DNA of 64,000 nt, from positions 44,927-108,926 of the forward strand of contig CAWDEW010000013.1 in the NCBI GenBank assembly GCA_963801445.1, read 5' to 3'. Position 1 is the stretch's first letter. Each line of letters starts with the position of its first letter. Source of the stretch: an uncultured Chloroflexia bacterium. GTDB lineage: Bacteria; Chloroflexota; Limnocylindria; Limnocylindrales; CSP1-4. A program made the translations under genes and the position numbers. The notes beneath the pieces are model-generated. The model had not been told where the DNA came from. It saw only the letters and a list, made by a program, of their open reading frames with translations, and ran no database searches. Positions 1 through 64,000 of the stretch are shown in pieces.

Positions 1-338
1 GCGGGACGCGCAAGGGCGCGACGAATGAGCACAGCGACGACGGACCTCCGGCGGGAGCGCCGCCGGGTCTGCGGCGCGGGATCGAGGCTGGTTGAGGCGA
101 CCTGGGGCGGCCCCCTGTCGGTGGGGCCAGGGCCATCGTGGCCGACGCGGGCGCGCCTGGCGACGGCCCGGAGGTCGGGGGGACGCTGGCGCGATGGTCC
201 CGGTCGCCGAGCGCAGCGCGGCTGCCCGGCCCGGCACAGCCGGGGTGGCGCCCGGACCGTGCCCGGGTCCTCAGCCCTCCAGGTCGCGCCCGGCGCGGAC
301 GTCCCGAATGGCGCGCCGGTGGGGCGCCCCGAGGCCGG

Positions 339-1679
339 TCAGGCGCGCGGCAGGAGCAGGTCCGAGCCGATCGTCTCGCGCAGGGGCGGCGGGACGACGA
401 CCGAGCCATCGGGGCGCTGGTACGTCTCCAGGATGGCCGCCACGACGCGGGCCAGGGCCAGGCCGGAGCCGTTGAGCGTGTGCACGAGCTCCGGGCGGGC
501 GCCCGGGCCGGGCCGGTAGCGGATCGCCATCCGGCGGGCCTGGTAGTCCCGGAAGTTGGAGCAGGAGGAGACCTCCAGCCAGCGCTCCACGCCGGGCGCC
601 CAGACCTCGAGGTCGTACTTCCTGGCCTGCACGAAGCCCATGTCCCGGGTCGCCATGAGCAGCACCCGGTAGGCCAGCCCGAGGCGGCGCAGGAGGTCCT
701 CGGCCCGCCCGGTCATCCACTCGAGGGCAGCGCCGGAAGCCTCCGGCCGCTCGAACAGGACCATCTCCACCTTGTCGAACTGGTGGACCCGCAGGATTCC
801 CCGGGTGTCCTTGCCGGCCGCGCCCGCCTCGCGCCGGAAGCACGGCGTGTAGGCCGCGTAGCGCACCGGCAGCTCGTCGGCCTCGAAGATCTCGTCGCGG
901 TGGAGGTTCGTGACGGGCACCTCGGCCGTCGGGACCAGGTAGAGCTCGTCCCGAGTGACGACGTACATCTGGTCTTCCTTGTCCGGGATCTGTCCGGTGC
1001 CCCGGGCCGACGCCGCGTTCACGACCGCGGGTGGCCAGATCTCGGTGAACCCGTTCTCCCGCGTGTGGACGGCCAGGAAGAAGTCGATCAGGGCGCGCTG
1101 GAGAGCCGCTCCGGCGCCCCGGTAGACCGGGAAGCCGGAGCCCGCGATCTTGGCCCCGCGCTCGAGGTCCAGGATGCCCAGCCGCTCGGCGACGTCCCAG
1201 TGCGGCTTGCGCTCCCAGGTCTCGGGGCCGGCATCGGCGCCGACCTCGCCGCTGACGGGCACGATCCGGGGCAGCAGCTCGCCCCACGTCCGGACCGTGA
1301 CGTTGGCATCCGCGTCGCCGATGGGGACGTCCGGGTCGGCGGGATTCGGGATCCGGAGGAGCGCGTCCTCAAGCTCCGCCTCGACCTTCGCGATCTCCGC
1401 GTCGAGCTCCCCGATCCGCTCGCCGGCCCGGAGCGACGCCGCCCTGAGCTCGGCGACCTCCGGTCCACTCGGGGCAGCTCCGCCGCGAATCGCCTCCCCG
1501 ACCTGCCGAGAGGTCGCATTGCGCTGTGCCTTGAGGGAGTCCGCCTCGCCCAGCAGGGATCGACGCCGGGTGTCCAGGGCGATCGCGGCATCCACGAGGG
1601 ACGCATCCTCGCCCTTGTCGAGGGCGCCCTTGCGGATGACCTCGGGCTCCTCCCGGAGCCGCTGGAGCCCAACGCTCAT
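339..1679 (-). CDS. serS: seryl-tRNA synthetase (446 aa)
   Basis: C-terminal 446 aa of the 823-aa ORF 339..2810, with class II aaRS motifs (FRREAGAAGKDTRGILRVHQFDKVE, NGSGLALARV). The ATG at 1679 overlaps the lysK stop in an ATGA configuration. The upstream 377 aa of the ORF are Arg/Gly-rich high-GC read-through. Confidence 0.9.
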   Translation of the reverse strand: MSVGLQRLREEPEVIRKGALDKGEDASLVDAAIALDTRRRSLLGEADSLKAQRNATSRQVGEAIRGGAAPSGPEVAELRAASLRAGERIGELDAEIAKVEAELEDALLRIPNPADPDVPIGDADANVTVRTWGELLPRIVPVSGEVGADAGPETWERKPHWDVAERLGILDLERGAKIAGSGFPVYRGAGAALQRALIDFFLAVHTRENGFTEIWPPAVVNAASARGTGQIPDKEDQMYVVTRDELYLVPTAEVPVTNLHRDEIFEADELPVRYAAYTPCFRREAGAAGKDTRGILRVHQFDKVEMVLFERPEASGAALEWMTGRAEDLLRRLGLAYRVLLMATRDMGFVQARKYDLEVWAPGVERWLEVSSCSNFRDYQARRMAIRYRPGPGARPELVHTLNGSGLALARVVAAILETYQRPDGSVVVPPPLRETIGSDLLLPRA

Positions 1680-3319
1680 GACCCGCTCCCCGTTCCGTCC
1701 ACGCCGGCAGCCCCGGCCTGCCCATGATGACGCCAGCCGGCCGCCGCGCGCAGCCGCTCGACGACCAGGGCGCCGGGGAGGCTGGCCAGCAGCCAGCCCG
1801 CGCGCGGCCCGTTCGGGCGGCCGAGGAACGCGAGGTACAGGGCTCCGAACGCCCGCCCGGAGGGCAGGGCGGCGAGCCCGGCCACCTCGAAGATCAGGGC
1901 CTGCCACGCGTCGCCGGATTCCGGGATCGCCTTCTCCGCGACAGCGGCCAGCGCCCCCAGGTAGGCACGCTGATCTTCGCCGAGCGCCCGGGCCTCGTCG
2001 GGAAGGGCGTCCCGCCGGATCTCCAGGCGCGCGCGCTCCGGCGCATATGCCTCCAGCCAGGCACGCGCCGCGGCCAGCCGCGCGTCGAGCAGGGCCGACT
2101 CCGCGCCCGTCAGGGGGCTCCCCTTCTCCGCCGCGACGCGGGCCGGGATGTCCGTGCCGGGGATCTGGGCGAGCAAGGCCAGGTGTCCGAACGCCGGCCG
2201 GAACGCCTCCGCCGCGACGGCCGCGTCGGCGTCCGCGTCGAGGAGCGCGTACCGGAAGATGTGGCCGGCATCGGCAGGCAGCTCGCCCTTGACCTCGCGG
2301 CCGGCTGCGGCGTCGCCCAGCCGGTCGAACTCGTCGAAGAGCCGCGGGATGGCGTCCGTCCCCTCCGGGTCGAACTCGATGGCCTGGGTCGGGCGGGGCC
2401 GCAGGAAGAGGAGCCGGAGCTGCTCGGGCGGCACGACCTCCACGATGTGGTGGGCGGCAGCGCCGCGCCCCTTGGAGGTCGACATCTTGCGACCGCCGAT
2501 GTTCAGGAACTCGTAGGGCACGTTGCGCGGTGGCTCCCGGTCGAAGACCTCGCGGGCGATCGCGTCGGCCCGGTCGCGCGAGCCGCCCGCCGTCGCGAGA
2601 TCCTTCCCGTTCGGCTCGATCGTCACGCCGAAATGGCCCCACTGGGCAGCCCACTCGAGGTTCCAGTAGAGCTTGGCCCGTCCGCCGAACGGGGAGAGCC
2701 GGCCGGCGAAGCCGCAGCCGCGCGCCCACGTGACGTAGTCGGGCCGGCACTCGACGCGAACGGTCTCGCCGTCCCAGTCGAGCGCGATCGTCGTCCCCAC
2801 CCTGCCGCACGACGGGCAGACCGCCTGGACCGGCAGCCAGCCCGCGGGGCGTTCGACCTTCGAGACCTTCAGGTACAGGTCGCGGACCACCTGGGCGCGC
2901 TCGAGGGCCGTCCGGATGTAGGGATCCATGGCACCCGTCGGGTAGATGTCGCTCATCCAGTAGTAGCGGTCGGGACTGATCCCGAGTCCGTCGAACAGGT
3001 CGATGAACGTCTGGGCGTGGTGGCGCGCGTACGAGGCGTGACAGTCGCCGACCTGGTCCGGCACCTGGGCCAGCGGGCGACCCATCTCGTGCTCGACGGA
3101 ATTGGGCGTGAGGAGCGCCTGGGCGTCCATCGGGTCCATGTCGTCCACGCCGTACAGGAGCGTGGTCGGAATGCCGTGCGCGCGCAGGGCCCGGGTGATC
3201 ACGTCCAGGATGACCGGGCCGCGCAGGCTCCCGACGTGCACGGTCCCGGAGGGCGTCTTCGAGTCGTTGACGACCTGCGGCCCATCGACCGACGCGGCGA
3301 GCTCGTCCGCCCAGTACAT
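1676..3319 (-). CDS. lysK: class I (archaeal-type) lysyl-tRNA synthetase
   Basis: 547-aa ORF. The N-terminus MYWADELA..PSGTVHVGSLRG aligns with the Pyrococcus-type class I LysRS HIGH-like region. A KMSTSKG (KMSKS) motif is present. Confidence 0.8.
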   Translation of the reverse strand: MYWADELAASVDGPQVVNDSKTPSGTVHVGSLRGPVILDVITRALRAHGIPTTLLYGVDDMDPMDAQALLTPNSVEHEMGRPLAQVPDQVGDCHASYARHHAQTFIDLFDGLGISPDRYYWMSDIYPTGAMDPYIRTALERAQVVRDLYLKVSKVERPAGWLPVQAVCPSCGRVGTTIALDWDGETVRVECRPDYVTWARGCGFAGRLSPFGGRAKLYWNLEWAAQWGHFGVTIEPNGKDLATAGGSRDRADAIAREVFDREPPRNVPYEFLNIGGRKMSTSKGRGAAAHHIVEVVPPEQLRLLFLRPRPTQAIEFDPEGTDAIPRLFDEFDRLGDAAAGREVKGELPADAGHIFRYALLDADADAAVAAEAFRPAFGHLALLAQIPGTDIPARVAAEKGSPLTGAESALLDARLAAARAWLEAYAPERARLEIRRDALPDEARALGEDQRAYLGALAAVAEKAIPESGDAWQALIFEVAGLAALPSGRAFGALYLAFLGRPNGPRAGWLLASLPGALVVERLRAAAGWRHHGQAGAAGVDGTGSGS

Positions 3320-3394
3320 CGCGCTGTCCTCACCTTCCTGCGCCGGGCGGGGGCCGCCGCGGCGGCCCGGCCCCGGCGACCGGGGGCGGGCGAT

Positions 3395-3859
3395 TCAGCT
3401 GATCTTCTTGACCGTGTACGAGAAGTCCGACCCGTTGGGGAGGCGGACGGCGACCGACTCGCCGATCTTGCGCCCGATCAGGGCGCGCCCGACGGGCGAC
3501 TCGTTGGAGATCTTGCCCTCGGCCGGCCGCGCCTCGGCGGATCCCACGATCGTGAAGGTCTCGGCACCGCCCTCGCTCTCGACCTCGACGGTCGAGCCGA
3601 TGGCCACGTGCTCCGTGCCCGTGGCCTCGATGCGGACGGCCGTCTTGAGCATGCCCTCGAGCGTCTGGATCCGACCCTCCACGAAGGCCTGCTCGTTCTT
3701 CGCTTCTTCGTACTCGGCGTTCTCGGAAAGGTCGCCGTGCTGCTTGGCGTCGTGGATCCGCGCAGCGACCTCCGCGCGGCGGGCGCCGACAAGCTGCTCC
3801 AGCTCCAGGCGGAGCGTGGCCTCGCCTTCGCTCGAAAGGTACGTGGGCTTGCTGTTCAC
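3395..3859 (-). CDS. greA: transcription elongation factor GreA (154 aa, GTG start)
   Basis: VNSKPTYLSSEGEATLRLELEQL... aligns with GreA N-terminal coiled-coil and C-terminal FKBP-like domains. The ORF-track ATG at 3988 lies inside the predicted -10 hexamer, so the GTG at 3859 was chosen. Confidence 0.8.
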   Translation of the reverse strand: MNSKPTYLSSEGEATLRLELEQLVGARRAEVAARIHDAKQHGDLSENAEYEEAKNEQAFVEGRIQTLEGMLKTAVRIEATGTEHVAIGSTVEVESEGGAETFTIVGSAEARPAEGKISNESPVGRALIGRKIGESVAVRLPNGSDFSYTVKKIS

Positions 3860-3985
3860 TGGGCGGACCAAACCCCTTTCGGGCTCCCACGGGGCGCACC
3901 GTGGGCGGGCGCAGGGCCCGCGAAGGAAGGACTCCGAGGCGCTCCCCCCGCCGGAGCGGGCGCGTCCGACGTCTGGATCGGCGCG

Positions 3986-4015
3986 CATGGTAAGCCCGCC
4001 GGGAGTCGAGTGTCA
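3986..4015 (-). promoter_or_regulatory. sigma70/SigA-like promoter for greA (TTGACA-N18-TACCAT)
   Basis: The minus strand reads TTGACActcgactcccggcgggctTACCAT, about 125 nt upstream of the greA GTG. Confidence 0.4.
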
Positions 4016-4057
4016 AAGCGGAGCGCGCCGGCGATGGCCGCCCGACCGACCCTCGGG

Positions 4058-4600
4058 TCAGACGGTGCCCCGGCCGTCGGTCCCGACCAGGGGCTCGACC
4101 GTCGCTCCGACCCGGGCGTCGCTCGCGTCCGCGGGGTTGTCGGCGCCTTCGCCGGCCTCGAATCGCTCCAGGTGCGTGCGGTAGTCAGGCAGGAGCCGCT
4201 CGTAGGGACCGGTCATCAGCGGGGAGGAGATGATGAAATCCGCGCTGGCGCGGTCGCAGGCCACCGGGATGTTCCAGACGACCGCGACCCGGAGGAGCGC
4301 CTTCACGTCCGGATCGTGGGGCTGTGCCTCCAGGGGATCCCAGAAGAAGATCAGGACGTCGATCTCGCCGCTCGCGATCTTCGCTCCCAGCTGGAGGTCG
4401 CCACCCAGAGGGCCGGAACGGAGTCGCGAGACCTCCACCCCCAGCTCGCGGGCGAGGATCGCCCCTGTCGTGCCCGTCGCCCACAGGTCGTGGCCCTTCA
4501 GCAGCTCGAGATTGAAGCGGGCCCATTCGACCAGGTCCTGCTTCTTGCCGTCGTGGGCAACCAGGCCGATCCGCTTGCGCGGCTCGAGCTCGTCATGCAT
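4058..4600 (-). CDS. mgsA: methylglyoxal synthase
   Basis: RIGLVAHDGKKQDLVEW...ATGTTG..IDVLIFFWDPL motifs are typical of MgsA. Confidence 0.8.
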   Translation of the reverse strand: MHDELEPRKRIGLVAHDGKKQDLVEWARFNLELLKGHDLWATGTTGAILARELGVEVSRLRSGPLGGDLQLGAKIASGEIDVLIFFWDPLEAQPHDPDVKALLRVAVVWNIPVACDRASADFIISSPLMTGPYERLLPDYRTHLERFEAGEGADNPADASDARVGATVEPLVGTDGRGTV

Positions 4601-4639
4601 GGCATCCTCGCTGCTTCGGCCGGGCTCGTCGCGGCCCGG

Positions 4640-5005
4640 TCAGGTCGACCTGAATCGCCCCACCCGCATGAACCTCCCGGCGACGGTTCGCTCCATGGGC
4701 GCGACCGCGGTCACCGCGCCGAGCGGGAGCGTCCCGTAGACGTGCGGGTAGAGGCACGCCGGGTCGTCATAGCGCCAGGGCACGTCGAGCGCGCCCAGGT
4801 CGAGCTCCAGGACCACGTACGATCCCGGCTCGGCCGCGTAGTGGCGATTCGCCACGACCACCATCTCCTCCGCCCCGTCCGTGCAATGCACGAACCCTTC
4901 CTCGGCGAATCCGTCGGGCTCCCGGCGGGTGCCGGGCGGGGCCGCTCGCCACGCTTCCCAGGCGGCGGCAGGGAGGAGGTGAAGGGTCCGGTGGGCGTCG
5001 TCCAT
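4640..5005 (-). CDS. DUF952 family protein
   Basis: 121 aa with EGFVHCTDGAEEMVVVANRHY, typical of DUF952. Confidence 0.55.
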   Translation of the reverse strand: MDDAHRTLHLLPAAAWEAWRAAPPGTRREPDGFAEEGFVHCTDGAEEMVVVANRHYAAEPGSYVVLELDLGALDVPWRYDDPACLYPHVYGTLPLGAVTAVAPMERTVAGRFMRVGRFRST

Positions 5006-5384
5006 GGCCCCTCATTCTGCGCCCACCCGCGCCGGGGTGGCGGACCGGCGTCCCATGGCGCGGACCCGCGACGCAGAGCCAGGGTCCGCAGGTTGCGGCG
5101 CGGGCGCGGTCCGGTGGCGGCGCCGGTCAAGCCGGGGTGGGCCCGGGCCCGGCCGACGAGCGCGGGAGAGCCCGGGGCCGGGTACCACCCCGCAACCCAA
5201 GCGACCCCGTGACGGCCTTGAGATCGAGCCGATCGGAGGCACGATGAAGGCGACGGCCCACCCGGGCCGCCCGCGCGAACACCGACGCGGCCTCGCGGCC
5301 GCTCTCACCGGCGGCCTCGCGGTCGCTCGCCCGGAACCTCACGCGGCCCCCGCCGGGGCCGCCGCCACAACTGGAGTCACCCCA

Positions 5385-5489
5385 TGTCCTCGCTCGCCTT
5401 CGGCGCCCTCGTGGTCGTCACGTTCACCGCCGCGTACGCGGCGCCGTTCGTGGCCTGGAGCATCCTGCGGCGCTCCGGGCGCCGCTGAC
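5385..5489 (+). CDS. possible small hydrophobic peptide (34 aa)
   Basis: GGAG sits 7 nt upstream of the ATG. The product MSSLAFGALVVVTFTAAYAAPFVAWSILRRSGRR has one predicted TM helix plus a basic tail. Not in the ORF track (under 60 aa); speculative. Confidence 0.2.
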
Positions 5490-5542
5490 CTGCGCGCGCG
5501 GGCGGGCTTCCCGTCCCGCGCCGCCCCCCATCCCTCGGCGGG

Positions 5543-6007
5543 CTATCCCTCGGCGAGGCGGGCCAGACGGACCCGCAGGCGGCGCAGGGCGGCTCGGTCC
5601 GGGCAGGCGATGAAGCAGGTGTCGTCACCGGCCAGCGTGCCCACCGCCTCGGGCCAACGGGCCCGGTCCAGGGCCGCCGCGATGGCGTGGGCCGAGCCCG
5701 GGAGGGTCACCAGGACCAGGAGGTGGTCGGCCTCGCGGATCTCCACGGGCAGGTCCCGGAAGAGCCTCCGGAGCCGCTCCTCGCCGGTCGGGTCGTCGGC
5801 CAGGCGGGGCGGAAGGGCGTAGACCGCGGCCCCCTCGCGCTGCACCTTCTGCAGCTGGAGCTCCGCGATGTCCCGGCTGATCGTCGCCTGCGTCGCCCGG
5901 AAGCCCAGGTCGCGCAGGGCGCTCGCCAGCTCCTGCTGCGTCCGGATCGCGCGACGCTCGACGAGGTCGCGGATCGCCCGCTGGCGAAGCTGCTTCATGA
6001 CCTCCAT
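5543..6007 (-). CDS. argR: arginine repressor
   Basis: 154 aa with an N-terminal winged-helix (QQELASALRDLGFRATQATISRDIAEL) and a C-terminal ArgR oligomerisation domain with GDDT. Confidence 0.85.
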   Translation of the reverse strand: MEVMKQLRQRAIRDLVERRAIRTQQELASALRDLGFRATQATISRDIAELQLQKVQREGAAVYALPPRLADDPTGEERLRRLFRDLPVEIREADHLLVLVTLPGSAHAIAAALDRARWPEAVGTLAGDDTCFIACPDRAALRRLRVRLARLAEG

Positions 6008-6034
6008 GGCCGCCCTCCGGGTCGGGTCGCCGCC

Positions 6035-6862
6035 CTAGACGGCGAGGAAGACGACGAGCACCAGCGCGGCGAGCGCCAGCCGGTAGGCCACGAAGAGTGT
6101 CACCGGGTGGGTGCGCAGGTAGCGCAGCAGCACGTGGATCGCGAGGAAGCCCGAGACGACCGCGGCAACGAAGCCGACGCCCATCGCCCCCACGTTCGCT
6201 CCACCCCCCGCGCCTCCGACGACCTTGCGGAGCTCGAAGACGCCGGCCCCGGCGATGATCGGGGCGGCCATGAGGAACGAGAAGCGCGCCGCCGCCTCGC
6301 GGGTCAGCCCCAGGCCGAGGCCCGCGGCGATGCTGATGCCGGACCGGCTGATGCCCGGGACGAGGGCCAGGGCCTGGGCGCAGCCGACCGCGAACGCGCC
6401 GACGAACCCAAGCTCGCCGATCTCCCGGTGCTTCGAGCCCACCCGCTCGGCGAGCCACAGGATGCCGCCCCCCAGCACCATCATCGCCGCGACGAGGAGG
6501 GGCTGGCGGACCGTCGTCTCGAAGAAGTCGTTGAGCAGGACCCCCAGGACGACGGCCGGGGGCATGGTGGCCACGATCAGCCAGGCGAGGCGCCGGTCGG
6601 CGTCTCCCCGGAAGGATCGGTCGCGCAGCGTCGCGAGCCCGGCCGGGATCAGCCGTGCCCAGTCGCGCCAGAAGTAGGCGAGCAGCGCGACCAGCGTCCC
6701 CATGTGGACCATCACGCCGAACTCGAGCGACGTGATGAAGGGATCGTGCCAGCCAAAGAGCCAGGGAACGATGATGAGGTGGCCGGAGGACGAGATCGGC
6801 AGGAACTCGGTCAGTCCCTGGACGAGCCCGATGACCAGCGCCTGGAACAGGATCTCCATCAA
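6035..6862 (-). CDS. uppP: undecaprenyl-diphosphatase (BacA/UppP)
   Basis: Starts MMEILFQALVIGLVQGLTEFLPISSSGHL; multi-TM; PGISRSG motif. Confidence 0.9.
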   Translation of the reverse strand: MMEILFQALVIGLVQGLTEFLPISSSGHLIIVPWLFGWHDPFITSLEFGVMVHMGTLVALLAYFWRDWARLIPAGLATLRDRSFRGDADRRLAWLIVATMPPAVVLGVLLNDFFETTVRQPLLVAAMMVLGGGILWLAERVGSKHREIGELGFVGAFAVGCAQALALVPGISRSGISIAAGLGLGLTREAAARFSFLMAAPIIAGAGVFELRKVVGGAGGGANVGAMGVGFVAAVVSGFLAIHVLLRYLRTHPVTLFVAYRLALAALVLVVFLAV

Positions 6863-6912
6863 ATGGTGCGGCGGGCCGGCCCCAGGGGCGCGGCCCGCCG
6901 ATCTCCTCCCAG

Positions 6913-9138
6913 CTAGCGGATGAACAGGGGGGCGAGGACGAGGGTGATGGTCGCCAGCAGCTTCACGAGGACGTGGAGCGACGGGCCGGCCGTGTCCTTG
7001 AACGGGTCACCCACGGTGTCCCCGACGACGGCCGCGGCATGGGCGTCCGAGCCCTTGCCCAGGACGTTCCCCTTGTCGTCCTTGAGGTGACCCGATTCGA
7101 TGTACTTCTTGGCGTTGTCCCACGCCCCGCCCCCGTTGTTCAGGACCGTGGCCAGGAGGACGCCGGCGATCGTGCCGACCATGAGCATGCCGGCGACCGC
7201 CTCGTAGCCCAGGAGCAGGCCAACGGCGATCGGGGTGGCCACCGCGACCAGCCCGGGCGCGACCATCTCGCGCAGTGCCGCCCGGGTCGTGATGTCCACG
7301 ACGCGCGCGTAGTCGGGCTTCTGCTCGTAGGTCATGATCCCGGGCATCTCCCGGAACTGCCGGCGCACCTCGAAGATGATCGCGCCGGCCGTCTTGCCCA
7401 CCGCCCGGATGGCCAGCGAGCTGAAGAAGTAGACGAGCATCGAGGCGATGAGGGCCGCGATGAACACGTTGACGTTCTCGAGGTTCACCGACGTCATGAG
7501 CGTGACGCCGTCCTTGCCCGCGGCGATCTGGCGGCCAAGGATCAGGTTGACCTTGTCGATGTAGGCATTGAACAGGAGGAAGGCAGCCAGCGAGGCGGAC
7601 GCGATCGCGTACCCCTTGGTGAGCGCCTTCGTCGTGTTGCCGACCGCGTCGAGACGGTCCGTGATCTCCCGGGCATGCGCCTCGGCGCCGCTGAACTCCG
7701 CGATGCCGCCGGCGTTGTCGGTGATCGGGCCGAACGTGTCCATGGCCAGGATGTAGGCGGTGGTCATGAGCATGCCCATGGTCGCCACCGCAGTTCCGAA
7801 GATGCCGCCCACGTTGCGGCCCGCGGCATCCGTCAGGCCGGCCTGCGCGCCGAACCAGTGGCTGAGGAAGAGGGCGATCCCGATCGTGACCGCGGTCACG
7901 AATGTCGTCTCGTAGCCGACCGCCGTGCCGATGATGATGTTCGTGGCCGGGCCGGTCTTGCTGGCCTCGGCGATCTCCTTCACCGGGCGGAAGGTCCCGG
8001 CCGTGTAGTACTGGGTGATGTAGACGAAGGCGACGCTGGTGGCGAGGCCGACCACGCCAGCCCCGAAGAACCAGATCCAGGTCGGAATGCCATTGGCGCC
8101 CGTCTGGCTGCCCGTCTGCATCATCACGTTCGTCACGAAGGCGAGCGAGATGACCGACAGGATCGTCGTGACCCAGTAGCCGCGGTTGAGGATGTTCATG
8201 GGATTCTCGTCCTCGCGGCCGCGGACGAAGTACATCGCGACGATCGTCGAGAGCAGCCCGAACGAGCGCACCACGAGCGGGAAGAAGATCCAGGCTTCGG
8301 GGTTGGACCAGCCCGCCTTCTGGGCGACGATGTAGACGCCGACGCCGAGGATCATGGCGCCGATGTTCTCCGCCGCCGTGGACTCGAAGAGATCGGCCCC
8401 GCGGCCCGCGCAGTCACCGACGTTGTCGCCGACGAGGTCGGCGATGACGCCCGCGTTCCGCGGGTCATCCTCCGGGATGCCCTTCTCGACCTTGCCGACG
8501 AGGTCGGAGCCAACGTCGGCGGCCTTCGTGTAGATGCCGCCGCCGAGCTGCGCGAAGAGCGCCACGAAGCTGGCGCCGAACCCGTATCCGACGATCAGGA
8601 AGGGCGCCTCCTTGACCGTCTGTGCGGTAAGGCCCCCGAAGGCGACGAACATGAGATAGACGCCGAGAAGGGACAGCGCCACGACGAGGAAGCCGGAGAC
8701 GGCGCCACCACGCATCGCGACCTGGACCGCCTCGACCAGGCTGCGCCGGGCCGCGGCGGCGGTCCGGACGTTCGCCTTCACGCTGATGAACATGCCGATG
8801 ATCCCGGAGGCCATCGAGCAGGCCGCACCGACGAGGAACGCGATCCCGGTCCGGATGCCGAGCTCGGGCCCGAAGACGCTCGTGTCGGCGACGTTGGCCG
8901 TCTCGAACGCGGAGATCAGGATTGCGATCCCCACGGCGCCGACGAGGGCGAGGATCGCGATCGTCGAGTACTGGCGCTTGATGAACGCGACGGCTCCTTC
9001 GAAGATCGTCGCTGCGACGGCCTCCATCTCCTTCGTGCCGGTGTCGCGCCGGAGCACGTCCCGGGCGAGATAGAGCGCGAAGGCCACGGCGATGAGCCCC
9101 GCCGGGAGGATGATCAGCTGGAGAAGGCTCGGATCCAC
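6913..9138 (-). CDS. hppA: membrane-bound H+-translocating pyrophosphatase, predicted K+-independent
   Basis: 741-aa polytopic protein with GNTTKALTKGYAIASA (Lys at the K+-dependence position) and DNVGDCAGRGADLFES motifs. Confidence 0.9.
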   Translation of the reverse strand: MDPSLLQLIILPAGLIAVAFALYLARDVLRRDTGTKEMEAVAATIFEGAVAFIKRQYSTIAILALVGAVGIAILISAFETANVADTSVFGPELGIRTGIAFLVGAACSMASGIIGMFISVKANVRTAAAARRSLVEAVQVAMRGGAVSGFLVVALSLLGVYLMFVAFGGLTAQTVKEAPFLIVGYGFGASFVALFAQLGGGIYTKAADVGSDLVGKVEKGIPEDDPRNAGVIADLVGDNVGDCAGRGADLFESTAAENIGAMILGVGVYIVAQKAGWSNPEAWIFFPLVVRSFGLLSTIVAMYFVRGREDENPMNILNRGYWVTTILSVISLAFVTNVMMQTGSQTGANGIPTWIWFFGAGVVGLATSVAFVYITQYYTAGTFRPVKEIAEASKTGPATNIIIGTAVGYETTFVTAVTIGIALFLSHWFGAQAGLTDAAGRNVGGIFGTAVATMGMLMTTAYILAMDTFGPITDNAGGIAEFSGAEAHAREITDRLDAVGNTTKALTKGYAIASASLAAFLLFNAYIDKVNLILGRQIAAGKDGVTLMTSVNLENVNVFIAALIASMLVYFFSSLAIRAVGKTAGAIIFEVRRQFREMPGIMTYEQKPDYARVVDITTRAALREMVAPGLVAVATPIAVGLLLGYEAVAGMLMVGTIAGVLLATVLNNGGGAWDNAKKYIESGHLKDDKGNVLGKGSDAHAAAVVGDTVGDPFKDTAGPSLHVLVKLLATITLVLAPLFIR

Positions 9139-9454
9139 GGCGTGTGCAGTCCCTCCTGGTCGGACGCGAACGATTCCCGAGGCACGGCGATCGTGCCGTG
9201 CATCATCACCGGGTTCGCCTGGGCTCGGAGTCCCTTCTTCAGGGGCGGGTCTCTCGTTCGAACAGGCCGCCGGGAGTGTACCGTCCGGCGCGCGCGAGGG
9301 TCAATCTGCATATCGGACCCGGATATGCAGCCGGGCGGCCCTCCGATCGCTGCTCGTGCGATGCACGCCGTTGCGGCGCCGATCCGGCCGGGCGGCCGCC
9401 GTTCGCGGGCACCCTGGGGCGGTGCCGCACGGGAGCCCCTATACTGCCGGACTT

Positions 9455-10060
9455 GTGACACGACGCCCGATCGGGTGCCTCTTCGAGATCGTCGAGACGC
9501 TCGTCCTCACCCTGATCATCTTCTTCGTCATCCAGACGTTCGTCGCCCAGCCCTACCGCGTCGAGCAGCAGTCGATGGAGCACACGCTCGAGCCGGACCA
9601 GTACGTCCTGGTGGACAAGCTGACCCCCCACTTCGACGACTACAGCCGCGGTGACATCGTGGTCTTCAACCCGCCCCCGGCCTGGGCCGCGGGCACGCAG
9701 AACACACCGTTCATCAAGCGCGTGATCGGCGTGTCCGGCGACGCCATCGAGGTGAAGGACGGCAAGGTCTGGGTGAACGGGACGGCGCTCGACGAGCCGT
9801 ACACGTTCGACCTGCAGCCGACCACCGCCCAGGAGGAGCCGCACACCTGGACGGTCGGCCCCGGCCAGCTCTTCGTGATGGGCGACCACCGGGCCGCGTC
9901 CGCGGACTCGCGCTCCTTCGGCCCGATCGACAAGACCGAGGTGATCGGCCGGGCCTGGCTCCGCTACTGGCCACTGAACACGTTCGGGATCCTTCCGACG
10001 CCGACCTACCCGGCTCCCGTCGGGAACGGGGACGCGAGGCCCAGCCCCAGCGTCCCGTGA
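9455..10060 (+). CDS. lepB: signal peptidase I
   Basis: GTG start at residue 122 of ORF 9092..10060. One TM helix, then QSMEHTLEP..VLVDK..GDIVVF..IKRVIGVSGD..GDHRAASADSR S26 motifs. Confidence 0.8.
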   Translation: MTRRPIGCLFEIVETLVLTLIIFFVIQTFVAQPYRVEQQSMEHTLEPDQYVLVDKLTPHFDDYSRGDIVVFNPPPAWAAGTQNTPFIKRVIGVSGDAIEVKDGKVWVNGTALDEPYTFDLQPTTAQEEPHTWTVGPGQLFVMGDHRAASADSRSFGPIDKTEVIGRAWLRYWPLNTFGILPTPTYPAPVGNGDARPSPSVP

Positions 10061-10683
10061 CCCTCTTCCTCGTCGTCGCGAGCGTCGTGGTCGCGGTCGG
10101 CGCGGCCATCGCGGTCGGAGCCCGCGAGGCCCGGGTCGCGACCCTCGGCGTCGCGCTGGCGCTGGCGGCAGGTCCCTTCGTCGCCGACCCACTCCCCGAC
10201 CAGGCAGCGCTCGCGTTCCGGGTCGTGGCCGGGATCCTCGCCGCCTTCCTCATCCTCGTGGCCGCCCGGCGCGCGCCCGCACCCGCGGGCTCGCCTCTCG
10301 GCCTCCCGGCAATTCTCGCCGCGTCCGCCACCGGGTTCGCGGCCGGCGCCGGGGCCACCGCGGCGGCGCTGCCCGCGGCGGGAACGTCGCTTGCCGTCGC
10401 GGCCGGCCTCGCGGCGCTGGCGGTCGCGCTCGTGCCGGTGGCCCTGGCCCGCGACGCCTTCCGGCTGGGAAGCGGGCTGGCCGTCCTGGCGGCGGGCGCG
10501 CTGATGATCCGGACCGGGCTCTCCGGCACGCCCGGCGTGCTCGAGCTGCTCGTCGAGGGCGTCGCGCTCGTCGCCCTGGGCGCTGCTGTCGCGGCTCTCG
10601 TCGGGAACGCCGTGGCCGCGACCGGCGGGCTCGCCATCCCGGAGGCGGCGATCCGGCGGCGTGCCGCCGAGCCCGAGCGCTGA
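10057..10683 (+). CDS. Ala-rich polytopic membrane protein, possible NuoK/MnhC-like partner
   Basis: 208 aa, very hydrophobic. Its stop overlaps the lepB end, and the next gene starts 2 nt later. Confidence 0.35.
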   Translation: MTLFLVVASVVVAVGAAIAVGAREARVATLGVALALAAGPFVADPLPDQAALAFRVVAGILAAFLILVAARRAPAPAGSPLGLPAILAASATGFAAGAGATAAALPAAGTSLAVAAGLAALAVALVPVALARDAFRLGSGLAVLAAGALMIRTGLSGTPGVLELLVEGVALVALGAAVAALVGNAVAATGGLAIPEAAIRRRAAEPER

Positions 10684-10685
10684 CC

Positions 10686-12365
10686 GTGGGCCTGCTCCCC
10701 TTCCTGGCGGTCGCGACCCTCGGGGCGATCGTGGCGGCCGCGACCGCGCGGCGGCGCCGGATCGGCACGGTCGCCGGGTTCGGGGCGGTCCTCGCCGCGC
10801 TGGTCGCGATCCTCCTCCCGGCCGACGCGACCCCGCTCGCGCTCGGAGGAACCGCCCTCGTCGCGACCCCCTATCTCCGCCTGGTCGTCGGGCTCGCCCT
10901 GGGAGCTGGCCTGCTCCTCCTCGTCGTCACGCGCCTCGGGACCTGGCAGCCGGCCGGCCCCCCGACGCTGCTGGCCGCGGCCCTCGGCATCACGCTCGCC
11001 GCCGGCCTCAGCGACCCGTCGCCGGCCCTCCTCGCCGCCGCGGCGGCCACGCTCGCCACGAGCATCCTCGCGCTGGGCAGCCCGGCCGCCCCCAGCAGGG
11101 TGCGCGCGCTCGCTCGCGAGGCACGCGGCGCGGTGACGGCCGCAGCCGGCGCGCTCGTTGCCGCGGCTGTCGTGGCCGGGCCCGGCGCCTCGGCCGGCGG
11201 GCCGACGATCGCTCCTGCCGTCGCCGGGCTCGTCCTGCTCCTGGCGGCGCTCGTGCTGGCCCACCGGTTCGGCGCGATCCCGCTCCATGCCCGGACGGCG
11301 CGCCTCGCCGATGCGGCGCCCTCTTCGACCTTCGCCGTGCTTGTCGTCCTGGTCCCGGTCGGGTGGGTGATCGCGCTGCTCGCCTGGGCACCGGGCGCGC
11401 TGGGGCCCTACAGCGCAGGCATGGGACTGGAGCGGGCGCTCATCGTCGGTCTGGCCCTCGCCACGATCGTGCTCGGAACCGTTGCCGCGCTCGTCCAGGA
11501 CGAGGTCGAGCACGTCATCGCCTACACGGTGGCCCTGGAGGCCGGCGTCGCCCTCCTCGCCTTCGCGGCGCTCGATCCGGGTGTCGCCGGATCCGCGCGG
11601 ACCTGGCTCATCGTCTTCCTGGCCACGCGACTTGCGCTGGTGGGCTGGGCGATCGCCTTCCGGTCCACCTTCGGGACGGGGCGCCTCGCGGAGACGGCCG
11701 GGTGGGCACGCCGGGCCCCGGCGCTCGCCACCTGCCTCGTCATCGTGCTCGTCGCGGCGGTCGGGTGGCCGGGGATCGCCGCCTGGGATGCGCGGCTGGC
11801 CGTCCTGCAGGGTGCCGCCGCCGGGCCGGCGCTCCTGCTGGCCTATCTCGGGACCCTGGGGACGGGCCTCGCCCTTGCCCGGATGCTGGCCATCGGTGCC
11901 GCCCGACCCAGCAGGATCGTCATCGCGGCCCCCGGCGAGCTGCCGCGGCTCCCGGCTCCCATCGCTGACCAGGGCGCCCCGGGCAGCCCCGTCCGTCCCG
12001 GGTCGACCGCGCCGGCGGCGGCCGGAGGCGCCGGGACCGCCCGTCCCGGGTCGACCGCGCAGGCCGATGCCACGGGCGGGGCAGGCGGTGGAGACGCCCG
12101 GCGATCCGCGCGTGGGGCGGGGACCGTCGACCCCTCCCGGCGCCGCACTGTCCGCTTCGCCCGGGACGACGGGCTCGTGCTCCTGCGCCTGAACCGCACG
12201 CCCCTTCGGGCGTTCGCGGCCGTGCTCCTGGCCGGCCTGGCGCTGCTCGTCGCCGTCGGCGGCTTCGGGGTCTCGGCGGCGGCGAGCGCGCCCGGCCCCG
12301 TCTCGCCGACGGGGGCCCCGACCCCCTCCCCGATCGTCGCGCTGCCGGGACCGCCGACCGGTTGA
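10686..12365 (+). CDS. divergent proton-conducting-membrane-transporter family protein (NuoN/MnhD-like)
   Basis: 559 aa with about 14 TM helices. GAIPLHARTARLADAAPSSTFAVL resembles the NuoL/M/N PFHxWLPDA..PTPVSA motif, and LVQDEVEHVIAYTVALEAG resembles KRLLAYSSI. Key residues are degenerate. The C-terminal tail is Pro/Gly-rich. Confidence 0.5.
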   Translation: MGLLPFLAVATLGAIVAAATARRRRIGTVAGFGAVLAALVAILLPADATPLALGGTALVATPYLRLVVGLALGAGLLLLVVTRLGTWQPAGPPTLLAAALGITLAAGLSDPSPALLAAAAATLATSILALGSPAAPSRVRALAREARGAVTAAAGALVAAAVVAGPGASAGGPTIAPAVAGLVLLLAALVLAHRFGAIPLHARTARLADAAPSSTFAVLVVLVPVGWVIALLAWAPGALGPYSAGMGLERALIVGLALATIVLGTVAALVQDEVEHVIAYTVALEAGVALLAFAALDPGVAGSARTWLIVFLATRLALVGWAIAFRSTFGTGRLAETAGWARRAPALATCLVIVLVAAVGWPGIAAWDARLAVLQGAAAGPALLLAYLGTLGTGLALARMLAIGAARPSRIVIAAPGELPRLPAPIADQGAPGSPVRPGSTAPAAAGGAGTARPGSTAQADATGGAGGGDARRSARGAGTVDPSRRRTVRFARDDGLVLLRLNRTPLRAFAAVLLAGLALLVAVGGFGVSAAASAPGPVSPTGAPTPSPIVALPGPPTG

Positions 12366-12412
12366 CCCGACGGGCCGAACGCGTCCCGGAGGCCCCGGGC
12401 GCCCGGCTGCGC

Positions 12413-12871
12413 TCAGCTCCCCGGGGCGAGCACCCAGCGGTCGACCTCGCGGGAGTAGGAGAGCACGCCCTCCGGGAACCAGAGGTCGAGCTCGGATGCG
12501 GCCGTGTCGGGTCCGTCGGAGGCGTGGATCAGGTTCTGGGCGACCTCCAGCGCGAAGTCGCCGCGGATCGTGCCCGGCGCGGCCTCCCACGGGCGGGTCG
12601 CACCGACCATCGAGCGGACCACCCCGATCGCGTTCGGTCCTTCGACGGCGATGGCCACGAGCGGGCTCGAGGTGATGAAGTCCACGAGCCCGGCGAAGAA
12701 GGGCCTGTCCCGATGGATCGCGTAGTGCTCTTCGGCGAGGTTGCGCGAGACCTGCACGAGCTTGAGCCCGACGAGCTTGAGGCCCTTGTCCTCGAGCCGG
12801 CCGATGACCCGGCCGACGAGCAGGCGCTGCACGCCGTCCGGCTTGATGAGCACGAGGGAACGTTCGGTCAT
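12413..12871 (-). CDS. ndk: nucleoside diphosphate kinase
   Basis: MTERSLVLIKPDGVQR...NLIHASDGP motifs. Confidence 0.9.
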   Translation of the reverse strand: MTERSLVLIKPDGVQRLLVGRVIGRLEDKGLKLVGLKLVQVSRNLAEEHYAIHRDRPFFAGLVDFITSSPLVAIAVEGPNAIGVVRSMVGATRPWEAAPGTIRGDFALEVAQNLIHASDGPDTAASELDLWFPEGVLSYSREVDRWVLAPGS

Positions 12872-13965
12872 GGGAGCTCTCCCCTGGGGGTCTGCGGGGG
12901 TCGGCGCGGCGCCGTCTCCCCGGGACTGGCTGCGGATGGATCGGCGGGCGACGCCCCTGCTTCATCGCCTCCCGCGCTCGAGCCCGGTCCGGGACCGCGC
13001 TCCGTGAATCCGCGATCGACGACGTCATCGAGGGCGAGGCGACGCGCCGAAGCGTAGGCGATCGCTGCCTCATCGTGACGGCCGAGGGCGCGCAGGGCAT
13101 CGACCAGGACGATCGTCAGGGGCAGCCGCGCCGCCTGGCTGGCCCCGGAGGTGGCGCACGCGTCGAGCGCATCGAGGACCCCGGAGTGCACGACGTTCGC
13201 GTCCCCGTCCGGGTCGCGCAGGGCGATCGCCAGGAGCGTGGCCGCCGCGGCCGGGTCTTCGCGCTGGGTCGCCTTCGCGGCGACCAGGAGCCCCTCGAAC
13301 GTGCCCGAACCGGGATCCCCCGGCTGGCCCGGCGCTTCGCCACCAGCGCCCGGGACGGTCTCGGGGAGCCAGGGGAGCGCCGGCTCCGCGACCGCCGGAA
13401 CCGGCGCCGCCAGCTTCGCCCAGGGGAACGCGAGGCCTGCGCTTCGTGCCCCGTCGGCCTCCGTGCCGGGCCCGAACGGCGGCCAGGCGTCGGCGCGGGG
13501 CGGGATCCCGGCGAACAGGTCGTCGAGGGCCTCGACGAGCGCGGCCCCAGCTTCCGGATCGGGCCGTGCGCCGGGATCCGCCGACACCCCGGGCGATCCG
13601 TCGGGCTCGAGACCGCCCGCCGGGCCGCCGAGGGCGACCAGGGCGGCCGGGAGGTGCAACCGCACGTCCGCCTCGCGGCCGCGCACGAAGGCGCTCTCCG
13701 CGACGACGGCATGGGCGAGGGCCTGATCGCGCGCCGGGGCGGCATCCGAGGCCGTCGTCCGCAGCCACGCCGTGGCGGCCGCCGCCGCGCCGCGCAGGTC
13801 GCCCGTCCGCCAGCGGGCTTCGGCCAGGTCGAGGATTGCCGGCGGGTCCAGGGCCTCGCCGCCGGCCAGCTCCTCGAGCTCCACGCGGGCCAGGCGCAGC
13901 GCCCCGCTGCGCAGGTGCAGCCCCGCCAGGCGCAGCTGGTCGGTCCGCTCGGCGGCGGTCGTCAT
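12868..13965 (-). CDS. hypothetical Ala/Pro-rich protein (365 aa)
   Basis: Translationally coupled on both sides: ATGA with the M16 stop and ATGA with the ndk start. No recognisable domain. It is the C-terminal part of the artefactual 746-aa ORF 12868..15108. Confidence 0.45.
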   Translation of the reverse strand: MTTAAERTDQLRLAGLHLRSGALRLARVELEELAGGEALDPPAILDLAEARWRTGDLRGAAAAATAWLRTTASDAAPARDQALAHAVVAESAFVRGREADVRLHLPAALVALGGPAGGLEPDGSPGVSADPGARPDPEAGAALVEALDDLFAGIPPRADAWPPFGPGTEADGARSAGLAFPWAKLAAPVPAVAEPALPWLPETVPGAGGEAPGQPGDPGSGTFEGLLVAAKATQREDPAAAATLLAIALRDPDGDANVVHSGVLDALDACATSGASQAARLPLTIVLVDALRALGRHDEAAIAYASARRLALDDVVDRGFTERGPGPGSSAGGDEAGASPADPSAASPGETAPRRPPQTPRGELP

Positions 13966-15236
13966 GGAAGCCTCGGGAGGATGAGGGCCGAGGCGAGGCT
14001 GCGTCCCTTGCCGGCCGGTGCCACGACCGCCAGGCGCAACCCCTCGTCGCAGAACAGGCGGCCGGCCAGCGCCCGGACGTCTGCAGCGGTGACCGCCTCG
14101 ATCTCGACCAGGGCCTCGTCCGGCGTCAGGACCCGGTCGTGGAGGGCCTCCTGGGTGCCGATCCACGAAGCGAGGTAGCGGGTCTCGTCGAGCCGGAGCT
14201 CGAGGCGGCCCGCGAGGTAGGCCTTGACCTTGCGCAGCTCGGGCTCCGGGACGAGCTCCTCGCGCAGGCGCACCAGCTCCTCGAGGATCGCGGCGACCGT
14301 CGGACGGATCTTGCCCGGATCGACGCCGGCATAGACCGAGAGGACGCCGGCGTCCGAGTAGCTGACGATCGAGCTCCCCACGTCGTAGGCGAGGCCGCGC
14401 TCCTCGCGGACCTCCAGGAAGAGGCGGCTGGACATCCCGTCGCCGAGGATCGCGTTGAGGACCGAGAGCGACCACTGGTCGACGTGATCCCGGCGCAGCC
14501 CGGGCACGCCCAGGACGAGCTGGGCCTGCACCGTGGCCCGGCTGGCCCGGAGGGTGCGCTCCCCGGCCGGGATCGCCGGCGCCGGGGCGTAGCCGGGCGC
14601 ATCCGAGCGGCCCGTCCCGAAGGCAGCCGCGGCGAGCTCGACGACGCGCTCGTGGGGCAGGTCGCCGGCGGCCGCGACGACGACGTTGGCCGGGCGGTAG
14701 AAGACCTCCCAGAACCGGCGGATGGCCGTCGCGGGAAGAGCCCGCACGCCTTCCTCGGAGCCGGCGATCTCGCGGCCCAGCGGGCTGTCGCCGAAGAGGG
14801 CCAGGTCGAAGAGGACGTTCACGTGCTCGGCGGGGTCGTCCAGGTAGGAGCGCACCTCCTCCACGATCACGTCGCGCTCGTGCTCGATCTCGGCCTCGTC
14901 GAGGATCGGGCGGGCGACGAGCTCGCCCAGCACGTGCATCGCGGTCTCGACGTGGCGGACCGGAACCCGGACGTAGTAGACCGTGGTCTCGCGGTCGGTG
15001 GAGGCGTTGAACGAGCCGCCCAGCCCCTCGACGGCTTCCGAGAGCGCCCGCGTCGTCGGGTAGTCGCGGGTCCCCTTGAAGGTGATGTGCTCCATGAAGT
15101 GAGCGCATCCGGCCTGGTCGGGGGCCTCGTGGCGGGAGCCGGCCAGCACGTGCGCCTCGATCGTGACCGACCGCGAGCCGGGCAGCCGCGCCGAGATGAC
15201 GCGCGGCCCGTCGGACAGCGCCGTTCGCTCGAACAT
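13962..15236 (-). CDS. M16 family zinc peptidase (insulinase/pitrilysin-like)
   Basis: Starts at MFERTALSDG... (residue 44 of the ORF). Inverted zinc motif HFMEH...E and the M16 N- and C-domain pattern are present. Confidence 0.8.
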   Translation of the reverse strand: MFERTALSDGPRVISARLPGSRSVTIEAHVLAGSRHEAPDQAGCAHFMEHITFKGTRDYPTTRALSEAVEGLGGSFNASTDRETTVYYVRVPVRHVETAMHVLGELVARPILDEAEIEHERDVIVEEVRSYLDDPAEHVNVLFDLALFGDSPLGREIAGSEEGVRALPATAIRRFWEVFYRPANVVVAAAGDLPHERVVELAAAAFGTGRSDAPGYAPAPAIPAGERTLRASRATVQAQLVLGVPGLRRDHVDQWSLSVLNAILGDGMSSRLFLEVREERGLAYDVGSSIVSYSDAGVLSVYAGVDPGKIRPTVAAILEELVRLREELVPEPELRKVKAYLAGRLELRLDETRYLASWIGTQEALHDRVLTPDEALVEIEAVTAADVRALAGRLFCDEGLRLAVVAPAGKGRSLASALILPRLP

Positions 15237-15327
15237 CGGGCGAAGGGTACCGGAAAGGGAAGCGCTCGGCCGGGTCCCCCGGACGGGGGACCCGGCCGAG
15301 CGCCGGAGGCGCGCCCGCAGGGGCGGG

Positions 15328-16675
15328 CTACTTCGGCAGGTTGGCCAGGATCCAGGTCTGGGCAAAGAAGATCACGAAGCCGATCGAGACGACCCACATC
15401 AGCGGGTGGATCTCGCCGACCTTGCCCTTGAACAGCTTGATCAGGACCCAGGAGATGAACCCGGCGCCGATCCCGACCGTGATGTCGTAGGTCAGGGGCA
15501 TCAGGATCATCGTCAGGAGGGCGGGGAACCCATCCTCGACGTCGGTCACGTCGATGCCCTTGACCTGGGTGAACATCAGGTAGCCGACCAGGATCAGCGC
15601 GGGCGCGGTGGCGACGAGCGGGATGATCCCGGCGATCGGCGAGAGCACGATCGCGATCAGGAAGAGGGCGCCGGTCACGACCGACGTGAACCCGGTCCGG
15701 CCCCCCTCGGCCACGCCGGCGGCCGATTCGATGTAGGTCGTGTTCGAGCTGACCCCGGCGGCCCCACCGACTGCGGCCGCGATGGAGTCGACGAGGAGGA
15801 CCGGCCCGATGTTCGGGACCGAGCCGTCTTCACGGGCGAGCCCGGCCTCGGCCGCGACGCCGGTGACCGTGCCCATCGTGTCGAAGAAGTCCGTGAGCAT
15901 GATCGCGAAGACCGTCAGGACGGCCGCGATCGGGCTCAGCTTCGAGAAGACCTGGAACGGGTCCACGTGACCGAGCGTGGAGAACGACGGGGTCAGCACC
16001 AGGTCGGTCGGGAGCGTGGCAACGCCGGCCAGGATCGCGACGACCGTGGTGACCAGGATGCTGATGACCAGGGCGGCCCGGATGCGCAGGACCCACAGTG
16101 CGATCGTCAGGATCAGGCCGATCCAGAAGACGAAGTCGGCCGGCGCGCTCGGCATGTGGAACGTGACGAGCGTCGCCGGCGCGTTGGCGACGATGAACCC
16201 GCCGTTGGCGAAGCCGATGAAGAGGATGAACAGGCCGATGCCGACGCCGATCGCGCGCTTCAGGGCGAGCGGGACGGCATTCATCACCGCCTCCCGGAAG
16301 CCGACGACGACGAGGACCGTGACCGCGATGCCCTCGAGCAGGATCACGCCCATCGCACCGGCGGGCGAGAGCCCCTGGCCGATCAGCGAGTAGGCCACGA
16401 TCCCGTTGATGCCGAGGCCCGCGGCCAGCGCCAGGGGGTAGTTGCCGACGACGCCCATGGCGATCGTCATGATCCCGGCGATGAGCGCGGTCCCGGCCGA
16501 TAGGGCGACCGCCGTGAACGCCGAATTCGGCGTCCTTGAACCCGCCCATCAGGATGATCGGGTTCAGGAAGATGATGTAGGCCATGACCATGAAGGTGGT
16601 CAGGCCCGCCCGCGCCTCCGTGGCGAAGCTGGTCGCCCGCTCCTCGAACCTGAAGTACTGCGCGATCGCATTCAC
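15328..16675 (-). pseudogene. NCS2-family guanine/hypoxanthine (AzgA/PbuG-like) permease, disrupted by a single +1 frameshift
   Basis: The N-terminal 50 aa (VNAIAQYFRFEERATSFATEARAGLTTFMVMAYIIFLNPIILMGGFKDAEF) are in the frame of ORF 15830..17599. The remainder (..TIAMGVVGNYPLALAAGLGINGIVAYS...) is in ORF 15328..16470. Total span is 1348 nt (3n+1). The switch is at about 16525, inside the palindrome acgccgaattcggcgt. Confidence 0.7.
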
Positions 16676-16791
16676 TCGATGAGACCCTCCCTCTCCCTGG
16701 TGGCTGACCCCCGCCGAGGCGGGCCGCCCTCCCGGCGGCGCCCGCGGCCCTCCCGTTGCCCGGCGACCTCCCGGATCGCTCCGGGTCCGTC

Positions 16792-17277
16792 CTAGGAGCT
16801 CCCGTCCCCCTCCGGCCCGAGGAGCTCCATCTGGACGAAGCCGCTCGTGTCGAACGCAAGCTGGTGGGGAGCCTGGGCGCTCACCGCGAGCTCGCCGATC
16901 GGCGCGTACTCGAGCACGACGCGTTCGTCGGCCTGGACGAGCGTGTAGACGATCAGCTGGTCGGGCCGGGTCTCGAACTCGAGATGCTCGAACGAGTCCA
17001 CGTTCAGGCTGATCGAGACGGGGGTGAAGTAGCTCGACGTCTCCGGCTCGTCGATCACGACCCGCTCCACCCACCCGGCGCCCGACGCGACCAGCTCCCG
17101 CCCGCGGAAGTATTGGTACGAGACGGTCTGCTTCAGGAGCGGCCGGAGCAGGTTGTGGATGTCGGCGCGGAAGGAGACGATGCCGCTGTTCACGAAGAAC
17201 TTCGCGGGGCTCTGGCGCGCCATCGGGCTCCTCCTGCCGGGGCCGTGCCCGGGAGGTGCTGGGTGCCGCCGGGGCAA
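16792..17277 (-). CDS. hypothetical acidic protein (about 143 aa if it starts at MARQSPAKFF)
   Basis: ORF divergent from coaX with no recognised family. The start may be the internal ATG at about 17223. Confidence 0.4.
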   Translation of the reverse strand: MPRRHPAPPGHGPGRRSPMARQSPAKFFVNSGIVSFRADIHNLLRPLLKQTVSYQYFRGRELVASGAGWVERVVIDEPETSSYFTPVSISLNVDSFEHLEFETRPDQLIVYTLVQADERVVLEYAPIGELAVSAQAPHQLAFDTSGFVQMELLGPEGDGSS

Positions 17278-17392
17278 CCGGGGCGTCGATGGGCGGATCG
17301 TAGCGCAGCCGGGGCGCCGCGGGGAGCCCGAATCCGGTTGCGATTCGGTTGCTCCGCCGTCGCCCCGTTCCGGGCGGGCCTATCATCGAGCC

Positions 17393-18256
17393 ATGCTCCT
17401 CGCGGTCGACATCGGCAACTCCAACGTCACCCTCGCGCTTGCCCGCGACGGCGTGCTGGGGACGATCCGGCGAGTCGTCACGAACCCGCGGGCGACGCCC
17501 GACGAGCTCGAGGTGATGCTGGACGGCCTCCTGCGCCTCGACGGAGCGCGCCTGGGCGAGGGCGATCCGGACCGGTCCGCGGCGCCCGCGGGCGGGCATG
17601 GTCGGGCCGAGGACGGGTCCGTGCGGACGATCGCCGCCTGCACGACCGTGCCGGCGCTGGGGGCCGCCCTGGAGGTCGTCGCCGACCGGCGGCGCATCCC
17701 CTGCCTCGTCGCATCAGGGGTCACGGTGCCGATCGCGATCCACACGGAGCGCCCGGGCGAGGTCGGCCCCGACCGGCTCGTCAACGCCTACGCCGCGGCC
17801 CACCTGTACGGCATCCCTGCGATCGTCGTGGACTGCGGGACCGCGACCACGATCGACGCGATCGACGAGGCCGGCGCCTTCATCGGCGGGGCGATCGCGC
17901 CGGGCCTGGAGATCGGCCTCGAGAGCCTTGCGGCACGCACGGCGCGTCTCCCGCGCGTGGAGCTGCGCCTCCCGGACACGGCGATCGGCAAGGACACCGC
18001 GGCCGCGATCCGGTCGGGGACCGTGCTGGGGCACCGGGCGATGATCGAGGGCCTGCTCGTCCGGATCCGCCGCGAGCTTGCCGCCTCGGCTGCGGTCGCG
18101 CCCGAGGAGGTGCGCACGATCCTCACGGGCGGCCTCAGCATGCTGGCCTGGGCCAGGACGGTCGAAGGCGTGGACGCCGTGGACCCGGCCCTCACCCTCC
18201 GCGGCCTGGTCGCGTTCCACCGTGCCGTGGGCGGGTCGGACGAGGACGGCGCGTGA
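17393..18256 (+). CDS. coaX: type III pantothenate kinase
   Basis: MLLAVDIGNSNVTLAL ... VVDCGTATTIDAI ... motifs. A TATCAT -10 element sits 6 nt upstream of the ATG (leaderless-type). Confidence 0.85.
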   Translation: MLLAVDIGNSNVTLALARDGVLGTIRRVVTNPRATPDELEVMLDGLLRLDGARLGEGDPDRSAAPAGGHGRAEDGSVRTIAACTTVPALGAALEVVADRRRIPCLVASGVTVPIAIHTERPGEVGPDRLVNAYAAAHLYGIPAIVVDCGTATTIDAIDEAGAFIGGAIAPGLEIGLESLAARTARLPRVELRLPDTAIGKDTAAAIRSGTVLGHRAMIEGLLVRIRRELAASAAVAPEEVRTILTGGLSMLAWARTVEGVDAVDPALTLRGLVAFHRAVGGSDEDGA

Positions 18257-19710
18257 GCACGCCCCACCTCGCCGCGCCGGGAGCCACGGCGCCGGGCCCG
18301 ACCGCCTCGCCGGGCGTCGGCCGGCTCGCCGGACGGCTCGTCGCCCTGGGGATCACGGGGTCGATCGCCGCCTTCAAGGCCGTGGACCTGCTCCGGCTGC
18401 TGCGCGCCGAAGGGGCCGACGTGGTGGTGCTCATGACCCCCTCGGCGACCCGCTTCGTGGCGCCGCTGACACTCGCCGCGCTCTCGCGCCACCACGTCGA
18501 TGCCGACGTGCTGGACCTGCTCCCGGACGGGCGGATCGGCCACGTGATCGTCGCCGATGCGGCCGACGCGATCCTGGTCGCCCCGGCGACGGCGCACTGG
18601 CTGGGGGCGATGGCCAACGGCCTCGCGGCGGACGTCGTCACGGCCGCCTGCCTCGCCTCTGCGGCGCCCGTCGTCGTGGCCCCCGCGATGGACGGCGAGA
18701 TGTACGCCCACCCGGCGACCCAGGGGAACGTCCGGCGGCTGCACGACGACTTCGGCTACACCATCGTGGATCCCGAGGCAGGATCGCTCGCCTCCGGGCA
18801 GTCCGGAATCGGTCGCCTGGCGGGGCTGGAGCGGATCGTCGATGCCGTCGCGGCCGCGGTGGCGGGAAGGGCGGTTCGCAAGCCGGATCCCGCGGATCGT
18901 CCCCCCCGACTCAGCGACACGACCGCCGACACCCTCGCCCGGGACGGCGACGACCTCGTCGGCCGGCACGTCGTCGTCACCGCCGGGGGCACGGCGGAGC
19001 CGATCGACCCGGTCCGCTACATCGGCAACCGGAGCACCGGGGCCCAGGGCACGGCCATCGCCGAGGCCGCGCGCGACCGGGGTGCGCGGGTGACGCTGGT
19101 CGCCGGGATGGTCAGCGTCCCGATCCCCGAGGGCGTGGCGGTGGTCCGGGCCGAGACGGCCGGCGCGATGCGGACGGCGCTCGGGTCGCTCCTGGTCACG
19201 CCCGGGGGGCAGGCCGGCTTCGACGCCCTGGTCATGGCGGCGGCGGTGGCGGACTTCCGTCCATCGGCCCCGGCTGACCGTAAGCTGCCGCGCACGGAAC
19301 AGCCTCTCACGATCGAGCTGCTCCCCAACCCGGACCTTCTCGCGGAGGTCGGCCGTCTCGTCCGCGGGCTCGACGCCGAGGGCGCGCCGACGGGCAGCCC
19401 GCTCCTTCCTCGCCCGGTGCTGGTCGGGTTCGCGGCGGAGACGGGCAGCCTCGCCCGGGCCGCCGGGAAGCTCGCCCAGAAGCGCGTGGACCTGCTCGTG
19501 GCGAACGACGTGGCGGAACCCGGGGCGGGCTTCGGCGGCACCACGAACCGGGTGACGATCCTGGCCGCGGACGGCAGCGAGGAAGCGCTCCCGCTCCTCA
19601 CGAAGCGCGAGGTGGCGGATCGGGTCCTCGACCGGGTGGCCGCCGCGCTGGACGATCGAGACGCCGCGGCGCAGACTGGCCGGAACCCGCAGGAGACCAC
19701 CGCCTCGTGA
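18253..19710 (+). CDS. coaBC: bifunctional phosphopantothenoylcysteine decarboxylase / phosphopantothenate-cysteine ligase
   Basis: The GTG overlaps the coaX stop (GTGA). Flavoprotein domain (GITGSIAAFK, PAMDGEMY) followed by the CoaB domain (VTAGGTAEPIDPVRYIGNRSTG). Confidence 0.85.
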   Translation: MSTPHLAAPGATAPGPTASPGVGRLAGRLVALGITGSIAAFKAVDLLRLLRAEGADVVVLMTPSATRFVAPLTLAALSRHHVDADVLDLLPDGRIGHVIVADAADAILVAPATAHWLGAMANGLAADVVTAACLASAAPVVVAPAMDGEMYAHPATQGNVRRLHDDFGYTIVDPEAGSLASGQSGIGRLAGLERIVDAVAAAVAGRAVRKPDPADRPPRLSDTTADTLARDGDDLVGRHVVVTAGGTAEPIDPVRYIGNRSTGAQGTAIAEAARDRGARVTLVAGMVSVPIPEGVAVVRAETAGAMRTALGSLLVTPGGQAGFDALVMAAAVADFRPSAPADRKLPRTEQPLTIELLPNPDLLAEVGRLVRGLDAEGAPTGSPLLPRPVLVGFAAETGSLARAAGKLAQKRVDLLVANDVAEPGAGFGGTTNRVTILAADGSEEALPLLTKREVADRVLDRVAAALDDRDAAAQTGRNPQETTAS

Positions 19711-20621
19711 GCAGCACCCCGACCTCCGGCCGCGTCACCGTCGTCGACATCGCGCGCATGTACGCCGACGGCGAACGGATCGCGACGCTCACCGCGTACG
19801 ACTACCCGACGGCCCAGATCCTCGACGAGGCCGGCATCCCGCTCCTGCTGGTCGGCGACTCGCTTGGCCAGGTCGTGCTCGGCTACGAGACCACGGTCCG
19901 GGTCACCATGGACGAGATGCTCCACCACACCAAGGCGGTCGTCCGCGGGACCGAGCGTGCCCTCGTGGTCGCGGACATGCCGTTCCTCTCGTACGCGACG
20001 CCGGACGAGGCCCTCGCCAACGCGGGACGCTTCCTGCGCGAAGCCGGCGCCCAGGCCGTGAAGGTCGAGGGAGGCGTGCGCAGCGGGCGCGTGATCGAGG
20101 CGCTCGTGCGCGCCGGAATCCCGGTGATGGCCCACATCGGGCTGACTCCCCAGGCGATCAACGCGCTGGGACGCGTCCGGGTCCAGGGCAAGAGCCGCGA
20201 GGCGGCCCGGGCGCTCCTCCAGGACGCCCTCGCCGTCCAGGAGGCCGGCGCGTTCGCGGTGGTGCTCGAGCTCGTCCCCGAGCAGCTGGCCGCGTCGATC
20301 ACGGCGCGCCTGCGCATCCCGACGATCGGGATCGGCGCGGGGGCCGGATGCTCCGGCCAGATCCAGGTGATCACCGACGTCCTGGGCCTCGGATCGTTCG
20401 TGCCGCGCCACGCCAAGCCGTACGCAGACCTGCGGGGCACGATCCTCGGGGCTGCTGCGGCGTACCGCGGGGAGGTCGAGGCGGGCACCTTCCCGGGCCC
20501 GGCCCAGACCGTCCGCATGGACGACGCCATCCTGGACGAGGTCCTGGGCCGCACGAACCAGGACCGGGCCATGGGCGGCCTGCCCATCGAAGCCGGGATC
20601 CCGCTGGACCGGGACCTCTGA
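19707..20621 (+). CDS. panB: 3-methyl-2-oxobutanoate hydroxymethyltransferase
   Basis: The GTG overlaps the coaBC stop. LTAYDYPTA..LVGDSLG..DMPF..VKVEGG..HIGLTPQ motifs. Confidence 0.9.
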   Translation: MSSTPTSGRVTVVDIARMYADGERIATLTAYDYPTAQILDEAGIPLLLVGDSLGQVVLGYETTVRVTMDEMLHHTKAVVRGTERALVVADMPFLSYATPDEALANAGRFLREAGAQAVKVEGGVRSGRVIEALVRAGIPVMAHIGLTPQAINALGRVRVQGKSREAARALLQDALAVQEAGAFAVVLELVPEQLAASITARLRIPTIGIGAGAGCSGQIQVITDVLGLGSFVPRHAKPYADLRGTILGAAAAYRGEVEAGTFPGPAQTVRMDDAILDEVLGRTNQDRAMGGLPIEAGIPLDRDL

Positions 20622-20629
20622 CCCGTCGC

Positions 20630-21460
20630 GTGGAGGTCGTCCGTACCCGCGCCGAGCTGCGCGCCGCCCTGGCCGGGCTGCCCCACCCGCTCGGGCTCGT
20701 CCCCACCATGGGCTGGCTGCACGCCGGCCACGTCTCGCTCCTCGCGCGCGCCAGGGCGGAATGCGCGACCCTCGCCGTCTCCATCTTCGTGAACCCGCGG
20801 CAGTTCAACCGCCCGGAGGACCTCGTGGCATACCCGCGCAGCGAGGCTCGCGACGTCGCGATCTGCGCCGAGGCTGGGGCCGACCTGGTATGGGCGCCCA
20901 GCGTCGCCGAGGTCTACCCGCCGGGCTTCGACACGACGGTCTCCGTCGCGCAGCTGGCCTTCCCGCTGGAGGGCGCCGCCCGCCCCGGGCACTTCGCCGG
21001 CGTCACGACCGTCGTCGCCGTCCTGCTCGGGCTGGTCCGCCCGGACCTGGCCTACTTCGGCGAGAAGGACGCCCAGCAGCTGCGGATCATCGAACGGATG
21101 GCCGCCGACCTGGACCTGACCCGGGTCGTGCGCTGCCCCACCGTCCGTGAGCCGGACGGACTCGCGCTGTCCTCGCGCAACGTCCACCTGGGCCCGGCCG
21201 ACCGCCGGGCGGCCGCCGTGATCCACCGGGCGCTCTCGGCGGGGCACGAGGCCTGGGCAGCGGGCGAGCGCGACGCGGAGACGATCCGCTCCGTGGTCCG
21301 GGGCATCCTCGCGAGCGAGGCGCGGGTCGCCACCGAGTACGTCTCCTGCGCCGACGACGTGACCCTCGAGGAGCTCGAGCGGGTCGACGGCCCGGCGGTG
21401 CTGTCGCTCGCCGCGCGCCTCGGGTCCACTCGCCTGATCGACAACGTCCGGATCGGCTGA
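20630..21460 (+). CDS. panC: pantoate--beta-alanine ligase
   Basis: GTG at residue 95 of ORF 20348..21460. LVPTMGWLHAGHVSL, FVNPRQF, YFGEKDAQQ motifs. Confidence 0.85.
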   Translation: MEVVRTRAELRAALAGLPHPLGLVPTMGWLHAGHVSLLARARAECATLAVSIFVNPRQFNRPEDLVAYPRSEARDVAICAEAGADLVWAPSVAEVYPPGFDTTVSVAQLAFPLEGAARPGHFAGVTTVVAVLLGLVRPDLAYFGEKDAQQLRIIERMAADLDLTRVVRCPTVREPDGLALSSRNVHLGPADRRAAAVIHRALSAGHEAWAAGERDAETIRSVVRGILASEARVATEYVSCADDVTLEELERVDGPAVLSLAARLGSTRLIDNVRIG

Positions 21461-21739
21461 CCCGTGGCAGCGCGGACCGAGCCGTTCGGCCCGGCGCATG
21501 CGGAGCCCGCCGCCAGGATCGCGGCGGCCCGGATCGGGTTCCTCCGTGCCGTGATCCTGACCTGCCAGCGCCGGCTGCACGGGCTCGCGGGCACCGCGTC
21601 GGCGCTCGGCGAGCCACCGGTCTGAGGGCCGCCGCCTCGTCGGCCCTGCCCGGTCCGCGGCCCGGGAACTCCGCGCGGTGGTCCGGCGTATGAGGCGTGG
21701 ACGCGCCGTTCCACGGCGTGCCGCCAGGGAGATCCCGAG

Positions 21740-22666
21740 ATGCCCACCATCGGCGCGCCTCGCGCGTTCTTGCTGCTGGTCGCCACGGTCGTGCTTGCGG
21801 CGTGCGGTGCCAGCGCGTCGCCCGGAGAGCCCGGGGCCGGATCGTCAACGGGCGGTGCCGAGAGGGCTGCGGCGCCCGCCCCGGCGGCCGCGCCTCCCGC
21901 CGCCTCGGCTGCCGGCGCGCCCGCCGACAACGGCCCGGCGTCGTTCGTGACCGCGCCGCTCATCATCCGGACCGGCACGCTCTCCCTCCAGGTCGCGAAG
22001 CTGGACGACGCGCTCGCGGCCGCCGAGACGGTCGTGACGGGCGCCGGCGGCTACGTCGCCGCGTCGCACCGCACCGGCGAAGGCGACAGTGCCTCCGCCA
22101 CCGTCACCTATCGCCTCCCCCAGGACCGCTTCGAGGCGACCCTCACGGCCCTGCGCGGGATCGGCCAGAAGATCCTGGGCGAGGATGTCGGCTCCCAGGA
22201 GGTCACCGCGCAGGTCGTGGACCTGGGCGCGCGGATCACCAACCTGCGGGCCACCGAGGCAGCCCTCCAGAAGATCATGGCCCAGGCCACCAAGATCCCG
22301 GACATCCTGACGGTCCAGGACCAGCTGACCGCGACGCGCGGGCAGATCGAGGAGCTGACCGCCCAGAAGCAGTCGCTCGAACAGCAGGCCGCGATGGCCA
22401 CGCTGACCCTCCAGCTCGGCCTGCCGCCGACCGTCGCCGTGACCCAGGTCCAGCAGCAATGGGACCCGGCGCGTGAGGCCGACCGCGCGACGGCCACCCT
22501 GTTCTCCCTGGTCCAGGGCGTCGCCAACGGGGCGATCTGGCTGGCCATCGTGGTTCTGCCGGTGGTCGTGGTGGGCGTTCTCGCCGCGATCGTGGGGCTC
22601 GTCCTCTGGCGGCGGTTCCGCCCGCGCCGGACCCTCCCGCCGACGGCAGATCCAGCGGTCGCCTGA
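21740..22666 (+). CDS. DUF4349-like lipoprotein (signal peptide with lipobox LAAC, coiled-coil, C-terminal TM)
   Basis: Signal peptide MPTIGAPRAFLLLVATVVLAACG, a central coiled-coil (ATEAALQKIMAQ.. QIEELTAQKQSLEQQ) and a C-terminal TM helix. Confidence 0.55.
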   Translation: MPTIGAPRAFLLLVATVVLAACGASASPGEPGAGSSTGGAERAAAPAPAAAPPAASAAGAPADNGPASFVTAPLIIRTGTLSLQVAKLDDALAAAETVVTGAGGYVAASHRTGEGDSASATVTYRLPQDRFEATLTALRGIGQKILGEDVGSQEVTAQVVDLGARITNLRATEAALQKIMAQATKIPDILTVQDQLTATRGQIEELTAQKQSLEQQAAMATLTLQLGLPPTVAVTQVQQQWDPAREADRATATLFSLVQGVANGAIWLAIVVLPVVVVGVLAAIVGLVLWRRFRPRRTLPPTADPAVA

Positions 22667-22699
22667 GCGGTGCCCGCCCCGGCCGCGGCCGGCCCGCCC

Positions 22700-23833
22700 T
22701 CAGGTGCGGGGTTCCGGCTCCGCGGCCGCGGCGAGGATTCGCCCGATGTCAAGGCTCGCCGCGACGACGGCCTTGATCGTCTCGATCTTCTCCCGATCGG
22801 CCGCGTGGGTCTTCACCAGGAGGTCGTGCACGTGTGAGGCGACGTTGTAGGTGTCCTCCTCCAGGAAGCAGGCGAACACCTGGGCTCGGCGCAGCTCGTC
22901 GACGAGCTCCGCCCGGGGCCGATGGGCGGACAGGACGAAGCCGAGCATCGATGGCTCGGTCTCTCCGCGGACGACGGCCGGACGGCGCGCCTCGGCCCGG
23001 TGGGCGCGCGCGAGCGCGACGATGACGTCCTCGCGATCCCCCGCGACGATGACCAGGCTGCGGCCGTGGACCGCCTGGAGGACATGGTGGGGCTCGCTCG
23101 CCGCGACGCTGATGCCGCCGATCACCGCGTCGAGGTCCGGCCCGGGAACCAGGAGCTCGGCGTGCGTCCCGGCCAGGACCATGGAGAGGCTGGGGTTGGA
23201 CAGGATCGGGCGGTACGGGATGACGCCCAGCAGCGGGATCCCGTGGCGCGCGAGCCCGCGCTCGAGGACCCGGTGGATGCCCGGCTGCGCCTCGAGGTCC
23301 ACCTTGTTGACGATGGCCCCCGCGACCGCGACGCCGTGGCTGGCGAAGAGGGACGCGTTGAGCACGATCTCGTCGATGGGACGCCCGACGCCCCCCTCGC
23401 TCAGGATGACCGCCGGGGCCCGCAGGAGCGCCGCGACGGCGGCGTTCGAGAGGTCGATGACAGCCCCGACCCCGGCGTGCCCGGTCCCCTCGACCAGGAC
23501 CAGCTCCTTCGTCTCGGCCAGGGTCGCCTGGGCGGCGAGGATGCGCGCTCCGAGATCCTCGACGACCTTGCCCTCGATGAAGGCCCTCGTGAACCCGCGC
23601 GGGATGTGCACGGGGCTGAGGACCCAGTTGGGCTCCTCGAGCGAGAAGACGGACCGCATCAGGACCGCGTCCTCGTCGGCCGGAGTCCCGCTCTCGTCGA
23701 CGACGGTCCGCTGCCCGACCGGCTTCGTGAAGCCCGTCCGGAGCCCGGCCCGCACGAACCCGTCGAAGAGGCCGAGCGCGGCCGTGGTCTTGCCCCGGTT
23801 CTGGCCGGTGGCCGCGAGGTAGAGCTGGCGCAT
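22700..23833 (-). CDS. P-loop (CbiA/BioD-like) plus DRTGG domain protein, phosphotransacetylase N-terminal-domain-like
   Basis: N-terminal LAATGQNRGKTTAALGL Walker-A-like fold; EGTGHAGVG; DRTGG-like VIVAGDREDVIVALA. Confidence 0.6.
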   Translation of the reverse strand: MRQLYLAATGQNRGKTTAALGLFDGFVRAGLRTGFTKPVGQRTVVDESGTPADEDAVLMRSVFSLEEPNWVLSPVHIPRGFTRAFIEGKVVEDLGARILAAQATLAETKELVLVEGTGHAGVGAVIDLSNAAVAALLRAPAVILSEGGVGRPIDEIVLNASLFASHGVAVAGAIVNKVDLEAQPGIHRVLERGLARHGIPLLGVIPYRPILSNPSLSMVLAGTHAELLVPGPDLDAVIGGISVAASEPHHVLQAVHGRSLVIVAGDREDVIVALARAHRAEARRPAVVRGETEPSMLGFVLSAHRPRAELVDELRRAQVFACFLEEDTYNVASHVHDLLVKTHAADREKIETIKAVVAASLDIGRILAAAAEPEPRT

Positions 23834-23861
23834 CGGGGGCCGGTCGGGTGGCCGGTCGGCC

Positions 23862-24056
23862 CTAGCGGGTCCCGCCGGCCAGCGTCGGGAACGCGACGAT
23901 GGCGAGGGCGACGATCGCGAATACGGCCAGCAGCGCGACCGCGACGCGGCGCTGGCGTCGCCCGATCGTGCCGCCGGTGGCGGTCGAGGCCACCGCGGTC
24001 CGCGCCCGTCGGCGATCCTGCGGGCGCTTCGACCTGCGGCGGTCGCGGCGGCTCAC
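23862..24056 (-). CDS. small basic single-TM protein (64 aa), translationally coupled
   Basis: The GTG overlaps the stop of the upstream 201-aa gene (GTGA). Arg-rich N-terminus followed by VAVALLAVFAIVALAIVAF. Confidence 0.3.
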   Translation of the reverse strand: MSRRDRRRSKRPQDRRRARTAVASTATGGTIGRRQRRVAVALLAVFAIVALAIVAFPTLAGGTR

Positions 24057-24658
24057 GGGCGGGGCGTCGTCTTCCGCTCGACGAGCGCGAGCGCGTCGCG
24101 CAGGCGGGCGACCATCTCCTGCTCGACCGCGTCGGGCTCGAGATACGGCCCGAGGCGCTCGAGGACGTCGGCGACCAGGCCGAGGTAGACGCTCGCGTCG
24201 GCAACGAAGAACTGGGGCTCGTTGTTGTAGCGGACCAGGGTGAGCCGACCCTGCAGGACGCGGCGCTCCTCGACGTGGGCGATCTGGGTCGCGAAGCTGT
24301 GGCCCTGGATGCCGTCCGGGTTGTTGAGGTAGTTGAGGGCGTTGTCGATCGCCAGCCCGAACCGCGCTCGCCAGGCCACGAGGCGCTCGAGCACCTCGGG
24401 CGCGATCCGCACCTCGGAGACTTCGTCGAACACCTCGGGGGCGACGGTCAGGAGGCCGACGAGCGTCGAGCCGGCCCGGGCGCCCAGCATGACCTGGAGC
24501 GAGCGCTCGAGGGTGAAGACCTCGGAATCGAAGCGGGGACTCGTGATCACGTCGGTCAGGAGATCCTCGACGTTGTCGAGCACCGCGGAGTCGGCCATCG
24601 CGTTGGCGAGGGCGATGATCTCCTCCTTGAACAGGAACTTCTCTTCGTGGTCGAGCAT
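24053..24658 (-). CDS. hypothetical cytoplasmic protein (201 aa)
   Basis: C-terminal part of ORF 24053..26581, starting at MLDHEEKFLFKEEIIALANAM. No recognised family. Confidence 0.5.
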   Translation of the reverse strand: MLDHEEKFLFKEEIIALANAMADSAVLDNVEDLLTDVITSPRFDSEVFTLERSLQVMLGARAGSTLVGLLTVAPEVFDEVSEVRIAPEVLERLVAWRARFGLAIDNALNYLNNPDGIQGHSFATQIAHVEERRVLQGRLTLVRYNNEPQFFVADASVYLGLVADVLERLGPYLEPDAVEQEMVARLRDALALVERKTTPRP

Positions 24659-24711
24659 GGCCGGATGGTAGCAGGAGCCGCGCGGGCGCCCATCCCGGGT
24701 TCGGTCCCCGG

Positions 24712-26451
24712 TCAGCCGTCGCCGAGGCGGCTGAAGAGGTTCCGGGTGATCCGGGCCACCCGATCGTCCAGCGGGGTGATCCGGCCACGGTAGGCGTGCT
24801 GGCCGAAGTCGTCCAGCGCCCAGGACCACTGGAACGTGCCGGCCGCCACGACGGTCGCCCCCGAGGTCGCCTGGTAGACCGTCGCCGTGTGGACCGCCGG
24901 GGTCGGGATGTCGCCGATCCCATTGCCTGGGCGCCGCGTCTCCGCCTGCACCGGTCCGCGCGCCCAGAGCAGCGTGCCGGCCGGCGCCAGCCGCTCGACG
25001 TAGGTGTCGTACTCCTGCCCCACGAGGTTGATGAACCGGTCGCCTTCCCGGACGCCCGTGCCTTCGTAGAGCCAGTGGCCGGGGTTCGTGACGACCCAGT
25101 CGGCGGGCACGCGGACAGGGTTGCCGTACATCTGGCCGATCAGCGCGGCCTCGGGCTGCCGCACGGGCGGCTCTCTCCAGCGGCAGGTTGCCAGGCTCGA
25201 CGTTGTCGCCGCGACGGGATCCCGGGCCGCCGACTTCCAGCAGGTCATCCGGCGCCCGGCGCCAAGGAGCGACGGCTCGAGCCGCATCTGCCAGTAGACG
25301 GAGTTGGCGGCCAGGAAGGCGACGTTCGATCCGGCCGCGATCGCGGCCTCGAGCGTCTCCCGCATCGGGCGCGACCAGTACTCGTGGTGGCCCGCGAACA
25401 CCAGCAGGCGCCGCCCGCCAGCGATCTCCGGGTTGAGCTCCAGGTCGATGTCGGCGCAATAGTCGAGATCGCGCCCTTCGCGCTCCTGCCAGCGGACGAA
25501 GGCCGCCTCCCAGCGGGGCAGGTAGCCCGCGCCGCCGTATTCCCCGTAGGGCCGATCGAAGCCGACCTGGATCGCTCGCTCCCCGCCGAGCCCGGTGTAC
25601 GGGCCGATCGGCCGCGCTCCGTAGAAGCTGGTTCCGCCGTACTCGTTGTAGGCCTGCCAGGTCGCCTGGGCGCTCACGAACAGGACCGGCGCCGTCCGGG
25701 CGTCCGGCCCGCGCCGGACGATGAGGACGGCGCAGCCGGGTGCACCCGCCGACGGGACGAGCGCGGCGAGGTAGACCCCGCTCGGCCAGTCCACCGGCAC
25801 CTCGAAGCGCAGGGCCTCCGGCCACGCCTCCTCCACCAGGCCGCTCGCCGGGTCCGGCGGGGCCGTACGGCCCGACCGCGCCACGAGGTTGCGGTCCACC
25901 CGGACAGGCCGGCCCCCGGCCCCACCGTACCAGCCAAGCCGGTACCAGTGGACCTCGAAAGGTCCTCTCCCGCTTGCCCGCAGGCCCACGGAATCCCCGG
26001 GCGCCGCCGAGATCCGGTCGAGGAAGCCGCGGATCGAAGCGGACGAGAACAATGCCGCCTGCCACGCCGCGTTCCCCGTCCGCGCGTTCTCCTCGCGAAT
26101 GGGCGAGGGGCCTGCGGGCGGCGGCTCGGACGGGCCCGCCGAGGCGGTCGTCCTGGGTCCGGGCGACGAGGCGGGGGCTGCGGTCGGCATCGATGCCGGG
26201 GAGGAGGGAGTGGTGGACGAAGCCGGCGTGCCACTCGGGACCGGACTCGCGCAGGCTGCGACGAGCGCCCCGGCCCCCGCGAGCCCCGCGCCGATGGCGG
26301 CGCCGAGGAGCGCGCGCCGCGAGAGGCGTGGACCAGCCGGCTCCGGAGACTCCTGATCGGCCACGGGGGGATGATCCGCCAAACCGGCGCACCACGCTCG
26401 ACGACGCAGCGCCGGGTCCCCGGTCGAGACGGGGGACCTGGGACACGCCAT
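24712..26451 (-). CDS. Tat-secreted protein, N,N-dimethylformamidase beta-subunit-like family
   Basis: Twin-arginine signal SRRALLGAAIGAGLAGAGALVAACA, then a Ser/Pro-rich linker. LLVFAGHHEYWSRPMRETLEAAIAAGSNVAFLAANSVYWQ resembles the DmfA2-like conserved core. The start is uncertain (an internal GTG is possible). Confidence 0.45.
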   Translation of the reverse strand: MACPRSPVSTGDPALRRRAWCAGLADHPPVADQESPEPAGPRLSRRALLGAAIGAGLAGAGALVAACASPVPSGTPASSTTPSSPASMPTAAPASSPGPRTTASAGPSEPPPAGPSPIREENARTGNAAWQAALFSSASIRGFLDRISAAPGDSVGLRASGRGPFEVHWYRLGWYGGAGGRPVRVDRNLVARSGRTAPPDPASGLVEEAWPEALRFEVPVDWPSGVYLAALVPSAGAPGCAVLIVRRGPDARTAPVLFVSAQATWQAYNEYGGTSFYGARPIGPYTGLGGERAIQVGFDRPYGEYGGAGYLPRWEAAFVRWQEREGRDLDYCADIDLELNPEIAGGRRLLVFAGHHEYWSRPMRETLEAAIAAGSNVAFLAANSVYWQMRLEPSLLGAGRRMTCWKSAARDPVAATTSSLATCRWREPPVRQPEAALIGQMYGNPVRVPADWVVTNPGHWLYEGTGVREGDRFINLVGQEYDTYVERLAPAGTLLWARGPVQAETRRPGNGIGDIPTPAVHTATVYQATSGATVVAAGTFQWSWALDDFGQHAYRGRITPLDDRVARITRNLFSRLGDG

Positions 26452-26540
26452 GGAGCCGCGCCCGCGAAACGGTGAAGGCCCCGGCCGCAGCCGGGGCCTT
26501 CACCTGGTGCAGCCGGGGCGCTGGGCCCGTGGCGGGAATT

Positions 26541-27806
26541 CTACGGGTAGAGGCCGCGCAGGGCGGTGGTGTCGGCGACACGCTTCACGGCGACGAGGTA
26601 CGCCGCCGTCCGCATGTCGACCTCTTCGAGCTTGGCCATGGCGAGGACCTCGCCGAAGCTCCGATCCATGATCTCCTTGAGCTTGGCGTTGACGACCGCC
26701 TCGCTCCAATGGTCGCGGTTCAGGTCCTGGACCCACTCGAAGTAGCTGACGGTCACGCCGCCGGCGTTGGCGAGGATGTCAGGGATCATGAAGACGCCCT
26801 TCTTCGCCAGGATCAGGTCAGCCTCGGGCGTCGTGGGGCCGTTGGCGGCCTCGGCGACGATCTTGGCCTTGACGTTCTCGGCGTTGCGGGCGGTGATCTG
26901 GTTCTCGTAGGCGGCCGGGATCAGGATGTCGACCGGGAGCTCGAGCAGGTCGCCGTTCGTGATGGTGGTGCTGCCGGGGAACCCGACGACCGTCCCGTGC
27001 TCCTTCTTCCAGCTGAGCACCTTGTCGACGTCGAGGCCGGCCGGGTTGTGGATCGCGCCGCCGGTGTCGGAGACGGCCACGACCGTGGAACCCTCGTCAC
27101 GCATGAGCCGCGCGGCGATGGAGCCGGCGTTGCCGAAGCCCTGGACGGCCACGGTGGTCGTGCGGAGGTCCATCCCGAGGTGCCTCGCGGCGTCGACGAT
27201 CGTGAACACGCAACCGCGGGCGGTGGCCTCGTTGCGGCCCTCGGAGCCACCCAGGCTGATGGGCTTGCCCGTCACGACGCCCGGCACCGTGTACCCGGCG
27301 TGCATGGAGTAGGTGTCCATCATCCAGGCCATGATCTGGGGCGTGGTGTTGACGTCCGGGGCGGGGATGTCGCGCTCCGGGCCGATCAGGACGCTGATCT
27401 CGGTGGTGAAGCGCCGGGTAAGGGCCTCGAGCTCCTTCATCGACAGCTTCTTCGGGTCGACGATCACGCCGCCCTTGCCGCCGCCGTACGGGATGCCCAC
27501 GACCGCGCACTTCCAGGTCATCCACATCGCGAGGGCCTTGACCTCGTCGATGCTCACGTCCTGGTGGTACCGGATGCCGCCCTTGGCCGGGCCGCGTCCG
27601 AGGTTGTGCTGCACGCGGTAGCCGGTGAAGACCTGCACGGTCCCGTCGTCCATCTTGACGGGGAAGGTCACGGTGAGGGCTCGCCGCGGCTCGCGCAGCA
27701 CCCGGCGCAGGCCGGGCTCAAGGTTGAGACGCTCGGCGGCGAGGTCGAACTGGCGCTGTGCGACCTGCCACGCGTTTATCGCGGGCGCCGCCTGCTCGGT
27801 GGTCAT
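26541..27806 (-). CDS. gdhA: NAD(P)-specific glutamate dehydrogenase (421 aa)
   Basis: KGGIRYHQDVSIDEVKALAMWMTWKCAVVGIPYGGGKGG and Rossmann-fold GFGNAG motifs. A CAGGAGGA ribosome-binding site precedes the ATG. Confidence 0.9.
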   Translation of the reverse strand: MTTEQAAPAINAWQVAQRQFDLAAERLNLEPGLRRVLREPRRALTVTFPVKMDDGTVQVFTGYRVQHNLGRGPAKGGIRYHQDVSIDEVKALAMWMTWKCAVVGIPYGGGKGGVIVDPKKLSMKELEALTRRFTTEISVLIGPERDIPAPDVNTTPQIMAWMMDTYSMHAGYTVPGVVTGKPISLGGSEGRNEATARGCVFTIVDAARHLGMDLRTTTVAVQGFGNAGSIAARLMRDEGSTVVAVSDTGGAIHNPAGLDVDKVLSWKKEHGTVVGFPGSTTITNGDLLELPVDILIPAAYENQITARNAENVKAKIVAEAANGPTTPEADLILAKKGVFMIPDILANAGGVTVSYFEWVQDLNRDHWSEAVVNAKLKEIMDRSFGEVLAMAKLEEVDMRTAAYLVAVKRVADTTALRGLYP

Positions 27807-28276
27807 GGAGTGGGGATCCTCCTGTGCGGGTCCGCCCGTCGGACCGTTGGTCTGCTGGTCGGCCCCAACGGGGTGACCGCGCTGCCGCCTTCGGGACGGC
27901 TGCCGGTCGCCGGGCGATCGGCGTGGCCGTCGCGCGGCGACTGGATGGTCGTTGGGCCGATCTTCGACCGACCCTACCCCGAGCGGACAGTGCCGAACGG
28001 GGACGCCGGGTCCGGGCGGAACGGCCCGCGGCCCGGCGGCAATCGTACCGCCACTGAGTCGCCGCTGCTTCGCAACCTTCGGCCCCGCGCGCCCGGGCGC
28101 TTCGGTCGTGGCGGGGCCCGGCGCGAGGGTGTCCCCGGCGACCGCGCGACACGGCGGCCCGACCCGGGGAGGCGCTTGCCCCAGCGGTGTGCGCGTGGCA
28201 CGATCCGGCAGGCGGCGCGTCCCCCGCGACCGGCGTTGCCGTCTGCCCTCCGGGCGTCGCGGAGAGGTGAGGACAG

Positions 28277-28342
28277 ATGACGGCGAGTCGGCCCCTCTTC
28301 CCGCGCGGCAGGATGAGTGCTTCCAGGCGATCGCGCCGATGA
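28277..28342 (+). CDS. possible 21-codon upstream ORF / leader peptide
   Basis: Strong SD GGAGAGGTGAGGA then ATG. It encodes MTASRPLFPRGRMSASRRSRR, and its TGA overlaps the ATG of the downstream DUF3592-like gene (ATGA). Confidence 0.25.
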   Translation: MTASRPLFPRGRMSASRRSRR

Positions 28343-29115
28343 TCATCGCGAAGCCCAGCTGGGCCCTGACGGCGCTGCTGGTGGTCGGGGTCGCCCTGAT
28401 CGGGGCCGCGCTCTGGTTCGCGATGGAGGACCTCCTCCTCGCGGTCGATGGCGACCAGGCCAGTGCGACCGTCGTGGCGAAGCGGATCGATCCTACCCAC
28501 TACTCGGGTCGGGGTGACGACAACGGCTACTTCGCCACGGTCGCCTTCACGCCCGCCGGCGCGGCGCCGGTCCAGTCCGAGCACCTCGTGGCCTCCAGGG
28601 ATGCCTGGACGAGCATGTCCGTCGGGTCAGTCGTGGGCGTCGAATACGTGAAGGCGTTCCCCGAGGCGATGAACGTCCTGGTCCTCCCCGGGGCGCCCGG
28701 CGTCGGCCTTCTCGACGCGCTGCTTCCCTTCGCTCTGCCCGGCGGCATGGGCCTCGTGTTCGCGTTCATCGGGGCCCGCTACCTGCGCGCGCTCCGCGGC
28801 GACGAGGCCCTGGTGCGCCGGCTGCGATCCGTCGGCGTGGTCACCACCGGCACGGTCGTGACCAATGATGCCGGGCGCCTCTGGGTGGCCGGGAACCTGC
28901 AGCGCCGGATCTCGTTCCATTACGCGGACGGCTCGGGCGGCCAGCACACCGCGACGAGCGGCTGGATGCCCCTTGCCCAGGCCAGGGAATGGAAGGCCCG
29001 CGAGACCGGGGTGGTCCGCTATGACCCGGCCAGGCCGGGATTGGCTGCGTGGTACGGCCGCGAGCCGGGCGACCCGGCTGTCGCCCCGGGCGACCCGCCG
29101 GCAGTGCGCCACTAG
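28339..29115 (+). CDS. membrane protein with two DUF3592-like domains
   Basis: Starts MIIAKPSW (residue 130 of ORF 27952..29115). TM helices separate two beta-rich segments, the second ending VVRYDPARPG, typical of DUF3592. Confidence 0.5.
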   Translation: MIIAKPSWALTALLVVGVALIGAALWFAMEDLLLAVDGDQASATVVAKRIDPTHYSGRGDDNGYFATVAFTPAGAAPVQSEHLVASRDAWTSMSVGSVVGVEYVKAFPEAMNVLVLPGAPGVGLLDALLPFALPGGMGLVFAFIGARYLRALRGDEALVRRLRSVGVVTTGTVVTNDAGRLWVAGNLQRRISFHYADGSGGQHTATSGWMPLAQAREWKARETGVVRYDPARPGLAAWYGREPGDPAVAPGDPPAVRH

Positions 29116-29157
29116 CGGGCCACGACGGAGTCGCTCCTCGCGGCCTCATCCGCGCGG

Positions 29158-30009
29158 TCAGCGCTTGAGCAGGACGACCCCGCCGACGCAGCCGGGACCC
29201 AGGTGCGGGCCGACCGACGGCCCGACCGTCTCGATGGTCACCCGCGTCGGGTCGATGCCGCCGGGCAGCCGGGCAACCACCTCGTCCCTGAAGGACTCGA
29301 TGTCTCCGGTGACCGTCTGGAGGATGGCGAGGCGCTCCACCGGCCGCGAGGTGAGCAGCTCGATCACGCGCTCGCGGGCCTTGGCGCGGGTCCGGACCCG
29401 GTCCTTCGTCTCGACCAGGCCGTCGATCACGGTGATGATCGGCTTGACCGAGAGGACGGTCCCGATCGCCGCCCGGGCGGCCGAGAGGCGGCCGCCCTTG
29501 CGCAGGTACTCGAGCGTGTCGAGGGCGACGTAGAGGTCGATGTCGCCGATGCGTCGGGTCAGGGTCTCGGCGATCTCCCCTGCCGGGGCGCCGGCGTCCG
29601 CCATCTCCCGCCCGACCACGGCCAGGTGGGAGATCCCCCAGGAGGCGGAGTTGGAATCGATGACGTGGATCTCCTTCCCCGGGTGCTGCTGGGCGCCGAT
29701 GAGGGCCGACTTGTAGGTGCCCGACAGCTTGGAGCCCACCGTCACGCAGACGATCGCGTCGGCCCCTTCCGCGAAGGCCGCCCCGAAGGCCTCGACGAAC
29801 GCGCCGGGAGGCGCGGCGGCCGTGGTCGGGAACGGGGCGTCGGGGGCCAGCATTCGCGCCCAGAAGTCCGCCGTGGAAAGATCCACGCCCGCCCGGAACT
29901 CCCGATCGCCGAAGCTGACGAGCAGCGGCACCACCCGGATCCCGTGCACCGCCGCGGCCTCCGGCGTGATGTCCGACGCGGAGTCCAGGACGATCGCGAT
30001 GCGCGACAT
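29158..30009 (-). CDS. DegV family fatty-acid-binding protein
   Basis: MSRIAIVLDSASDI... with DegV/EDD fold motifs. A strong SD GGGGGAGGAAGAGG precedes the ATG at 30009. Confidence 0.85.
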   Translation of the reverse strand: MSRIAIVLDSASDITPEAAAVHGIRVVPLLVSFGDREFRAGVDLSTADFWARMLAPDAPFPTTAAAPPGAFVEAFGAAFAEGADAIVCVTVGSKLSGTYKSALIGAQQHPGKEIHVIDSNSASWGISHLAVVGREMADAGAPAGEIAETLTRRIGDIDLYVALDTLEYLRKGGRLSAARAAIGTVLSVKPIITVIDGLVETKDRVRTRAKARERVIELLTSRPVERLAILQTVTGDIESFRDEVVARLPGGIDPTRVTIETVGPSVGPHLGPGCVGGVVLLKR

Positions 30010-30151
30010 GGGACCTCTTCCTCCCCCGTGAGCCGGCCTGATGTCCTGGGCGGGACCCGGTCCCGGGTTGCCGGAATGATACGGGACGGTCTCTCGGGAT
30101 TTCGGGCCGGCCGGGCGCGAGCCGGGGCCCGGCCGGCGAACGGGGCGGCGG

Positions 30152-31486
30152 TCAGCCGGGGGGCCGTGGCCCGGGGATCCCCACGACCTGCACGACGCCC
30201 ACGTGGTGCTCATAGGCGCGCAGCCGCCAGAGCGGGAGGACGGCCACGATCACGAAGGCAATCGTCGTCCAGAGGAGCCCGTCCACCCCGGCGCTCTCCG
30301 CCGCCCGGCCGCCGATCAGGCTGCCGGTGATCTGGCCGACGCCCAGGAAGACGCTGTAGAGGCCCATGATCGCCCCCCGATCCTCGGGGTACGACTCGGA
30401 CATGTCGGCCAGGAGCCCGAGCGCCGCCGGCGTTGCGCCGGCCAGGACGAAGACCCCGGCCGCGACCAGCGCGACCAGCCCCAGCATGATCGGCAGGGGC
30501 AGCCCGCGACCGTGGTTCACCGCGAGCGTGGCCGCCACGAGGAGGGCCCCGCCCCCCAGGCCGTAGAAGATGATCGTGGTCCGCCTGATCTTCTTGAAGC
30601 GGTTGCCCCAGTAGACGAGGCCGGCGCCGAAGACCAGGCCGATCACCAGGAGCCCGACGCTCACGACCGCGGGCGAGTAGCCCTGCATGAGGAACTGGTC
30701 CTCGAGCTCGGGCGGGGCGCGCCGGACCAGCTGGAAGAGCGACTGCGACGTCCACGTTCCGAGCGCCGCGTTGACCGCGATCCAGGTGGGGGCCAGCAGC
30801 CAGACGTGCGAGCCGCGCAGGATCTGGAGGTAGCGCCCGAGGTGGGCCCGTCGGGCCGGCGGTCGATCCTGCGCCCGGTCGGCCCGCGGATCGCGCACGC
30901 CGAACCGGTAGATCGCCCACGAGCCGGCGTAGATGGCCGCGTTCACGAAGAACCCCAGGGGCCCGATGAGCGTGTAGAGCAGCCCGCCGGCGACGATGCC
31001 GGCGCCCAGGCCGGCCAGCGTGGCGGCCTCGAAGCGGGCGACCGCCTTGCCCCGCAGGCCCTCGTCGGACGCCGTGGCGATGGCGATGAAGCCCAGGATC
31101 GACGGGACGCTGGCGGCCGTCGAGCCGCCCTCCAGGAGCCGGGTCAGGCCCAGCAGCGGGAGGTTCGCGGTGACCCCCGTGAGGATCGCCGCCGCCACGC
31201 CGAACCCGGGTCCCAGCTGCATCACGCGGTGGTAGCCGATCCGGTCCGCGATCAGCCCGAAGACCGGCGACAGGGCGAGCTCGGAGGCGAAGAAGAGCGC
31301 GGTGAAGACGCCGACCGTCACGCTGCTGACCGGCACGCCCCCGTGCCGATGGAGCTCGGCCAGGTAGTAGGTCAGCATCGCGCCCGTCAGGCCGGTGCTG
31401 AAGCGCAGCGTGAGCGTGCCGAGGACGACGGCCCAGATGGAACGTTCCACCTCCGCAGCGTACCCGCCGCCGCGGTGGGCCTGCAT
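30152..31486 (-). CDS. MFS transporter
   Basis: 444-aa C-terminal part of the 894-aa ORF with 12 predicted TM helices and the MFS motif GLIADRIGYHRVM. Confidence 0.75.
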   Translation of the reverse strand: MQAHRGGGYAAEVERSIWAVVLGTLTLRFSTGLTGAMLTYYLAELHRHGGVPVSSVTVGVFTALFFASELALSPVFGLIADRIGYHRVMQLGPGFGVAAAILTGVTANLPLLGLTRLLEGGSTAASVPSILGFIAIATASDEGLRGKAVARFEAATLAGLGAGIVAGGLLYTLIGPLGFFVNAAIYAGSWAIYRFGVRDPRADRAQDRPPARRAHLGRYLQILRGSHVWLLAPTWIAVNAALGTWTSQSLFQLVRRAPPELEDQFLMQGYSPAVVSVGLLVIGLVFGAGLVYWGNRFKKIRRTTIIFYGLGGGALLVAATLAVNHGRGLPLPIMLGLVALVAAGVFVLAGATPAALGLLADMSESYPEDRGAIMGLYSVFLGVGQITGSLIGGRAAESAGVDGLLWTTIAFVIVAVLPLWRLRAYEHHVGVVQVVGIPGPRPPG

Positions 31487-31501
31487 GCCTAGAATCTCGC
31501 C

Positions 31502-33182
31502 ATGGACCGCCCTCGGCCGCTCGTTCCCGCCCAGGTCGCTCGGGGCTCGTCGGCGGCCGTGGTCGCGCCGCACCATCTCGCGACTGCCGCCGGCCTGGCG
31601 ATCCTGCGGGCGGGCGGCCACGCGGTCGATGCGGCCATCGCCACGAACGCCGTCCTGGGCGTCGTGCTCGGGGAGGCCTGCGGGCTCGGCGGCGACGCAT
31701 TCTGGCTCGTCTGGGACGAGGCCTCGGGCGTTCAGTCGGCGCTCAACGGCTCCGGGCGCGCCCCTGCTGCAGCCGATCCCGCCGGGCTCCGGGCGTCCGG
31801 GCTGGCCAGCCTGCCGTTCCGCGGCCCCCTGACGATCACGGTCCCCGGCGCCGTCCGGTCGTGGTCGGACGCCCACGGGCGGTGGGGCCGCCTCCCGCTC
31901 GGTGACCTGTTCGCCCCGGCGATCGAGCTCGCGGGCGAGGGCTTCCCGGCCGACGACCTGTTCGTGCGGTCCGTGGAGAGATCCGCCCGCACGTTCGACG
32001 CCGAGATCGGGACGCTGGCCGCCGGCTGGCACGCCGTCTACCGCCCAGCCGGTCGACCATGGCGCCCGGGCGAGCGCGTCCGCCTCCCGGCCCTCGCGGC
32101 CACGCTCCGCCGGCTCGCCGAGGCGGGCCTCGACGACTTCTACGAAGGGTGGGTCGGGGAGCGCCAGGCCGCCGGTCTCGCGGCCGCGGGCAGCCCGATC
32201 CGGGCCGCCGACCTGGCCGGGCACGCCTCGACCTGGGGGGTGCCGCTCGCCCTTCCCTATCGCGGCGCTGTCGCGACCACCCACCCCCCCAACAGCTCCG
32301 GCATCGTCGCTCTCGAGATCCTCAACGTGCTCCGGGCGCTGGAGCCGCCCGGGCCGGACGTCTTCGCGCCCGGCGACGGCGGCGCCTCCGCGGGCGCGGA
32401 CCTGCGCTGGGTCCACCTCGGGATCGAAGCCGCCAAGCGCGCCCTCGCCGACCGGAACGCCTACCTGACGGACCCGGCAGCCTTCCAGGCCCCGATGGAG
32501 CGCCTGCTCGACCCGGCCCATGGGGCCGCGCTGGCGCGGGCGATCGATCCGGCCAGGGCGTCGGTCCCGCCCGCCGGTGGCGTGCCGAAGGGTGGCGGGA
32601 CGATCTGGCTCGGGGTCGTCGACGGCGCCGGCAACGCGGTCAGCCTGGTCGAGTCGAACTACGCCGGCTTCGGGTCCGGGATCGTGGACCCGGCGACCGG
32701 GATCGCCTACCAGAACCGGGGCAGCTACTTCTCCCTGGACCCCGGGCACCCCAACGTGCTGGCGCCCGGGAAGCGGACCCTCCACACGCTCCTGCCCGGG
32801 ATGCTCTTCCGGGACGGCCGACCCTGGGTCGTCCATGGGTCCATGGGCGGCGACGCCCAGCCGGCCATCTACGCCCAGGTCGTGAGCGCCCTCGTGGACG
32901 GCGCTGTCGACGTGGCAACCGCGGTGGCGGCGCCGCGCTGGTCACCCGAGCCGCCGGCCCATTTCGCCCCGCCGGAGCAGGTCGCGATCGAACCGCGGTT
33001 CCGGGCCGGGCTCCTCGACGGGCTGCGGGCGATGGGCCATCGGCTCGCCGTCCGCGAACCGTTCGACGGCGGGCTGGGACACGCCCACGCCGATCGAGCT
33101 GGTGGAGGGCGGACCGGCCCGGGGCGGGACGCTCGCGGCCGCCACCGACCCGCGCTCCCCGGGCCTGCCCGCGGCGTGGTGA
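31502..33182 (+). pseudogene. ggt: gamma-glutamyltranspeptidase, +1 frameshift about 90 nt before its native stop
   Basis: Ntn-hydrolase GGT motifs (TTHPPNSSG.. GGGTIWLGVVDGAGNAVSLVESNYAGFGSGIVDPATGIAYQN). After ..GLGHAHA the conserved C-terminus IELVEGGPARGGTLAAATDPRSPGLPAAW-stop continues in the +1 frame (TGA 33180..33182). As written, the ORF instead fuses in frame to the downstream gene, giving the 746-aa ORF 31502..33742. Confidence 0.75.
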
Positions 33183-33190
33183 CGAGAGCG

Positions 33191-33742
33191 ATGGGCGACC
33201 CGTCCGGCGACCGCGCTCCCCTCCTGGCCGCCGAGGCGCGCTCGGCGCTGCTGGCGCGCTTCGGCCGGCTCACCCTGGTGGAGCTGCGCGCCCTCGACGC
33301 CGCGGTCGGGGAGCTCGCCGTGGAGAAGCGCTACCACGGCAAGGTCGATCGAGGATTCCAGCTGGCCTGGTACGACGGCCCGGAGCTCGTGGCCGCCGAG
33401 AATGCCGAGCTCGACGTCCTCTTCTCCGACGTGATGATCGCCCTCGCCCATGGTGTGACCGGCGTGGACGTCGAACGGACCGCAGATCGCCCGGCTCCCC
33501 GGGGGCGCGGCCTGTTCTCCGGCATGACGGCGTTCTTCCTGGCGCCCTCGCGCACGCGCCAGCTGCAGGACGCGGCGATCGAGCTCATCGAGGGTGCCGC
33601 CCGACCCGCGGACCTTCGCCGGGGCATCGTCGCCTGCTGGAACGTGGCCTGCGCAGCGGCGCTGCGAGGGCATCTCCACCCGGAGGTCGTGACGACCCTG
33701 GAGGTCGCGTGGCGACGGGCTCTCGGCGATCCGCCGGCCTGA
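33191..33742 (+). CDS. hypothetical protein (183 aa)
   Basis: ATG 8 nt after the native ggt stop, starting MGDPSGDRAPLL.... No recognised family. Confidence 0.5.
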   Translation: MGDPSGDRAPLLAAEARSALLARFGRLTLVELRALDAAVGELAVEKRYHGKVDRGFQLAWYDGPELVAAENAELDVLFSDVMIALAHGVTGVDVERTADRPAPRGRGLFSGMTAFFLAPSRTRQLQDAAIELIEGAARPADLRRGIVACWNVACAAALRGHLHPEVVTTLEVAWRRALGDPPA

Positions 33743-33876
33743 GCCGCGGCGGGCCGGGCCGGCAGGCCCGGAGCCGGGACCGTGAGACCGCCCGACGGCT
33801 GCGCCGGGGGCGGAGCCCGTGCGATACTCCCCGGCGAGAACGAACCGCGCCTGCGGGCAGCCGACCGGAGGGTCCC

Positions 33877-34140
33877 GTGACCTCGAACATCAGCCAGAGC
33901 TACCCGTACTCCAGCGAGACGGAGGCTCAGCGGGCCGCCGCGGTCGCCACGACCATCGCCGCGCACGACGGGCTCGACGTGACCATCGCGGCCGAGTCGC
34001 TGCCGGTGACCGCCGATGACCGGTGGTGGACCTGGCACCACGCGGGGTGCGGCGGGACGCTCCATGTCGCCGGGTACGCGCGCGATCGTCACGCGCTCTA
34101 CGTCGCCTGCGACCGCTGCGGGAAGACCGCCCTCCGCTGA
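33877..34140 (+). CDS. small Cys-pair protein (87 aa), possible zinc-ribbon
   Basis: GGAGGG SD 5 nt before the GTG. ...WTWHHAGCGGTLHVAGYARDRHALYVACDRCGKTALR carries a C..C/C..C arrangement. Confidence 0.4.
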   Translation: MTSNISQSYPYSSETEAQRAAAVATTIAAHDGLDVTIAAESLPVTADDRWWTWHHAGCGGTLHVAGYARDRHALYVACDRCGKTALR

Positions 34141-34159
34141 GGGCGCCGGGTCCCGACCC

Positions 34160-34973
34160 CTGAGCACCGCCGCGGCGCCCGGCTCCATCCCGGTCGACGC
34201 CGCCGCGCTCGGTGATGCCCGGCGCAGGCTCGCGCTGGACATGCTGGGGATCATCGCCTCCGCGGTCGGCTTCGGCGTCGTCTTCGGGCTGACCGCGCGG
34301 TCCAGCGGGTTCTCGCCGCTGGAGGCATCGGCATTCTCGGTGCTCGTCTTCGCGGGGGCCTCGCAGTTCGCCGCGGCCGGCATGGTGGCGGCCGGGTTCG
34401 CGTGGCCCGCGATCATCGTGCTCACCGCGCTGGTCAACGCCCGCCATGCGCTCTATGCGGCGGCGCTCGCCCCGTGGCTGCGCGAGCGGTCCCGCCTGGA
34501 GCGCGCCGCGATGGCCCACGTGCTCACCGACGAGTCGTTCGCCCTGAGCCTCGTCCACTTCCGGCGGGTCCGCTTCGCCGATCGGCGGGGCTACTGGCTG
34601 GCCGCGATCGGCGGCGTCTTCATCCCCTGGAACCTGGCCACGCTGGTGGGCGTGCTGGGCGGCCAGATCGTGCCGGACCCCCGGGTGCTCGGGACTCGAC
34701 GTCGTCTTCCCGGCCGCGATGGCCGGGCTCGCGGTGGGCCTCGCGACGGGCCGGCGGGAGGTCGTCGCGGGCGGGGCCGGGATCCTCGTGGCGCTTGCCG
34801 TGGGACTCCTGGTGGACCCCCGGGCAGGCGTGTTCGCAGGCGGCGTGCTGGGGCCCGTCGCCGGCCTCCTGGTTCCGCGCCACGACGCGGCCGTGCCCGA
34901 GAGCGACGAGCGGCCGGCGGACCCGGACGCGTTCCGGATCCCGGATCGATCCGAGGACGGGATGGCCCCGTGA
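34160..34973 (+). pseudogene. azlC: AzlC-family branched-chain amino-acid exporter permease, +1 frameshift at about 34694; start codon uncertain
   Basis: ALDMLGIIASAVGFGVVFGL..FAGASQFAAAGMVAAG..LVNARHALYAA.. is in the frame of ORF 34016. The C-terminus LDVVFPAAMAGLAVGLATG...MAP continues in ORF 34719..34973. An inserted a lies in gtgctcggg-a-ctcgac. No canonical start codon lies upstream of the conserved N-terminus, which suggests a further error or an unusual start. Confidence 0.65.
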
Positions 34974-35302
34974 GCTCGCAGCTCGTCCTGCTCGCGGTGC
35001 TGATGGCGGCCGTCACGTACCCGGCGCGCGCGGTCCCGCTGCTGGTTCCCGCCTTCGAGCGCCTGCCGCCGCGGGTGCTGGAGTACCTCCGACTGGTCGG
35101 GCCGGCCGTGCTCGGGTCGATCGCGGCATCCCAGGTCCTCCTGGCGATCGGCCCGGACGGACATGCCACCCTCCACGTCGGCCTCGACGCCCTGGCCGTG
35201 GTCGCCTGCGCGGGCCTGGTCGCCTGGCGGCGGTCGCTCTTCCTCGGCCTCCTCGTCGCGGTGGTCCTCGTCGCGACGCTCCGGGCGGCCGGAATCGCCT
35301 GA
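34970..35302 (+). CDS. azlD: AzlD-family branched-chain amino-acid transport protein
   Basis: The GTG overlaps the azlC stop (GTGA). 110 aa with 4 TM helices, LAVLMAAVTYPARAVPLL.... Confidence 0.7.
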   Translation: MSSQLVLLAVLMAAVTYPARAVPLLVPAFERLPPRVLEYLRLVGPAVLGSIAASQVLLAIGPDGHATLHVGLDALAVVACAGLVAWRRSLFLGLLVAVVLVATLRAAGIA

Positions 35303-35306
35303 CGGA

Positions 35307-35327
35307 CGCTGAATCTCGAATTCAGCG
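35307..35327. terminator. AT-rich perfect hairpin (8-bp stem, 5-nt loop) just after azlD
   Basis: cgctgaat-ctcga-attcagcg, 5 nt after the azlD stop. It contains an EcoRI site. There is no T-tract, so it could instead be an operator for the downstream htrA-like gene. Confidence 0.25.
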
Positions 35328-35406
35328 ATCCTTCACGCGGAAGCGCTACAAGGAGGTCGGAAGACGGGAGGATCGTCTCCATCCACGCCCTCGTCCTGGA
35401 GCAGCA

Positions 35407-36561
35407 ATGGACCAGCTCGGCAGCCCCGAACCTCCGGTGAACCCGGTCGACCGGACCGTTCCCGACGATGCGGCGAACCAGGCGTGGAGCACGCCTGCGC
35501 AACCAGGTGATCCGGCCGATTCGACTCGCTGGACGCAGCCTGCACCGGCGGAGCCTTCCTTCCCCACGGCACCGACGGGTTGGACCGCGTCCAGCTTCCC
35601 GCCTCCTCCGCCGGCCGCTCATCCCGCTCCGTCGCCCGGCCAGCCGGGCCTCGACCCGTGGGCATCGGGCCCCCGGCCGTGGGCTCCAGGGGTGGTACCG
35701 CTTCACGTGACAGCGCAGGCGCCCGACACCCGGGAGCGCAGCGCCACCCGACGCTCCGTCGGCCTCGTCCTGGGGGCGGCTCTCCTCTCGGCGATCCTCG
35801 CATCCGGCGGCACGTACGCGCTCGTCGCCCTGGGCCGCCCGGCAGCGGGAGCACCCGGTGCGACCGCCGCGCCGGCTGCCACCGTGGCCGGCGCCGTCGC
35901 CGCCTCTTCTTCGGGGACGACCACGATCACCGCGGACGACGTCGCGGCCCGGGTGGCCGCCTCCGCCGAACCGTCCGTCGTCACGATCACCGTCGCCGGA
36001 GCCAGCCGCTCGCCCTTCGGCGACGTGACCCAGGGCACCGGCTCCGGGTTCGTGGTCGGCCAGGGCGGCCTGATCCTGACCAACAACCACGTCGTGGCCG
36101 ACGCGACGAGCCTGTCGGTGACGCTCCCGGACGGCAAGATCGTCGACGCGACGATCGTCGCGACCGATCCGGCCCACGACCTTGCCCTGGTCCGGGCCGG
36201 CGGGGTCACCCTGCCGCCGCTCGTGCTGGGGGACGGGTCCCGGCTGACGGTCGGCCAGATCGCCATCGCGATCGGCAGCCCGCTCGGGACGTTCACCCAG
36301 ACCGTGACCCAGGGGATCGTGTCGGGACTCGGGCGCTCGATCGACGTATCGGATGGACCGCGCACCGCAGCCAGGCACCTCGACGGCCTCATCCAGACCG
36401 ACGCCGCCATCAATCCCGGCAACAGCGGAGGGCCGCTCCTGGACTCGGCCGGCCACGTCATCGGGATCGTGACCGCCACTGCGAGCAACTCGCAGGGCGT
36501 CGGCTTCGCCGTCCCGATCAACGTCGCCAAGGACCTCCTGGCCCAGGCCGGGAATAGCTGA
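35407..36561 (+). CDS. S1C (HtrA/DegP-like) trypsin-like serine protease without a PDZ domain
   Basis: Pro-rich N-terminus and a TM helix. Catalytic triad region LTNNHVV (His), DLALV (Asp), GNSGGPLL (Ser). The ORF ends right after the protease domain. Confidence 0.8.
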   Translation: MDQLGSPEPPVNPVDRTVPDDAANQAWSTPAQPGDPADSTRWTQPAPAEPSFPTAPTGWTASSFPPPPPAAHPAPSPGQPGLDPWASGPRPWAPGVVPLHVTAQAPDTRERSATRRSVGLVLGAALLSAILASGGTYALVALGRPAAGAPGATAAPAATVAGAVAASSSGTTTITADDVAARVAASAEPSVVTITVAGASRSPFGDVTQGTGSGFVVGQGGLILTNNHVVADATSLSVTLPDGKIVDATIVATDPAHDLALVRAGGVTLPPLVLGDGSRLTVGQIAIAIGSPLGTFTQTVTQGIVSGLGRSIDVSDGPRTAARHLDGLIQTDAAINPGNSGGPLLDSAGHVIGIVTATASNSQGVGFAVPINVAKDLLAQAGNS

Positions 36562-36641
36562 GCCGCTTTCAGAGAGGCGTGAGACGCGCGGCGCAGGATC
36601 GGAGAGCCACTGCACCGCCGCCAGGCAGGAGTCACGCACCG

Positions 36642-37724
36642 ATGGATCTTCGACCCGTGCCGGTCAAGCCGGCCCGACGCCTCACCGCCCCCCTGGCGGT
36701 CGGACTCGCCGCCCTCGGCGTCGCCGCCGCCGTCCTCGCCGTCGGCCTGACCCCGGGGCCCGGCGGGGCGACCCCGCTGGGCATCCCGCTCCTGGCGGCG
36801 GCGACGCCGGCCGCCGCTCCCACCGGCAGCCCGGGACCCGGCTGGCGCGACGGCGCCGGACGCGGCTGGATGGGCGGACCGGGCATGGGCACGGGTCCGG
36901 GCATGATGGGCGGCGGACGCGGGTTCGGTGACGGGCGTCGGTTCGGCGGCGTGCTCGGGCAGATCACGATCAGCGCGATCGAGGGCACGAAGATCTCGCT
37001 CAAGTCGGCCACGGGCTGGACGCGCACGATCGACGTCGCCTCGATCCCGCTCACGAAGGCCGGCCTCACGATCTCGGCGATCGACCTCAAGGTCGGTGAC
37101 ACGGTCGCCCTCGGCGAGAGCCGCGCGGCCGACGGCTCGTTCACCCTGAGCTCCCTGACCGTCGTCCTCGACGAGGTTGCCGGCTCGGTCACCAGGATCG
37201 ACGCGACGTCGATCACGGTCAGCGACCGCGGCGGCACCGCGGTCACGATCAAGACGAGCACGGGGACCGTCTACCGGCGCGCCGGCCAGTCGATCGCCCG
37301 CAGCGACATCGCGGTCGGCGCCCGGATCGAGGCGTCCGGATCGAAGGCGTCCGACGGCTCGCTCACGGCGGTCGCGGTCGACGTGGCGCCGGACGTCGTC
37401 GTCGGCACGGTCAGCGCGAAGAGCGGCTCGACGCTGACGATCGCCACCGCGGGCGGTGGCACCGCCACGGTGAAGGTGACCGGAACGACGACCTACACCG
37501 TGGCCGGCAAGGCGAGCGCGACGCTCGCGGACGTCGCCGTCAACAACGCGATCCAGGCCGAGGGCGTGCGCGCGGCCGACGGGACGCTCACGGCAACGAG
37601 CATCCGCGCCGGAGCGCTGGGCGGCCCCGGCTGGGGCCCCGGGATGGGTGGCCACGGCTTCGGTCGCCAGGGTGGGCCGGCCGCTTCACCCGCCCCGACG
37701 AAGGCGCCCGGCACCAGCGGCTGA
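36642..37724 (+). CDS. secreted DUF5666-like repeat protein
   Basis: Signal peptide (MDLRPVPVKPARRLTAPLAVGLAALGVAAAVLA), a Gly/Met-rich linker, and three approximately 60-aa tandem repeats of a ...DGS.T..S/T-type domain. It follows the htrA-like gene with an AGGAG SD. Confidence 0.55.
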   Translation: MDLRPVPVKPARRLTAPLAVGLAALGVAAAVLAVGLTPGPGGATPLGIPLLAAATPAAAPTGSPGPGWRDGAGRGWMGGPGMGTGPGMMGGGRGFGDGRRFGGVLGQITISAIEGTKISLKSATGWTRTIDVASIPLTKAGLTISAIDLKVGDTVALGESRAADGSFTLSSLTVVLDEVAGSVTRIDATSITVSDRGGTAVTIKTSTGTVYRRAGQSIARSDIAVGARIEASGSKASDGSLTAVAVDVAPDVVVGTVSAKSGSTLTIATAGGGTATVKVTGTTTYTVAGKASATLADVAVNNAIQAEGVRAADGTLTATSIRAGALGGPGWGPGMGGHGFGRQGGPAASPAPTKAPGTSG

Positions 37725-37819
37725 TCCTCGGAGCTCCCTCGATTCCCGGGGCCGTCCCGGCGGCCGCGGCGACAGCCGACGGGCGCAGCGACCGCGCCGC
37801 CGGGGCGGCGCGCAACGGA

Positions 37820-39064
37820 TTACCGGTCGCGGGCCGCGCCCCAGGCCCTGATCTCGGGGTCACGACCCGTGGCCAGGAGCAGCGCCGCGAACAGCGTGGT
37901 GCGGGGCACGATGCTCGCGACGTCGAGGTACTCGCCAGGGGAGTGATCGAGGCCCCCGGTCGGACCAAGGCCGTCGAGGGACGCCACGCCCATCCCGGAG
38001 GTCGTGTTCGCATCCGACGCCCCGCCGGTCGCCGCGTCCCGGAGCTCGAAGCCGAGCCGTTCGGCCAGCCCGGCCGCGTGCGTCACGAGGCGTCCGGAGC
38101 GCTCCAGCTTCTCCATCGGCCAGTGCCGATGGCGCTCCTCCACCTCGATGGTCACGTCCGCGACGCTCGGTGCCGCCGCGATCGCCCGGACCGCCGCGTC
38201 GGCCGCCACGAGGCTGGCGCGATCGACCGCCCGGAGGTCGACCTGGAGGACGACCCGTTCCGCGACGACGTTCGAGCGGGTCCCCCCCTCGATCACCCCG
38301 ACGTTGCAGGTGACGCCCGTGAACCCGGCGGGCACGGCGTGCAGGCCGATCACCTGGTGGGCCGCCTCCAGGATCGCGCTGCGGCCCTTCTCGGGCTCCA
38401 CGCCGGCATGGGCGGCCCGTCCGTGCACGGTGACCAGGTAGTCGATCGTGCCCTTGCGCGATGAGACGATGTCGCCGTTGGCCCGGCCGCACTCGAGCAC
38501 GAAGGCGACCTCGGAGTCGGCGGCCACCCGGCGGACGTGAGGGGTCGAGGACGTCGAGCCGACCTCCTCGTCCGGGTTGGCGATGACGGTCAGGCGCCCG
38601 AACGGGAGCGGGCCGGCGGCGAGGGCCGCCTCGAGCCCGTAGAGGAGCGTCAGCAGGCCGCCCTTCATGTCCGTCACGCCCGGGCCGGTCGCGATCCCAT
38701 CGGCGACCCGGAAGGGCCTCGCCGCCGCCGTCCCCGCCGGGAAGACCGTGTCCAGGTGGCCGATCAGGAGCGCCCGGGGCCCGCCCGGCGTGGCGAGCGC
38801 GCCGTCGAAGGTCGCCTCCACGGTGTCGCCGAACGTGCCGTCGGGGTCGGGGTGGCGGATCACCGTCCCGCCCATCCGTGCCAGGAACGCCGCCACCCAG
38901 GTCGCGACCTCGTTGACGCCGGCCGGCGTGAAGCTGCCGCAGTCGATGCCGACAAGGAGTTCCAGGTCGGCCAGGAAGGCCGGCTCGGCGGTGGCGATCC
39001 TCTCGTGGAGCGCGGCCAGCTCGGCGTCGGCGACGAGGGCGGTGGGAAGGGTGGGGTCGGTCAT
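37820..39064 (-). CDS. M20 family metallopeptidase (ArgE/DapE/carboxypeptidase G2-like)
   Basis: HLDTV, GVTDMKGG, NPDEEVGS, H..AHAG motifs are consistent with an M20 dimetal site and dimerisation domain. Confidence 0.8.
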   Translation of the reverse strand: MTDPTLPTALVADAELAALHERIATAEPAFLADLELLVGIDCGSFTPAGVNEVATWVAAFLARMGGTVIRHPDPDGTFGDTVEATFDGALATPGGPRALLIGHLDTVFPAGTAAARPFRVADGIATGPGVTDMKGGLLTLLYGLEAALAAGPLPFGRLTVIANPDEEVGSTSSTPHVRRVAADSEVAFVLECGRANGDIVSSRKGTIDYLVTVHGRAAHAGVEPEKGRSAILEAAHQVIGLHAVPAGFTGVTCNVGVIEGGTRSNVVAERVVLQVDLRAVDRASLVAADAAVRAIAAAPSVADVTIEVEERHRHWPMEKLERSGRLVTHAAGLAERLGFELRDAATGGASDANTTSGMGVASLDGLGPTGGLDHSPGEYLDVASIVPRTTLFAALLLATGRDPEIRAWGAARDR

Positions 39065-39189
39065 CGCCGTAGTCTACGGTGCCCGGGCGGCCCGATCCGC
39101 CGGGATGCGGGTCGGCCGGCGAGGTCGCCCTCGGGCCTGCCTGGGCGGACGACCGCGCCGGCCACGGGACGCCGAGGACGCGCGAGCCG

Positions 39190-40588
39190 TCACGGGCGCC
39201 GGCGGACCACGGACGGTCGGGCGACCCTGCGGGCGCGTCGAGCTCGCCCGGATCCCGCGAAGGCGGCCCCGCCCGGCGCGCCGAGGAGGGCGCTCGCCTC
39301 CCGGTAGGCGCTCGCGGCATCGTCGACGCAGCACACGACCAGGTCGCCCGGGGCGGCCCGACGCATCGCCGCGCGGACCGCGGACAGCTCGTCGAGGATG
39401 GTCTGCACGTGGGTCGTCCGCGACTCGCCGGCGTCTCGCGCCTCGCGGACGCCGGCGAGCGTGTTCGCAGCGGACTCGCCGGGAGGCCGCCCCCGGGGGT
39501 CGCGGTCCTCGCGGACGTAGAGCTCGTCGAAGGCCGCGCTGGCGAGGCGGCCGTAGGCCCGCTGGTCCTCGTCGCGCCGATCGCCCGGGATGCCGACGAC
39601 GCCGATCGCCCGGCCGACGCCGCTGGCCCGCGAGACCGGACGCAGGCCCCCCGGAGGGTTCCATCATCCGGCCCACGAAGTCGGCCAGGCTGCGCATCCC
39701 GTCGACGTTGTGGCAGTAGTCGATCACGATCCGGATTCCGCCCAGCTCCAGGAGGTTGAGCCGACCGGGCGCGTTGAGGAACGAGGTCGTGAAGGTTCGC
39801 AGCCCCTGACGGATGTCGGGCAGGCCGGCGCCCGCCGCCCACGCGGCCGCGGCCGCCCCCAGCGCATTGGCGACGTTCATCCGGGCCTTGCCCCCGAACG
39901 TCGCCGGGACGAGATGGGTGCCCAGGACCGGCATCGTGCGTGACCCGAGGCGCAGGACGATCAGCTCGCCCTCGAGCGTCGCCTGGAGGGCGAACGCCGC
40001 ACCGCCCCGCCCGCAGTGACCATCGACCCGGTCCCAGCCGTCGCTCCCCTTCTGGGTGGCCATGCTGAAGTAGACGACCCGGCCGGCGGACTGGGAGACC
40101 ATCCGGGCGACCAGCGGGTCGTCCGCGTTGAGGACGGCCGTCCCGGACCTGGGGACGGCCTCGACGAGCGCGCTCTTCAGCAGGGCAAGCTGGCCGACGG
40201 TTTCGATCCCGCCCAGGCCGAGGTGATCGGCGGTCACGTTGGTGACCAGGGCCACGTCGTTGCGGTCGTAGCCCAGGCCTTCGCGCAGGATCCCGCCGCG
40301 CGCCACCTCGAAGACGGCCATGTCGACGGCGGGATTCCGGAGCACCAGCTGGGCGCTCCTCGGGCCGGACCTGTCGCCCTTCCTGACCAGCCGCCCGTCG
40401 ATGACGATCCCGTCCGTGGAGGTCATCCCGACTCGCCGGCCCATCAGCCTGAAGATGTGGGCGATCATCCGGACCGTCGTCGTCTTCCCGTTGGTGCCGG
40501 TGACGGCGACGATCGGGATCCGGGCGGGCGTCCCCGGCGGGACCTTGTCCTCCGCCCCGCCGACGACGAGGAGATGGCCGCTCGACAT
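39190..40588 (-). pseudogene. stand-alone Mur-ligase-family protein homologous to the C-terminal domain of cyanophycin synthetase (CphA), +1 frameshift in a C6 run
   Basis: PGTPARIPIVAVTGTNGKTTTVRMIAHIF...TDGIVIDGRLVRKGDRSGPRSAQLVLRNP..ARGGILREGLGYD..DHLGLGGIETV..VLNADDPLV..VYFS..RTFTTS..GRLNLLELGGIRIVIDYCHN is closely colinear with the CphA Mur-ligase module. The C-terminus (..GRAIGVVGIPGDRRDEDQRAYGRL...ILDELSAVRAAMRRAAPGDLVVCCVDD..) continues in ORF 39190..39408 once one C is removed from the run at 39647..39652. No ATP-grasp domain lies upstream. Confidence 0.75.
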
Positions 40589-40641
40589 GCGTTCGGGAGT
40601 ATAGCGACGGGTTCGGTGCCGGTGGGATACTGGCCGCCGCC

Positions 40642-41676
40642 ATGGCGTCCATCGATTCCGGTCGACCTGCCCCGCACGCCCCGCCCGCGCCGGTCGGCCG
40701 AGCGGGTGCGCCAGGCCGCGCCGGGACGCTGGTCGACGGCCGCGTCGACCGCCCGGCGCGGCGCCGCACGGCGGTCATCCGCCGGGCACTCCGCCGGGCA
40801 CTCCGCCGCGAGGCTCGCCGCCTGGCAACGCGCGAGCATGTCGCCGCGATCATCCTCCTGGCCATCGCCGGTGGCATCGGGCTGGCGGGCATGTGGGCGC
40901 GGGGCGAGCTGGGCGGGAGCGACGCCCGGGCCTACTGGGCCGCCGCCCGGATCTGGCTCAACGGCGGCGACCCATACCATCCGACCGGGCCATTCATGCC
41001 CTACGTGTACTCCCCCTGGATCCTGCCGATCTTCCTGCCCTGGGCGCTCCTGCCCTGGGACGTCGCCTGGTTCGTCTACCGGGGCGGGACGATCCTGCTC
41101 CTCCTGTGGACCGTCGCCTGGGCCTACCGGATCCATCCGCTGCGCACCGGCGTGGTCGGCCTCGTGCTCGCCTTCCCGATCTTCGCGAACCTCGACACCG
41201 GGAACATCAACCTGCCCCTCGTCCTCCTCCTCTGGAGCGCCCAGTTCACGGGGCCGCGAACCGCCGGGGCCCTGTGGGCCCTGGCCACGGCCATGAAGCT
41301 GGTGCCGCTGGTCTTCCTGCCGGTGCTGCGGCCGCCGGCACGACTCTGGGGCGTAATCTTCCTGGCGGTCGCGGTGTGCCTGACCCTGGCCACGCTGCCC
41401 ATGACGCTCGTGCAGATCCAGGTCCTGACCGCGCTCCCCCGGCCGCCGCGGCTCGACTACCTGGTCTTCCTCTGGGCGCTCCTGCCCCCGTTCTGGCGCC
41501 AGTCCGACGCATGGTGGTTCGCCCGGCGGGGCTCGTGGGGGCGCTGGACCGGGGCGGCCAGGGCAGCCCTTGGCCGCGGGGCGGAATCGCTCCGGCGCGA
41601 CCCGGCGGGCGCCACGGGGGCGGCGGGCAGCCGGCTCCGGTCCGGGGTCCTGGGCTTCTTCGGGCTGGCTCGCTGA
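40642..41676 (+). CDS. DUF2029 / GT87-family membrane glycosyltransferase (mannosyltransferase-like)
   Basis: Polytopic protein with DARAYWAAARIWLNGGDPY, typical of GT87/DUF2029. Confidence 0.6.
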   Translation: MASIDSGRPAPHAPPAPVGRAGAPGRAGTLVDGRVDRPARRRTAVIRRALRRALRREARRLATREHVAAIILLAIAGGIGLAGMWARGELGGSDARAYWAAARIWLNGGDPYHPTGPFMPYVYSPWILPIFLPWALLPWDVAWFVYRGGTILLLLWTVAWAYRIHPLRTGVVGLVLAFPIFANLDTGNINLPLVLLLWSAQFTGPRTAGALWALATAMKLVPLVFLPVLRPPARLWGVIFLAVAVCLTLATLPMTLVQIQVLTALPRPPRLDYLVFLWALLPPFWRQSDAWWFARRGSWGRWTGAARAALGRGAESLRRDPAGATGAAGSRLRSGVLGFFGLAR

Positions 41677-41728
41677 GCGTCACGCGGCGCGGTCACGTCA
41701 ACACCTCGATCAGCCCCCGGCGGCGCTT

Positions 41729-42415
41729 TCAGATCGTGACCGCGGTCCCCTGGGCGATGATCCGGCGCTCACGAGCATCCGGAGCCACCAGCCGGAAGAG
41801 CGACCGGTCGAGCGAGTGGACGCCGGTCGAGATGAAACGGATGGAACCCAGGCGGTAGGCGAAGACCGGGTTCTCCCTGTGCCCCGCGTAGTGCGTCGCG
41901 CTGCCGTCCGCCGTGATGAGCGCGAGGTTCGCGTTGCCGCCGAAGACCGCGTGGAGCCGGGCGAGCTGGCCCGCCGCCGGTTCGTCCGCGCTCCATTCAT
42001 CCTCGAGCCAGCGGGCGGCGACCTCGGTGTCCGCCCGTCCGAGGAGGCGACCCTGGGCGTCGAACCTCGGCCGGAGCTCGCGCTCGTGCTCGAGGTCGCC
42101 GTTGTGGGCCACCACGAATCGCCCGGCCGGGTCCATGAACGGCTGCGTGTCGGGCAGCGTCGTCGTGGACAGCCGCGAGGGACGGCGGAGGTGGACCAGC
42201 GCGGTCGTCGTCTCGTTCGCCCCGATCCCCGCGCGGGCGTCATCGTCGCGGAAGGCGCCGACGTCCCGGTGGCTCGCCAGCGTCCCGTCGGCTCGCAGCC
42301 AGGCGACGCCCCAGCCGAACCCGGCGACGCCGTAGTGCTCCAGCGCCCCGACCAGCTCCCAGAGCGCGTCGAGACGGAACGGCGACTCCGACCGGGCCAC
42401 GAGCTGCTCGCACAC
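41729..42415 (-). CDS. class II (Ntn, YafJ-type) glutamine amidotransferase
   Basis: GTG start immediately followed by the catalytic Cys (V-CEQLVARSE..), then GFGWGVAW and HNGDLE motifs. Confidence 0.7.
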   Translation of the reverse strand: MCEQLVARSESPFRLDALWELVGALEHYGVAGFGWGVAWLRADGTLASHRDVGAFRDDDARAGIGANETTTALVHLRRPSRLSTTTLPDTQPFMDPAGRFVVAHNGDLEHERELRPRFDAQGRLLGRADTEVAARWLEDEWSADEPAAGQLARLHAVFGGNANLALITADGSATHYAGHRENPVFAYRLGSIRFISTGVHSLDRSLFRLVAPDARERRIIAQGTAVTI

Positions 42416-42426
42416 TGCGACGGATC

Positions 42427-43365
42427 TTACCGTGTGCCGCGCGCAGCGCCGCGCGCGGGAGCGGCCCGATCCACGGTTGCCTCGAGCGGTTCGGCGTCCG
42501 GCGGGGCGTCGGCGTCCGCCCGGCCCCCCGGTTCGGGCTGGCAGCGCGGACACCAGTAGGTGACCCGCGGCAGCTCGCCCTGGACGCGCGAGCGGATGAG
42601 CGTGCCGCAGCGCCGACAGGGCCGGCCGGCCCGTCGGTACGCCCAGAGCCGGCCCGGGCGACCCGGCCGGGCCCCGGCCTCGCGGTCCGTCGGCGCTCCA
42701 CCCCCGGCGGTGCCGGTCGTGACCCGGACGATCGCGTCCCGGTTCTCGAGAAGAAGGGCCCGGGCGCGGTCGACCAGGCGCTCGAGCGGCCCGTCGGCCA
42801 GGCTGCCGAGCGGGGCGAACGGCGAGACCCGCTCGATCCAGCAGACCTCGCTCTTGAAGACGTTGCCGATGCCGGCCAGGGCGCGCTGGTCGAGGAGCGC
42901 CTCGGCGATCGGCAGGGCCGAGCGCGCCGGGTCGCGCAGGCGACGGAGCGCCTCGGCCCGGTCGAACCCGTCGGCCGTCGCGTCGGGCCCGAGCGCTCCG
43001 AGGGGTGGGTGCAGCGCCTCGGCCCTGGTCTCCAGGAGCTCGACGACCGGCGCGTCGAAGCAGACGGCCACGGCACCCGGGACCTCCAGGACGAGGACGG
43101 CCCGGGCGGCCGGACGTCGCCAGCGTTCGCCGGGCCGGTAGCGATGCCAGGACCCCTGCATCCGCAGGTGGGTCCGCAGCTCCAGCCCGTTGTCCAGGCG
43201 GATCAGCAGGTTCTTGCCGAGGGCACGGACGTCGATCACCGTCGCCCCGACGACCTTCTCGACCCGGGGACCGGGCACCCGGGCCCGGGCGACAGTGACG
43301 ACCCGGCCGAGCAGGTGGGGTCGGAGCGCGGCCGCGGTCCGGAAGAGCGTGTCGCCTTCGGGCAT
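42427..43365 (-). CDS. nei: Fpg/Nei family DNA glycosylase (endonuclease VIII-like)
   Basis: N-terminal MPEGDT (catalytic Pro2/Glu3), H2TH region, and a C-terminal CRRCG...CPRCQ zinc finger. It lies directly downstream of lhr, as in mycobacteria. Confidence 0.75.
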   Translation of the reverse strand: MPEGDTLFRTAAALRPHLLGRVVTVARARVPGPRVEKVVGATVIDVRALGKNLLIRLDNGLELRTHLRMQGSWHRYRPGERWRRPAARAVLVLEVPGAVAVCFDAPVVELLETRAEALHPPLGALGPDATADGFDRAEALRRLRDPARSALPIAEALLDQRALAGIGNVFKSEVCWIERVSPFAPLGSLADGPLERLVDRARALLLENRDAIVRVTTGTAGGGAPTDREAGARPGRPGRLWAYRRAGRPCRRCGTLIRSRVQGELPRVTYWCPRCQPEPGGRADADAPPDAEPLEATVDRAAPARGAARGTR

Positions 43366-43399
43366 CGGTCGATCCAGCGGCGGGCGACGCGGCGGGCGC

Positions 43400-46300
43400 T
43401 CAGCGCGGGACGCGGAGCGCCATGCCCCGATAGCCCGCGCTGAACCCGGCAGCCTCGAGCCGGGCTCGCCAGGGGCTCGCCGGTCCCGTCGGCTCGCCGT
43501 CGATGCGGGCGAGGACGAGGTCCCGAACCCGGCCGTCGACGACGAGCGCGCGGAGGGCGGCCAGGGCCGCGCCAAGGCGGTCGGGATCGTCCGCTGCCGG
43601 GAACGTGGCCAGCCCCCTGGCGCCCCGCTCCAGGTAGCACACCGGCACGCCCTCCACGAGCACGACGTACGCCCCGGCGGCGCGCTGGAAGGGGCGGCGA
43701 TCCGCTTCGGCGCGGCGCGGCCAGGCGAGCGCCGCCCCGTACGGCTGGGCCGGGTCGGCCGCGGCCAGGAGGTCCACCCGGAGCATCGCCCGATCCGCTT
43801 CGCGCAGCGCCCGCAGCCGGTCGACCGCCCCGGGCAGCGCGAACTGGGCGGCGCCCAGGCCGTCGACGAAGTAGCCCCGCCGGATCCGGCCGGCCTCCTC
43901 CAGGGCGCGGAGCACCGGGTAGACACCCGCGAACCCGCCCTCGACCGACTCGCCCACGACCGCCTCGCGGGTCAGGACGCCGTGCCGGTCGAGGAGCGCC
44001 AGGGCGAGCGCGTGGAGCCGCTGCGTCGCGCCCGGGGCGGCCGGACCGCTCGTCACCGCGCCCGACGGCAGATTCGTGCCGGAGGCCAGGTCGGACGCGC
44101 TGCCCAGGCGGTCCGCATCCGGCGGGTCGACGAGCGACCAGCGGCCAGCCGCCTCCGGCGGGCCGAGGCTGGGAAGGCGACCCGGCCGTGGTCGCCGGTC
44201 GCCGGCTGGGCGCTTCCAGCGCAGCGCCCGAAGCGGGGCGAACGTGTCATTCGTCACCTCGCCCGCCCAGGCGAGATCCCAGAGCGCGTCCAGCACCTCG
44301 CGCTCCGACCCGCCCCCGGCCGCCGCGAAGATCTCCCGGTAGAACGATGCGCCGCGGCGACCGAGGAGCGCCCGGATGGCGGCGTGGCGAGGTCCCTCCG
44401 GGACATCGGTCGCGGCCTGGGCGGCAATTCGCGCGGCCCGCAGCACGTCGCCGCGGCCGGGCCGGAACAGGGCCACGCGGCCGTCGTCCCGACCCAGCGA
44501 CCCGCAGCCCACCCAGGCAACCTCGCCGAGGGCACCCAGCTCGTCGAGCAGGCGGGGCTGGTAGCCGGGGACACGAGCCGGCAGGACATCCCGTTCCAGC
44601 ACCGAGGCCGGGATCGGGACGCCGGTGAGCTGGTCCACGACCTCCGCCAGGCGCTCCAGGGCCGCCTGGCCGCGCAGCGGAGCCGGGCGCTCCACGCCCG
44701 GACCGGGGACCGGCGCCACGCCCTGCCAGGCCGGCAGGAAGCGTGCGAGCGCGGCCTGCTCGACGGGCTCCACCTCGCGCCGAAGGCGCGCCAGCGAACG
44801 GCGGCGGAGCGTCCGGAGCACGTCCGGGTCGCACCATTCGCGTTCGGCCCCGCCGGGGCGGAACTCGCCCCGGAGCAGCGTCCCGGCGGCGACGAGGCGG
44901 CCCAGCGCCTCGTCGACGATCCCGCTGGGCAGCCCCCAGCGCAGGGCTGGCTCGCGGGCCAGGAATGGGCCATGCGTGCGGGCCCAGCGGGACAGCAGCC
45001 CGCCCAGCGCATCGACCGTCGGGCCCAGGAACGCGGCGGGCGTGCCCTGGGGCGGCTGGGCGCCGGTCGCGTCCCGGTAACGGGCCGCATCCTCGATCGC
45101 CACCCAGCGCGGCTCGCCGCCGATTCGCAGCGCGATCGCGCGCCGCGTCGCGGCCAGCGTCTCCAGCCACTCCCCGGCAGCCGGCGGGCCCCCACGGGTC
45201 CGGGCGGCGAGCTCGTCGGACGTGAGGTCGCCGAGCCGGCGGAGCAGGTCGGCCAGCTGATCCACCGAGCCCGCCTTGCGCTCGTCCACCAGGGCCTGGA
45301 GGGTCAGATCCGTCTCCTCCAGCGCCTCGGGGTCCAGCAGCTCGCGGAGCTCCTCCTGGCCCAGCAGCTCACGCAGCAGGTCGCGGTCCAGCGCCAGCGC
45401 CTGGGCCCGGCGCTCCGCCAGCGGCGCGTCGCCCTCGTACATGTAGGCGGCCACGTAGTCGAACAGCAGCGATGACGCGAACGGCGTGGCCCGGACCGTC
45501 TCGACGCGGTGGACGCCGACCTCGCGGCGAGCGATCCCGGCGAGCACCTCGCGGAGCGCCGGGAGGTCGAAGACATCGGCCAGGCATTCGCGGTAGGTCT
45601 CCACCAGGATCGGGAAGCTGCCGTACCGGCTGGCGACGGCGAGGAGGTCGGCTGCCCGCTGGCGCTGCTGCCAGAGCGGCGTCCGGGACCCCGGCCGGCG
45701 ACGGGGCAGGAGGAGGGCTCGCCCCGCGCTCTCGCGGAAGCGCGAGGCGAACAGGGCCGATCCGCCGACCGCGCCGACGACCAGGTCCTCGACCGCGTCG
45801 GCATCCGGGAAGAGCGCGTCCTCGACCCCCTCGAGATCGCCCTCGGGCAGCCGGATCGCGATCCCGTCGTCGGACCAGATGCTGGAGACCTCGCTCCCCA
45901 GGCGCTCGCGCAGGCGCGCCTCGATCGCCAGCGACCACGGGGCGTGGACGCGGCCGCCGAACGGCGTCAGGAGGACGAGCCGCCAGTCGCCCAGCTCGTC
46001 GCGGAAGCGCTCGACCACCACCCGGCGATCCGTCGGGAGGGCCCCCGCCGCCTCCCGCTCGTCCTCGAGGTAGGCCACGAGGTTCTCCGCCGCGAGCGGA
46101 TCCAGGTCGTTGCGCGTGCGCAGCCGCTCGATCGCCGCAGCGCGCCCCTTCGGGCCCCGGGAGAGGTCTCCCTCCAGCTCCCGCACGAGCGCGCCGAGGG
46201 CCCGTCCGAGCTCGATCGGGCGCCCGATCGCGTCGCCTTTCCAGAACGGGAGCTTGCCTGGCTCGCCGGGCGCCGGGGTGACGATCACCCGGTCCGGCGT

Positions 46301-48112
46301 GATCTCGGCGACCCGCCAGCTGCTGGCGCCGAGGACGATGACGTCGCCGTGCATCCCGGCGCGGAGCTCGTAGACCATCTCCTCGTCCAGCTCGCCGACC
46401 CGCCGCCCCGGCGTCCCCGCCTCCCCGGCGACGAAGACCCCGTACAGCCCCCGGTCCGGGATCGTCCCGCCGGAGGTGACCGCGACCACGCGGGCGTCGC
46501 GCCGTCCCTCGACCGTGTCGGCCACCCGGTCCCACACGACGCGCGGCTTGAGCTCGGCGAACTCGTCGGACGGGTAGGCGCCGGAAAGCATCGCCAGGAC
46601 GCCCTCCAACGCCTCGCGCGTGAGCGTCTCGAACGGGGAGGCGCGGGTGACCGCGGCGAGGAGCTCGGTCACCGTCCAGCGGTCCATCACGGTCATGGCC
46701 ACGAGCTGCTGGGCGAGCACGTCGAGCGGGTTGCGCGGGACCGCGGTCGCCTCGATCGCCCCGGCGTGCATCCGCTCCGCGACCACCGCGCACTCCAGGA
46801 GATCGCCGCGGTACTTCGGGAAGATCACGCCGCGGGATACCTCGTCGACCCGGTGGCCGGCCCGCCCGATTCGCTGGAGGCCCCGGGCGACCGACGTGGG
46901 CGACTCGACCTGGATCACGAGGTCGATCGCCCCCATGTCGATGCCGAGCTCCAGCGACGACGTGGCGACGAGGGCGGGCAGCCGCCCTTCCTTGAGCGCC
47001 TCCTCGATCGCGACGCGCTGCTCTCGGGCGATCGAGCCGTGGTGGGCGCGCACGAGCTCCTCGCCGGCCAGCTCGTTGAGGCGCTGGGCCAGGCGCTCCG
47101 CGAGCCGCCGGCTGTTGCAGAAGACGAGCGTGCTCCGGTGCGCGCGGATGAGCTCGAGGATCCGGGGGTGGATCGCGGGCCAGATGCTGACCCGCGTCTC
47201 GCGGCCTGCCACCGGACCGCCTGGCTGCTCGTCGAGGGGCAGCATCTCCCCGAGGCGGCTCATGTCCTCCACCGGGACCACGACCTGGACGTCCAGCGCC
47301 TTGCGCGCCCCCGCGTCCACGATCGTGACCGCGCGGTCCGGCCCGGCCCCGGCCAGGAACCGGCCGATCGTCTCGAGCGGTCGCTGGGTGGCCGAGAGCC
47401 CGATCCGCTGGAAGGCCGGGGCGGTCGGTGACCGGAGGGCGACGAGGCGCTCCAGGCTCAGCGCGAGATGCGCGCCCCGCTTCGTCCCGGCGACCGCGTG
47501 GACCTCGTCGATGATGACGTGCTCCACGCCGCGCAGGATCTCGCGCGCCTCCGAGGTGAGCAGGAGGTAGAGCGACTCGGGCGTGGTGATCAGGATCTCG
47601 GGCGGATGCTTCGCCAGCTGGCGGCGCGCCTCGCTGGGCGTGTCGCCCGTGCGGCTCCCGATCGAGACGGGTCGGACCGGCATTCCCAGCTTCGCGCCGG
47701 CCAGGGCGATCCCCGCGAGCGGTGCGCGCAGGTTCCGCTCCACGTCATAGGTGAGCGCCTTGAGCGGGCTCACGTAGAGGATTCGAACCGTCCCGCCGTC
47801 CGCGGCGCTCATGCCGGCAGCCCTGTCGGCGGCTGGGCGCGCCCGCGGCGCTGACGCCGCCGACACGGGCATCGCGGGCCGTGTCTCGAGTGGCTCCCGT
47901 ACCAGGCGGTCAAGGCACCACAGGAACGCGGCGAGCGTCTTGCCGCTGCCCGTGGGGGCGTGGAGGAGAACGTGGCCGCCGCCGGCGATCGCGGCCCACC
48001 CCCCGGCCTGGGCCTGCGTCGGCGCCGCGAACGCCTCGCGGAACCAGCTCGCGACCGGTGGGCTGAACCGGGCGAGCGGGTCGTCGACGGGCGGGGCGGA
48101 TCGCGGGGCCAC
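43400..48112 (-). CDS. lhr: ATP-dependent DNA helicase Lhr (long form, 1570 aa)
   Basis: Walker A HAPTGSGKT, DEVH box, helicase C motifs and the long Lhr C-terminal extension. Intact 4.7-kb ORF with a GTG start. Confidence 0.9.
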   Translation of the reverse strand: MAPRSAPPVDDPLARFSPPVASWFREAFAAPTQAQAGGWAAIAGGGHVLLHAPTGSGKTLAAFLWCLDRLVREPLETRPAMPVSAASAPRARPAADRAAGMSAADGGTVRILYVSPLKALTYDVERNLRAPLAGIALAGAKLGMPVRPVSIGSRTGDTPSEARRQLAKHPPEILITTPESLYLLLTSEAREILRGVEHVIIDEVHAVAGTKRGAHLALSLERLVALRSPTAPAFQRIGLSATQRPLETIGRFLAGAGPDRAVTIVDAGARKALDVQVVVPVEDMSRLGEMLPLDEQPGGPVAGRETRVSIWPAIHPRILELIRAHRSTLVFCNSRRLAERLAQRLNELAGEELVRAHHGSIAREQRVAIEEALKEGRLPALVATSSLELGIDMGAIDLVIQVESPTSVARGLQRIGRAGHRVDEVSRGVIFPKYRGDLLECAVVAERMHAGAIEATAVPRNPLDVLAQQLVAMTVMDRWTVTELLAAVTRASPFETLTREALEGVLAMLSGAYPSDEFAELKPRVVWDRVADTVEGRRDARVVAVTSGGTIPDRGLYGVFVAGEAGTPGRRVGELDEEMVYELRAGMHGDVIVLGASSWRVAEITPDRVIVTPAPGEPGKLPFWKGDAIGRPIELGRALGALVRELEGDLSRGPKGRAAAIERLRTRNDLDPLAAENLVAYLEDEREAAGALPTDRRVVVERFRDELGDWRLVLLTPFGGRVHAPWSLAIEARLRERLGSEVSSIWSDDGIAIRLPEGDLEGVEDALFPDADAVEDLVVGAVGGSALFASRFRESAGRALLLPRRRPGSRTPLWQQRQRAADLLAVASRYGSFPILVETYRECLADVFDLPALREVLAGIARREVGVHRVETVRATPFASSLLFDYVAAYMYEGDAPLAERRAQALALDRDLLRELLGQEELRELLDPEALEETDLTLQALVDERKAGSVDQLADLLRRLGDLTSDELAARTRGGPPAAGEWLETLAATRRAIALRIGGEPRWVAIEDAARYRDATGAQPPQGTPAAFLGPTVDALGGLLSRWARTHGPFLAREPALRWGLPSGIVDEALGRLVAAGTLLRGEFRPGGAEREWCDPDVLRTLRRRSLARLRREVEPVEQAALARFLPAWQGVAPVPGPGVERPAPLRGQAALERLAEVVDQLTGVPIPASVLERDVLPARVPGYQPRLLDELGALGEVAWVGCGSLGRDDGRVALFRPGRGDVLRAARIAAQAATDVPEGPRHAAIRALLGRRGASFYREIFAAAGGGSEREVLDALWDLAWAGEVTNDTFAPLRALRWKRPAGDRRPRPGRLPSLGPPEAAGRWSLVDPPDADRLGSASDLASGTNLPSGAVTSGPAAPGATQRLHALALALLDRHGVLTREAVVGESVEGGFAGVYPVLRALEEAGRIRRGYFVDGLGAAQFALPGAVDRLRALREADRAMLRVDLLAAADPAQPYGAALAWPRRAEADRRPFQRAAGAYVVLVEGVPVCYLERGARGLATFPAADDPDRLGAALAALRALVVDGRVRDLVLARIDGEPTGPASPWRARLEAAGFSAGYRGMALRVPR

Positions 48113-48121
48113 GGGACCGCG

Positions 48122-48127
48122 AGTATA
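48122..48127 (-). promoter_or_regulatory. TATACT -10 element 9 nt upstream of the lhr GTG (leaderless-type)
   Basis: The minus strand reads gggTATACTcgcggtcccGTG. There is no SD, consistent with leaderless or short-leader initiation. Confidence 0.3.
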
Positions 48128-48265
48128 CCCGGCGCCCGGGAAAACGATCGCCCGTTCTATTGCGGGCCGCCGACGTCCCGACGGACGGGCCGGACCCGGG
48201 GCGCCACGTGGGCTCCCGGCTGGGCCAGGAGTGGCGCCCGGGTCGGGCGACGACCTCCGTCGCGG

Positions 48266-48838
48266 TCAGGCCGGGCTGGACCTCCAGCCCGGATCCGGCT
48301 CGGGCGAGAGCAGCCAGCGCCGGATGCCCGTCGGCACCTTCCCGGCGACGACCGAATCGAGGCCGAAGTAGTTGCCGGCGCCGACCACGCCGAGGCCGAA
48401 CGTGACCACCGCATAGGTCAGGTGCTGGTTGACGATGCCGTAGGCGAAGTCCCAGGCGGCCAGGAAGAAGAAGACCATCATCACGGTGCCCATCGCGGCA
48501 GCGAACCGCGTGGCGATCCCCAGGATCAGGGCGATGCCGATTGCGACCTCGCCGAACACGACGAAGAAGTTGACCAGCGGCATGAGGCCGCTGCCCGCAA
48601 GGCCCACCCACAGGTCGTGGGTCGGGTTGAAGACCGTCCCGTCGGCCGGCGTACCCGAGACGAATGGCCACCCGAGCGTGCCGTTCGTGGCGAACTTGAG
48701 GAACCCGGCGGCGTCGAACGGCCCGCCCTTCCCGTCTCCCTGGGTCAGCTTCTCGAGGCCTGCCCACAGGAAGATGATGCCGATGGCCACCCGCCCGATC
48801 GCCACGGCAAGCGCATGTCGCCGATCAGTCACCTTCAT
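48266..48838 (-). CDS. DoxX family membrane protein
   Basis: MKVTDRRHALAVAIGRVAIGIIFLWAGLEKL... with four TM helices, typical of DoxX. Confidence 0.7.
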   Translation of the reverse strand: MKVTDRRHALAVAIGRVAIGIIFLWAGLEKLTQGDGKGGPFDAAGFLKFATNGTLGWPFVSGTPADGTVFNPTHDLWVGLAGSGLMPLVNFFVVFGEVAIGIALILGIATRFAAAMGTVMMVFFFLAAWDFAYGIVNQHLTYAVVTFGLGVVGAGNYFGLDSVVAGKVPTGIRRWLLSPEPDPGWRSSPA

Positions 48839-49188
48839 GACCCCCATCCCTTCCACTCCCTGGTGGCTGCCTCGCGACCGACCAGCCCCCGATGCGGCCT
48901 CCCGCCGCGCTCCCCGCCGGTCCGGATCAGGTCCGTCCAGGGCGATCCGCCAGCCTGCGATTTATGCGCATGTGTGAATGTTATCCGACGGCACGACCGT
49001 CGGGCGCTCCCCCACCCGCCCGTGCTGGCGAGGCAGGATTCGTCGATGCAGGCGCCCCACGTGGTCGGCCCAGGGGCGCGGCCGGCGGGCCCCCGGCGCC
49101 AGGCGCGGCCGTCGAGACGGCGCACTGCGGCGAGGCGACGCGACGCCGTCGCGGCGGTGGAGGCGACCCGCTCGGGGCGGGCTCTGGC

Positions 49189-49839
49189 TCAGACGGCGGG
49201 TGGGGCGGGCTCGACCTTCGGGGCCCGGGCCGGCGGGGGAAGCAGCAGTGCGGGCTCGACGATCGCGTCGACCAGCCCGAGCTTCAGGCACTCGTCGGGA
49301 CCGAGGAAGCGCTCGCGGCCGGACCAGATGAAGTTTCGCCACCAGCGCGCGTCGCGATAGCCCGTGCGGGCCGCGAACAGGTTCGCGACGGTGTGCTGGT
49401 AGTGCTCCGCCAGGGCCTGGTAGTCCTTGAAGATCCGCTCGTCCTCGCCGGAGAGGATCCACTGGGTGGAGTGGAGCATGAGCGTCCCGAACCGCCCGAT
49501 CGTGCGGCGGTCGCCCGCCTGGCTGACGATCGCGCCCATCGAGTACGCGTAGCCCAGGACGGCCGTGTCGATCCGGATCCGGTACTGCTGGCGCATCCGG
49601 TTGATCATCTCCATCATCGCCAGCCCGTCGCCCACGGACCCGCCGCCGGAGTTGATGAAGATCGTGATCGGCTCGTCGGTGCGGCCCGCGCGGGGCACGG
49701 CCATGAGCAGGATCGTCTTCGCGAAGTCCTCGGCATGGCTCGCGTCGATGTCGGTCACGAAGTAGGCGCCGGTCGCGTCCAGCGCCATCCGGCGCGCCTG
49801 TGCCTCCGCCAGGAGGGACCCGAGATCAGGCACGCGCAT
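49189..49839 (-). CDS. ClpP/S14-family serine protease-like protein (216 aa)
   Basis: IFINSGGGSVGDGLAMMEMI..TAVLGYAYSMGAIVSQAGD..MLHST match the ClpP Ser/His regions. The start is the ATG at residue 129 of the ORF. Confidence 0.65.
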   Translation of the reverse strand: MRVPDLGSLLAEAQARRMALDATGAYFVTDIDASHAEDFAKTILLMAVPRAGRTDEPITIFINSGGGSVGDGLAMMEMINRMRQQYRIRIDTAVLGYAYSMGAIVSQAGDRRTIGRFGTLMLHSTQWILSGEDERIFKDYQALAEHYQHTVANLFAARTGYRDARWWRNFIWSGRERFLGPDECLKLGLVDAIVEPALLLPPPARAPKVEPAPPAV

Positions 49840-50047
49840 CCCCACGACGACCTCCTCCCGCTGCCGCCGCCAGTCGGCCGACGGCGCCACGAAGAGCGTA
49901 GCGGCCTCCCCATCGTCCGGCACGTGCCGACTGGCAGCCTCGCCGCGACGGCCGGGCCTCCCCTCCCGCCACCCCCGGTCGCGCCCTGAGCCCCGCCCGT
50001 CCACGCGCCGCGTGGACGGGCCGAGCGCGACCCGGTAGGCTGGGCGA

Positions 50048-50230
50048 ATGTTCGGCCTCGACACCATCGTCGTCCTCCTGATCATCCTGGGCGTGGTCCT
50101 CGTCTGGCGGGGCCCGAAGGTGCTCCCGAAGTGGGGCGAGGCGCTCGGACGCGGCGTGAAGGCCGTCCGCAAGGAGGCCGCGGACCTGCACAGGGACGCG
50201 CCCGCGGACGACGAACCGCCCAAGGGCTGA
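50048..50230 (+). CDS. tatA: twin-arginine translocase subunit TatA/E
   Basis: 60 aa with an N-terminal TM helix MFGLDTIVVLLIILGVVLVWRGPKVLPKWGEALGRGVK, an amphipathic helix and an acidic tail. Confidence 0.8.
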   Translation: MFGLDTIVVLLIILGVVLVWRGPKVLPKWGEALGRGVKAVRKEAADLHRDAPADDEPPKG

Positions 50231-50251
50231 TCCCGGGCCTCGGCGATCGCG

Positions 50252-52330
50252 TCAGCCCACCAGCTGCGCCGCGAGGGCCTCGGGCTCCGTCACCGGTTGC
50301 CGGCAGGCGAAGGAACGGCACACGAAGGCCGTCGGCGCGCCCCCGATCGCGAAGCGGGCCTGGAGGAGGGCCACGGCCGAGGCCGCTGGATCGGACGCCG
50401 TCGCCAGCACCAGGCGCGGCCGGTACGTTCCCCGGGCAGCGCGCAGAAGGCGCATCGTGCGGGGATCCGATCGCTCGCCGACGATCGCAACCTCCGCGAC
50501 GGGACCAACCTGCCAGTCCATCGCCACGAGCCACTGGGCGAACGCGGTCGGATAGGCAGCGGCCGCCGGGCCGATCGCCCGGAGCGCCGCCCCGGCCGCG
50601 TCCGCGTACGCCCCGTTGCCGGTGAGCGCCGCGAGGCGAAGGAGCACGGTGGAGGCCATCGCGCCGCCCGACGGGACCGCGTTGTCCTCGAGCGCCTTCG
50701 GCCGGGCCACGAGCACCTCCGCGTCGACGGCGGTGTCGAACCAGCCCCCGGCCGGGTCCGCGAAGCGGGCGAGGATCGCGTCGGCCAGTCCGCAGGCGGC
50801 CAGGAACCAGCGCTCGGTCCCGGTCGCCTCGTAGAGCGCGACGAGCCCCTCGGCGAGGCAGGCGTGATCTTCGAGCGTGCCGGCGTGAAGCGCGCGGCCG
50901 TCCTTCCACGAGCGCCGCAGGAGGCCGGCCGCGTCGGGCAGCGCATCCACCAGCTGGCCGGCCGCGCGCTCGGCCAGCGCCCGGTATCGAGCGCCCGCGG
51001 CGGCGAGCTGCGGATCGGGCTCCAGGGCCAGCCGCCCCGCCGCTTCGGCAAGGGCCGCGATCATCAGGCCGTTCCAGGCCGCCAGCGCCTTGTCGTCGCG
51101 AGCCGGCTGGGGACGTCGGTCGCGAGCAGCGCCCAGGGCCGCCCTGGCCCGGGCGAGGCGCTCCGCCACCTCGGCCGCCGCCAGGCCGTGGCGCCCGGCA
51201 AGCGCGGCGTCCGAGGCGGCGCGCCGGAGGATGACCCGCCCCTCCCAGTTGCCCGCCGGCGCGACGTCATAGGCGGCACCGAAGAGTTCCACGTCCGCGG
51301 CCAGTCCGGCGGCTCCCAGCACCGCGGCGACCTCGTCGGCAGCCCAGGTGTACGTGGCCCCCTCCTCGCCGCCGGTGTCCGCATCGAGGCTCGCCGCGAA
51401 CGTCCCGTCCGGACGGGTCATCTCGCGGGCCACGAAGTCGAGGGTCGTCCGGGCCACGTCGAGGTAGGCGGGGTCGCCGGCGAGCTCCCAGGCGTGCAGG
51501 TACGCCCGGGCCAGCTGGGCGTTGTCATAGAGCATCTTCTCGAAATGGGGCACGAGCCAGGTCGGGTCCGTGCTGTAGCGGGCGAAGCCGCCGCCCAGCT
51601 GATCGTGGATGCCGCCGGCCGCCATCCGGTCGAGCGTGCGCCGGGCGATGGGCAGCGCCCGCGCGTCGCCGGCGGCCGCCCGCCGCAGCAACAGCTCGAT
51701 AGCCATCGGCTGGGGGAACCTGGGGGCCGAGCCCCATCCCCCATTGACCGGGTCGAAGCCCGCGTCGAGCGCCGCGACCGCCCGGTCCAGGAGTCCCTCG
51801 TCGGGCTCGGCGTCCCCGTCGGAGAGCCGGCGCGGCCGGGCGAGCTCCGCGGCCAGGGCGCTCCCGGCCCGCTCCACCTCGTCGCGACGTTCGCGCCAGG
51901 CGGCGGCGATCCCGTCGAGAACGTCCCGAAAAGCCGGCAGCCCGTGGCGCCTCGCGTTCGGGAAGTAGGTGCCCCCGTAGAACGGGCGCCCGTCCGGGGT
52001 CAGGAAGACGCTCATCGGCCAGCCGCCGGAGCCGGTCAGCGCCTGCACGGCGGCCATGTAGACGGCGTCGAGGTCGGGCCGCTCCTCGCGGTCCACCTTG
52101 ATGCTCACGAAGTGGTCGTTGAGGAACGCCGCCGTGCCCGGGTCCTCGAACGACTCGCGCTCCATGACGTGGCACCAGTGGCAGGCCGCGTAGCCTATCG
52201 AGAGGAAGATGGGGCGATCCGCCAGGCGGGCGCGCTCCAGCGCCGACGGGCCCCACGGCTCCCAGTCGACCGGGTTGTGGGCGTGCTGGAGGAGGTACGG
52301 GCTGGTCTCGCCCGCGAGGCGGTTCGGCAT
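50252..52330 (-). CDS. thioredoxin-domain protein of the YyaL/DUF255 family (N-acylglucosamine-epimerase-like alpha/alpha barrel)
   Basis: [47 protein letters not shown] at the N-terminus, then the long alpha/alpha toroid region. The start was chosen at M11. Confidence 0.8.
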
Positions 52331-52484
52331 GGCAGGGCCGATGGTAGCCCGGCGTCCCATCCGTCACGATCCGGACGATGCGGCTCGGTCGACCCCGGCC
52401 GGTCAGGCGCGTGCGGCCGAGGTAGCGTCGGGCCGGTCAGATCTCCATAACAGAGAGTCCACAATTCACATATAGAAAAGCCAC

Positions 52485-52517
52485 TTGACAGATTGGCAAG
52501 TCGTCGTCCAATATGCT
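52485..52517 (+). promoter_or_regulatory. promoter-like elements inside an approximately 90-nt AT-rich island (TTGACA ... CAATAT/TATGCT)
   Basis: Region 52441..52530 (atctccataacagagagtccacaattcacatatagaaaagccacTTGACAgattggcaagtcgtcgtcCAATATGCTcgc) is sharply AT-rich against a 72% GC background. It lies between the divergent yyaL-like gene and the small-ORF/DUF2089 operon. Confidence 0.35.
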
Positions 52518-52543
52518 CGCACGAAGCACAGGAGACGTGGGGC

Positions 52544-52687
52544 ATGAACCAGTATCCGATCCTCTTTCCACGGCGGGGGGCCGCAGAGCTGCGCCGGCAG
52601 CTCGTCGAGTCCAGCATCCGGCGCGACCTGCGTCGCGCCGCCGAGTGCGCCCGCCGGGAACGGCCCCTCGGCAAGGAGCGCGGCTGA
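52544..52687 (+). CDS. small protein (47 aa) translationally coupled to the DUF2089 gene
   Basis: AGGAGA SD 8 nt upstream of the ATG. MNQYPILFPRRGAAELRRQLVESSIRRDLRRAAECARRERPLGKERG. Its stop overlaps the next ATG (TGATG). Confidence 0.35.
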   Translation: MNQYPILFPRRGAAELRRQLVESSIRRDLRRAAECARRERPLGKERG

Positions 52688-53133
52688 TGCCGCACGACGC
52701 CATCGCCACCTGCCCGATCTGCGCCGGGGAGCTCGCCGTGACGCGCCTCCACTGCCGCGCCTGCGGGACGACGCTGGAGGGCGACTTCAACGTCGGGCGC
52801 TTCGCCCGGCTCGGTCGCGACCAGTTCGCCATGCTCGAGAGCTTCCTGCGCTCCCGGGGCAACCTCAAGGAGATGGAGCGCGAGCTCGGGATCAGCTACC
52901 CGACCGTCAGGGCCCGGGTGGAGGGACTGCTCCGGGCTCTGGGCCTCTTCGATGGCCCCGTGGTCGATGGCGACGAAGAGTCGATCGAGGCGGCCGCTCC
53001 CGTCGTCGCCGCACCCGCCATCCGTTCGGCCGAGGAGACCGCCGCGGCGCGGCGCCAGATCCTGGAGCGGCTCGCCCGGCGTGAGATCGACGCGGCCACC
53101 GCGGCTTCCGAGCTGCGCGGGCTGGGCGCCTGA
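52687..53133 (+). CDS. DUF2089 family protein (zinc ribbon plus HTH)
   Basis: MPHDAIATCPICAGELAVTRLHCRACGTTLEGDF.. then FAMLESFLRSRGNLKEMERELGISYPTVRARV, a helix-turn-helix. Confidence 0.65.
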   Translation: MPHDAIATCPICAGELAVTRLHCRACGTTLEGDFNVGRFARLGRDQFAMLESFLRSRGNLKEMERELGISYPTVRARVEGLLRALGLFDGPVVDGDEESIEAAAPVVAAPAIRSAEETAAARRQILERLARREIDAATAASELRGLGA

Positions 53134-53134
53134 G

Positions 53135-54076
53135 ATGGACCTCGATCCGACCCCGGCTCCCGATCCGGAGCGGAGCCACGACATCGGTCCGGCGGGGCTC
53201 GTCGTCGTCGAGGTGACGGCCGACGACGTGCGCGTGCGCGGCGTGGACGGGACCGTCGCCCGGCTCGTCTCCGGCCACGCCCCCGAGGCACTGCGCATCG
53301 AGACCGGCGATCGTCGCCTGGTCGTCCGGTCGCGCGTCGGTGGGCCGGGCGCGTTCATGGGGATCCGGATCGGCAGCTGGGGCTTCGGGACCACCATCTC
53401 GGGAACGGTCGAGCTGGAGGTCCCCCGGGGCAGTCGCCTGGAGATCACGACGGCCTCGGGCGACGTCGCGGTTCGCGACGTCCAGGGCGGGGTCCAGGTC
53501 CGGACCGCGAGCGGCGACGCCTCCCTGCGCGGGGTCGCCGGCGACGTGAGGTTCCAGGGCGCGTCCGGGCGGCTCACCGTGGTCGCCGAAGCGCCGATCA
53601 GCCTCAGGGCGGAGACGATCTCCGGCGACGTCGGGGTGGAGGCGCCCCGGGTCGACGGGGCCCAGGTCCGCACCGTGAGCGGCGACGTCGAGATCGCCAC
53701 GACGTTCGCGCCGGTGGGCGCCCACGCCATCGAGACCACCTCGGGCGACGTGGAGCTGGCCGTCGGCGGCGGGCTGACCCTCGATGCCCGGACCGTGTCC
53801 GGGGACGTTGACGTCAGCCACCCGGACCGGGTCCGCGGTCGCGAGCGCCGAGACCCGATCGTCATCGGCGACGGATCCGCGCGCCTCACCGTCCGGACGC
53901 TCGCCGGTGACATCGACGTGCGGCGAGGCGCTCCGGCCGCGAAGCCGGCAACCCCGGCGGCTCCCCGCGACGACCCCGCGCTCGACATCCTCGAGGCGCT
54001 CTCGCGGGGCGAGATCGATGTCGCGGAGGCGGAGCGGCGGCTCGTGGCCGCGGGTAGCGGTGGACCCGATGCCTGA
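53135..54076 (+). CDS. DUF4097 family beta-repeat protein (putative adhesin / LiaF-C-like)
   Basis: Repeated SGDV/SGDA beta-strand units (ASGDVAVRDV, ASGDASLRGV, ISGDVGVEA, VSGDVEIAT, TSGDVELAV, VSGDVDVSH, LAGDIDVRR). The ATG lies 2 nt after the DUF2089 stop. Confidence 0.65.
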   Translation: MDLDPTPAPDPERSHDIGPAGLVVVEVTADDVRVRGVDGTVARLVSGHAPEALRIETGDRRLVVRSRVGGPGAFMGIRIGSWGFGTTISGTVELEVPRGSRLEITTASGDVAVRDVQGGVQVRTASGDASLRGVAGDVRFQGASGRLTVVAEAPISLRAETISGDVGVEAPRVDGAQVRTVSGDVEIATTFAPVGAHAIETTSGDVELAVGGGLTLDARTVSGDVDVSHPDRVRGRERRDPIVIGDGSARLTVRTLAGDIDVRRGAPAAKPATPAAPRDDPALDILEALSRGEIDVAEAERRLVAAGSGGPDA

Positions 54077-54476
54077 CCCGCTCGAGGACGTCCTGCGGCT
54101 GGTCGCGGAAGGGCGGCTCACGCCCGCGGAGGCCGCCCCGATCATCTCCGCGCTCAGCGATCGCGGCACGTCCGGGCTCGACGGCAGGGGCGGGGCCGGG
54201 CCGGCAGGTTCGACGCCGCCGCCTCGACCCGGGCGCGGCCCCGCGCGGTCGGCGGACGATCGCCCGCCACGCCTCCGGATCGCGGTCCGCGACAACGGCC
54301 GGACGGTCGTCGACCTGCAGGTCCCGGGTGTCCTCGCCGAGCTCGCCGCGTCGCTGCCCGGGATCCCGGCGGCGTACACGGACCGCGTGCGCGACGCCCT
54401 GCGGGCCGGGATTCGCGGCCAGATCGTAGACATCCGGGACGACGGCGGCGGCGGCCTCTCCATCGTGATCGACTGA
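54069..54476 (+). CDS. hypothetical protein (135 aa) with a SHOCT/DUF1707-like N-terminus
   Basis: The start overlaps the DUF4097 end by 8 nt. MPDPLEDVLRLVAEGRLTPAEAAPIISAL..., a Gly/Pro linker, then a beta-rich C-terminus. Confidence 0.45.
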   Translation: MPDPLEDVLRLVAEGRLTPAEAAPIISALSDRGTSGLDGRGGAGPAGSTPPPRPGRGPARSADDRPPRLRIAVRDNGRTVVDLQVPGVLAELAASLPGIPAAYTDRVRDALRAGIRGQIVDIRDDGGGGLSIVID

Positions 54477-54530
54477 CCGATTCCCGGTCGCAGCCCGGGT
54501 GGACCGCGCCGGGTCGCTACGATTGCCGGG

Positions 54531-55856
54531 ATGCCCAGGGCGCCCCACCTCCCGCGTGCAGCGCGCACCGCCCTCGACGAGTGGCGGGCGTTCGGCCACC
54601 CGCGCTACCGGACGTTCCACGGGATCGGCGGTGGGGCGGCAGCCGTATTCGCCCTGGCCGGCGACGGCCTCACCATCCCGCTGCTCCTCGCGCTCGGGAC
54701 GCCGGCGGGCGTCGCCACGATCATCGGCGTCCTGCCCATGGCGTTCTCGGCGGCCCAGCTGCTGGTCCCGAGCCTGCTCCGCCGGACGGACGGGAACCTG
54801 CGCATGGTCACGCTGGGCATCCTTGCCGTGGGCGAGACCCGCGGCCTGATCCTGGCGGCGATCGTGGCCCTCCACGAGCTGCACGTCATCCCGTCCCCGG
54901 CCGCGGTCGTCGCGATCGCCCTGGTGATGAGCGTGGCCGGGGCCGCCTCCGCCATCGGCGGGGCGAACCTCCTCGCCTGGTACGGCGCCATCCTTCCCGA
55001 GACGGAACGGCGCTTCGTCGCGCCCAGGGTGCAGGGGATGAGCCAGGGCCTGGGGGCCGTGCTCCTCCTGCCGGTGGCCCTCGTCGTACAGGTGGGCCTC
55101 GGGGCCATCGGCCTGCTGGTCTACGGCTTCGTGTTCGTGGCCGCCGGCCTGCTGGGGATCGGGGAGCTGGCCGTCGTCACGCGCCTGCGGCACCCGGGCC
55201 GGGTGCACGTCGCGCCGCGGGGCGAGGCGCCGCCGCGCTCCCCCGAGACCGGGCGCTTCATCCGGGACGTCGCGATCGCGGCGATCGGGGCGGGCCTGGG
55301 GCCCTATCTCTCGATCTACGCGATCAGCGTCCTGCACCTGCCCCCGGGCTTCGCGATCGTCCTGTCGGCGCTCGCCTCGGCCGCGTCGCTGACGTCCGCG
55401 ACGATCGTCAGCGGCTGGCTCCACCGGGGATCCGCGTCGCGGACGCTGCGGCTCAGCTTCATCATGCGCGGCGGCTCGATGATCCTCGGGCTGCTTGCCT
55501 TCCCGGGCAATCCGCTGGCCTGGCTGGTCCTGTGCGCGGTCTCGATCCTGGCCACGGCGGGCTGGGCGGCCGGCTCCCTGGCGGCCAACGAGCGCCTCCT
55601 TCGCCTCACGGGGGGCGTGGACCTGATCGGCGCGCAGGCCGCGTTCGTGGCCTGGAGCGCCGCCGGGGTCACCGCCGGCCAGGTCGCGTCGGGCACGATC
55701 CTGGCGATCGTCCCGCTGGGCTACCTGCCCTTCGCGGCGCTCTTCGCGATCTCCGGGCTGACCCGGCTCATCCTGGCGACACGCGTTGACGTCGGCCCCG
55801 GCTGGTCGTCGGCGACGGCGGCCTTCGACGTCGAGGAGCTCAAGCGCGGCCGTTGA
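54531..55856 (+). CDS. MFS transporter
   Basis: 441 aa with 12 TM helices. Confidence 0.7.
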   Translation: MPRAPHLPRAARTALDEWRAFGHPRYRTFHGIGGGAAAVFALAGDGLTIPLLLALGTPAGVATIIGVLPMAFSAAQLLVPSLLRRTDGNLRMVTLGILAVGETRGLILAAIVALHELHVIPSPAAVVAIALVMSVAGAASAIGGANLLAWYGAILPETERRFVAPRVQGMSQGLGAVLLLPVALVVQVGLGAIGLLVYGFVFVAAGLLGIGELAVVTRLRHPGRVHVAPRGEAPPRSPETGRFIRDVAIAAIGAGLGPYLSIYAISVLHLPPGFAIVLSALASAASLTSATIVSGWLHRGSASRTLRLSFIMRGGSMILGLLAFPGNPLAWLVLCAVSILATAGWAAGSLAANERLLRLTGGVDLIGAQAAFVAWSAAGVTAGQVASGTILAIVPLGYLPFAALFAISGLTRLILATRVDVGPGWSSATAAFDVEELKRGR

Positions 55857-56029
55857 CGTTCGCGACGGGCCCGGCCGGGGAGCCCGCCAGGGCTGCGAGG
55901 CCGATCGAACCGCGAGCCGGCGCGGCGCTGCGGCATCTCTCGGAGCCCCGGGCTCCGCAGCCGTCCCGGGTGTCCCATCGGATTCCGGTTGCGCCTGTCC
56001 GTCGGCGCTGCTAGGATGAACAGACGCTC

Positions 56030-57130
56030 ATGACTGAGCAATTGCTCACTCCCTCCCCAGTCCGTGAGGGCAGCGCCGTGCCCGAAGACCTCGGTCCGGT
56101 CGAGTTCGAACGGCTGGCCCGGATCGCCCATCGCTACTACGTGGACGACCGGACCCAGCAGGAGATCGCTCGCGAGTTCGGCCTGTCGCGGCCGAAGGTC
56201 CAGCGCCTGCTCGAGCGTGCCCGTGCGTCCGGGATCGTGGACATCCACATCGAGGCGCCGCCCTGGTTGAACCTTGGCCTGGAAGCGCGGCTGCGCGAGA
56301 CGTTCGGGTTGAGCGACGCGATCGTCAGCCCGCCGCGCGACGATCCGCAGTCGCGGCGCGAGGCGGTCGCCCGGAGCGCGGCCATCTACCTCGAGCGGCG
56401 TCTCCAGGACGGCACGGTCGTCGCGGTGAGCCACGGCCGCGACACCGGCGAGGTGCCCCGCTTCTTCCGGCCGGAGCGGCGCCTGGACTGCACCTTCGCC
56501 AGCGCCATGGGCGGCTCCCCCCGCGTGGATGCCCCGACGAATCCCAACGAGATCTGCCGGGCGCTGGCCAGCCGCTGCGGCGGTCGGGCGGAGAGCCTCT
56601 ACGCCCCGGCCTATGTCGAGAGCGCCGACATGCGCGACCGCCTCCTGGCCGAGGAGGCCGTCGCCCACACGCTGGGCGCCGCAGCGCGGGCGGACGTCGC
56701 GCTCGTCGGGATCGGCGGCGTCGACGATGGCTGCACCATGGTCCGGAGCGGCTGCCTCTCGCTCGAGGAGGTCGCCCGCCTGCGCAGCCAGGGCGCCGTC
56801 GGCGACGTGCTCGGGAACTACGTCGACGCGAACGGGCGGCCCGTCGCCTCGCCCCACAGCAGCCGGCTCGTGGGCCTCAGCATGGATGAGCTGCACCGGA
56901 TCGGGACGGTCGTCGCCGTGGTCAGCGAGGCGGAGAAGCCGCCCGCGATCCTGGGCGTGCTGCGGGCCGGCGTCATCGACGTCCTGATCGTGGACGAGAC
57001 GAACGCGCGGGCCGTGCTCGAGCTCGCCGCCAGCATCGACCTGCCCGCAGCCGGCCCGGGCGGCCGGGCCCGCGGGCGCGCCGCCTCGCCGCCCGGTCGC
57101 GGCTCCCCGACGGCCGCCCGGAGGAGGTGA
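56030..57130 (+). CDS. SorC/DeoR-family sugar-binding transcriptional regulator
   Basis: N-terminal HTH (RLARIAHRYYVDDRTQQEIAREFGLSRPKVQRLLERARASGIV) plus a sugar-phosphate-binding domain. Confidence 0.8.
   Translation: MTEQLLTPSPVREGSAVPEDLGPVEFERLARIAHRYYVDDRTQQEIAREFGLSRPKVQRLLERARASGIVDIHIEAPPWLNLGLEARLRETFGLSDAIVSPPRDDPQSRREAVARSAAIYLERRLQDGTVVAVSHGRDTGEVPRFFRPERRLDCTFASAMGGSPRVDAPTNPNEICRALASRCGGRAESLYAPAYVESADMRDRLLAEEAVAHTLGAAARADVALVGIGGVDDGCTMVRSGCLSLEEVARLRSQGAVGDVLGNYVDANGRPVASPHSSRLVGLSMDELHRIGTVVAVVSEAEKPPAILGVLRAGVIDVLIVDETNARAVLELAASIDLPAAGPGGRARGRAASPPGRGSPTAARRR
56035..56048. promoter_or_regulatory. perfect 14-bp palindrome TGAGCAATTGCTCA overlapping codons 2-6 of the sorC-family gene; TAGGAT -10 at 56012..56017
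   Basis: Read directly from the sequence: gctgcTAGGATgaacagacgctcATGACTGAGCAATTGCTCAct. A candidate autoregulatory operator. Confidence 0.3.
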
Positions 57131-57193
57131 CGAGCGCGCAGGAGCCCCGATCCCCGCCCTTCTCGTGACTGCAGCACCGAAGGAGGTGCGACC

Positions 57194-58048
57194 ATGCCAG
57201 TCGTCCCCACCCGCGACATCCTGGCCAGGGCGTTCGCCGAGCGCTACGGCGTCGCCGCGATCAACGTCATCAACGACCTGACGATCGAGGCCGTCCTCGC
57301 CGCCGCCGAGGAGCTCAGGGCCCCGGTCATCCTCCAGACCTCGGTCAAGCACGTGAAGATGACCGGGATCGACGCCATGTACGCGCTGTGGGTCGAGTAC
57401 ACCCGGCATGTCTCCGTCCCGGTCGCCCTCCACCTCGACCATTGCCCGGAACGCGACGTCATCAGCGCCTGCCTGGCCAGGGGCTGGAGCTCCGTCCTCT
57501 TCGACGCCAGCAAGCTGTCGGTGGAGGAGAACAAGCGCCAGTGCATCGAGGTCGTGGCCGAGGCCCGCCGCTACGGCGCCGACGTCGAGGGCGAGATCGA
57601 GGGCTTCAAGCGGACCGAGGAGATGACCGGCGACGAGGCCCAGCACGTCCAGAGCCTCGAGACGGTCGTCGACTTCGTGCGGACCACCGGGGTCGACGTC
57701 TTCGCCCCGGCGATCGGAAACGCGCACGGTACCTACAAGACGGCCCCGACCCTCGATGCCCAGCGGGTGACGGACATCGTCGAGGCGACGGGCAAGCCGG
57801 TCGCCCTCCACGGCGGCACGGGCATGTCCCCGGAGCAGTTCAGCGACCTCATCGGTCGGGGCTGCGCCAAGGTGAACATCAGCACCGCCCTCAAGATCGC
57901 CTACATGAAGTCGGGCTACGACTTCATGACCGAGCACCCCGGCGACTACGACCCGCCCAAGATCTTCGGCGCCCAGCGGGCGGCCGTCGTGGAGATGGCG
58001 AAGCACCACATCCGCCTCTTCGGCAGCGAAGGAAAGGCCTGGACGTGA
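57194..58048 (+). CDS. class II fructose/tagatose/ketose-bisphosphate aldolase family protein
   Basis: VAAINV.N.E, LHLDHC, GEIEG, HGGTG zinc-aldolase motifs of the FBA class II family. Confidence 0.8.
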
Positions 58049-58818
58049 GCGCCCTCGTCTTCGACTGCGACGGCGTCCTGGCCGACACCGAGCGCCACGG
58101 CCACCTGCCGGCGTTCAACCAGGCCTTCACCGAGTTCGGCCTGCCGGTCCAGTGGTCCGTCGAGGAGTACGGCCGGCGCCTCAAGATCGGCGGCGGCAAG
58201 GAGCGGATGGCGAGCCTCCTGACCCCGGAGTTCGTGGCGGCGGCCAGCCTGCCCACTGACCCGGACGAGCAGGCGGCCGAGATCGCGAAATGGCACAAGC
58301 GCAAGACGGCCATCTACACGGAGATGGTCGTCGCCGGCAGGCTCCCGCCGCGGCCCGGGATCCGCCGGATCATCGGCGCCGCCCAGGACGCCGGGTGGAA
58401 GCTCGGCGTGGCGTCCACGTCGGCGGAGGCGTCAGTCCACGCCATCCTCGAGTACGCCGTCGGGCCCGAGCGGGCGGCCCGTTTCGACGTCTTCCTGGCC
58501 GGCGACTGCGTCCCGCGAAAGAAGCCCGCCCCCGACATCTACCTCCTCGCCCTCGAGCGGCTGGGCGTCGATCCCGGGCGCGTCCTGGTCGTCGAGGACT
58601 CGAGCAACGGCCTCGAGGCGGCGCACGCCGCCGGCCTGCGCTGCCTCGTCACGGTCAACGGCTACACGGAGAAGGAGGACTTCAGCACGGCGACCCTCGT
58701 CGTCTCGTCGCTCGGGGATCCCGACGGCGAGAAGACAACCATCATCGCCAACCGCTCGGCCGCCCGGCCGGGCGCCTGCGTCACGCTGGCCGACCTGGAA
58801 GCGTGCCTCGCCCCGTAG
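58045..58818 (+). CDS. HAD-IA family hydrolase (CbbY / beta-phosphoglucomutase-like phosphatase)
   Basis: The GTG overlaps the aldolase stop. Motif [12 protein letters not shown], then GVASTS and VEDSSNG motifs. Confidence 0.75.
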
Positions 58819-58858
58819 CCGGCACCGCGGCCTACGCCCAGCACGAAGGGAGGTTCGG

Positions 58859-59518
58859 ATGACCAAAGCGTCGCTCGACGATCTCGACCTCGTCCTCAAG
58901 ACGATGGCCAGGACGATCGTTGACAACGCGGAGTACTTCGCCCACCTGGACTCGATCGTCGGCGACGGCGATTTCGGCTATTCGCTGCGGAACGGGTGGG
59001 AGGTCGTCGTCAGCGACTACGACACGTTCGACCACGCCAGCGCCGGGACGATCCTCAAGAAGGTCGGCCTGACCCTGACGGGCAAGGTCGGGGGCGTCAG
59101 CGGGCCCATCTGGGGCACCGCCTTCCTGCGGGCCGGGATCACCGCCGCGGACCGGACGGAGCTCGCGCCCGAGGACGTCATCGCGATGCTGCGCGCCTCG
59201 ATCACCGGGATCATGGCCCGCGGCGGGGCGTCGCTCGGTGAGAAGACCCTGCTCGACGCCCTGGTCCCGGCCACCGACAGCCTCGAGGCGGCGATCACCG
59301 ACCCGGCGATGCAGGGCGATCACGGCGTGGCCGCCATCCAGCGGGCCGCCGACGTGGCGGTCAAGGCCGCCGAAGACACCAAGCCAATGCTCGCGCTGCG
59401 CGGCCGGGCCGCGTACACGGGCGACCGGAGCATCGGCTCCGTCGACGCCGGCGCGACCGCGATCGGCGTGATCCTCCAGGCGATCAGCGCCGCTTGGCGC
59501 GAGAAGTACGGAAGTTGA
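58859..59518 (+). CDS. dhaL: dihydroxyacetone kinase subunit L (ADP-binding)
   Basis: DSIVGDGDFGYSL, GGVSGPIWG, LRGRAAYTGDRS motifs. Confidence 0.85.
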   Translation: MTKASLDDLDLVLKTMARTIVDNAEYFAHLDSIVGDGDFGYSLRNGWEVVVSDYDTFDHASAGTILKKVGLTLTGKVGGVSGPIWGTAFLRAGITAADRTELAPEDVIAMLRASITGIMARGGASLGEKTLLDALVPATDSLEAAITDPAMQGDHGVAAIQRAADVAVKAAEDTKPMLALRGRAAYTGDRSIGSVDAGATAIGVILQAISAAWREKYGS

Positions 59519-59528
59519 GGAAGCACGA

Positions 59529-60524
59529 GTGAAGAAGTTCCTGAACGACCCGAAGCAGTTCGTCCCCGAGTTCCTGGAGGGAATCCAGCTCGCCAGCGAC
59601 GGGGCCCTCAAGTACGAGCCCAAGTACAACCTCATCTACCGCGCGGACATGCCCCGGGACGACAAGGTCTCGATCATCCAGGGCTCGGGTTCCGGCCACG
59701 AGCCCGCCCACACGATGATCGTGGGCAAGGGGATGCTCGACGCCGCCTGCCCGGGCGACGTGTTCGCCGGCCCGCCGGTCGAGTTCGTCGTCGAGACCTC
59801 CAAGCTGATGAACTCGGCCAAGGGCATCCTCCACATCGTCAACAACTACACCGGCGACAAGGCCGCCTTCGAGATGGGGCGCGAGCTCTGCGAGGCCGAG
59901 GGCCTGCGGATCGAGACCCTCCTCGTGAACGACGACGTGGCCGTCAAGGACTCCACCTGGACGGTCGGCCGCCGTGGCGTCGCCGGCAACTTCTTCGTCA
60001 TCAAGGCCGTCGGCGCGGCGTCCGAGAACGGCGCCGACCTCGACGAGCTGGTGCGCATCGGGAACAAGGTCATCGGCCAGGTCCGGACGATGGGCATCGC
60101 CCTGAGCTCGTGCACGCCGCCGACCCGGGGCACGCCCCTCTTCGAGATCGCCGACGACGAGATGGAGGTCGGGATCGGCATCCACGGCGAGCCGGGCCGC
60201 CAGCGAACCAAGCTCGTCGGCGCCAACGAGATCGTCGACATCCTGCTCAACGCGATCGTTCCCGACCTTCCGTTCGTCGCCGGGGACGAGGTCGCACTCA
60301 TGGTCAACGGCCTGGGCGGGACCCCGATCACGGAGCTGTACCTGCTCTACGGGATCGCCCACAAGAAGCTGGCCGCAAAGGGCATCAAGGTCTTCCGCAG
60401 CTACGTCGGTGAGTACTGCACGTCGCTCGAGATGGCCGGTGCCCACCTCTCGCTGCTCAAGGTGGACGACGAGCTCAAGAAGCTCCTCCTCGCCCCGGCG
60501 GAGATCGCCTATCGCGTCTTCTAG
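59529..60524 (+). CDS. dhaK: dihydroxyacetone kinase subunit K (Dha-binding)
   Basis: IIQGSGSGHEPAH with the substrate-binding His, plus NNYTGD motifs. Confidence 0.85.
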   Translation: MKKFLNDPKQFVPEFLEGIQLASDGALKYEPKYNLIYRADMPRDDKVSIIQGSGSGHEPAHTMIVGKGMLDAACPGDVFAGPPVEFVVETSKLMNSAKGILHIVNNYTGDKAAFEMGRELCEAEGLRIETLLVNDDVAVKDSTWTVGRRGVAGNFFVIKAVGAASENGADLDELVRIGNKVIGQVRTMGIALSSCTPPTRGTPLFEIADDEMEVGIGIHGEPGRQRTKLVGANEIVDILLNAIVPDLPFVAGDEVALMVNGLGGTPITELYLLYGIAHKKLAAKGIKVFRSYVGEYCTSLEMAGAHLSLLKVDDELKKLLLAPAEIAYRVF

Positions 60525-60626
60525 CCCCGGCAATCTCCGGCCCGGTGGCGGTTCCGCGTACCTGCCACCGGGCCCTTCCGTTCGTTCGGGGCGGGGGCCG
60601 GGTGGTGCCTGCGCGCCGCCCGGCTC

Positions 60627-61289
60627 TCAGGCGACCGTGAGAACCGTCAGGACCGTGGCCGCGCCGACGATCGTGCACGCGACGAACAGCGAGATCCAGC
60701 CGGCGCGACCCTCGCGGGCCACCGCCGCGAGACCGGTCAGCACCCCGGCGAGGGCCAGGAACGAGAGGCCCAGCACGGCCCGGAGCTGGCGCGAGCCGGC
60801 GTCGTTCGACTCGTCGACCAGCTGGCCCTGGCGGGCCACCTCGGCCTGGAGGTCCCCGGCCACGGCCTTCACGAGGCTCGCCGCGTACGCGTCGAGGGGG
60901 GCGCCGCCGCTGGTCGCCGCGGTCGCGCTGAGCGCGGCAGCGAGCTTCTCGGACGCGGCCTGTTGCGCCGTCCCGATCGCGAAGGCAGCCGTGTCCGAGA
61001 GCTGGGCCGCCGAGATCATCCGGCTGAGGCCCTCCATCCCCAGCACGAGCGCCTCCTGCTGCGCCCGGAGGGCCGAATCCGTTGCGAGCGCGTTCGCCGA
61101 CACCCGGGCCGAGACGTCCGCCGCGAGGCGGGCCGACTCCACCTGGGCCCGGGTGGACGTGTTGCCGTAGTCCGTCTGGAGGATCGCCAGGACGGCCGCG
61201 AGGATGGCGATCAGGCCGACCAGCGTGGTGGCGACCCGGTCGAAGCGGGCCTCGCTGCGCCAGCGAGCGGCGGCGTCCGGCTCGATCAT
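60627..61289 (-). CDS. hypothetical membrane protein (N-terminal TM, Ala/Gln-rich helical region, C-terminal TM pair)
   Basis: Starts MIEPDAAARW.. (M49 of the ORF). Shares its architecture with the gene immediately upstream. Confidence 0.45.
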   Translation of the reverse strand: MIEPDAAARWRSEARFDRVATTLVGLIAILAAVLAILQTDYGNTSTRAQVESARLAADVSARVSANALATDSALRAQQEALVLGMEGLSRMISAAQLSDTAAFAIGTAQQAASEKLAAALSATAATSGGAPLDAYAASLVKAVAGDLQAEVARQGQLVDESNDAGSRQLRAVLGLSFLALAGVLTGLAAVAREGRAGWISLFVACTIVGAATVLTVLTVA

Positions 61290-61329
61290 GCCCCGACCTC
61301 CCCGCTGGATCGCGTGCGGGCGCGGCGGC

Positions 61330-62113
61330 TCACCCGAGGAGCTCCGCGCCGACAGCCACGGCGGCTCCGGCCGCCAGCGCCAGCGACCCCAGCGCCAGGA
61401 GCAGCCGGCGGCGACGGATGAGCGGTTGGGCAAGGGCGCCCAGGAGCACGGCGATGCTGACCGGCATCACCGCCAGGGTCGAATGCAGGGCGTGCAACGC
61501 GAGGCGATCCCCCGTCGCCCACGCGGCGTCGGGGTCGAGGGCCACGATGTCGGGCGGCCTTCCCCGTCAGGTCGGCGAGCCGTTTCCCGAGGTCGAGGCC
61601 GCCGGACGGCAGCGCGTACAGGGCTCCGGTCGCCAGGTCGGAGCTGGGCTCGATCGCGGTGAGGAGCCCCGACTGGACGCCCACCTCGAAGGTGAGCGCC
61701 TGCGCGGTCGACCCACCGGCGGCCGCGGCCGACTGCAGCTCCGCGACCAGGAGTCGCGACTGGAGGATCCGGATCGCGATCGGGAGCTCGGACTGGTAGA
61801 GGTAGCGGATGTCCTCGATCGCGCTCGCGGAACGCTTGACCTCGGTCCGGAGGGCGGACTGCCACGCATCGCCCGCGTCGCTCGAGAGGGCCGACGCCCG
61901 CGCGCCCACGATCGCCGCGAGGATCGCCGCCGTCCCCAGGAGCAGGGCCACCCCGCGGTGACCGTGCCCCTCCCCGGCGACCGCGGCAGGAGCGGCGTCG
62001 GCCGCCGCGTGCACGGCGTCGGCCGCCGCGTGCACGGCGCCGGCCGGGGCGGCGGGCGCGGCGCCCCGGCCCGGCAAGGCGCCACCCGGCGGCAGCTCGT
62101 TCGACTGGTCCAT
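61330..62113 (-). pseudogene. paralogous hypothetical membrane protein with the same TM-helical-TM architecture, +1 frameshift at about 61550
   Basis: The N-part (..[31 protein letters not shown]) is in ORF 61286..62113. The C-part (IVALDPDAAWATGDRLALHALHSTLAVMPVSIAVLLGALAQP...) is in ORF 61330..61545. Confidence 0.4.
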
Positions 62114-62247
62114 CCCCTCTCCTCGCGCGGCGCATCGGCGCCCTCCGTTCGTCGGAGTATGCCGGACAGCGCCCGGGCCATGGAAGGGCGATGCCCGCGT
62201 CCGCGACCGTCGCCCGGACGCATCCGGGCTGGGCGTATCCTCCCGCG

Positions 62248-63696
62248 GTGGACCGCTGGAAGACGATCATCGAGCCGTTCCGGATTCACTCCGTCGAGCC
62301 GATCCGGATGACCACCCGGGCGGAGCGCCTGGCGGCGATCGAGGCAGCCGGTTGGAACCTCTTCAACCTCCACGCCGACGACGTCCTCGTCGACCTCCTG
62401 ACGGACTCCGGCACCGGCGCGATGAGCCGCGACCAGTGGGCCGCGATCCAGCACGGCGACGAGAGCTACGCGGGCAGCCCCAGCTGGTTCGTCTTCCTGG
62501 AGGCCGTGCAGGACCTCTTCCCCTTCCGCCACGTCATCCCGACCCACCAGGGCCGGGCCGCCGAGAAGATCCTCTTCTCGGTGATCGGGGGCGCCGGGCA
62601 AGGCGATCCCCAACAACACCCACTTCGACACGACCCGGGCGAACGTCGAGGCGACCGGCGCCGAGGCGGTGGACCTGGTCATCGAGGAGGGCCGCCACCC
62701 CGAGGTCGAGCACCCGTTCAAGGGCAACATGGACCTCGCCCGGCTCGAGGCGTTCCTCGCCGAGCGCGGCGCGGCCGTGCCAGTCGTCTTCGTCACGATC
62801 ACCAACAACTCGGGCGGAGGCCAGCCGGTCAGCCTGGCGAACCTGCGCGGCGTGCGGGCGCTGTGCGACCGGTTCGGGGTGCCGCTCTTCCTCGACGGCT
62901 GCCGGTTCGCCGAGAACGCCTGGTTCATCAAGGTGCGCGAGCCCGGCCAGGCCGATCGACCGGTGGTCGAGATCGTGCGCGAGGTCGGGAGCCTGGCCGA
63001 CGGGATGACCATGTCAGCCAAGAAGGACGGGCTGCGCCAACATCGGCGGCTGGCTGGCCATGAACGACGATCGCCTCGCCGAGCAGTGCCGCAACCTCCT
63101 GATCCTGACCGAGGGCTTCCCGACCTACGGGGGGCTCGCGGGCCGCGACCTCGAGGCGATCGCCCAGGGCCTGCGCGAAGTGGTCCACGAGGATTACCTG
63201 CACTACCGGATCCGGAGCACGGCCTACCTCGGGGACGCGCTCTCCGCCGATGGGATCCCGGTTGTGCGGCCGATCGGCGGGCACGCGGTCTACCTCGACG
63301 CCCGCGCGACTGCTGCCCCACATCCCGCCCCTCGAGTACCCGGGCCAGGCCCTGGCCGTCGCGCTCTACGTGGAGGGCGGCATCCGGGGCTGCGAGATCG
63401 GGACCGTGATGTTCGGCCGCCACCCGGACGGGACCGAGACGCCCGCCGCCATGGACCTCGTCCGCCTGGCCATCCCCCGCCGGACCTACACCCAGAGCCA
63501 CGTGGACTACGTGATCGAGGTGATCCGCTTCGTCGCGGCGGGCGCGGCCGGCCTGCACGGCTACCGGATCGTCGACGAGCCGCCCGCGCTGCGGCACTTC
63601 ACGGCCCGTTTCGAGCCTCTCCGGGCGAGCGGCCCCGGGAGCGCGCCCCGGAAGGTGACTCGGAACGTCCGGGGAGCGCCGGCAGGGCGGCCGTAG
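62248..63696 (+). pseudogene. tryptophanase / tyrosine phenol-lyase family (beta-eliminating lyase) gene with three +1 frameshifts
   Basis: Four colinear frame segments together reconstruct a full approximately 480-aa TnaA/TPL-like protein. They are (V)[44 protein letters not shown]; [52 protein letters not shown]; [37 protein letters not shown]; and [46 protein letters not shown]. The frame switches are at about 62613, 63025 and 63312. Confidence 0.75.
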
Positions 63697-64000
63697 AGCC
63701 AGCGACCCGAGCCCCGACCGGACCGGCGACTGGATCAAGGGTGGCGGCCCGCCCCGGGGTGCCCGCGAAGAGCGCGAGGATTCCGATCGAGAGCGCGAGC
63801 GCGAGCGCGGCCGATGCGCGGCCGCCAGAATCCCCGGGTCGAGCCATGACCCCGGCAGGTTCGCAGGGCGCGAGGTTGGCCGGAAGGGGGAGAACCCGGG
63901 TCGCGGGACGGTACGTTCGGCCGGTGCGCGGACGCCCCTCCCCGGCGGCCGGGCATCCGGCGCCCGCCGGGCGTACCCTCGCGCCGTGACGACCTGGCGC

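Follow-up and report, generated by a model that had tools for sequence, protein, structure and literature searches.

Eight single-base frame breaks in a Limnocylindrales metagenome contig are most probably long-read consensus errors and not signs of gene decay

The question raised by this locus is whether six genes with interrupted reading frames are being lost by the bacterium or were broken only in its assembly. The window, meaning the whole 64-kb stretch of DNA analyzed here, is part of a 329,824-bp contig from the MAG of a soil bacterium of the Limnocylindrales (Chloroflexota), a MAG with a GC content of ~74%. A preliminary description of the same DNA had listed eight breaks in six genes, all in the +1 direction and each removable by deleting one base, and had attributed them to systematic insertion errors, not pseudogenes. 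Our analysis led to the same attribution, to which we give a probability of roughly 0.9: the breaks are deduced to be single-base insertion errors in the consensus of a metagenome assembled from long reads only, in genes that have not decayed. This was deduced from a near-identical sister contig, the selection acting on tnaA, a comparison of sequencing technologies, and artefactual products already in public collections.

Breaks were detected from a codon-usage Viterbi path over the six frames, in which a frame switch without a stop/start boundary was scored. Such switches were found at 16520 (NCS2 permease, minus strand), 34693 (azlC), 39654 (cphA-like gene, minus strand), 61550 (membrane protein gene, minus strand), and 62595, 63034, and 63308 (all tnaA). 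The break in ggt at 33091 was missed by the path because the gene end was too near, and was instead seen in the translations and in tblastn searches with the ORFs of relatives, where it was net +1 against four of them. All eight listed breaks were thus present, and each was +1, corresponding to one extra base or, equivalently, to two missing bases. The direction was the same in 8 of 8 (two-sided P = 0.008), as had been claimed, and four of the breaks fell within 1742 nt (P = 0.005). The listed positions required some correction, since the break in the membrane protein gene is at 61567 and not at ~61550, and that in the cphA-like gene can be placed only within about 39607-39660. The features concerned are collected in Table 1.

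Table 1. Features of the window that carry or adjoin the frame breaks (window coordinates)
Feature	Coordinates	Strand	Remarks
NCS2 permease (xanthine/uracil/adenine-type)	15328..16675	-	one extra base at ~16515-16535, position only approximate
ggt, gamma-glutamyltranspeptidase	31502..33182	+	extra base at 33091-33092 (GCC[G]ATC or GC[C]GATC); true stop 33180-33182
ORF downstream of ggt, 183 aa	33191..33742	+	no family match; follows ggt as a gene of its own in relatives
azlC, branched-chain amino-acid exporter subunit	34193..34973	+	extra base at 34692-34694 (GG[G]ACT or GGG[A]CT); AzlC Pfam match
azlD, intact	34970..35302	+	AzlD Pfam match, positions 2-99 of 99; overlaps true azlC stop
cphB'-'cphA relic	39190..40588	-	cyanophycinase (cphB) codons 1-16 in-frame with the Mur-ligase (M) half of cyanophycin synthetase (cphA)
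Membrane protein gene, no known family	61330..62113	-	extra base at 61567 (minus-strand CTG[A]CGG)
tnaA, tryptophanase	62248..63696	+	extra C at 62592, extra C or G at 63034-63037, extra A at 63309 (GCG[A]CTG)

No further frameshift was found in the 64-kb window by the Viterbi path, by reverse tblastn with the ORFs of relatives, or from Pfam model coverage of the other genes, in agreement with the earlier statement that the other long genes are intact. Two candidates were rejected along the way. An apparent -1 break at ~60280 in dhaK (tblastn) was traced to out-of-frame matches caused by frameshifts in a relative (L002) and not in the window, and a missing N-terminal Pfam match in coaX was assigned to an internal insertion in the protein. 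The broken genes contained no in-frame stops. Inspection of the eight sites by eye for a shared sequence or methylation motif (GATC, GCGC, GAATTC) gave nothing beyond the expectation at 74% GC.

Removal of one base restored each gene, as judged from full-length family or homologue matches and from matches across the repaired junctions. The repaired NCS2 permease gave a single Xan_ur_permease Pfam match (model positions 6-386 of 389), its residues 2-448 aligned in one stretch to a homologue (P0382) with 65% identity, and its junction peptide matched a second homologue (P0384). The repaired ggt product covered model positions 2-512 of 512, and was 559 aa long, as in most homologues; its junction peptide agreed exactly or almost exactly with seven relatives, which its C-terminal 35 residues also matched. 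As written, the ggt break joins the downstream ORF in frame and produces an artefactual 746-aa ORF (31502-33742), and this fusion is an entry in a public collection (P0532). The azlC break was likewise net +1 against relatives, and the repaired junction, PDPRVLGLDVVFPAAMAGLAVGLATGRRE, matched seven relatives identically or nearly so. In the raw sequence azlD lies in the frame of the 5' part of azlC, and a single stop-free stretch (34010-35299) covers both.

A separate assembly of the same population was available in a sister contig, L083 (ENA ERZ25039554, contig_97569), which is 98.5% identical to window positions 59254-63648. The extra bases at 61567, 62592, 63037, and 63309, which are all four of the sites in the overlap, are absent from L083, and its tnaA (485 aa) and membrane protein gene (259 aa) are therefore intact. 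After repair, the membrane protein aligns from end to end with an intact protein of 259 aa (P0142) at 96% identity, and the broken 275-aa product of the window is itself present in the public collection (P0143). Artefactual fusions and truncations had been predicted for this contig, and the 746-aa and 275-aa entries bear this out. The membrane protein had also been labeled a paralogue; sequence similarity did not support this, as BLASTP gave no significant alignment with the adjacent 220-aa membrane protein (E = 0.25).

For tnaA, the repaired product reads through all three junctions with ~90% identity to 19 intact tryptophanases and retains most of the columns that are invariant among them. 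The extra bases were also placed by DNA alignment to two further relatives (L001 and L002), and the extra C at 62592 interrupts what is a G6 run in L083. Comparison with L083 over 466 codons gave 24 synonymous and 7 nonsynonymous codon differences, which indicates purifying selection. A lost T in the tnaA stop codon, which would have counted as a deletion, was considered as the origin of a 24-codon C-terminal extension and was rejected because the same extension is present in L083.

L083 probably comes from the same kind of assembly and serves as an independent consensus, not as an error-free reference. Its dhaK, a gene intact in the window, is broken by a private deletion of 1 nt (C4 to C3, window position 59652). 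This near-identical comparator covers four of the eight sites only. The other four sites, in NCS2, ggt, azlC, and the cphA-like gene, could be compared only with relatives of 65-81% identity at best, and a protein search for a near-identical relative through ggt gave nothing above 81% identity. Relatives at this distance support the expectation that these genes are intact, not the intactness of this strain's own copies. At each of the eight positions the orthologues in relatives keep one frame, and the comparison with related loci that the preliminary description had proposed, taken together with the sister contig, favors assembly error.

The nature of the inserted bases bears on the type of error. 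Of the four extra bases that L083 resolves, three differ from the bases on both sides, namely, an A in G_C at 61567, a C within a run of G at 62592, and an A in G_C at 63309; the fourth (63034-63037) is ambiguous and is either C or G. The three are therefore not homopolymer extensions. The earlier remark that the breaks usually lie within short homopolymers was found to be uninformative, since a randomly inserted base would match a neighbor 52% of the time and only 1 of the 28 runs of at least 6 nt is affected. Errors of the classical homopolymer-length type, which are expected of platforms prone to them such as 454, Ion Torrent, or older Nanopore chemistries, would be favored by the coincidence of one site with the C6 run at 39647-39652, given that such runs make up 0.27% of the window, and by the private error of L083, itself a homopolymer contraction. 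With 27 of the 28 runs untouched and three of the four resolved bases differing from both neighbors, this type of error is considered improbable. For three of the four resolved insertions, a SNP to L083 is no more than 3 nt away (P of ~0.001-0.008). The non-homopolymer bases and this proximity to SNPs may together point to a read pile-up that was thin or strain-mixed, which would also account for the regional clustering of the breaks.

The cphA-like gene requires separate treatment. A single frame break is present, as described, but the gene is not simply a broken cphA: it is a deletion fusion of cphB codons 1-16 with the Mur-ligase half of cphA. Against TIGR02068 the product matched positions 472-855 of 862 only, with 443 bits, below the 850-bit cut-off, so that the full CphA architecture is lacking. 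It shares with CphA the M (Mur-ligase-like) domain and with CphB the N-terminal motif GGAEDKV, whereas the CphA N-terminal and ATP-grasp (G) domains and nearly all of CphB are missing, and the product is a fusion and not a synthetase. In three relatives (L010, L014, and L025) a full cphB ('...IIGGAEDKVRDRVIL...') is followed by a full-length cphA, and in the closest relatives the cph cluster is absent. The gene is a real deletion relic, and the deletion of ~2 kb is independent of the single-base break. After repair, the Mur_ligase_C match crosses the junction; the C6 run is the likely site of the break, although it sits in a variable linker. Because the gene is truncated, this particular break could be a real mutation.

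The dependence of such breaks on sequencing technology was assessed at 80 syntenic loci in MAGs of the same lineage, comparing the Nanopore-only MAGs of Microflora Danica (MFD) with short-read MAGs. The MFD MAGs contained 52 frameshifts in 113,499 aligned codons, of which 45 were net +1 (~87% insertions; P = 7e-8 for the bias to +1), and the short-read MAGs contained 1 in 76,015 (Fisher P = 8e-11). The density in the window (0.125 per kb) resembles that in the MFD loci (0.153 per kb). Breaks were also found in the ggt, azlC, and cphA orthologues of MFD MAGs, at different residues from those in the window, which argues against a conserved programmed site. The nearest contigs bear Flye-style names in ENA, and the relatives are mostly MFD-LR MAGs, which were assembled by Flye from Nanopore reads only and were polished in a single Medaka round, short reads playing no part in the polishing (PMC12313526). 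Of the suggested origin in an unpolished long-read MAG, the long-read part is probable; if the genome belongs to the MFD catalogue, however, it was polished once with Medaka (PMC12313526).

The principal competing explanation is that the breaks are real and mark recently inactivated accessory genes, with tnaA and its neighbor having gained several disabling insertions after loss of function. The clustering of three breaks in tnaA and one in the adjacent gene would also be expected of a dead locus, all six genes encode dispensable accessory functions, and the cphA-like gene is a true relic, which together with the absence of the cph cluster from the closest relatives indicates that gene loss is under way in the clade. 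Decaying genomes such as that of Mycobacterium leprae similarly show multiple frame disruptions, sometimes several per gene, in dispensable genes. In the window, however, the lesions are not shared by the 98.5%-identical L083, which is intact at every testable site, tnaA shows no sign of relaxed constraint, in-frame stops are lacking, and all of the lesions are insertions. Bacterial pseudogenes are deletion-biased. Since, in addition, other long-read MAGs show the same signature at a comparable density and the short-read MAGs of the lineage lack it, we consider inactivation unlikely. A further possibility is that the extra bases are real and arose from a lineage-specific mutational process, such as an error-prone polymerase or a repair defect, with a strong bias to single-base insertions outside homopolymers. 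Short-read assemblies would then have collapsed to the majority allele and long-read assemblies alone would have captured the insertions; we regard this as less probable still.

Least probable of all is that the genes are functional as written, with programmed +1 ribosomal frameshifting or transcriptional slippage carrying the cell past the breaks. The uniform +1 direction is compatible with this, as it is with the programmed frameshift in prfB (RF2), and one site falls in a G6/C6 run, where slippage would be possible. The prfB site, however, is conserved in orthologues, and its slippery and stop context is defined, whereas none of the sites in the window is conserved, the orthologues being in a single frame throughout and the breaks in other MAGs lying at different residues. 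By eye, no common context was seen among the eight sites. To our knowledge, three recoding sites in one 1.4-kb gene would be unprecedented. Recoding is deemed effectively refuted by the lack of conservation.

Insertion errors in the consensus therefore remain the preferred explanation, and the following course of events is proposed. The source is most probably a MAG of the Microflora Danica long-read type, assembled from Nanopore reads with Flye and one round of Medaka, the platform being deduced from the relatives and from the error signature. The extra bases would exist in the assembled sequence only, with the genes of the organism intact and in use, and the errors may have arisen where the read pile-up was thin or where co-assembled strains were mixed. 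Gene callers would then yield products that are truncated, fused, or in fragments, such as the 746-aa ggt fusion, the pieces of tnaA, and the membrane protein with a wrong C terminus.

This matches in several respects what has been reported for indels in Nanopore-only assemblies (Sereika et al. 2022, PMC9262707; PMC13543314; PMC12313526), namely, single-base consensus indels that shift reading frames and leave gene calls split or fused, and that gather in certain MAGs but are not seen in assemblies from short reads. It differs in that the literature consulted stresses homopolymers (PMC13543314) and, for MFD-LR, genomes of low GC and low coverage, whereas here the genome has ~74% GC, insertions account for 8 of 8 breaks in the window and 45 of 52 in the related MFD loci, and three of the four resolved bases are not homopolymer extensions. 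The catalogue's own check considered coding density, low GC, and long homopolymers, and the only genomes for which it noted problems were those of low coverage and low GC (PMC12313526), which implies that the high-GC class of insertions was not flagged. A literature search for an insertion bias of R10.4.1/Medaka in high-GC genomes returned only general statements on long-read errors.

The practical point is one of data quality, and the biological interest is low. In this lineage, the coding sequence of high-GC MAGs from a large Nanopore-only catalogue contains ~0.1-0.15 frameshifts per kb, overwhelmingly +1 insertions and often outside homopolymers. The resulting fused and fragmented proteins are already public and will distort pseudogene counts, inferences of gene content and metabolism, and family alignments for these lineages. 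The organism itself almost certainly has intact NCS2, ggt, azlC, membrane protein, and tnaA genes, and its biology in this respect is ordinary.

The window is ~74% G+C throughout, because of which raw ORF lists are full of spurious frames, and the true coding frames were read from third-position GC and a seven-state codon-usage Viterbi path. This path switched frame on the same strand, without a stop/start boundary, in seven places (16520, 34693, 39654, 61550, 62595, 63034, and 63308). The break in ggt at 33091 leaves just 90 nt out of frame and was seen in translations and in tblastn searches with the ORFs of relatives. All eight breaks shift the reading frame after them by +1, equivalent to one extra base, and a single direction for eight of eight breaks has a two-sided P of 0.008. 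The preliminary description had reported eight breaks, all +1, and this was confirmed by the Viterbi path, translations, tblastn, and one-base repairs; all eight are present, with the membrane gene break placed at 61567 rather than ~61550 by alignment to L083, a near-identical sister contig. The sites are clustered, four of them lying inside 1742 nt (P = 0.005). No further frameshift in either direction was found in the window by the Viterbi path, by tblastn with relatives' ORFs, or from Pfam coverage of the remaining genes. An apparent −1 match at 60280 (tblastn) was found to be a frameshift of the relative, and an oddity in the Pfam model coverage of coaX was assigned to an internal insertion.

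One-base repairs restored the proteins. The repaired NCS2 permease gave a single Xan_ur_permease match (model positions 6-386 of 389), its residues 2-448 aligned unbroken to a 65%-identical homologue, and its junction peptide agreed with a close homologue. Repaired ggt covered all 512 model positions and encoded 559 aa, the length of most homologues, with a C terminus agreeing with seven relatives; near-exact agreement with seven relatives was likewise obtained for the azlC junction peptide. In the cphA-like product the Mur_ligase_C match runs across the junction. All three junctions of tnaA were read through at ~90% identity to 19 intact tryptophanases, and the membrane protein aligned from end to end with the intact P0142 (259 aa) at 96% identity.

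P0142, found by the membrane-protein search, sits on L083, a 5,958-bp ENA contig (ERZ25039554, contig_97569) that is 98.5% identical to window positions 59254-63648, with 56 substitutions. Comparison with related genomes, as proposed in the preliminary description, was run on this contig, and all four testable breaks are absent there: the extra bases of the window (61567, 62592, 63037, and 63309) are exactly the four breaks of the interval, and both tnaA (485 aa) and the membrane gene (259 aa) are intact in L083. Conversely, at window position 59652 L083 has C3 for C4, a private 1-nt deletion that splits its dhaK into calls of 269 aa and 62 aa, whereas dhaK in the window (59529-60524) is intact. 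Each contig therefore carries private frameshifts in genes intact in the other, and these assemblies contain single-base losses as well as gains. Between the two contigs the membrane gene has 11 synonymous and 8 nonsynonymous differences, and an in-frame 3-nt (GGG) length difference at 62046-62048 lies in its low-complexity N-terminal region. The identity breaks off sharply at 63648, close to where tnaA ends (window 63649-64000; L083 1-1572), and the downstream neighbours differ, L083 having a partial gene of 523 aa on the opposite strand. Window tnaA has a C-terminal extension of ~24 codons (63622-63696) that is not in the 458/459-aa relatives. Its first part is common to the 485-aa L083 protein, so the extension is deduced to be real and a lost stop codon is ruled out as its cause.

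On the aligned sequences, three of the four extra bases resolved against L083 (see the table) are not homopolymer extensions. The preliminary description had located the breaks mostly in short homopolymers or dinucleotides, which is at chance level, as a random inserted base is expected to match a neighbour in 52% of cases and only 1 of the 28 runs of at least 6 nt coincides with a break. Three of the four resolved insertions have an SNP to L083 within 3 nt (P about 0.001-0.008), and around the insertion at 61567 there are 12 substitutions in 84 nt (61557-61640), compared to about 1 per 100 nt elsewhere; this patch may reflect recombination or a consensus of mixed strains. We infer that the errors may occur at places with a thin or heterogeneous read pile-up, the SNP-proximity basis for this being weakened by alignment ambiguity next to gaps.

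Features of the window and the extra bases resolved against L083
Feature	Position	Gene or strand	Description
Extra A	61567	membrane gene	between G and C, minus-strand CTG[A]CGG
Extra C	62592	tnaA	inside G6 run of L083, GGGGG[C]G
Extra C or G	63034-63037	tnaA	in CTGCGCC, ambiguous
Extra A	63309	tnaA	between G and C, GCG[A]CTG
cphB(1-16)::cphA(M-domain) in-frame fusion	39190-40588	minus	cyanophycinase codons 1-16 + Mur-ligase half of cyanophycin synthetase
~6-kb block before tnaA			SorC-type regulator, aldolase, HAD hydrolase, Dak2, Dak1, two membrane proteins
H+-pyrophosphatase	6913-9138	minus	full length, Pfam positions 1-645/645
Gene labelled hppA in the preliminary description	50252-52360	minus	

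The sequencing technology was examined through 80 syntenic loci from an M20-peptidase scan of GTDB species representatives. All relatives by tryptophanase, ggt, and M20-peptidase were Chloroflexota/Candidatus Limnocylindrales MAGs. Thirty-eight of the loci come from "MFDxxxxx.bin" MAGs of the Microflora Danica (MFD) long-read catalogue, which were built by Flye from Nanopore data only and given a single Medaka 1.8.0 polishing round, with no short-read polishing step described (PMC12313526); the rest come from short-read MAGs. Frameshifts were counted from chained tblastn HSPs of window proteins (repaired ggt, azlC, and cphA-like products and intact neighbours including lhr). The MFD loci gave 52 frameshifts in 113,499 aligned codons and the short-read loci 1 in 76,015 (Fisher P = 8e-11). 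The net shift was +1 in 45 of the 52 (direction bias P = 7e-8) and +2, possibly two insertions, in 5 of the other 7. Per kb, this corresponds to 0.153 (aligned coding sequence) for MFD and 0.004 for short-read MAGs, compared to 0.125 for the window. The +1-biased signature therefore belongs to that kind of assembly rather than to the lineage. The frameshifts are unevenly spread, with a concentration in certain MAGs, among them L008 (15, within 21 kb), L077 (11), and L038 (7). Many +1 frameshifts in ggt, azlC, gdh, lhr, the M20 peptidase, and others were noted in these three and in the long-read loci L051, L064, and L076, and the dhaK region of L002 is likewise frame-broken.

From these sequence comparisons the eight breaks are most probably assembly errors (probability about 0.9), as the preliminary description had proposed, a reading supported by L083, by selection, and by the technology control. 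Real recent pseudogenisation, in which the extra bases would be present in the organism, is very unlikely. Against a dead gene, tnaA differs from L083 by 24 synonymous and 7 nonsynonymous changes in 466 codons (three extra columns removed); it is under clear purifying selection, incompatible with a gene dead long enough for three independent insertions. For the cphA-like gene alone, the break may be a real frameshift. Programmed recoding is excluded because break positions are not conserved: the MFD frameshifts form regional clusters and hit the same orthologues at differing residues. Other explanations are each less probable than pseudogenisation.

The cphA-like gene, counted in the preliminary description among the six broken genes, was assigned to a deletion fusion. 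Its repaired product begins MSSGHLLVVGGAEDKV, the cyanophycinase N terminus, and matches the cyanophycin synthetase model at positions 472-855 of 862 only; it is not a synthetase. At the same place a complete cphB and, after it, a full-length cphA are present in more distant relatives (L010, L014, L025, and others), and the closest relatives have neither. This arrangement indicates that the fusion is probably the remnant of a ~2.2-kb deletion, a stage on the way to losing the cph cluster. It is 76% identical to L010, a level similar to that of the intact genes around it, so the deletion would be recent or the fragment still constrained.

Elsewhere in the window, there would be two H+-pyrophosphatase copies if both labels hold. 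In L001, a relative's locus, a block of DUF2089, DUF4097, unknown, and 441-aa unknown genes (124-3513) lies directly upstream of tnaA; its window counterpart (52513-55856) is parted from tnaA by the ~6-kb block. The label "paralogue" for the broken membrane gene (61330-62113) is unsupported, as no significant similarity to the neighbouring 220-aa membrane protein (60627-61289) was found by BLASTP (E = 0.25).

Exact look-ups found window proteins in the public collection, assigned to one contig of 329,824 bp in NCBI and ENA, among them the artefactual fusions and truncations that had been predicted: P0532, a 746-aa fusion of ggt with downstream sequence; P0143, a 275-aa membrane protein with a wrong C terminus; and P0534 (290 aa) and P0535 (148 aa), both pieces of tnaA. 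P0532 belongs to a 90%-identity cluster represented by a 55-aa Thauera hypothetical protein, which looks like an odd clustering result of the collection. The closest NCS2 matches in the 50%-identity representative library include several fragments, and P0384, the close homologue of the NCS2 junction comparison, looks frameshifted, its C-terminal part being out of register with homologues. As artefacts, the breaks are of modest technical interest and of low biological interest.
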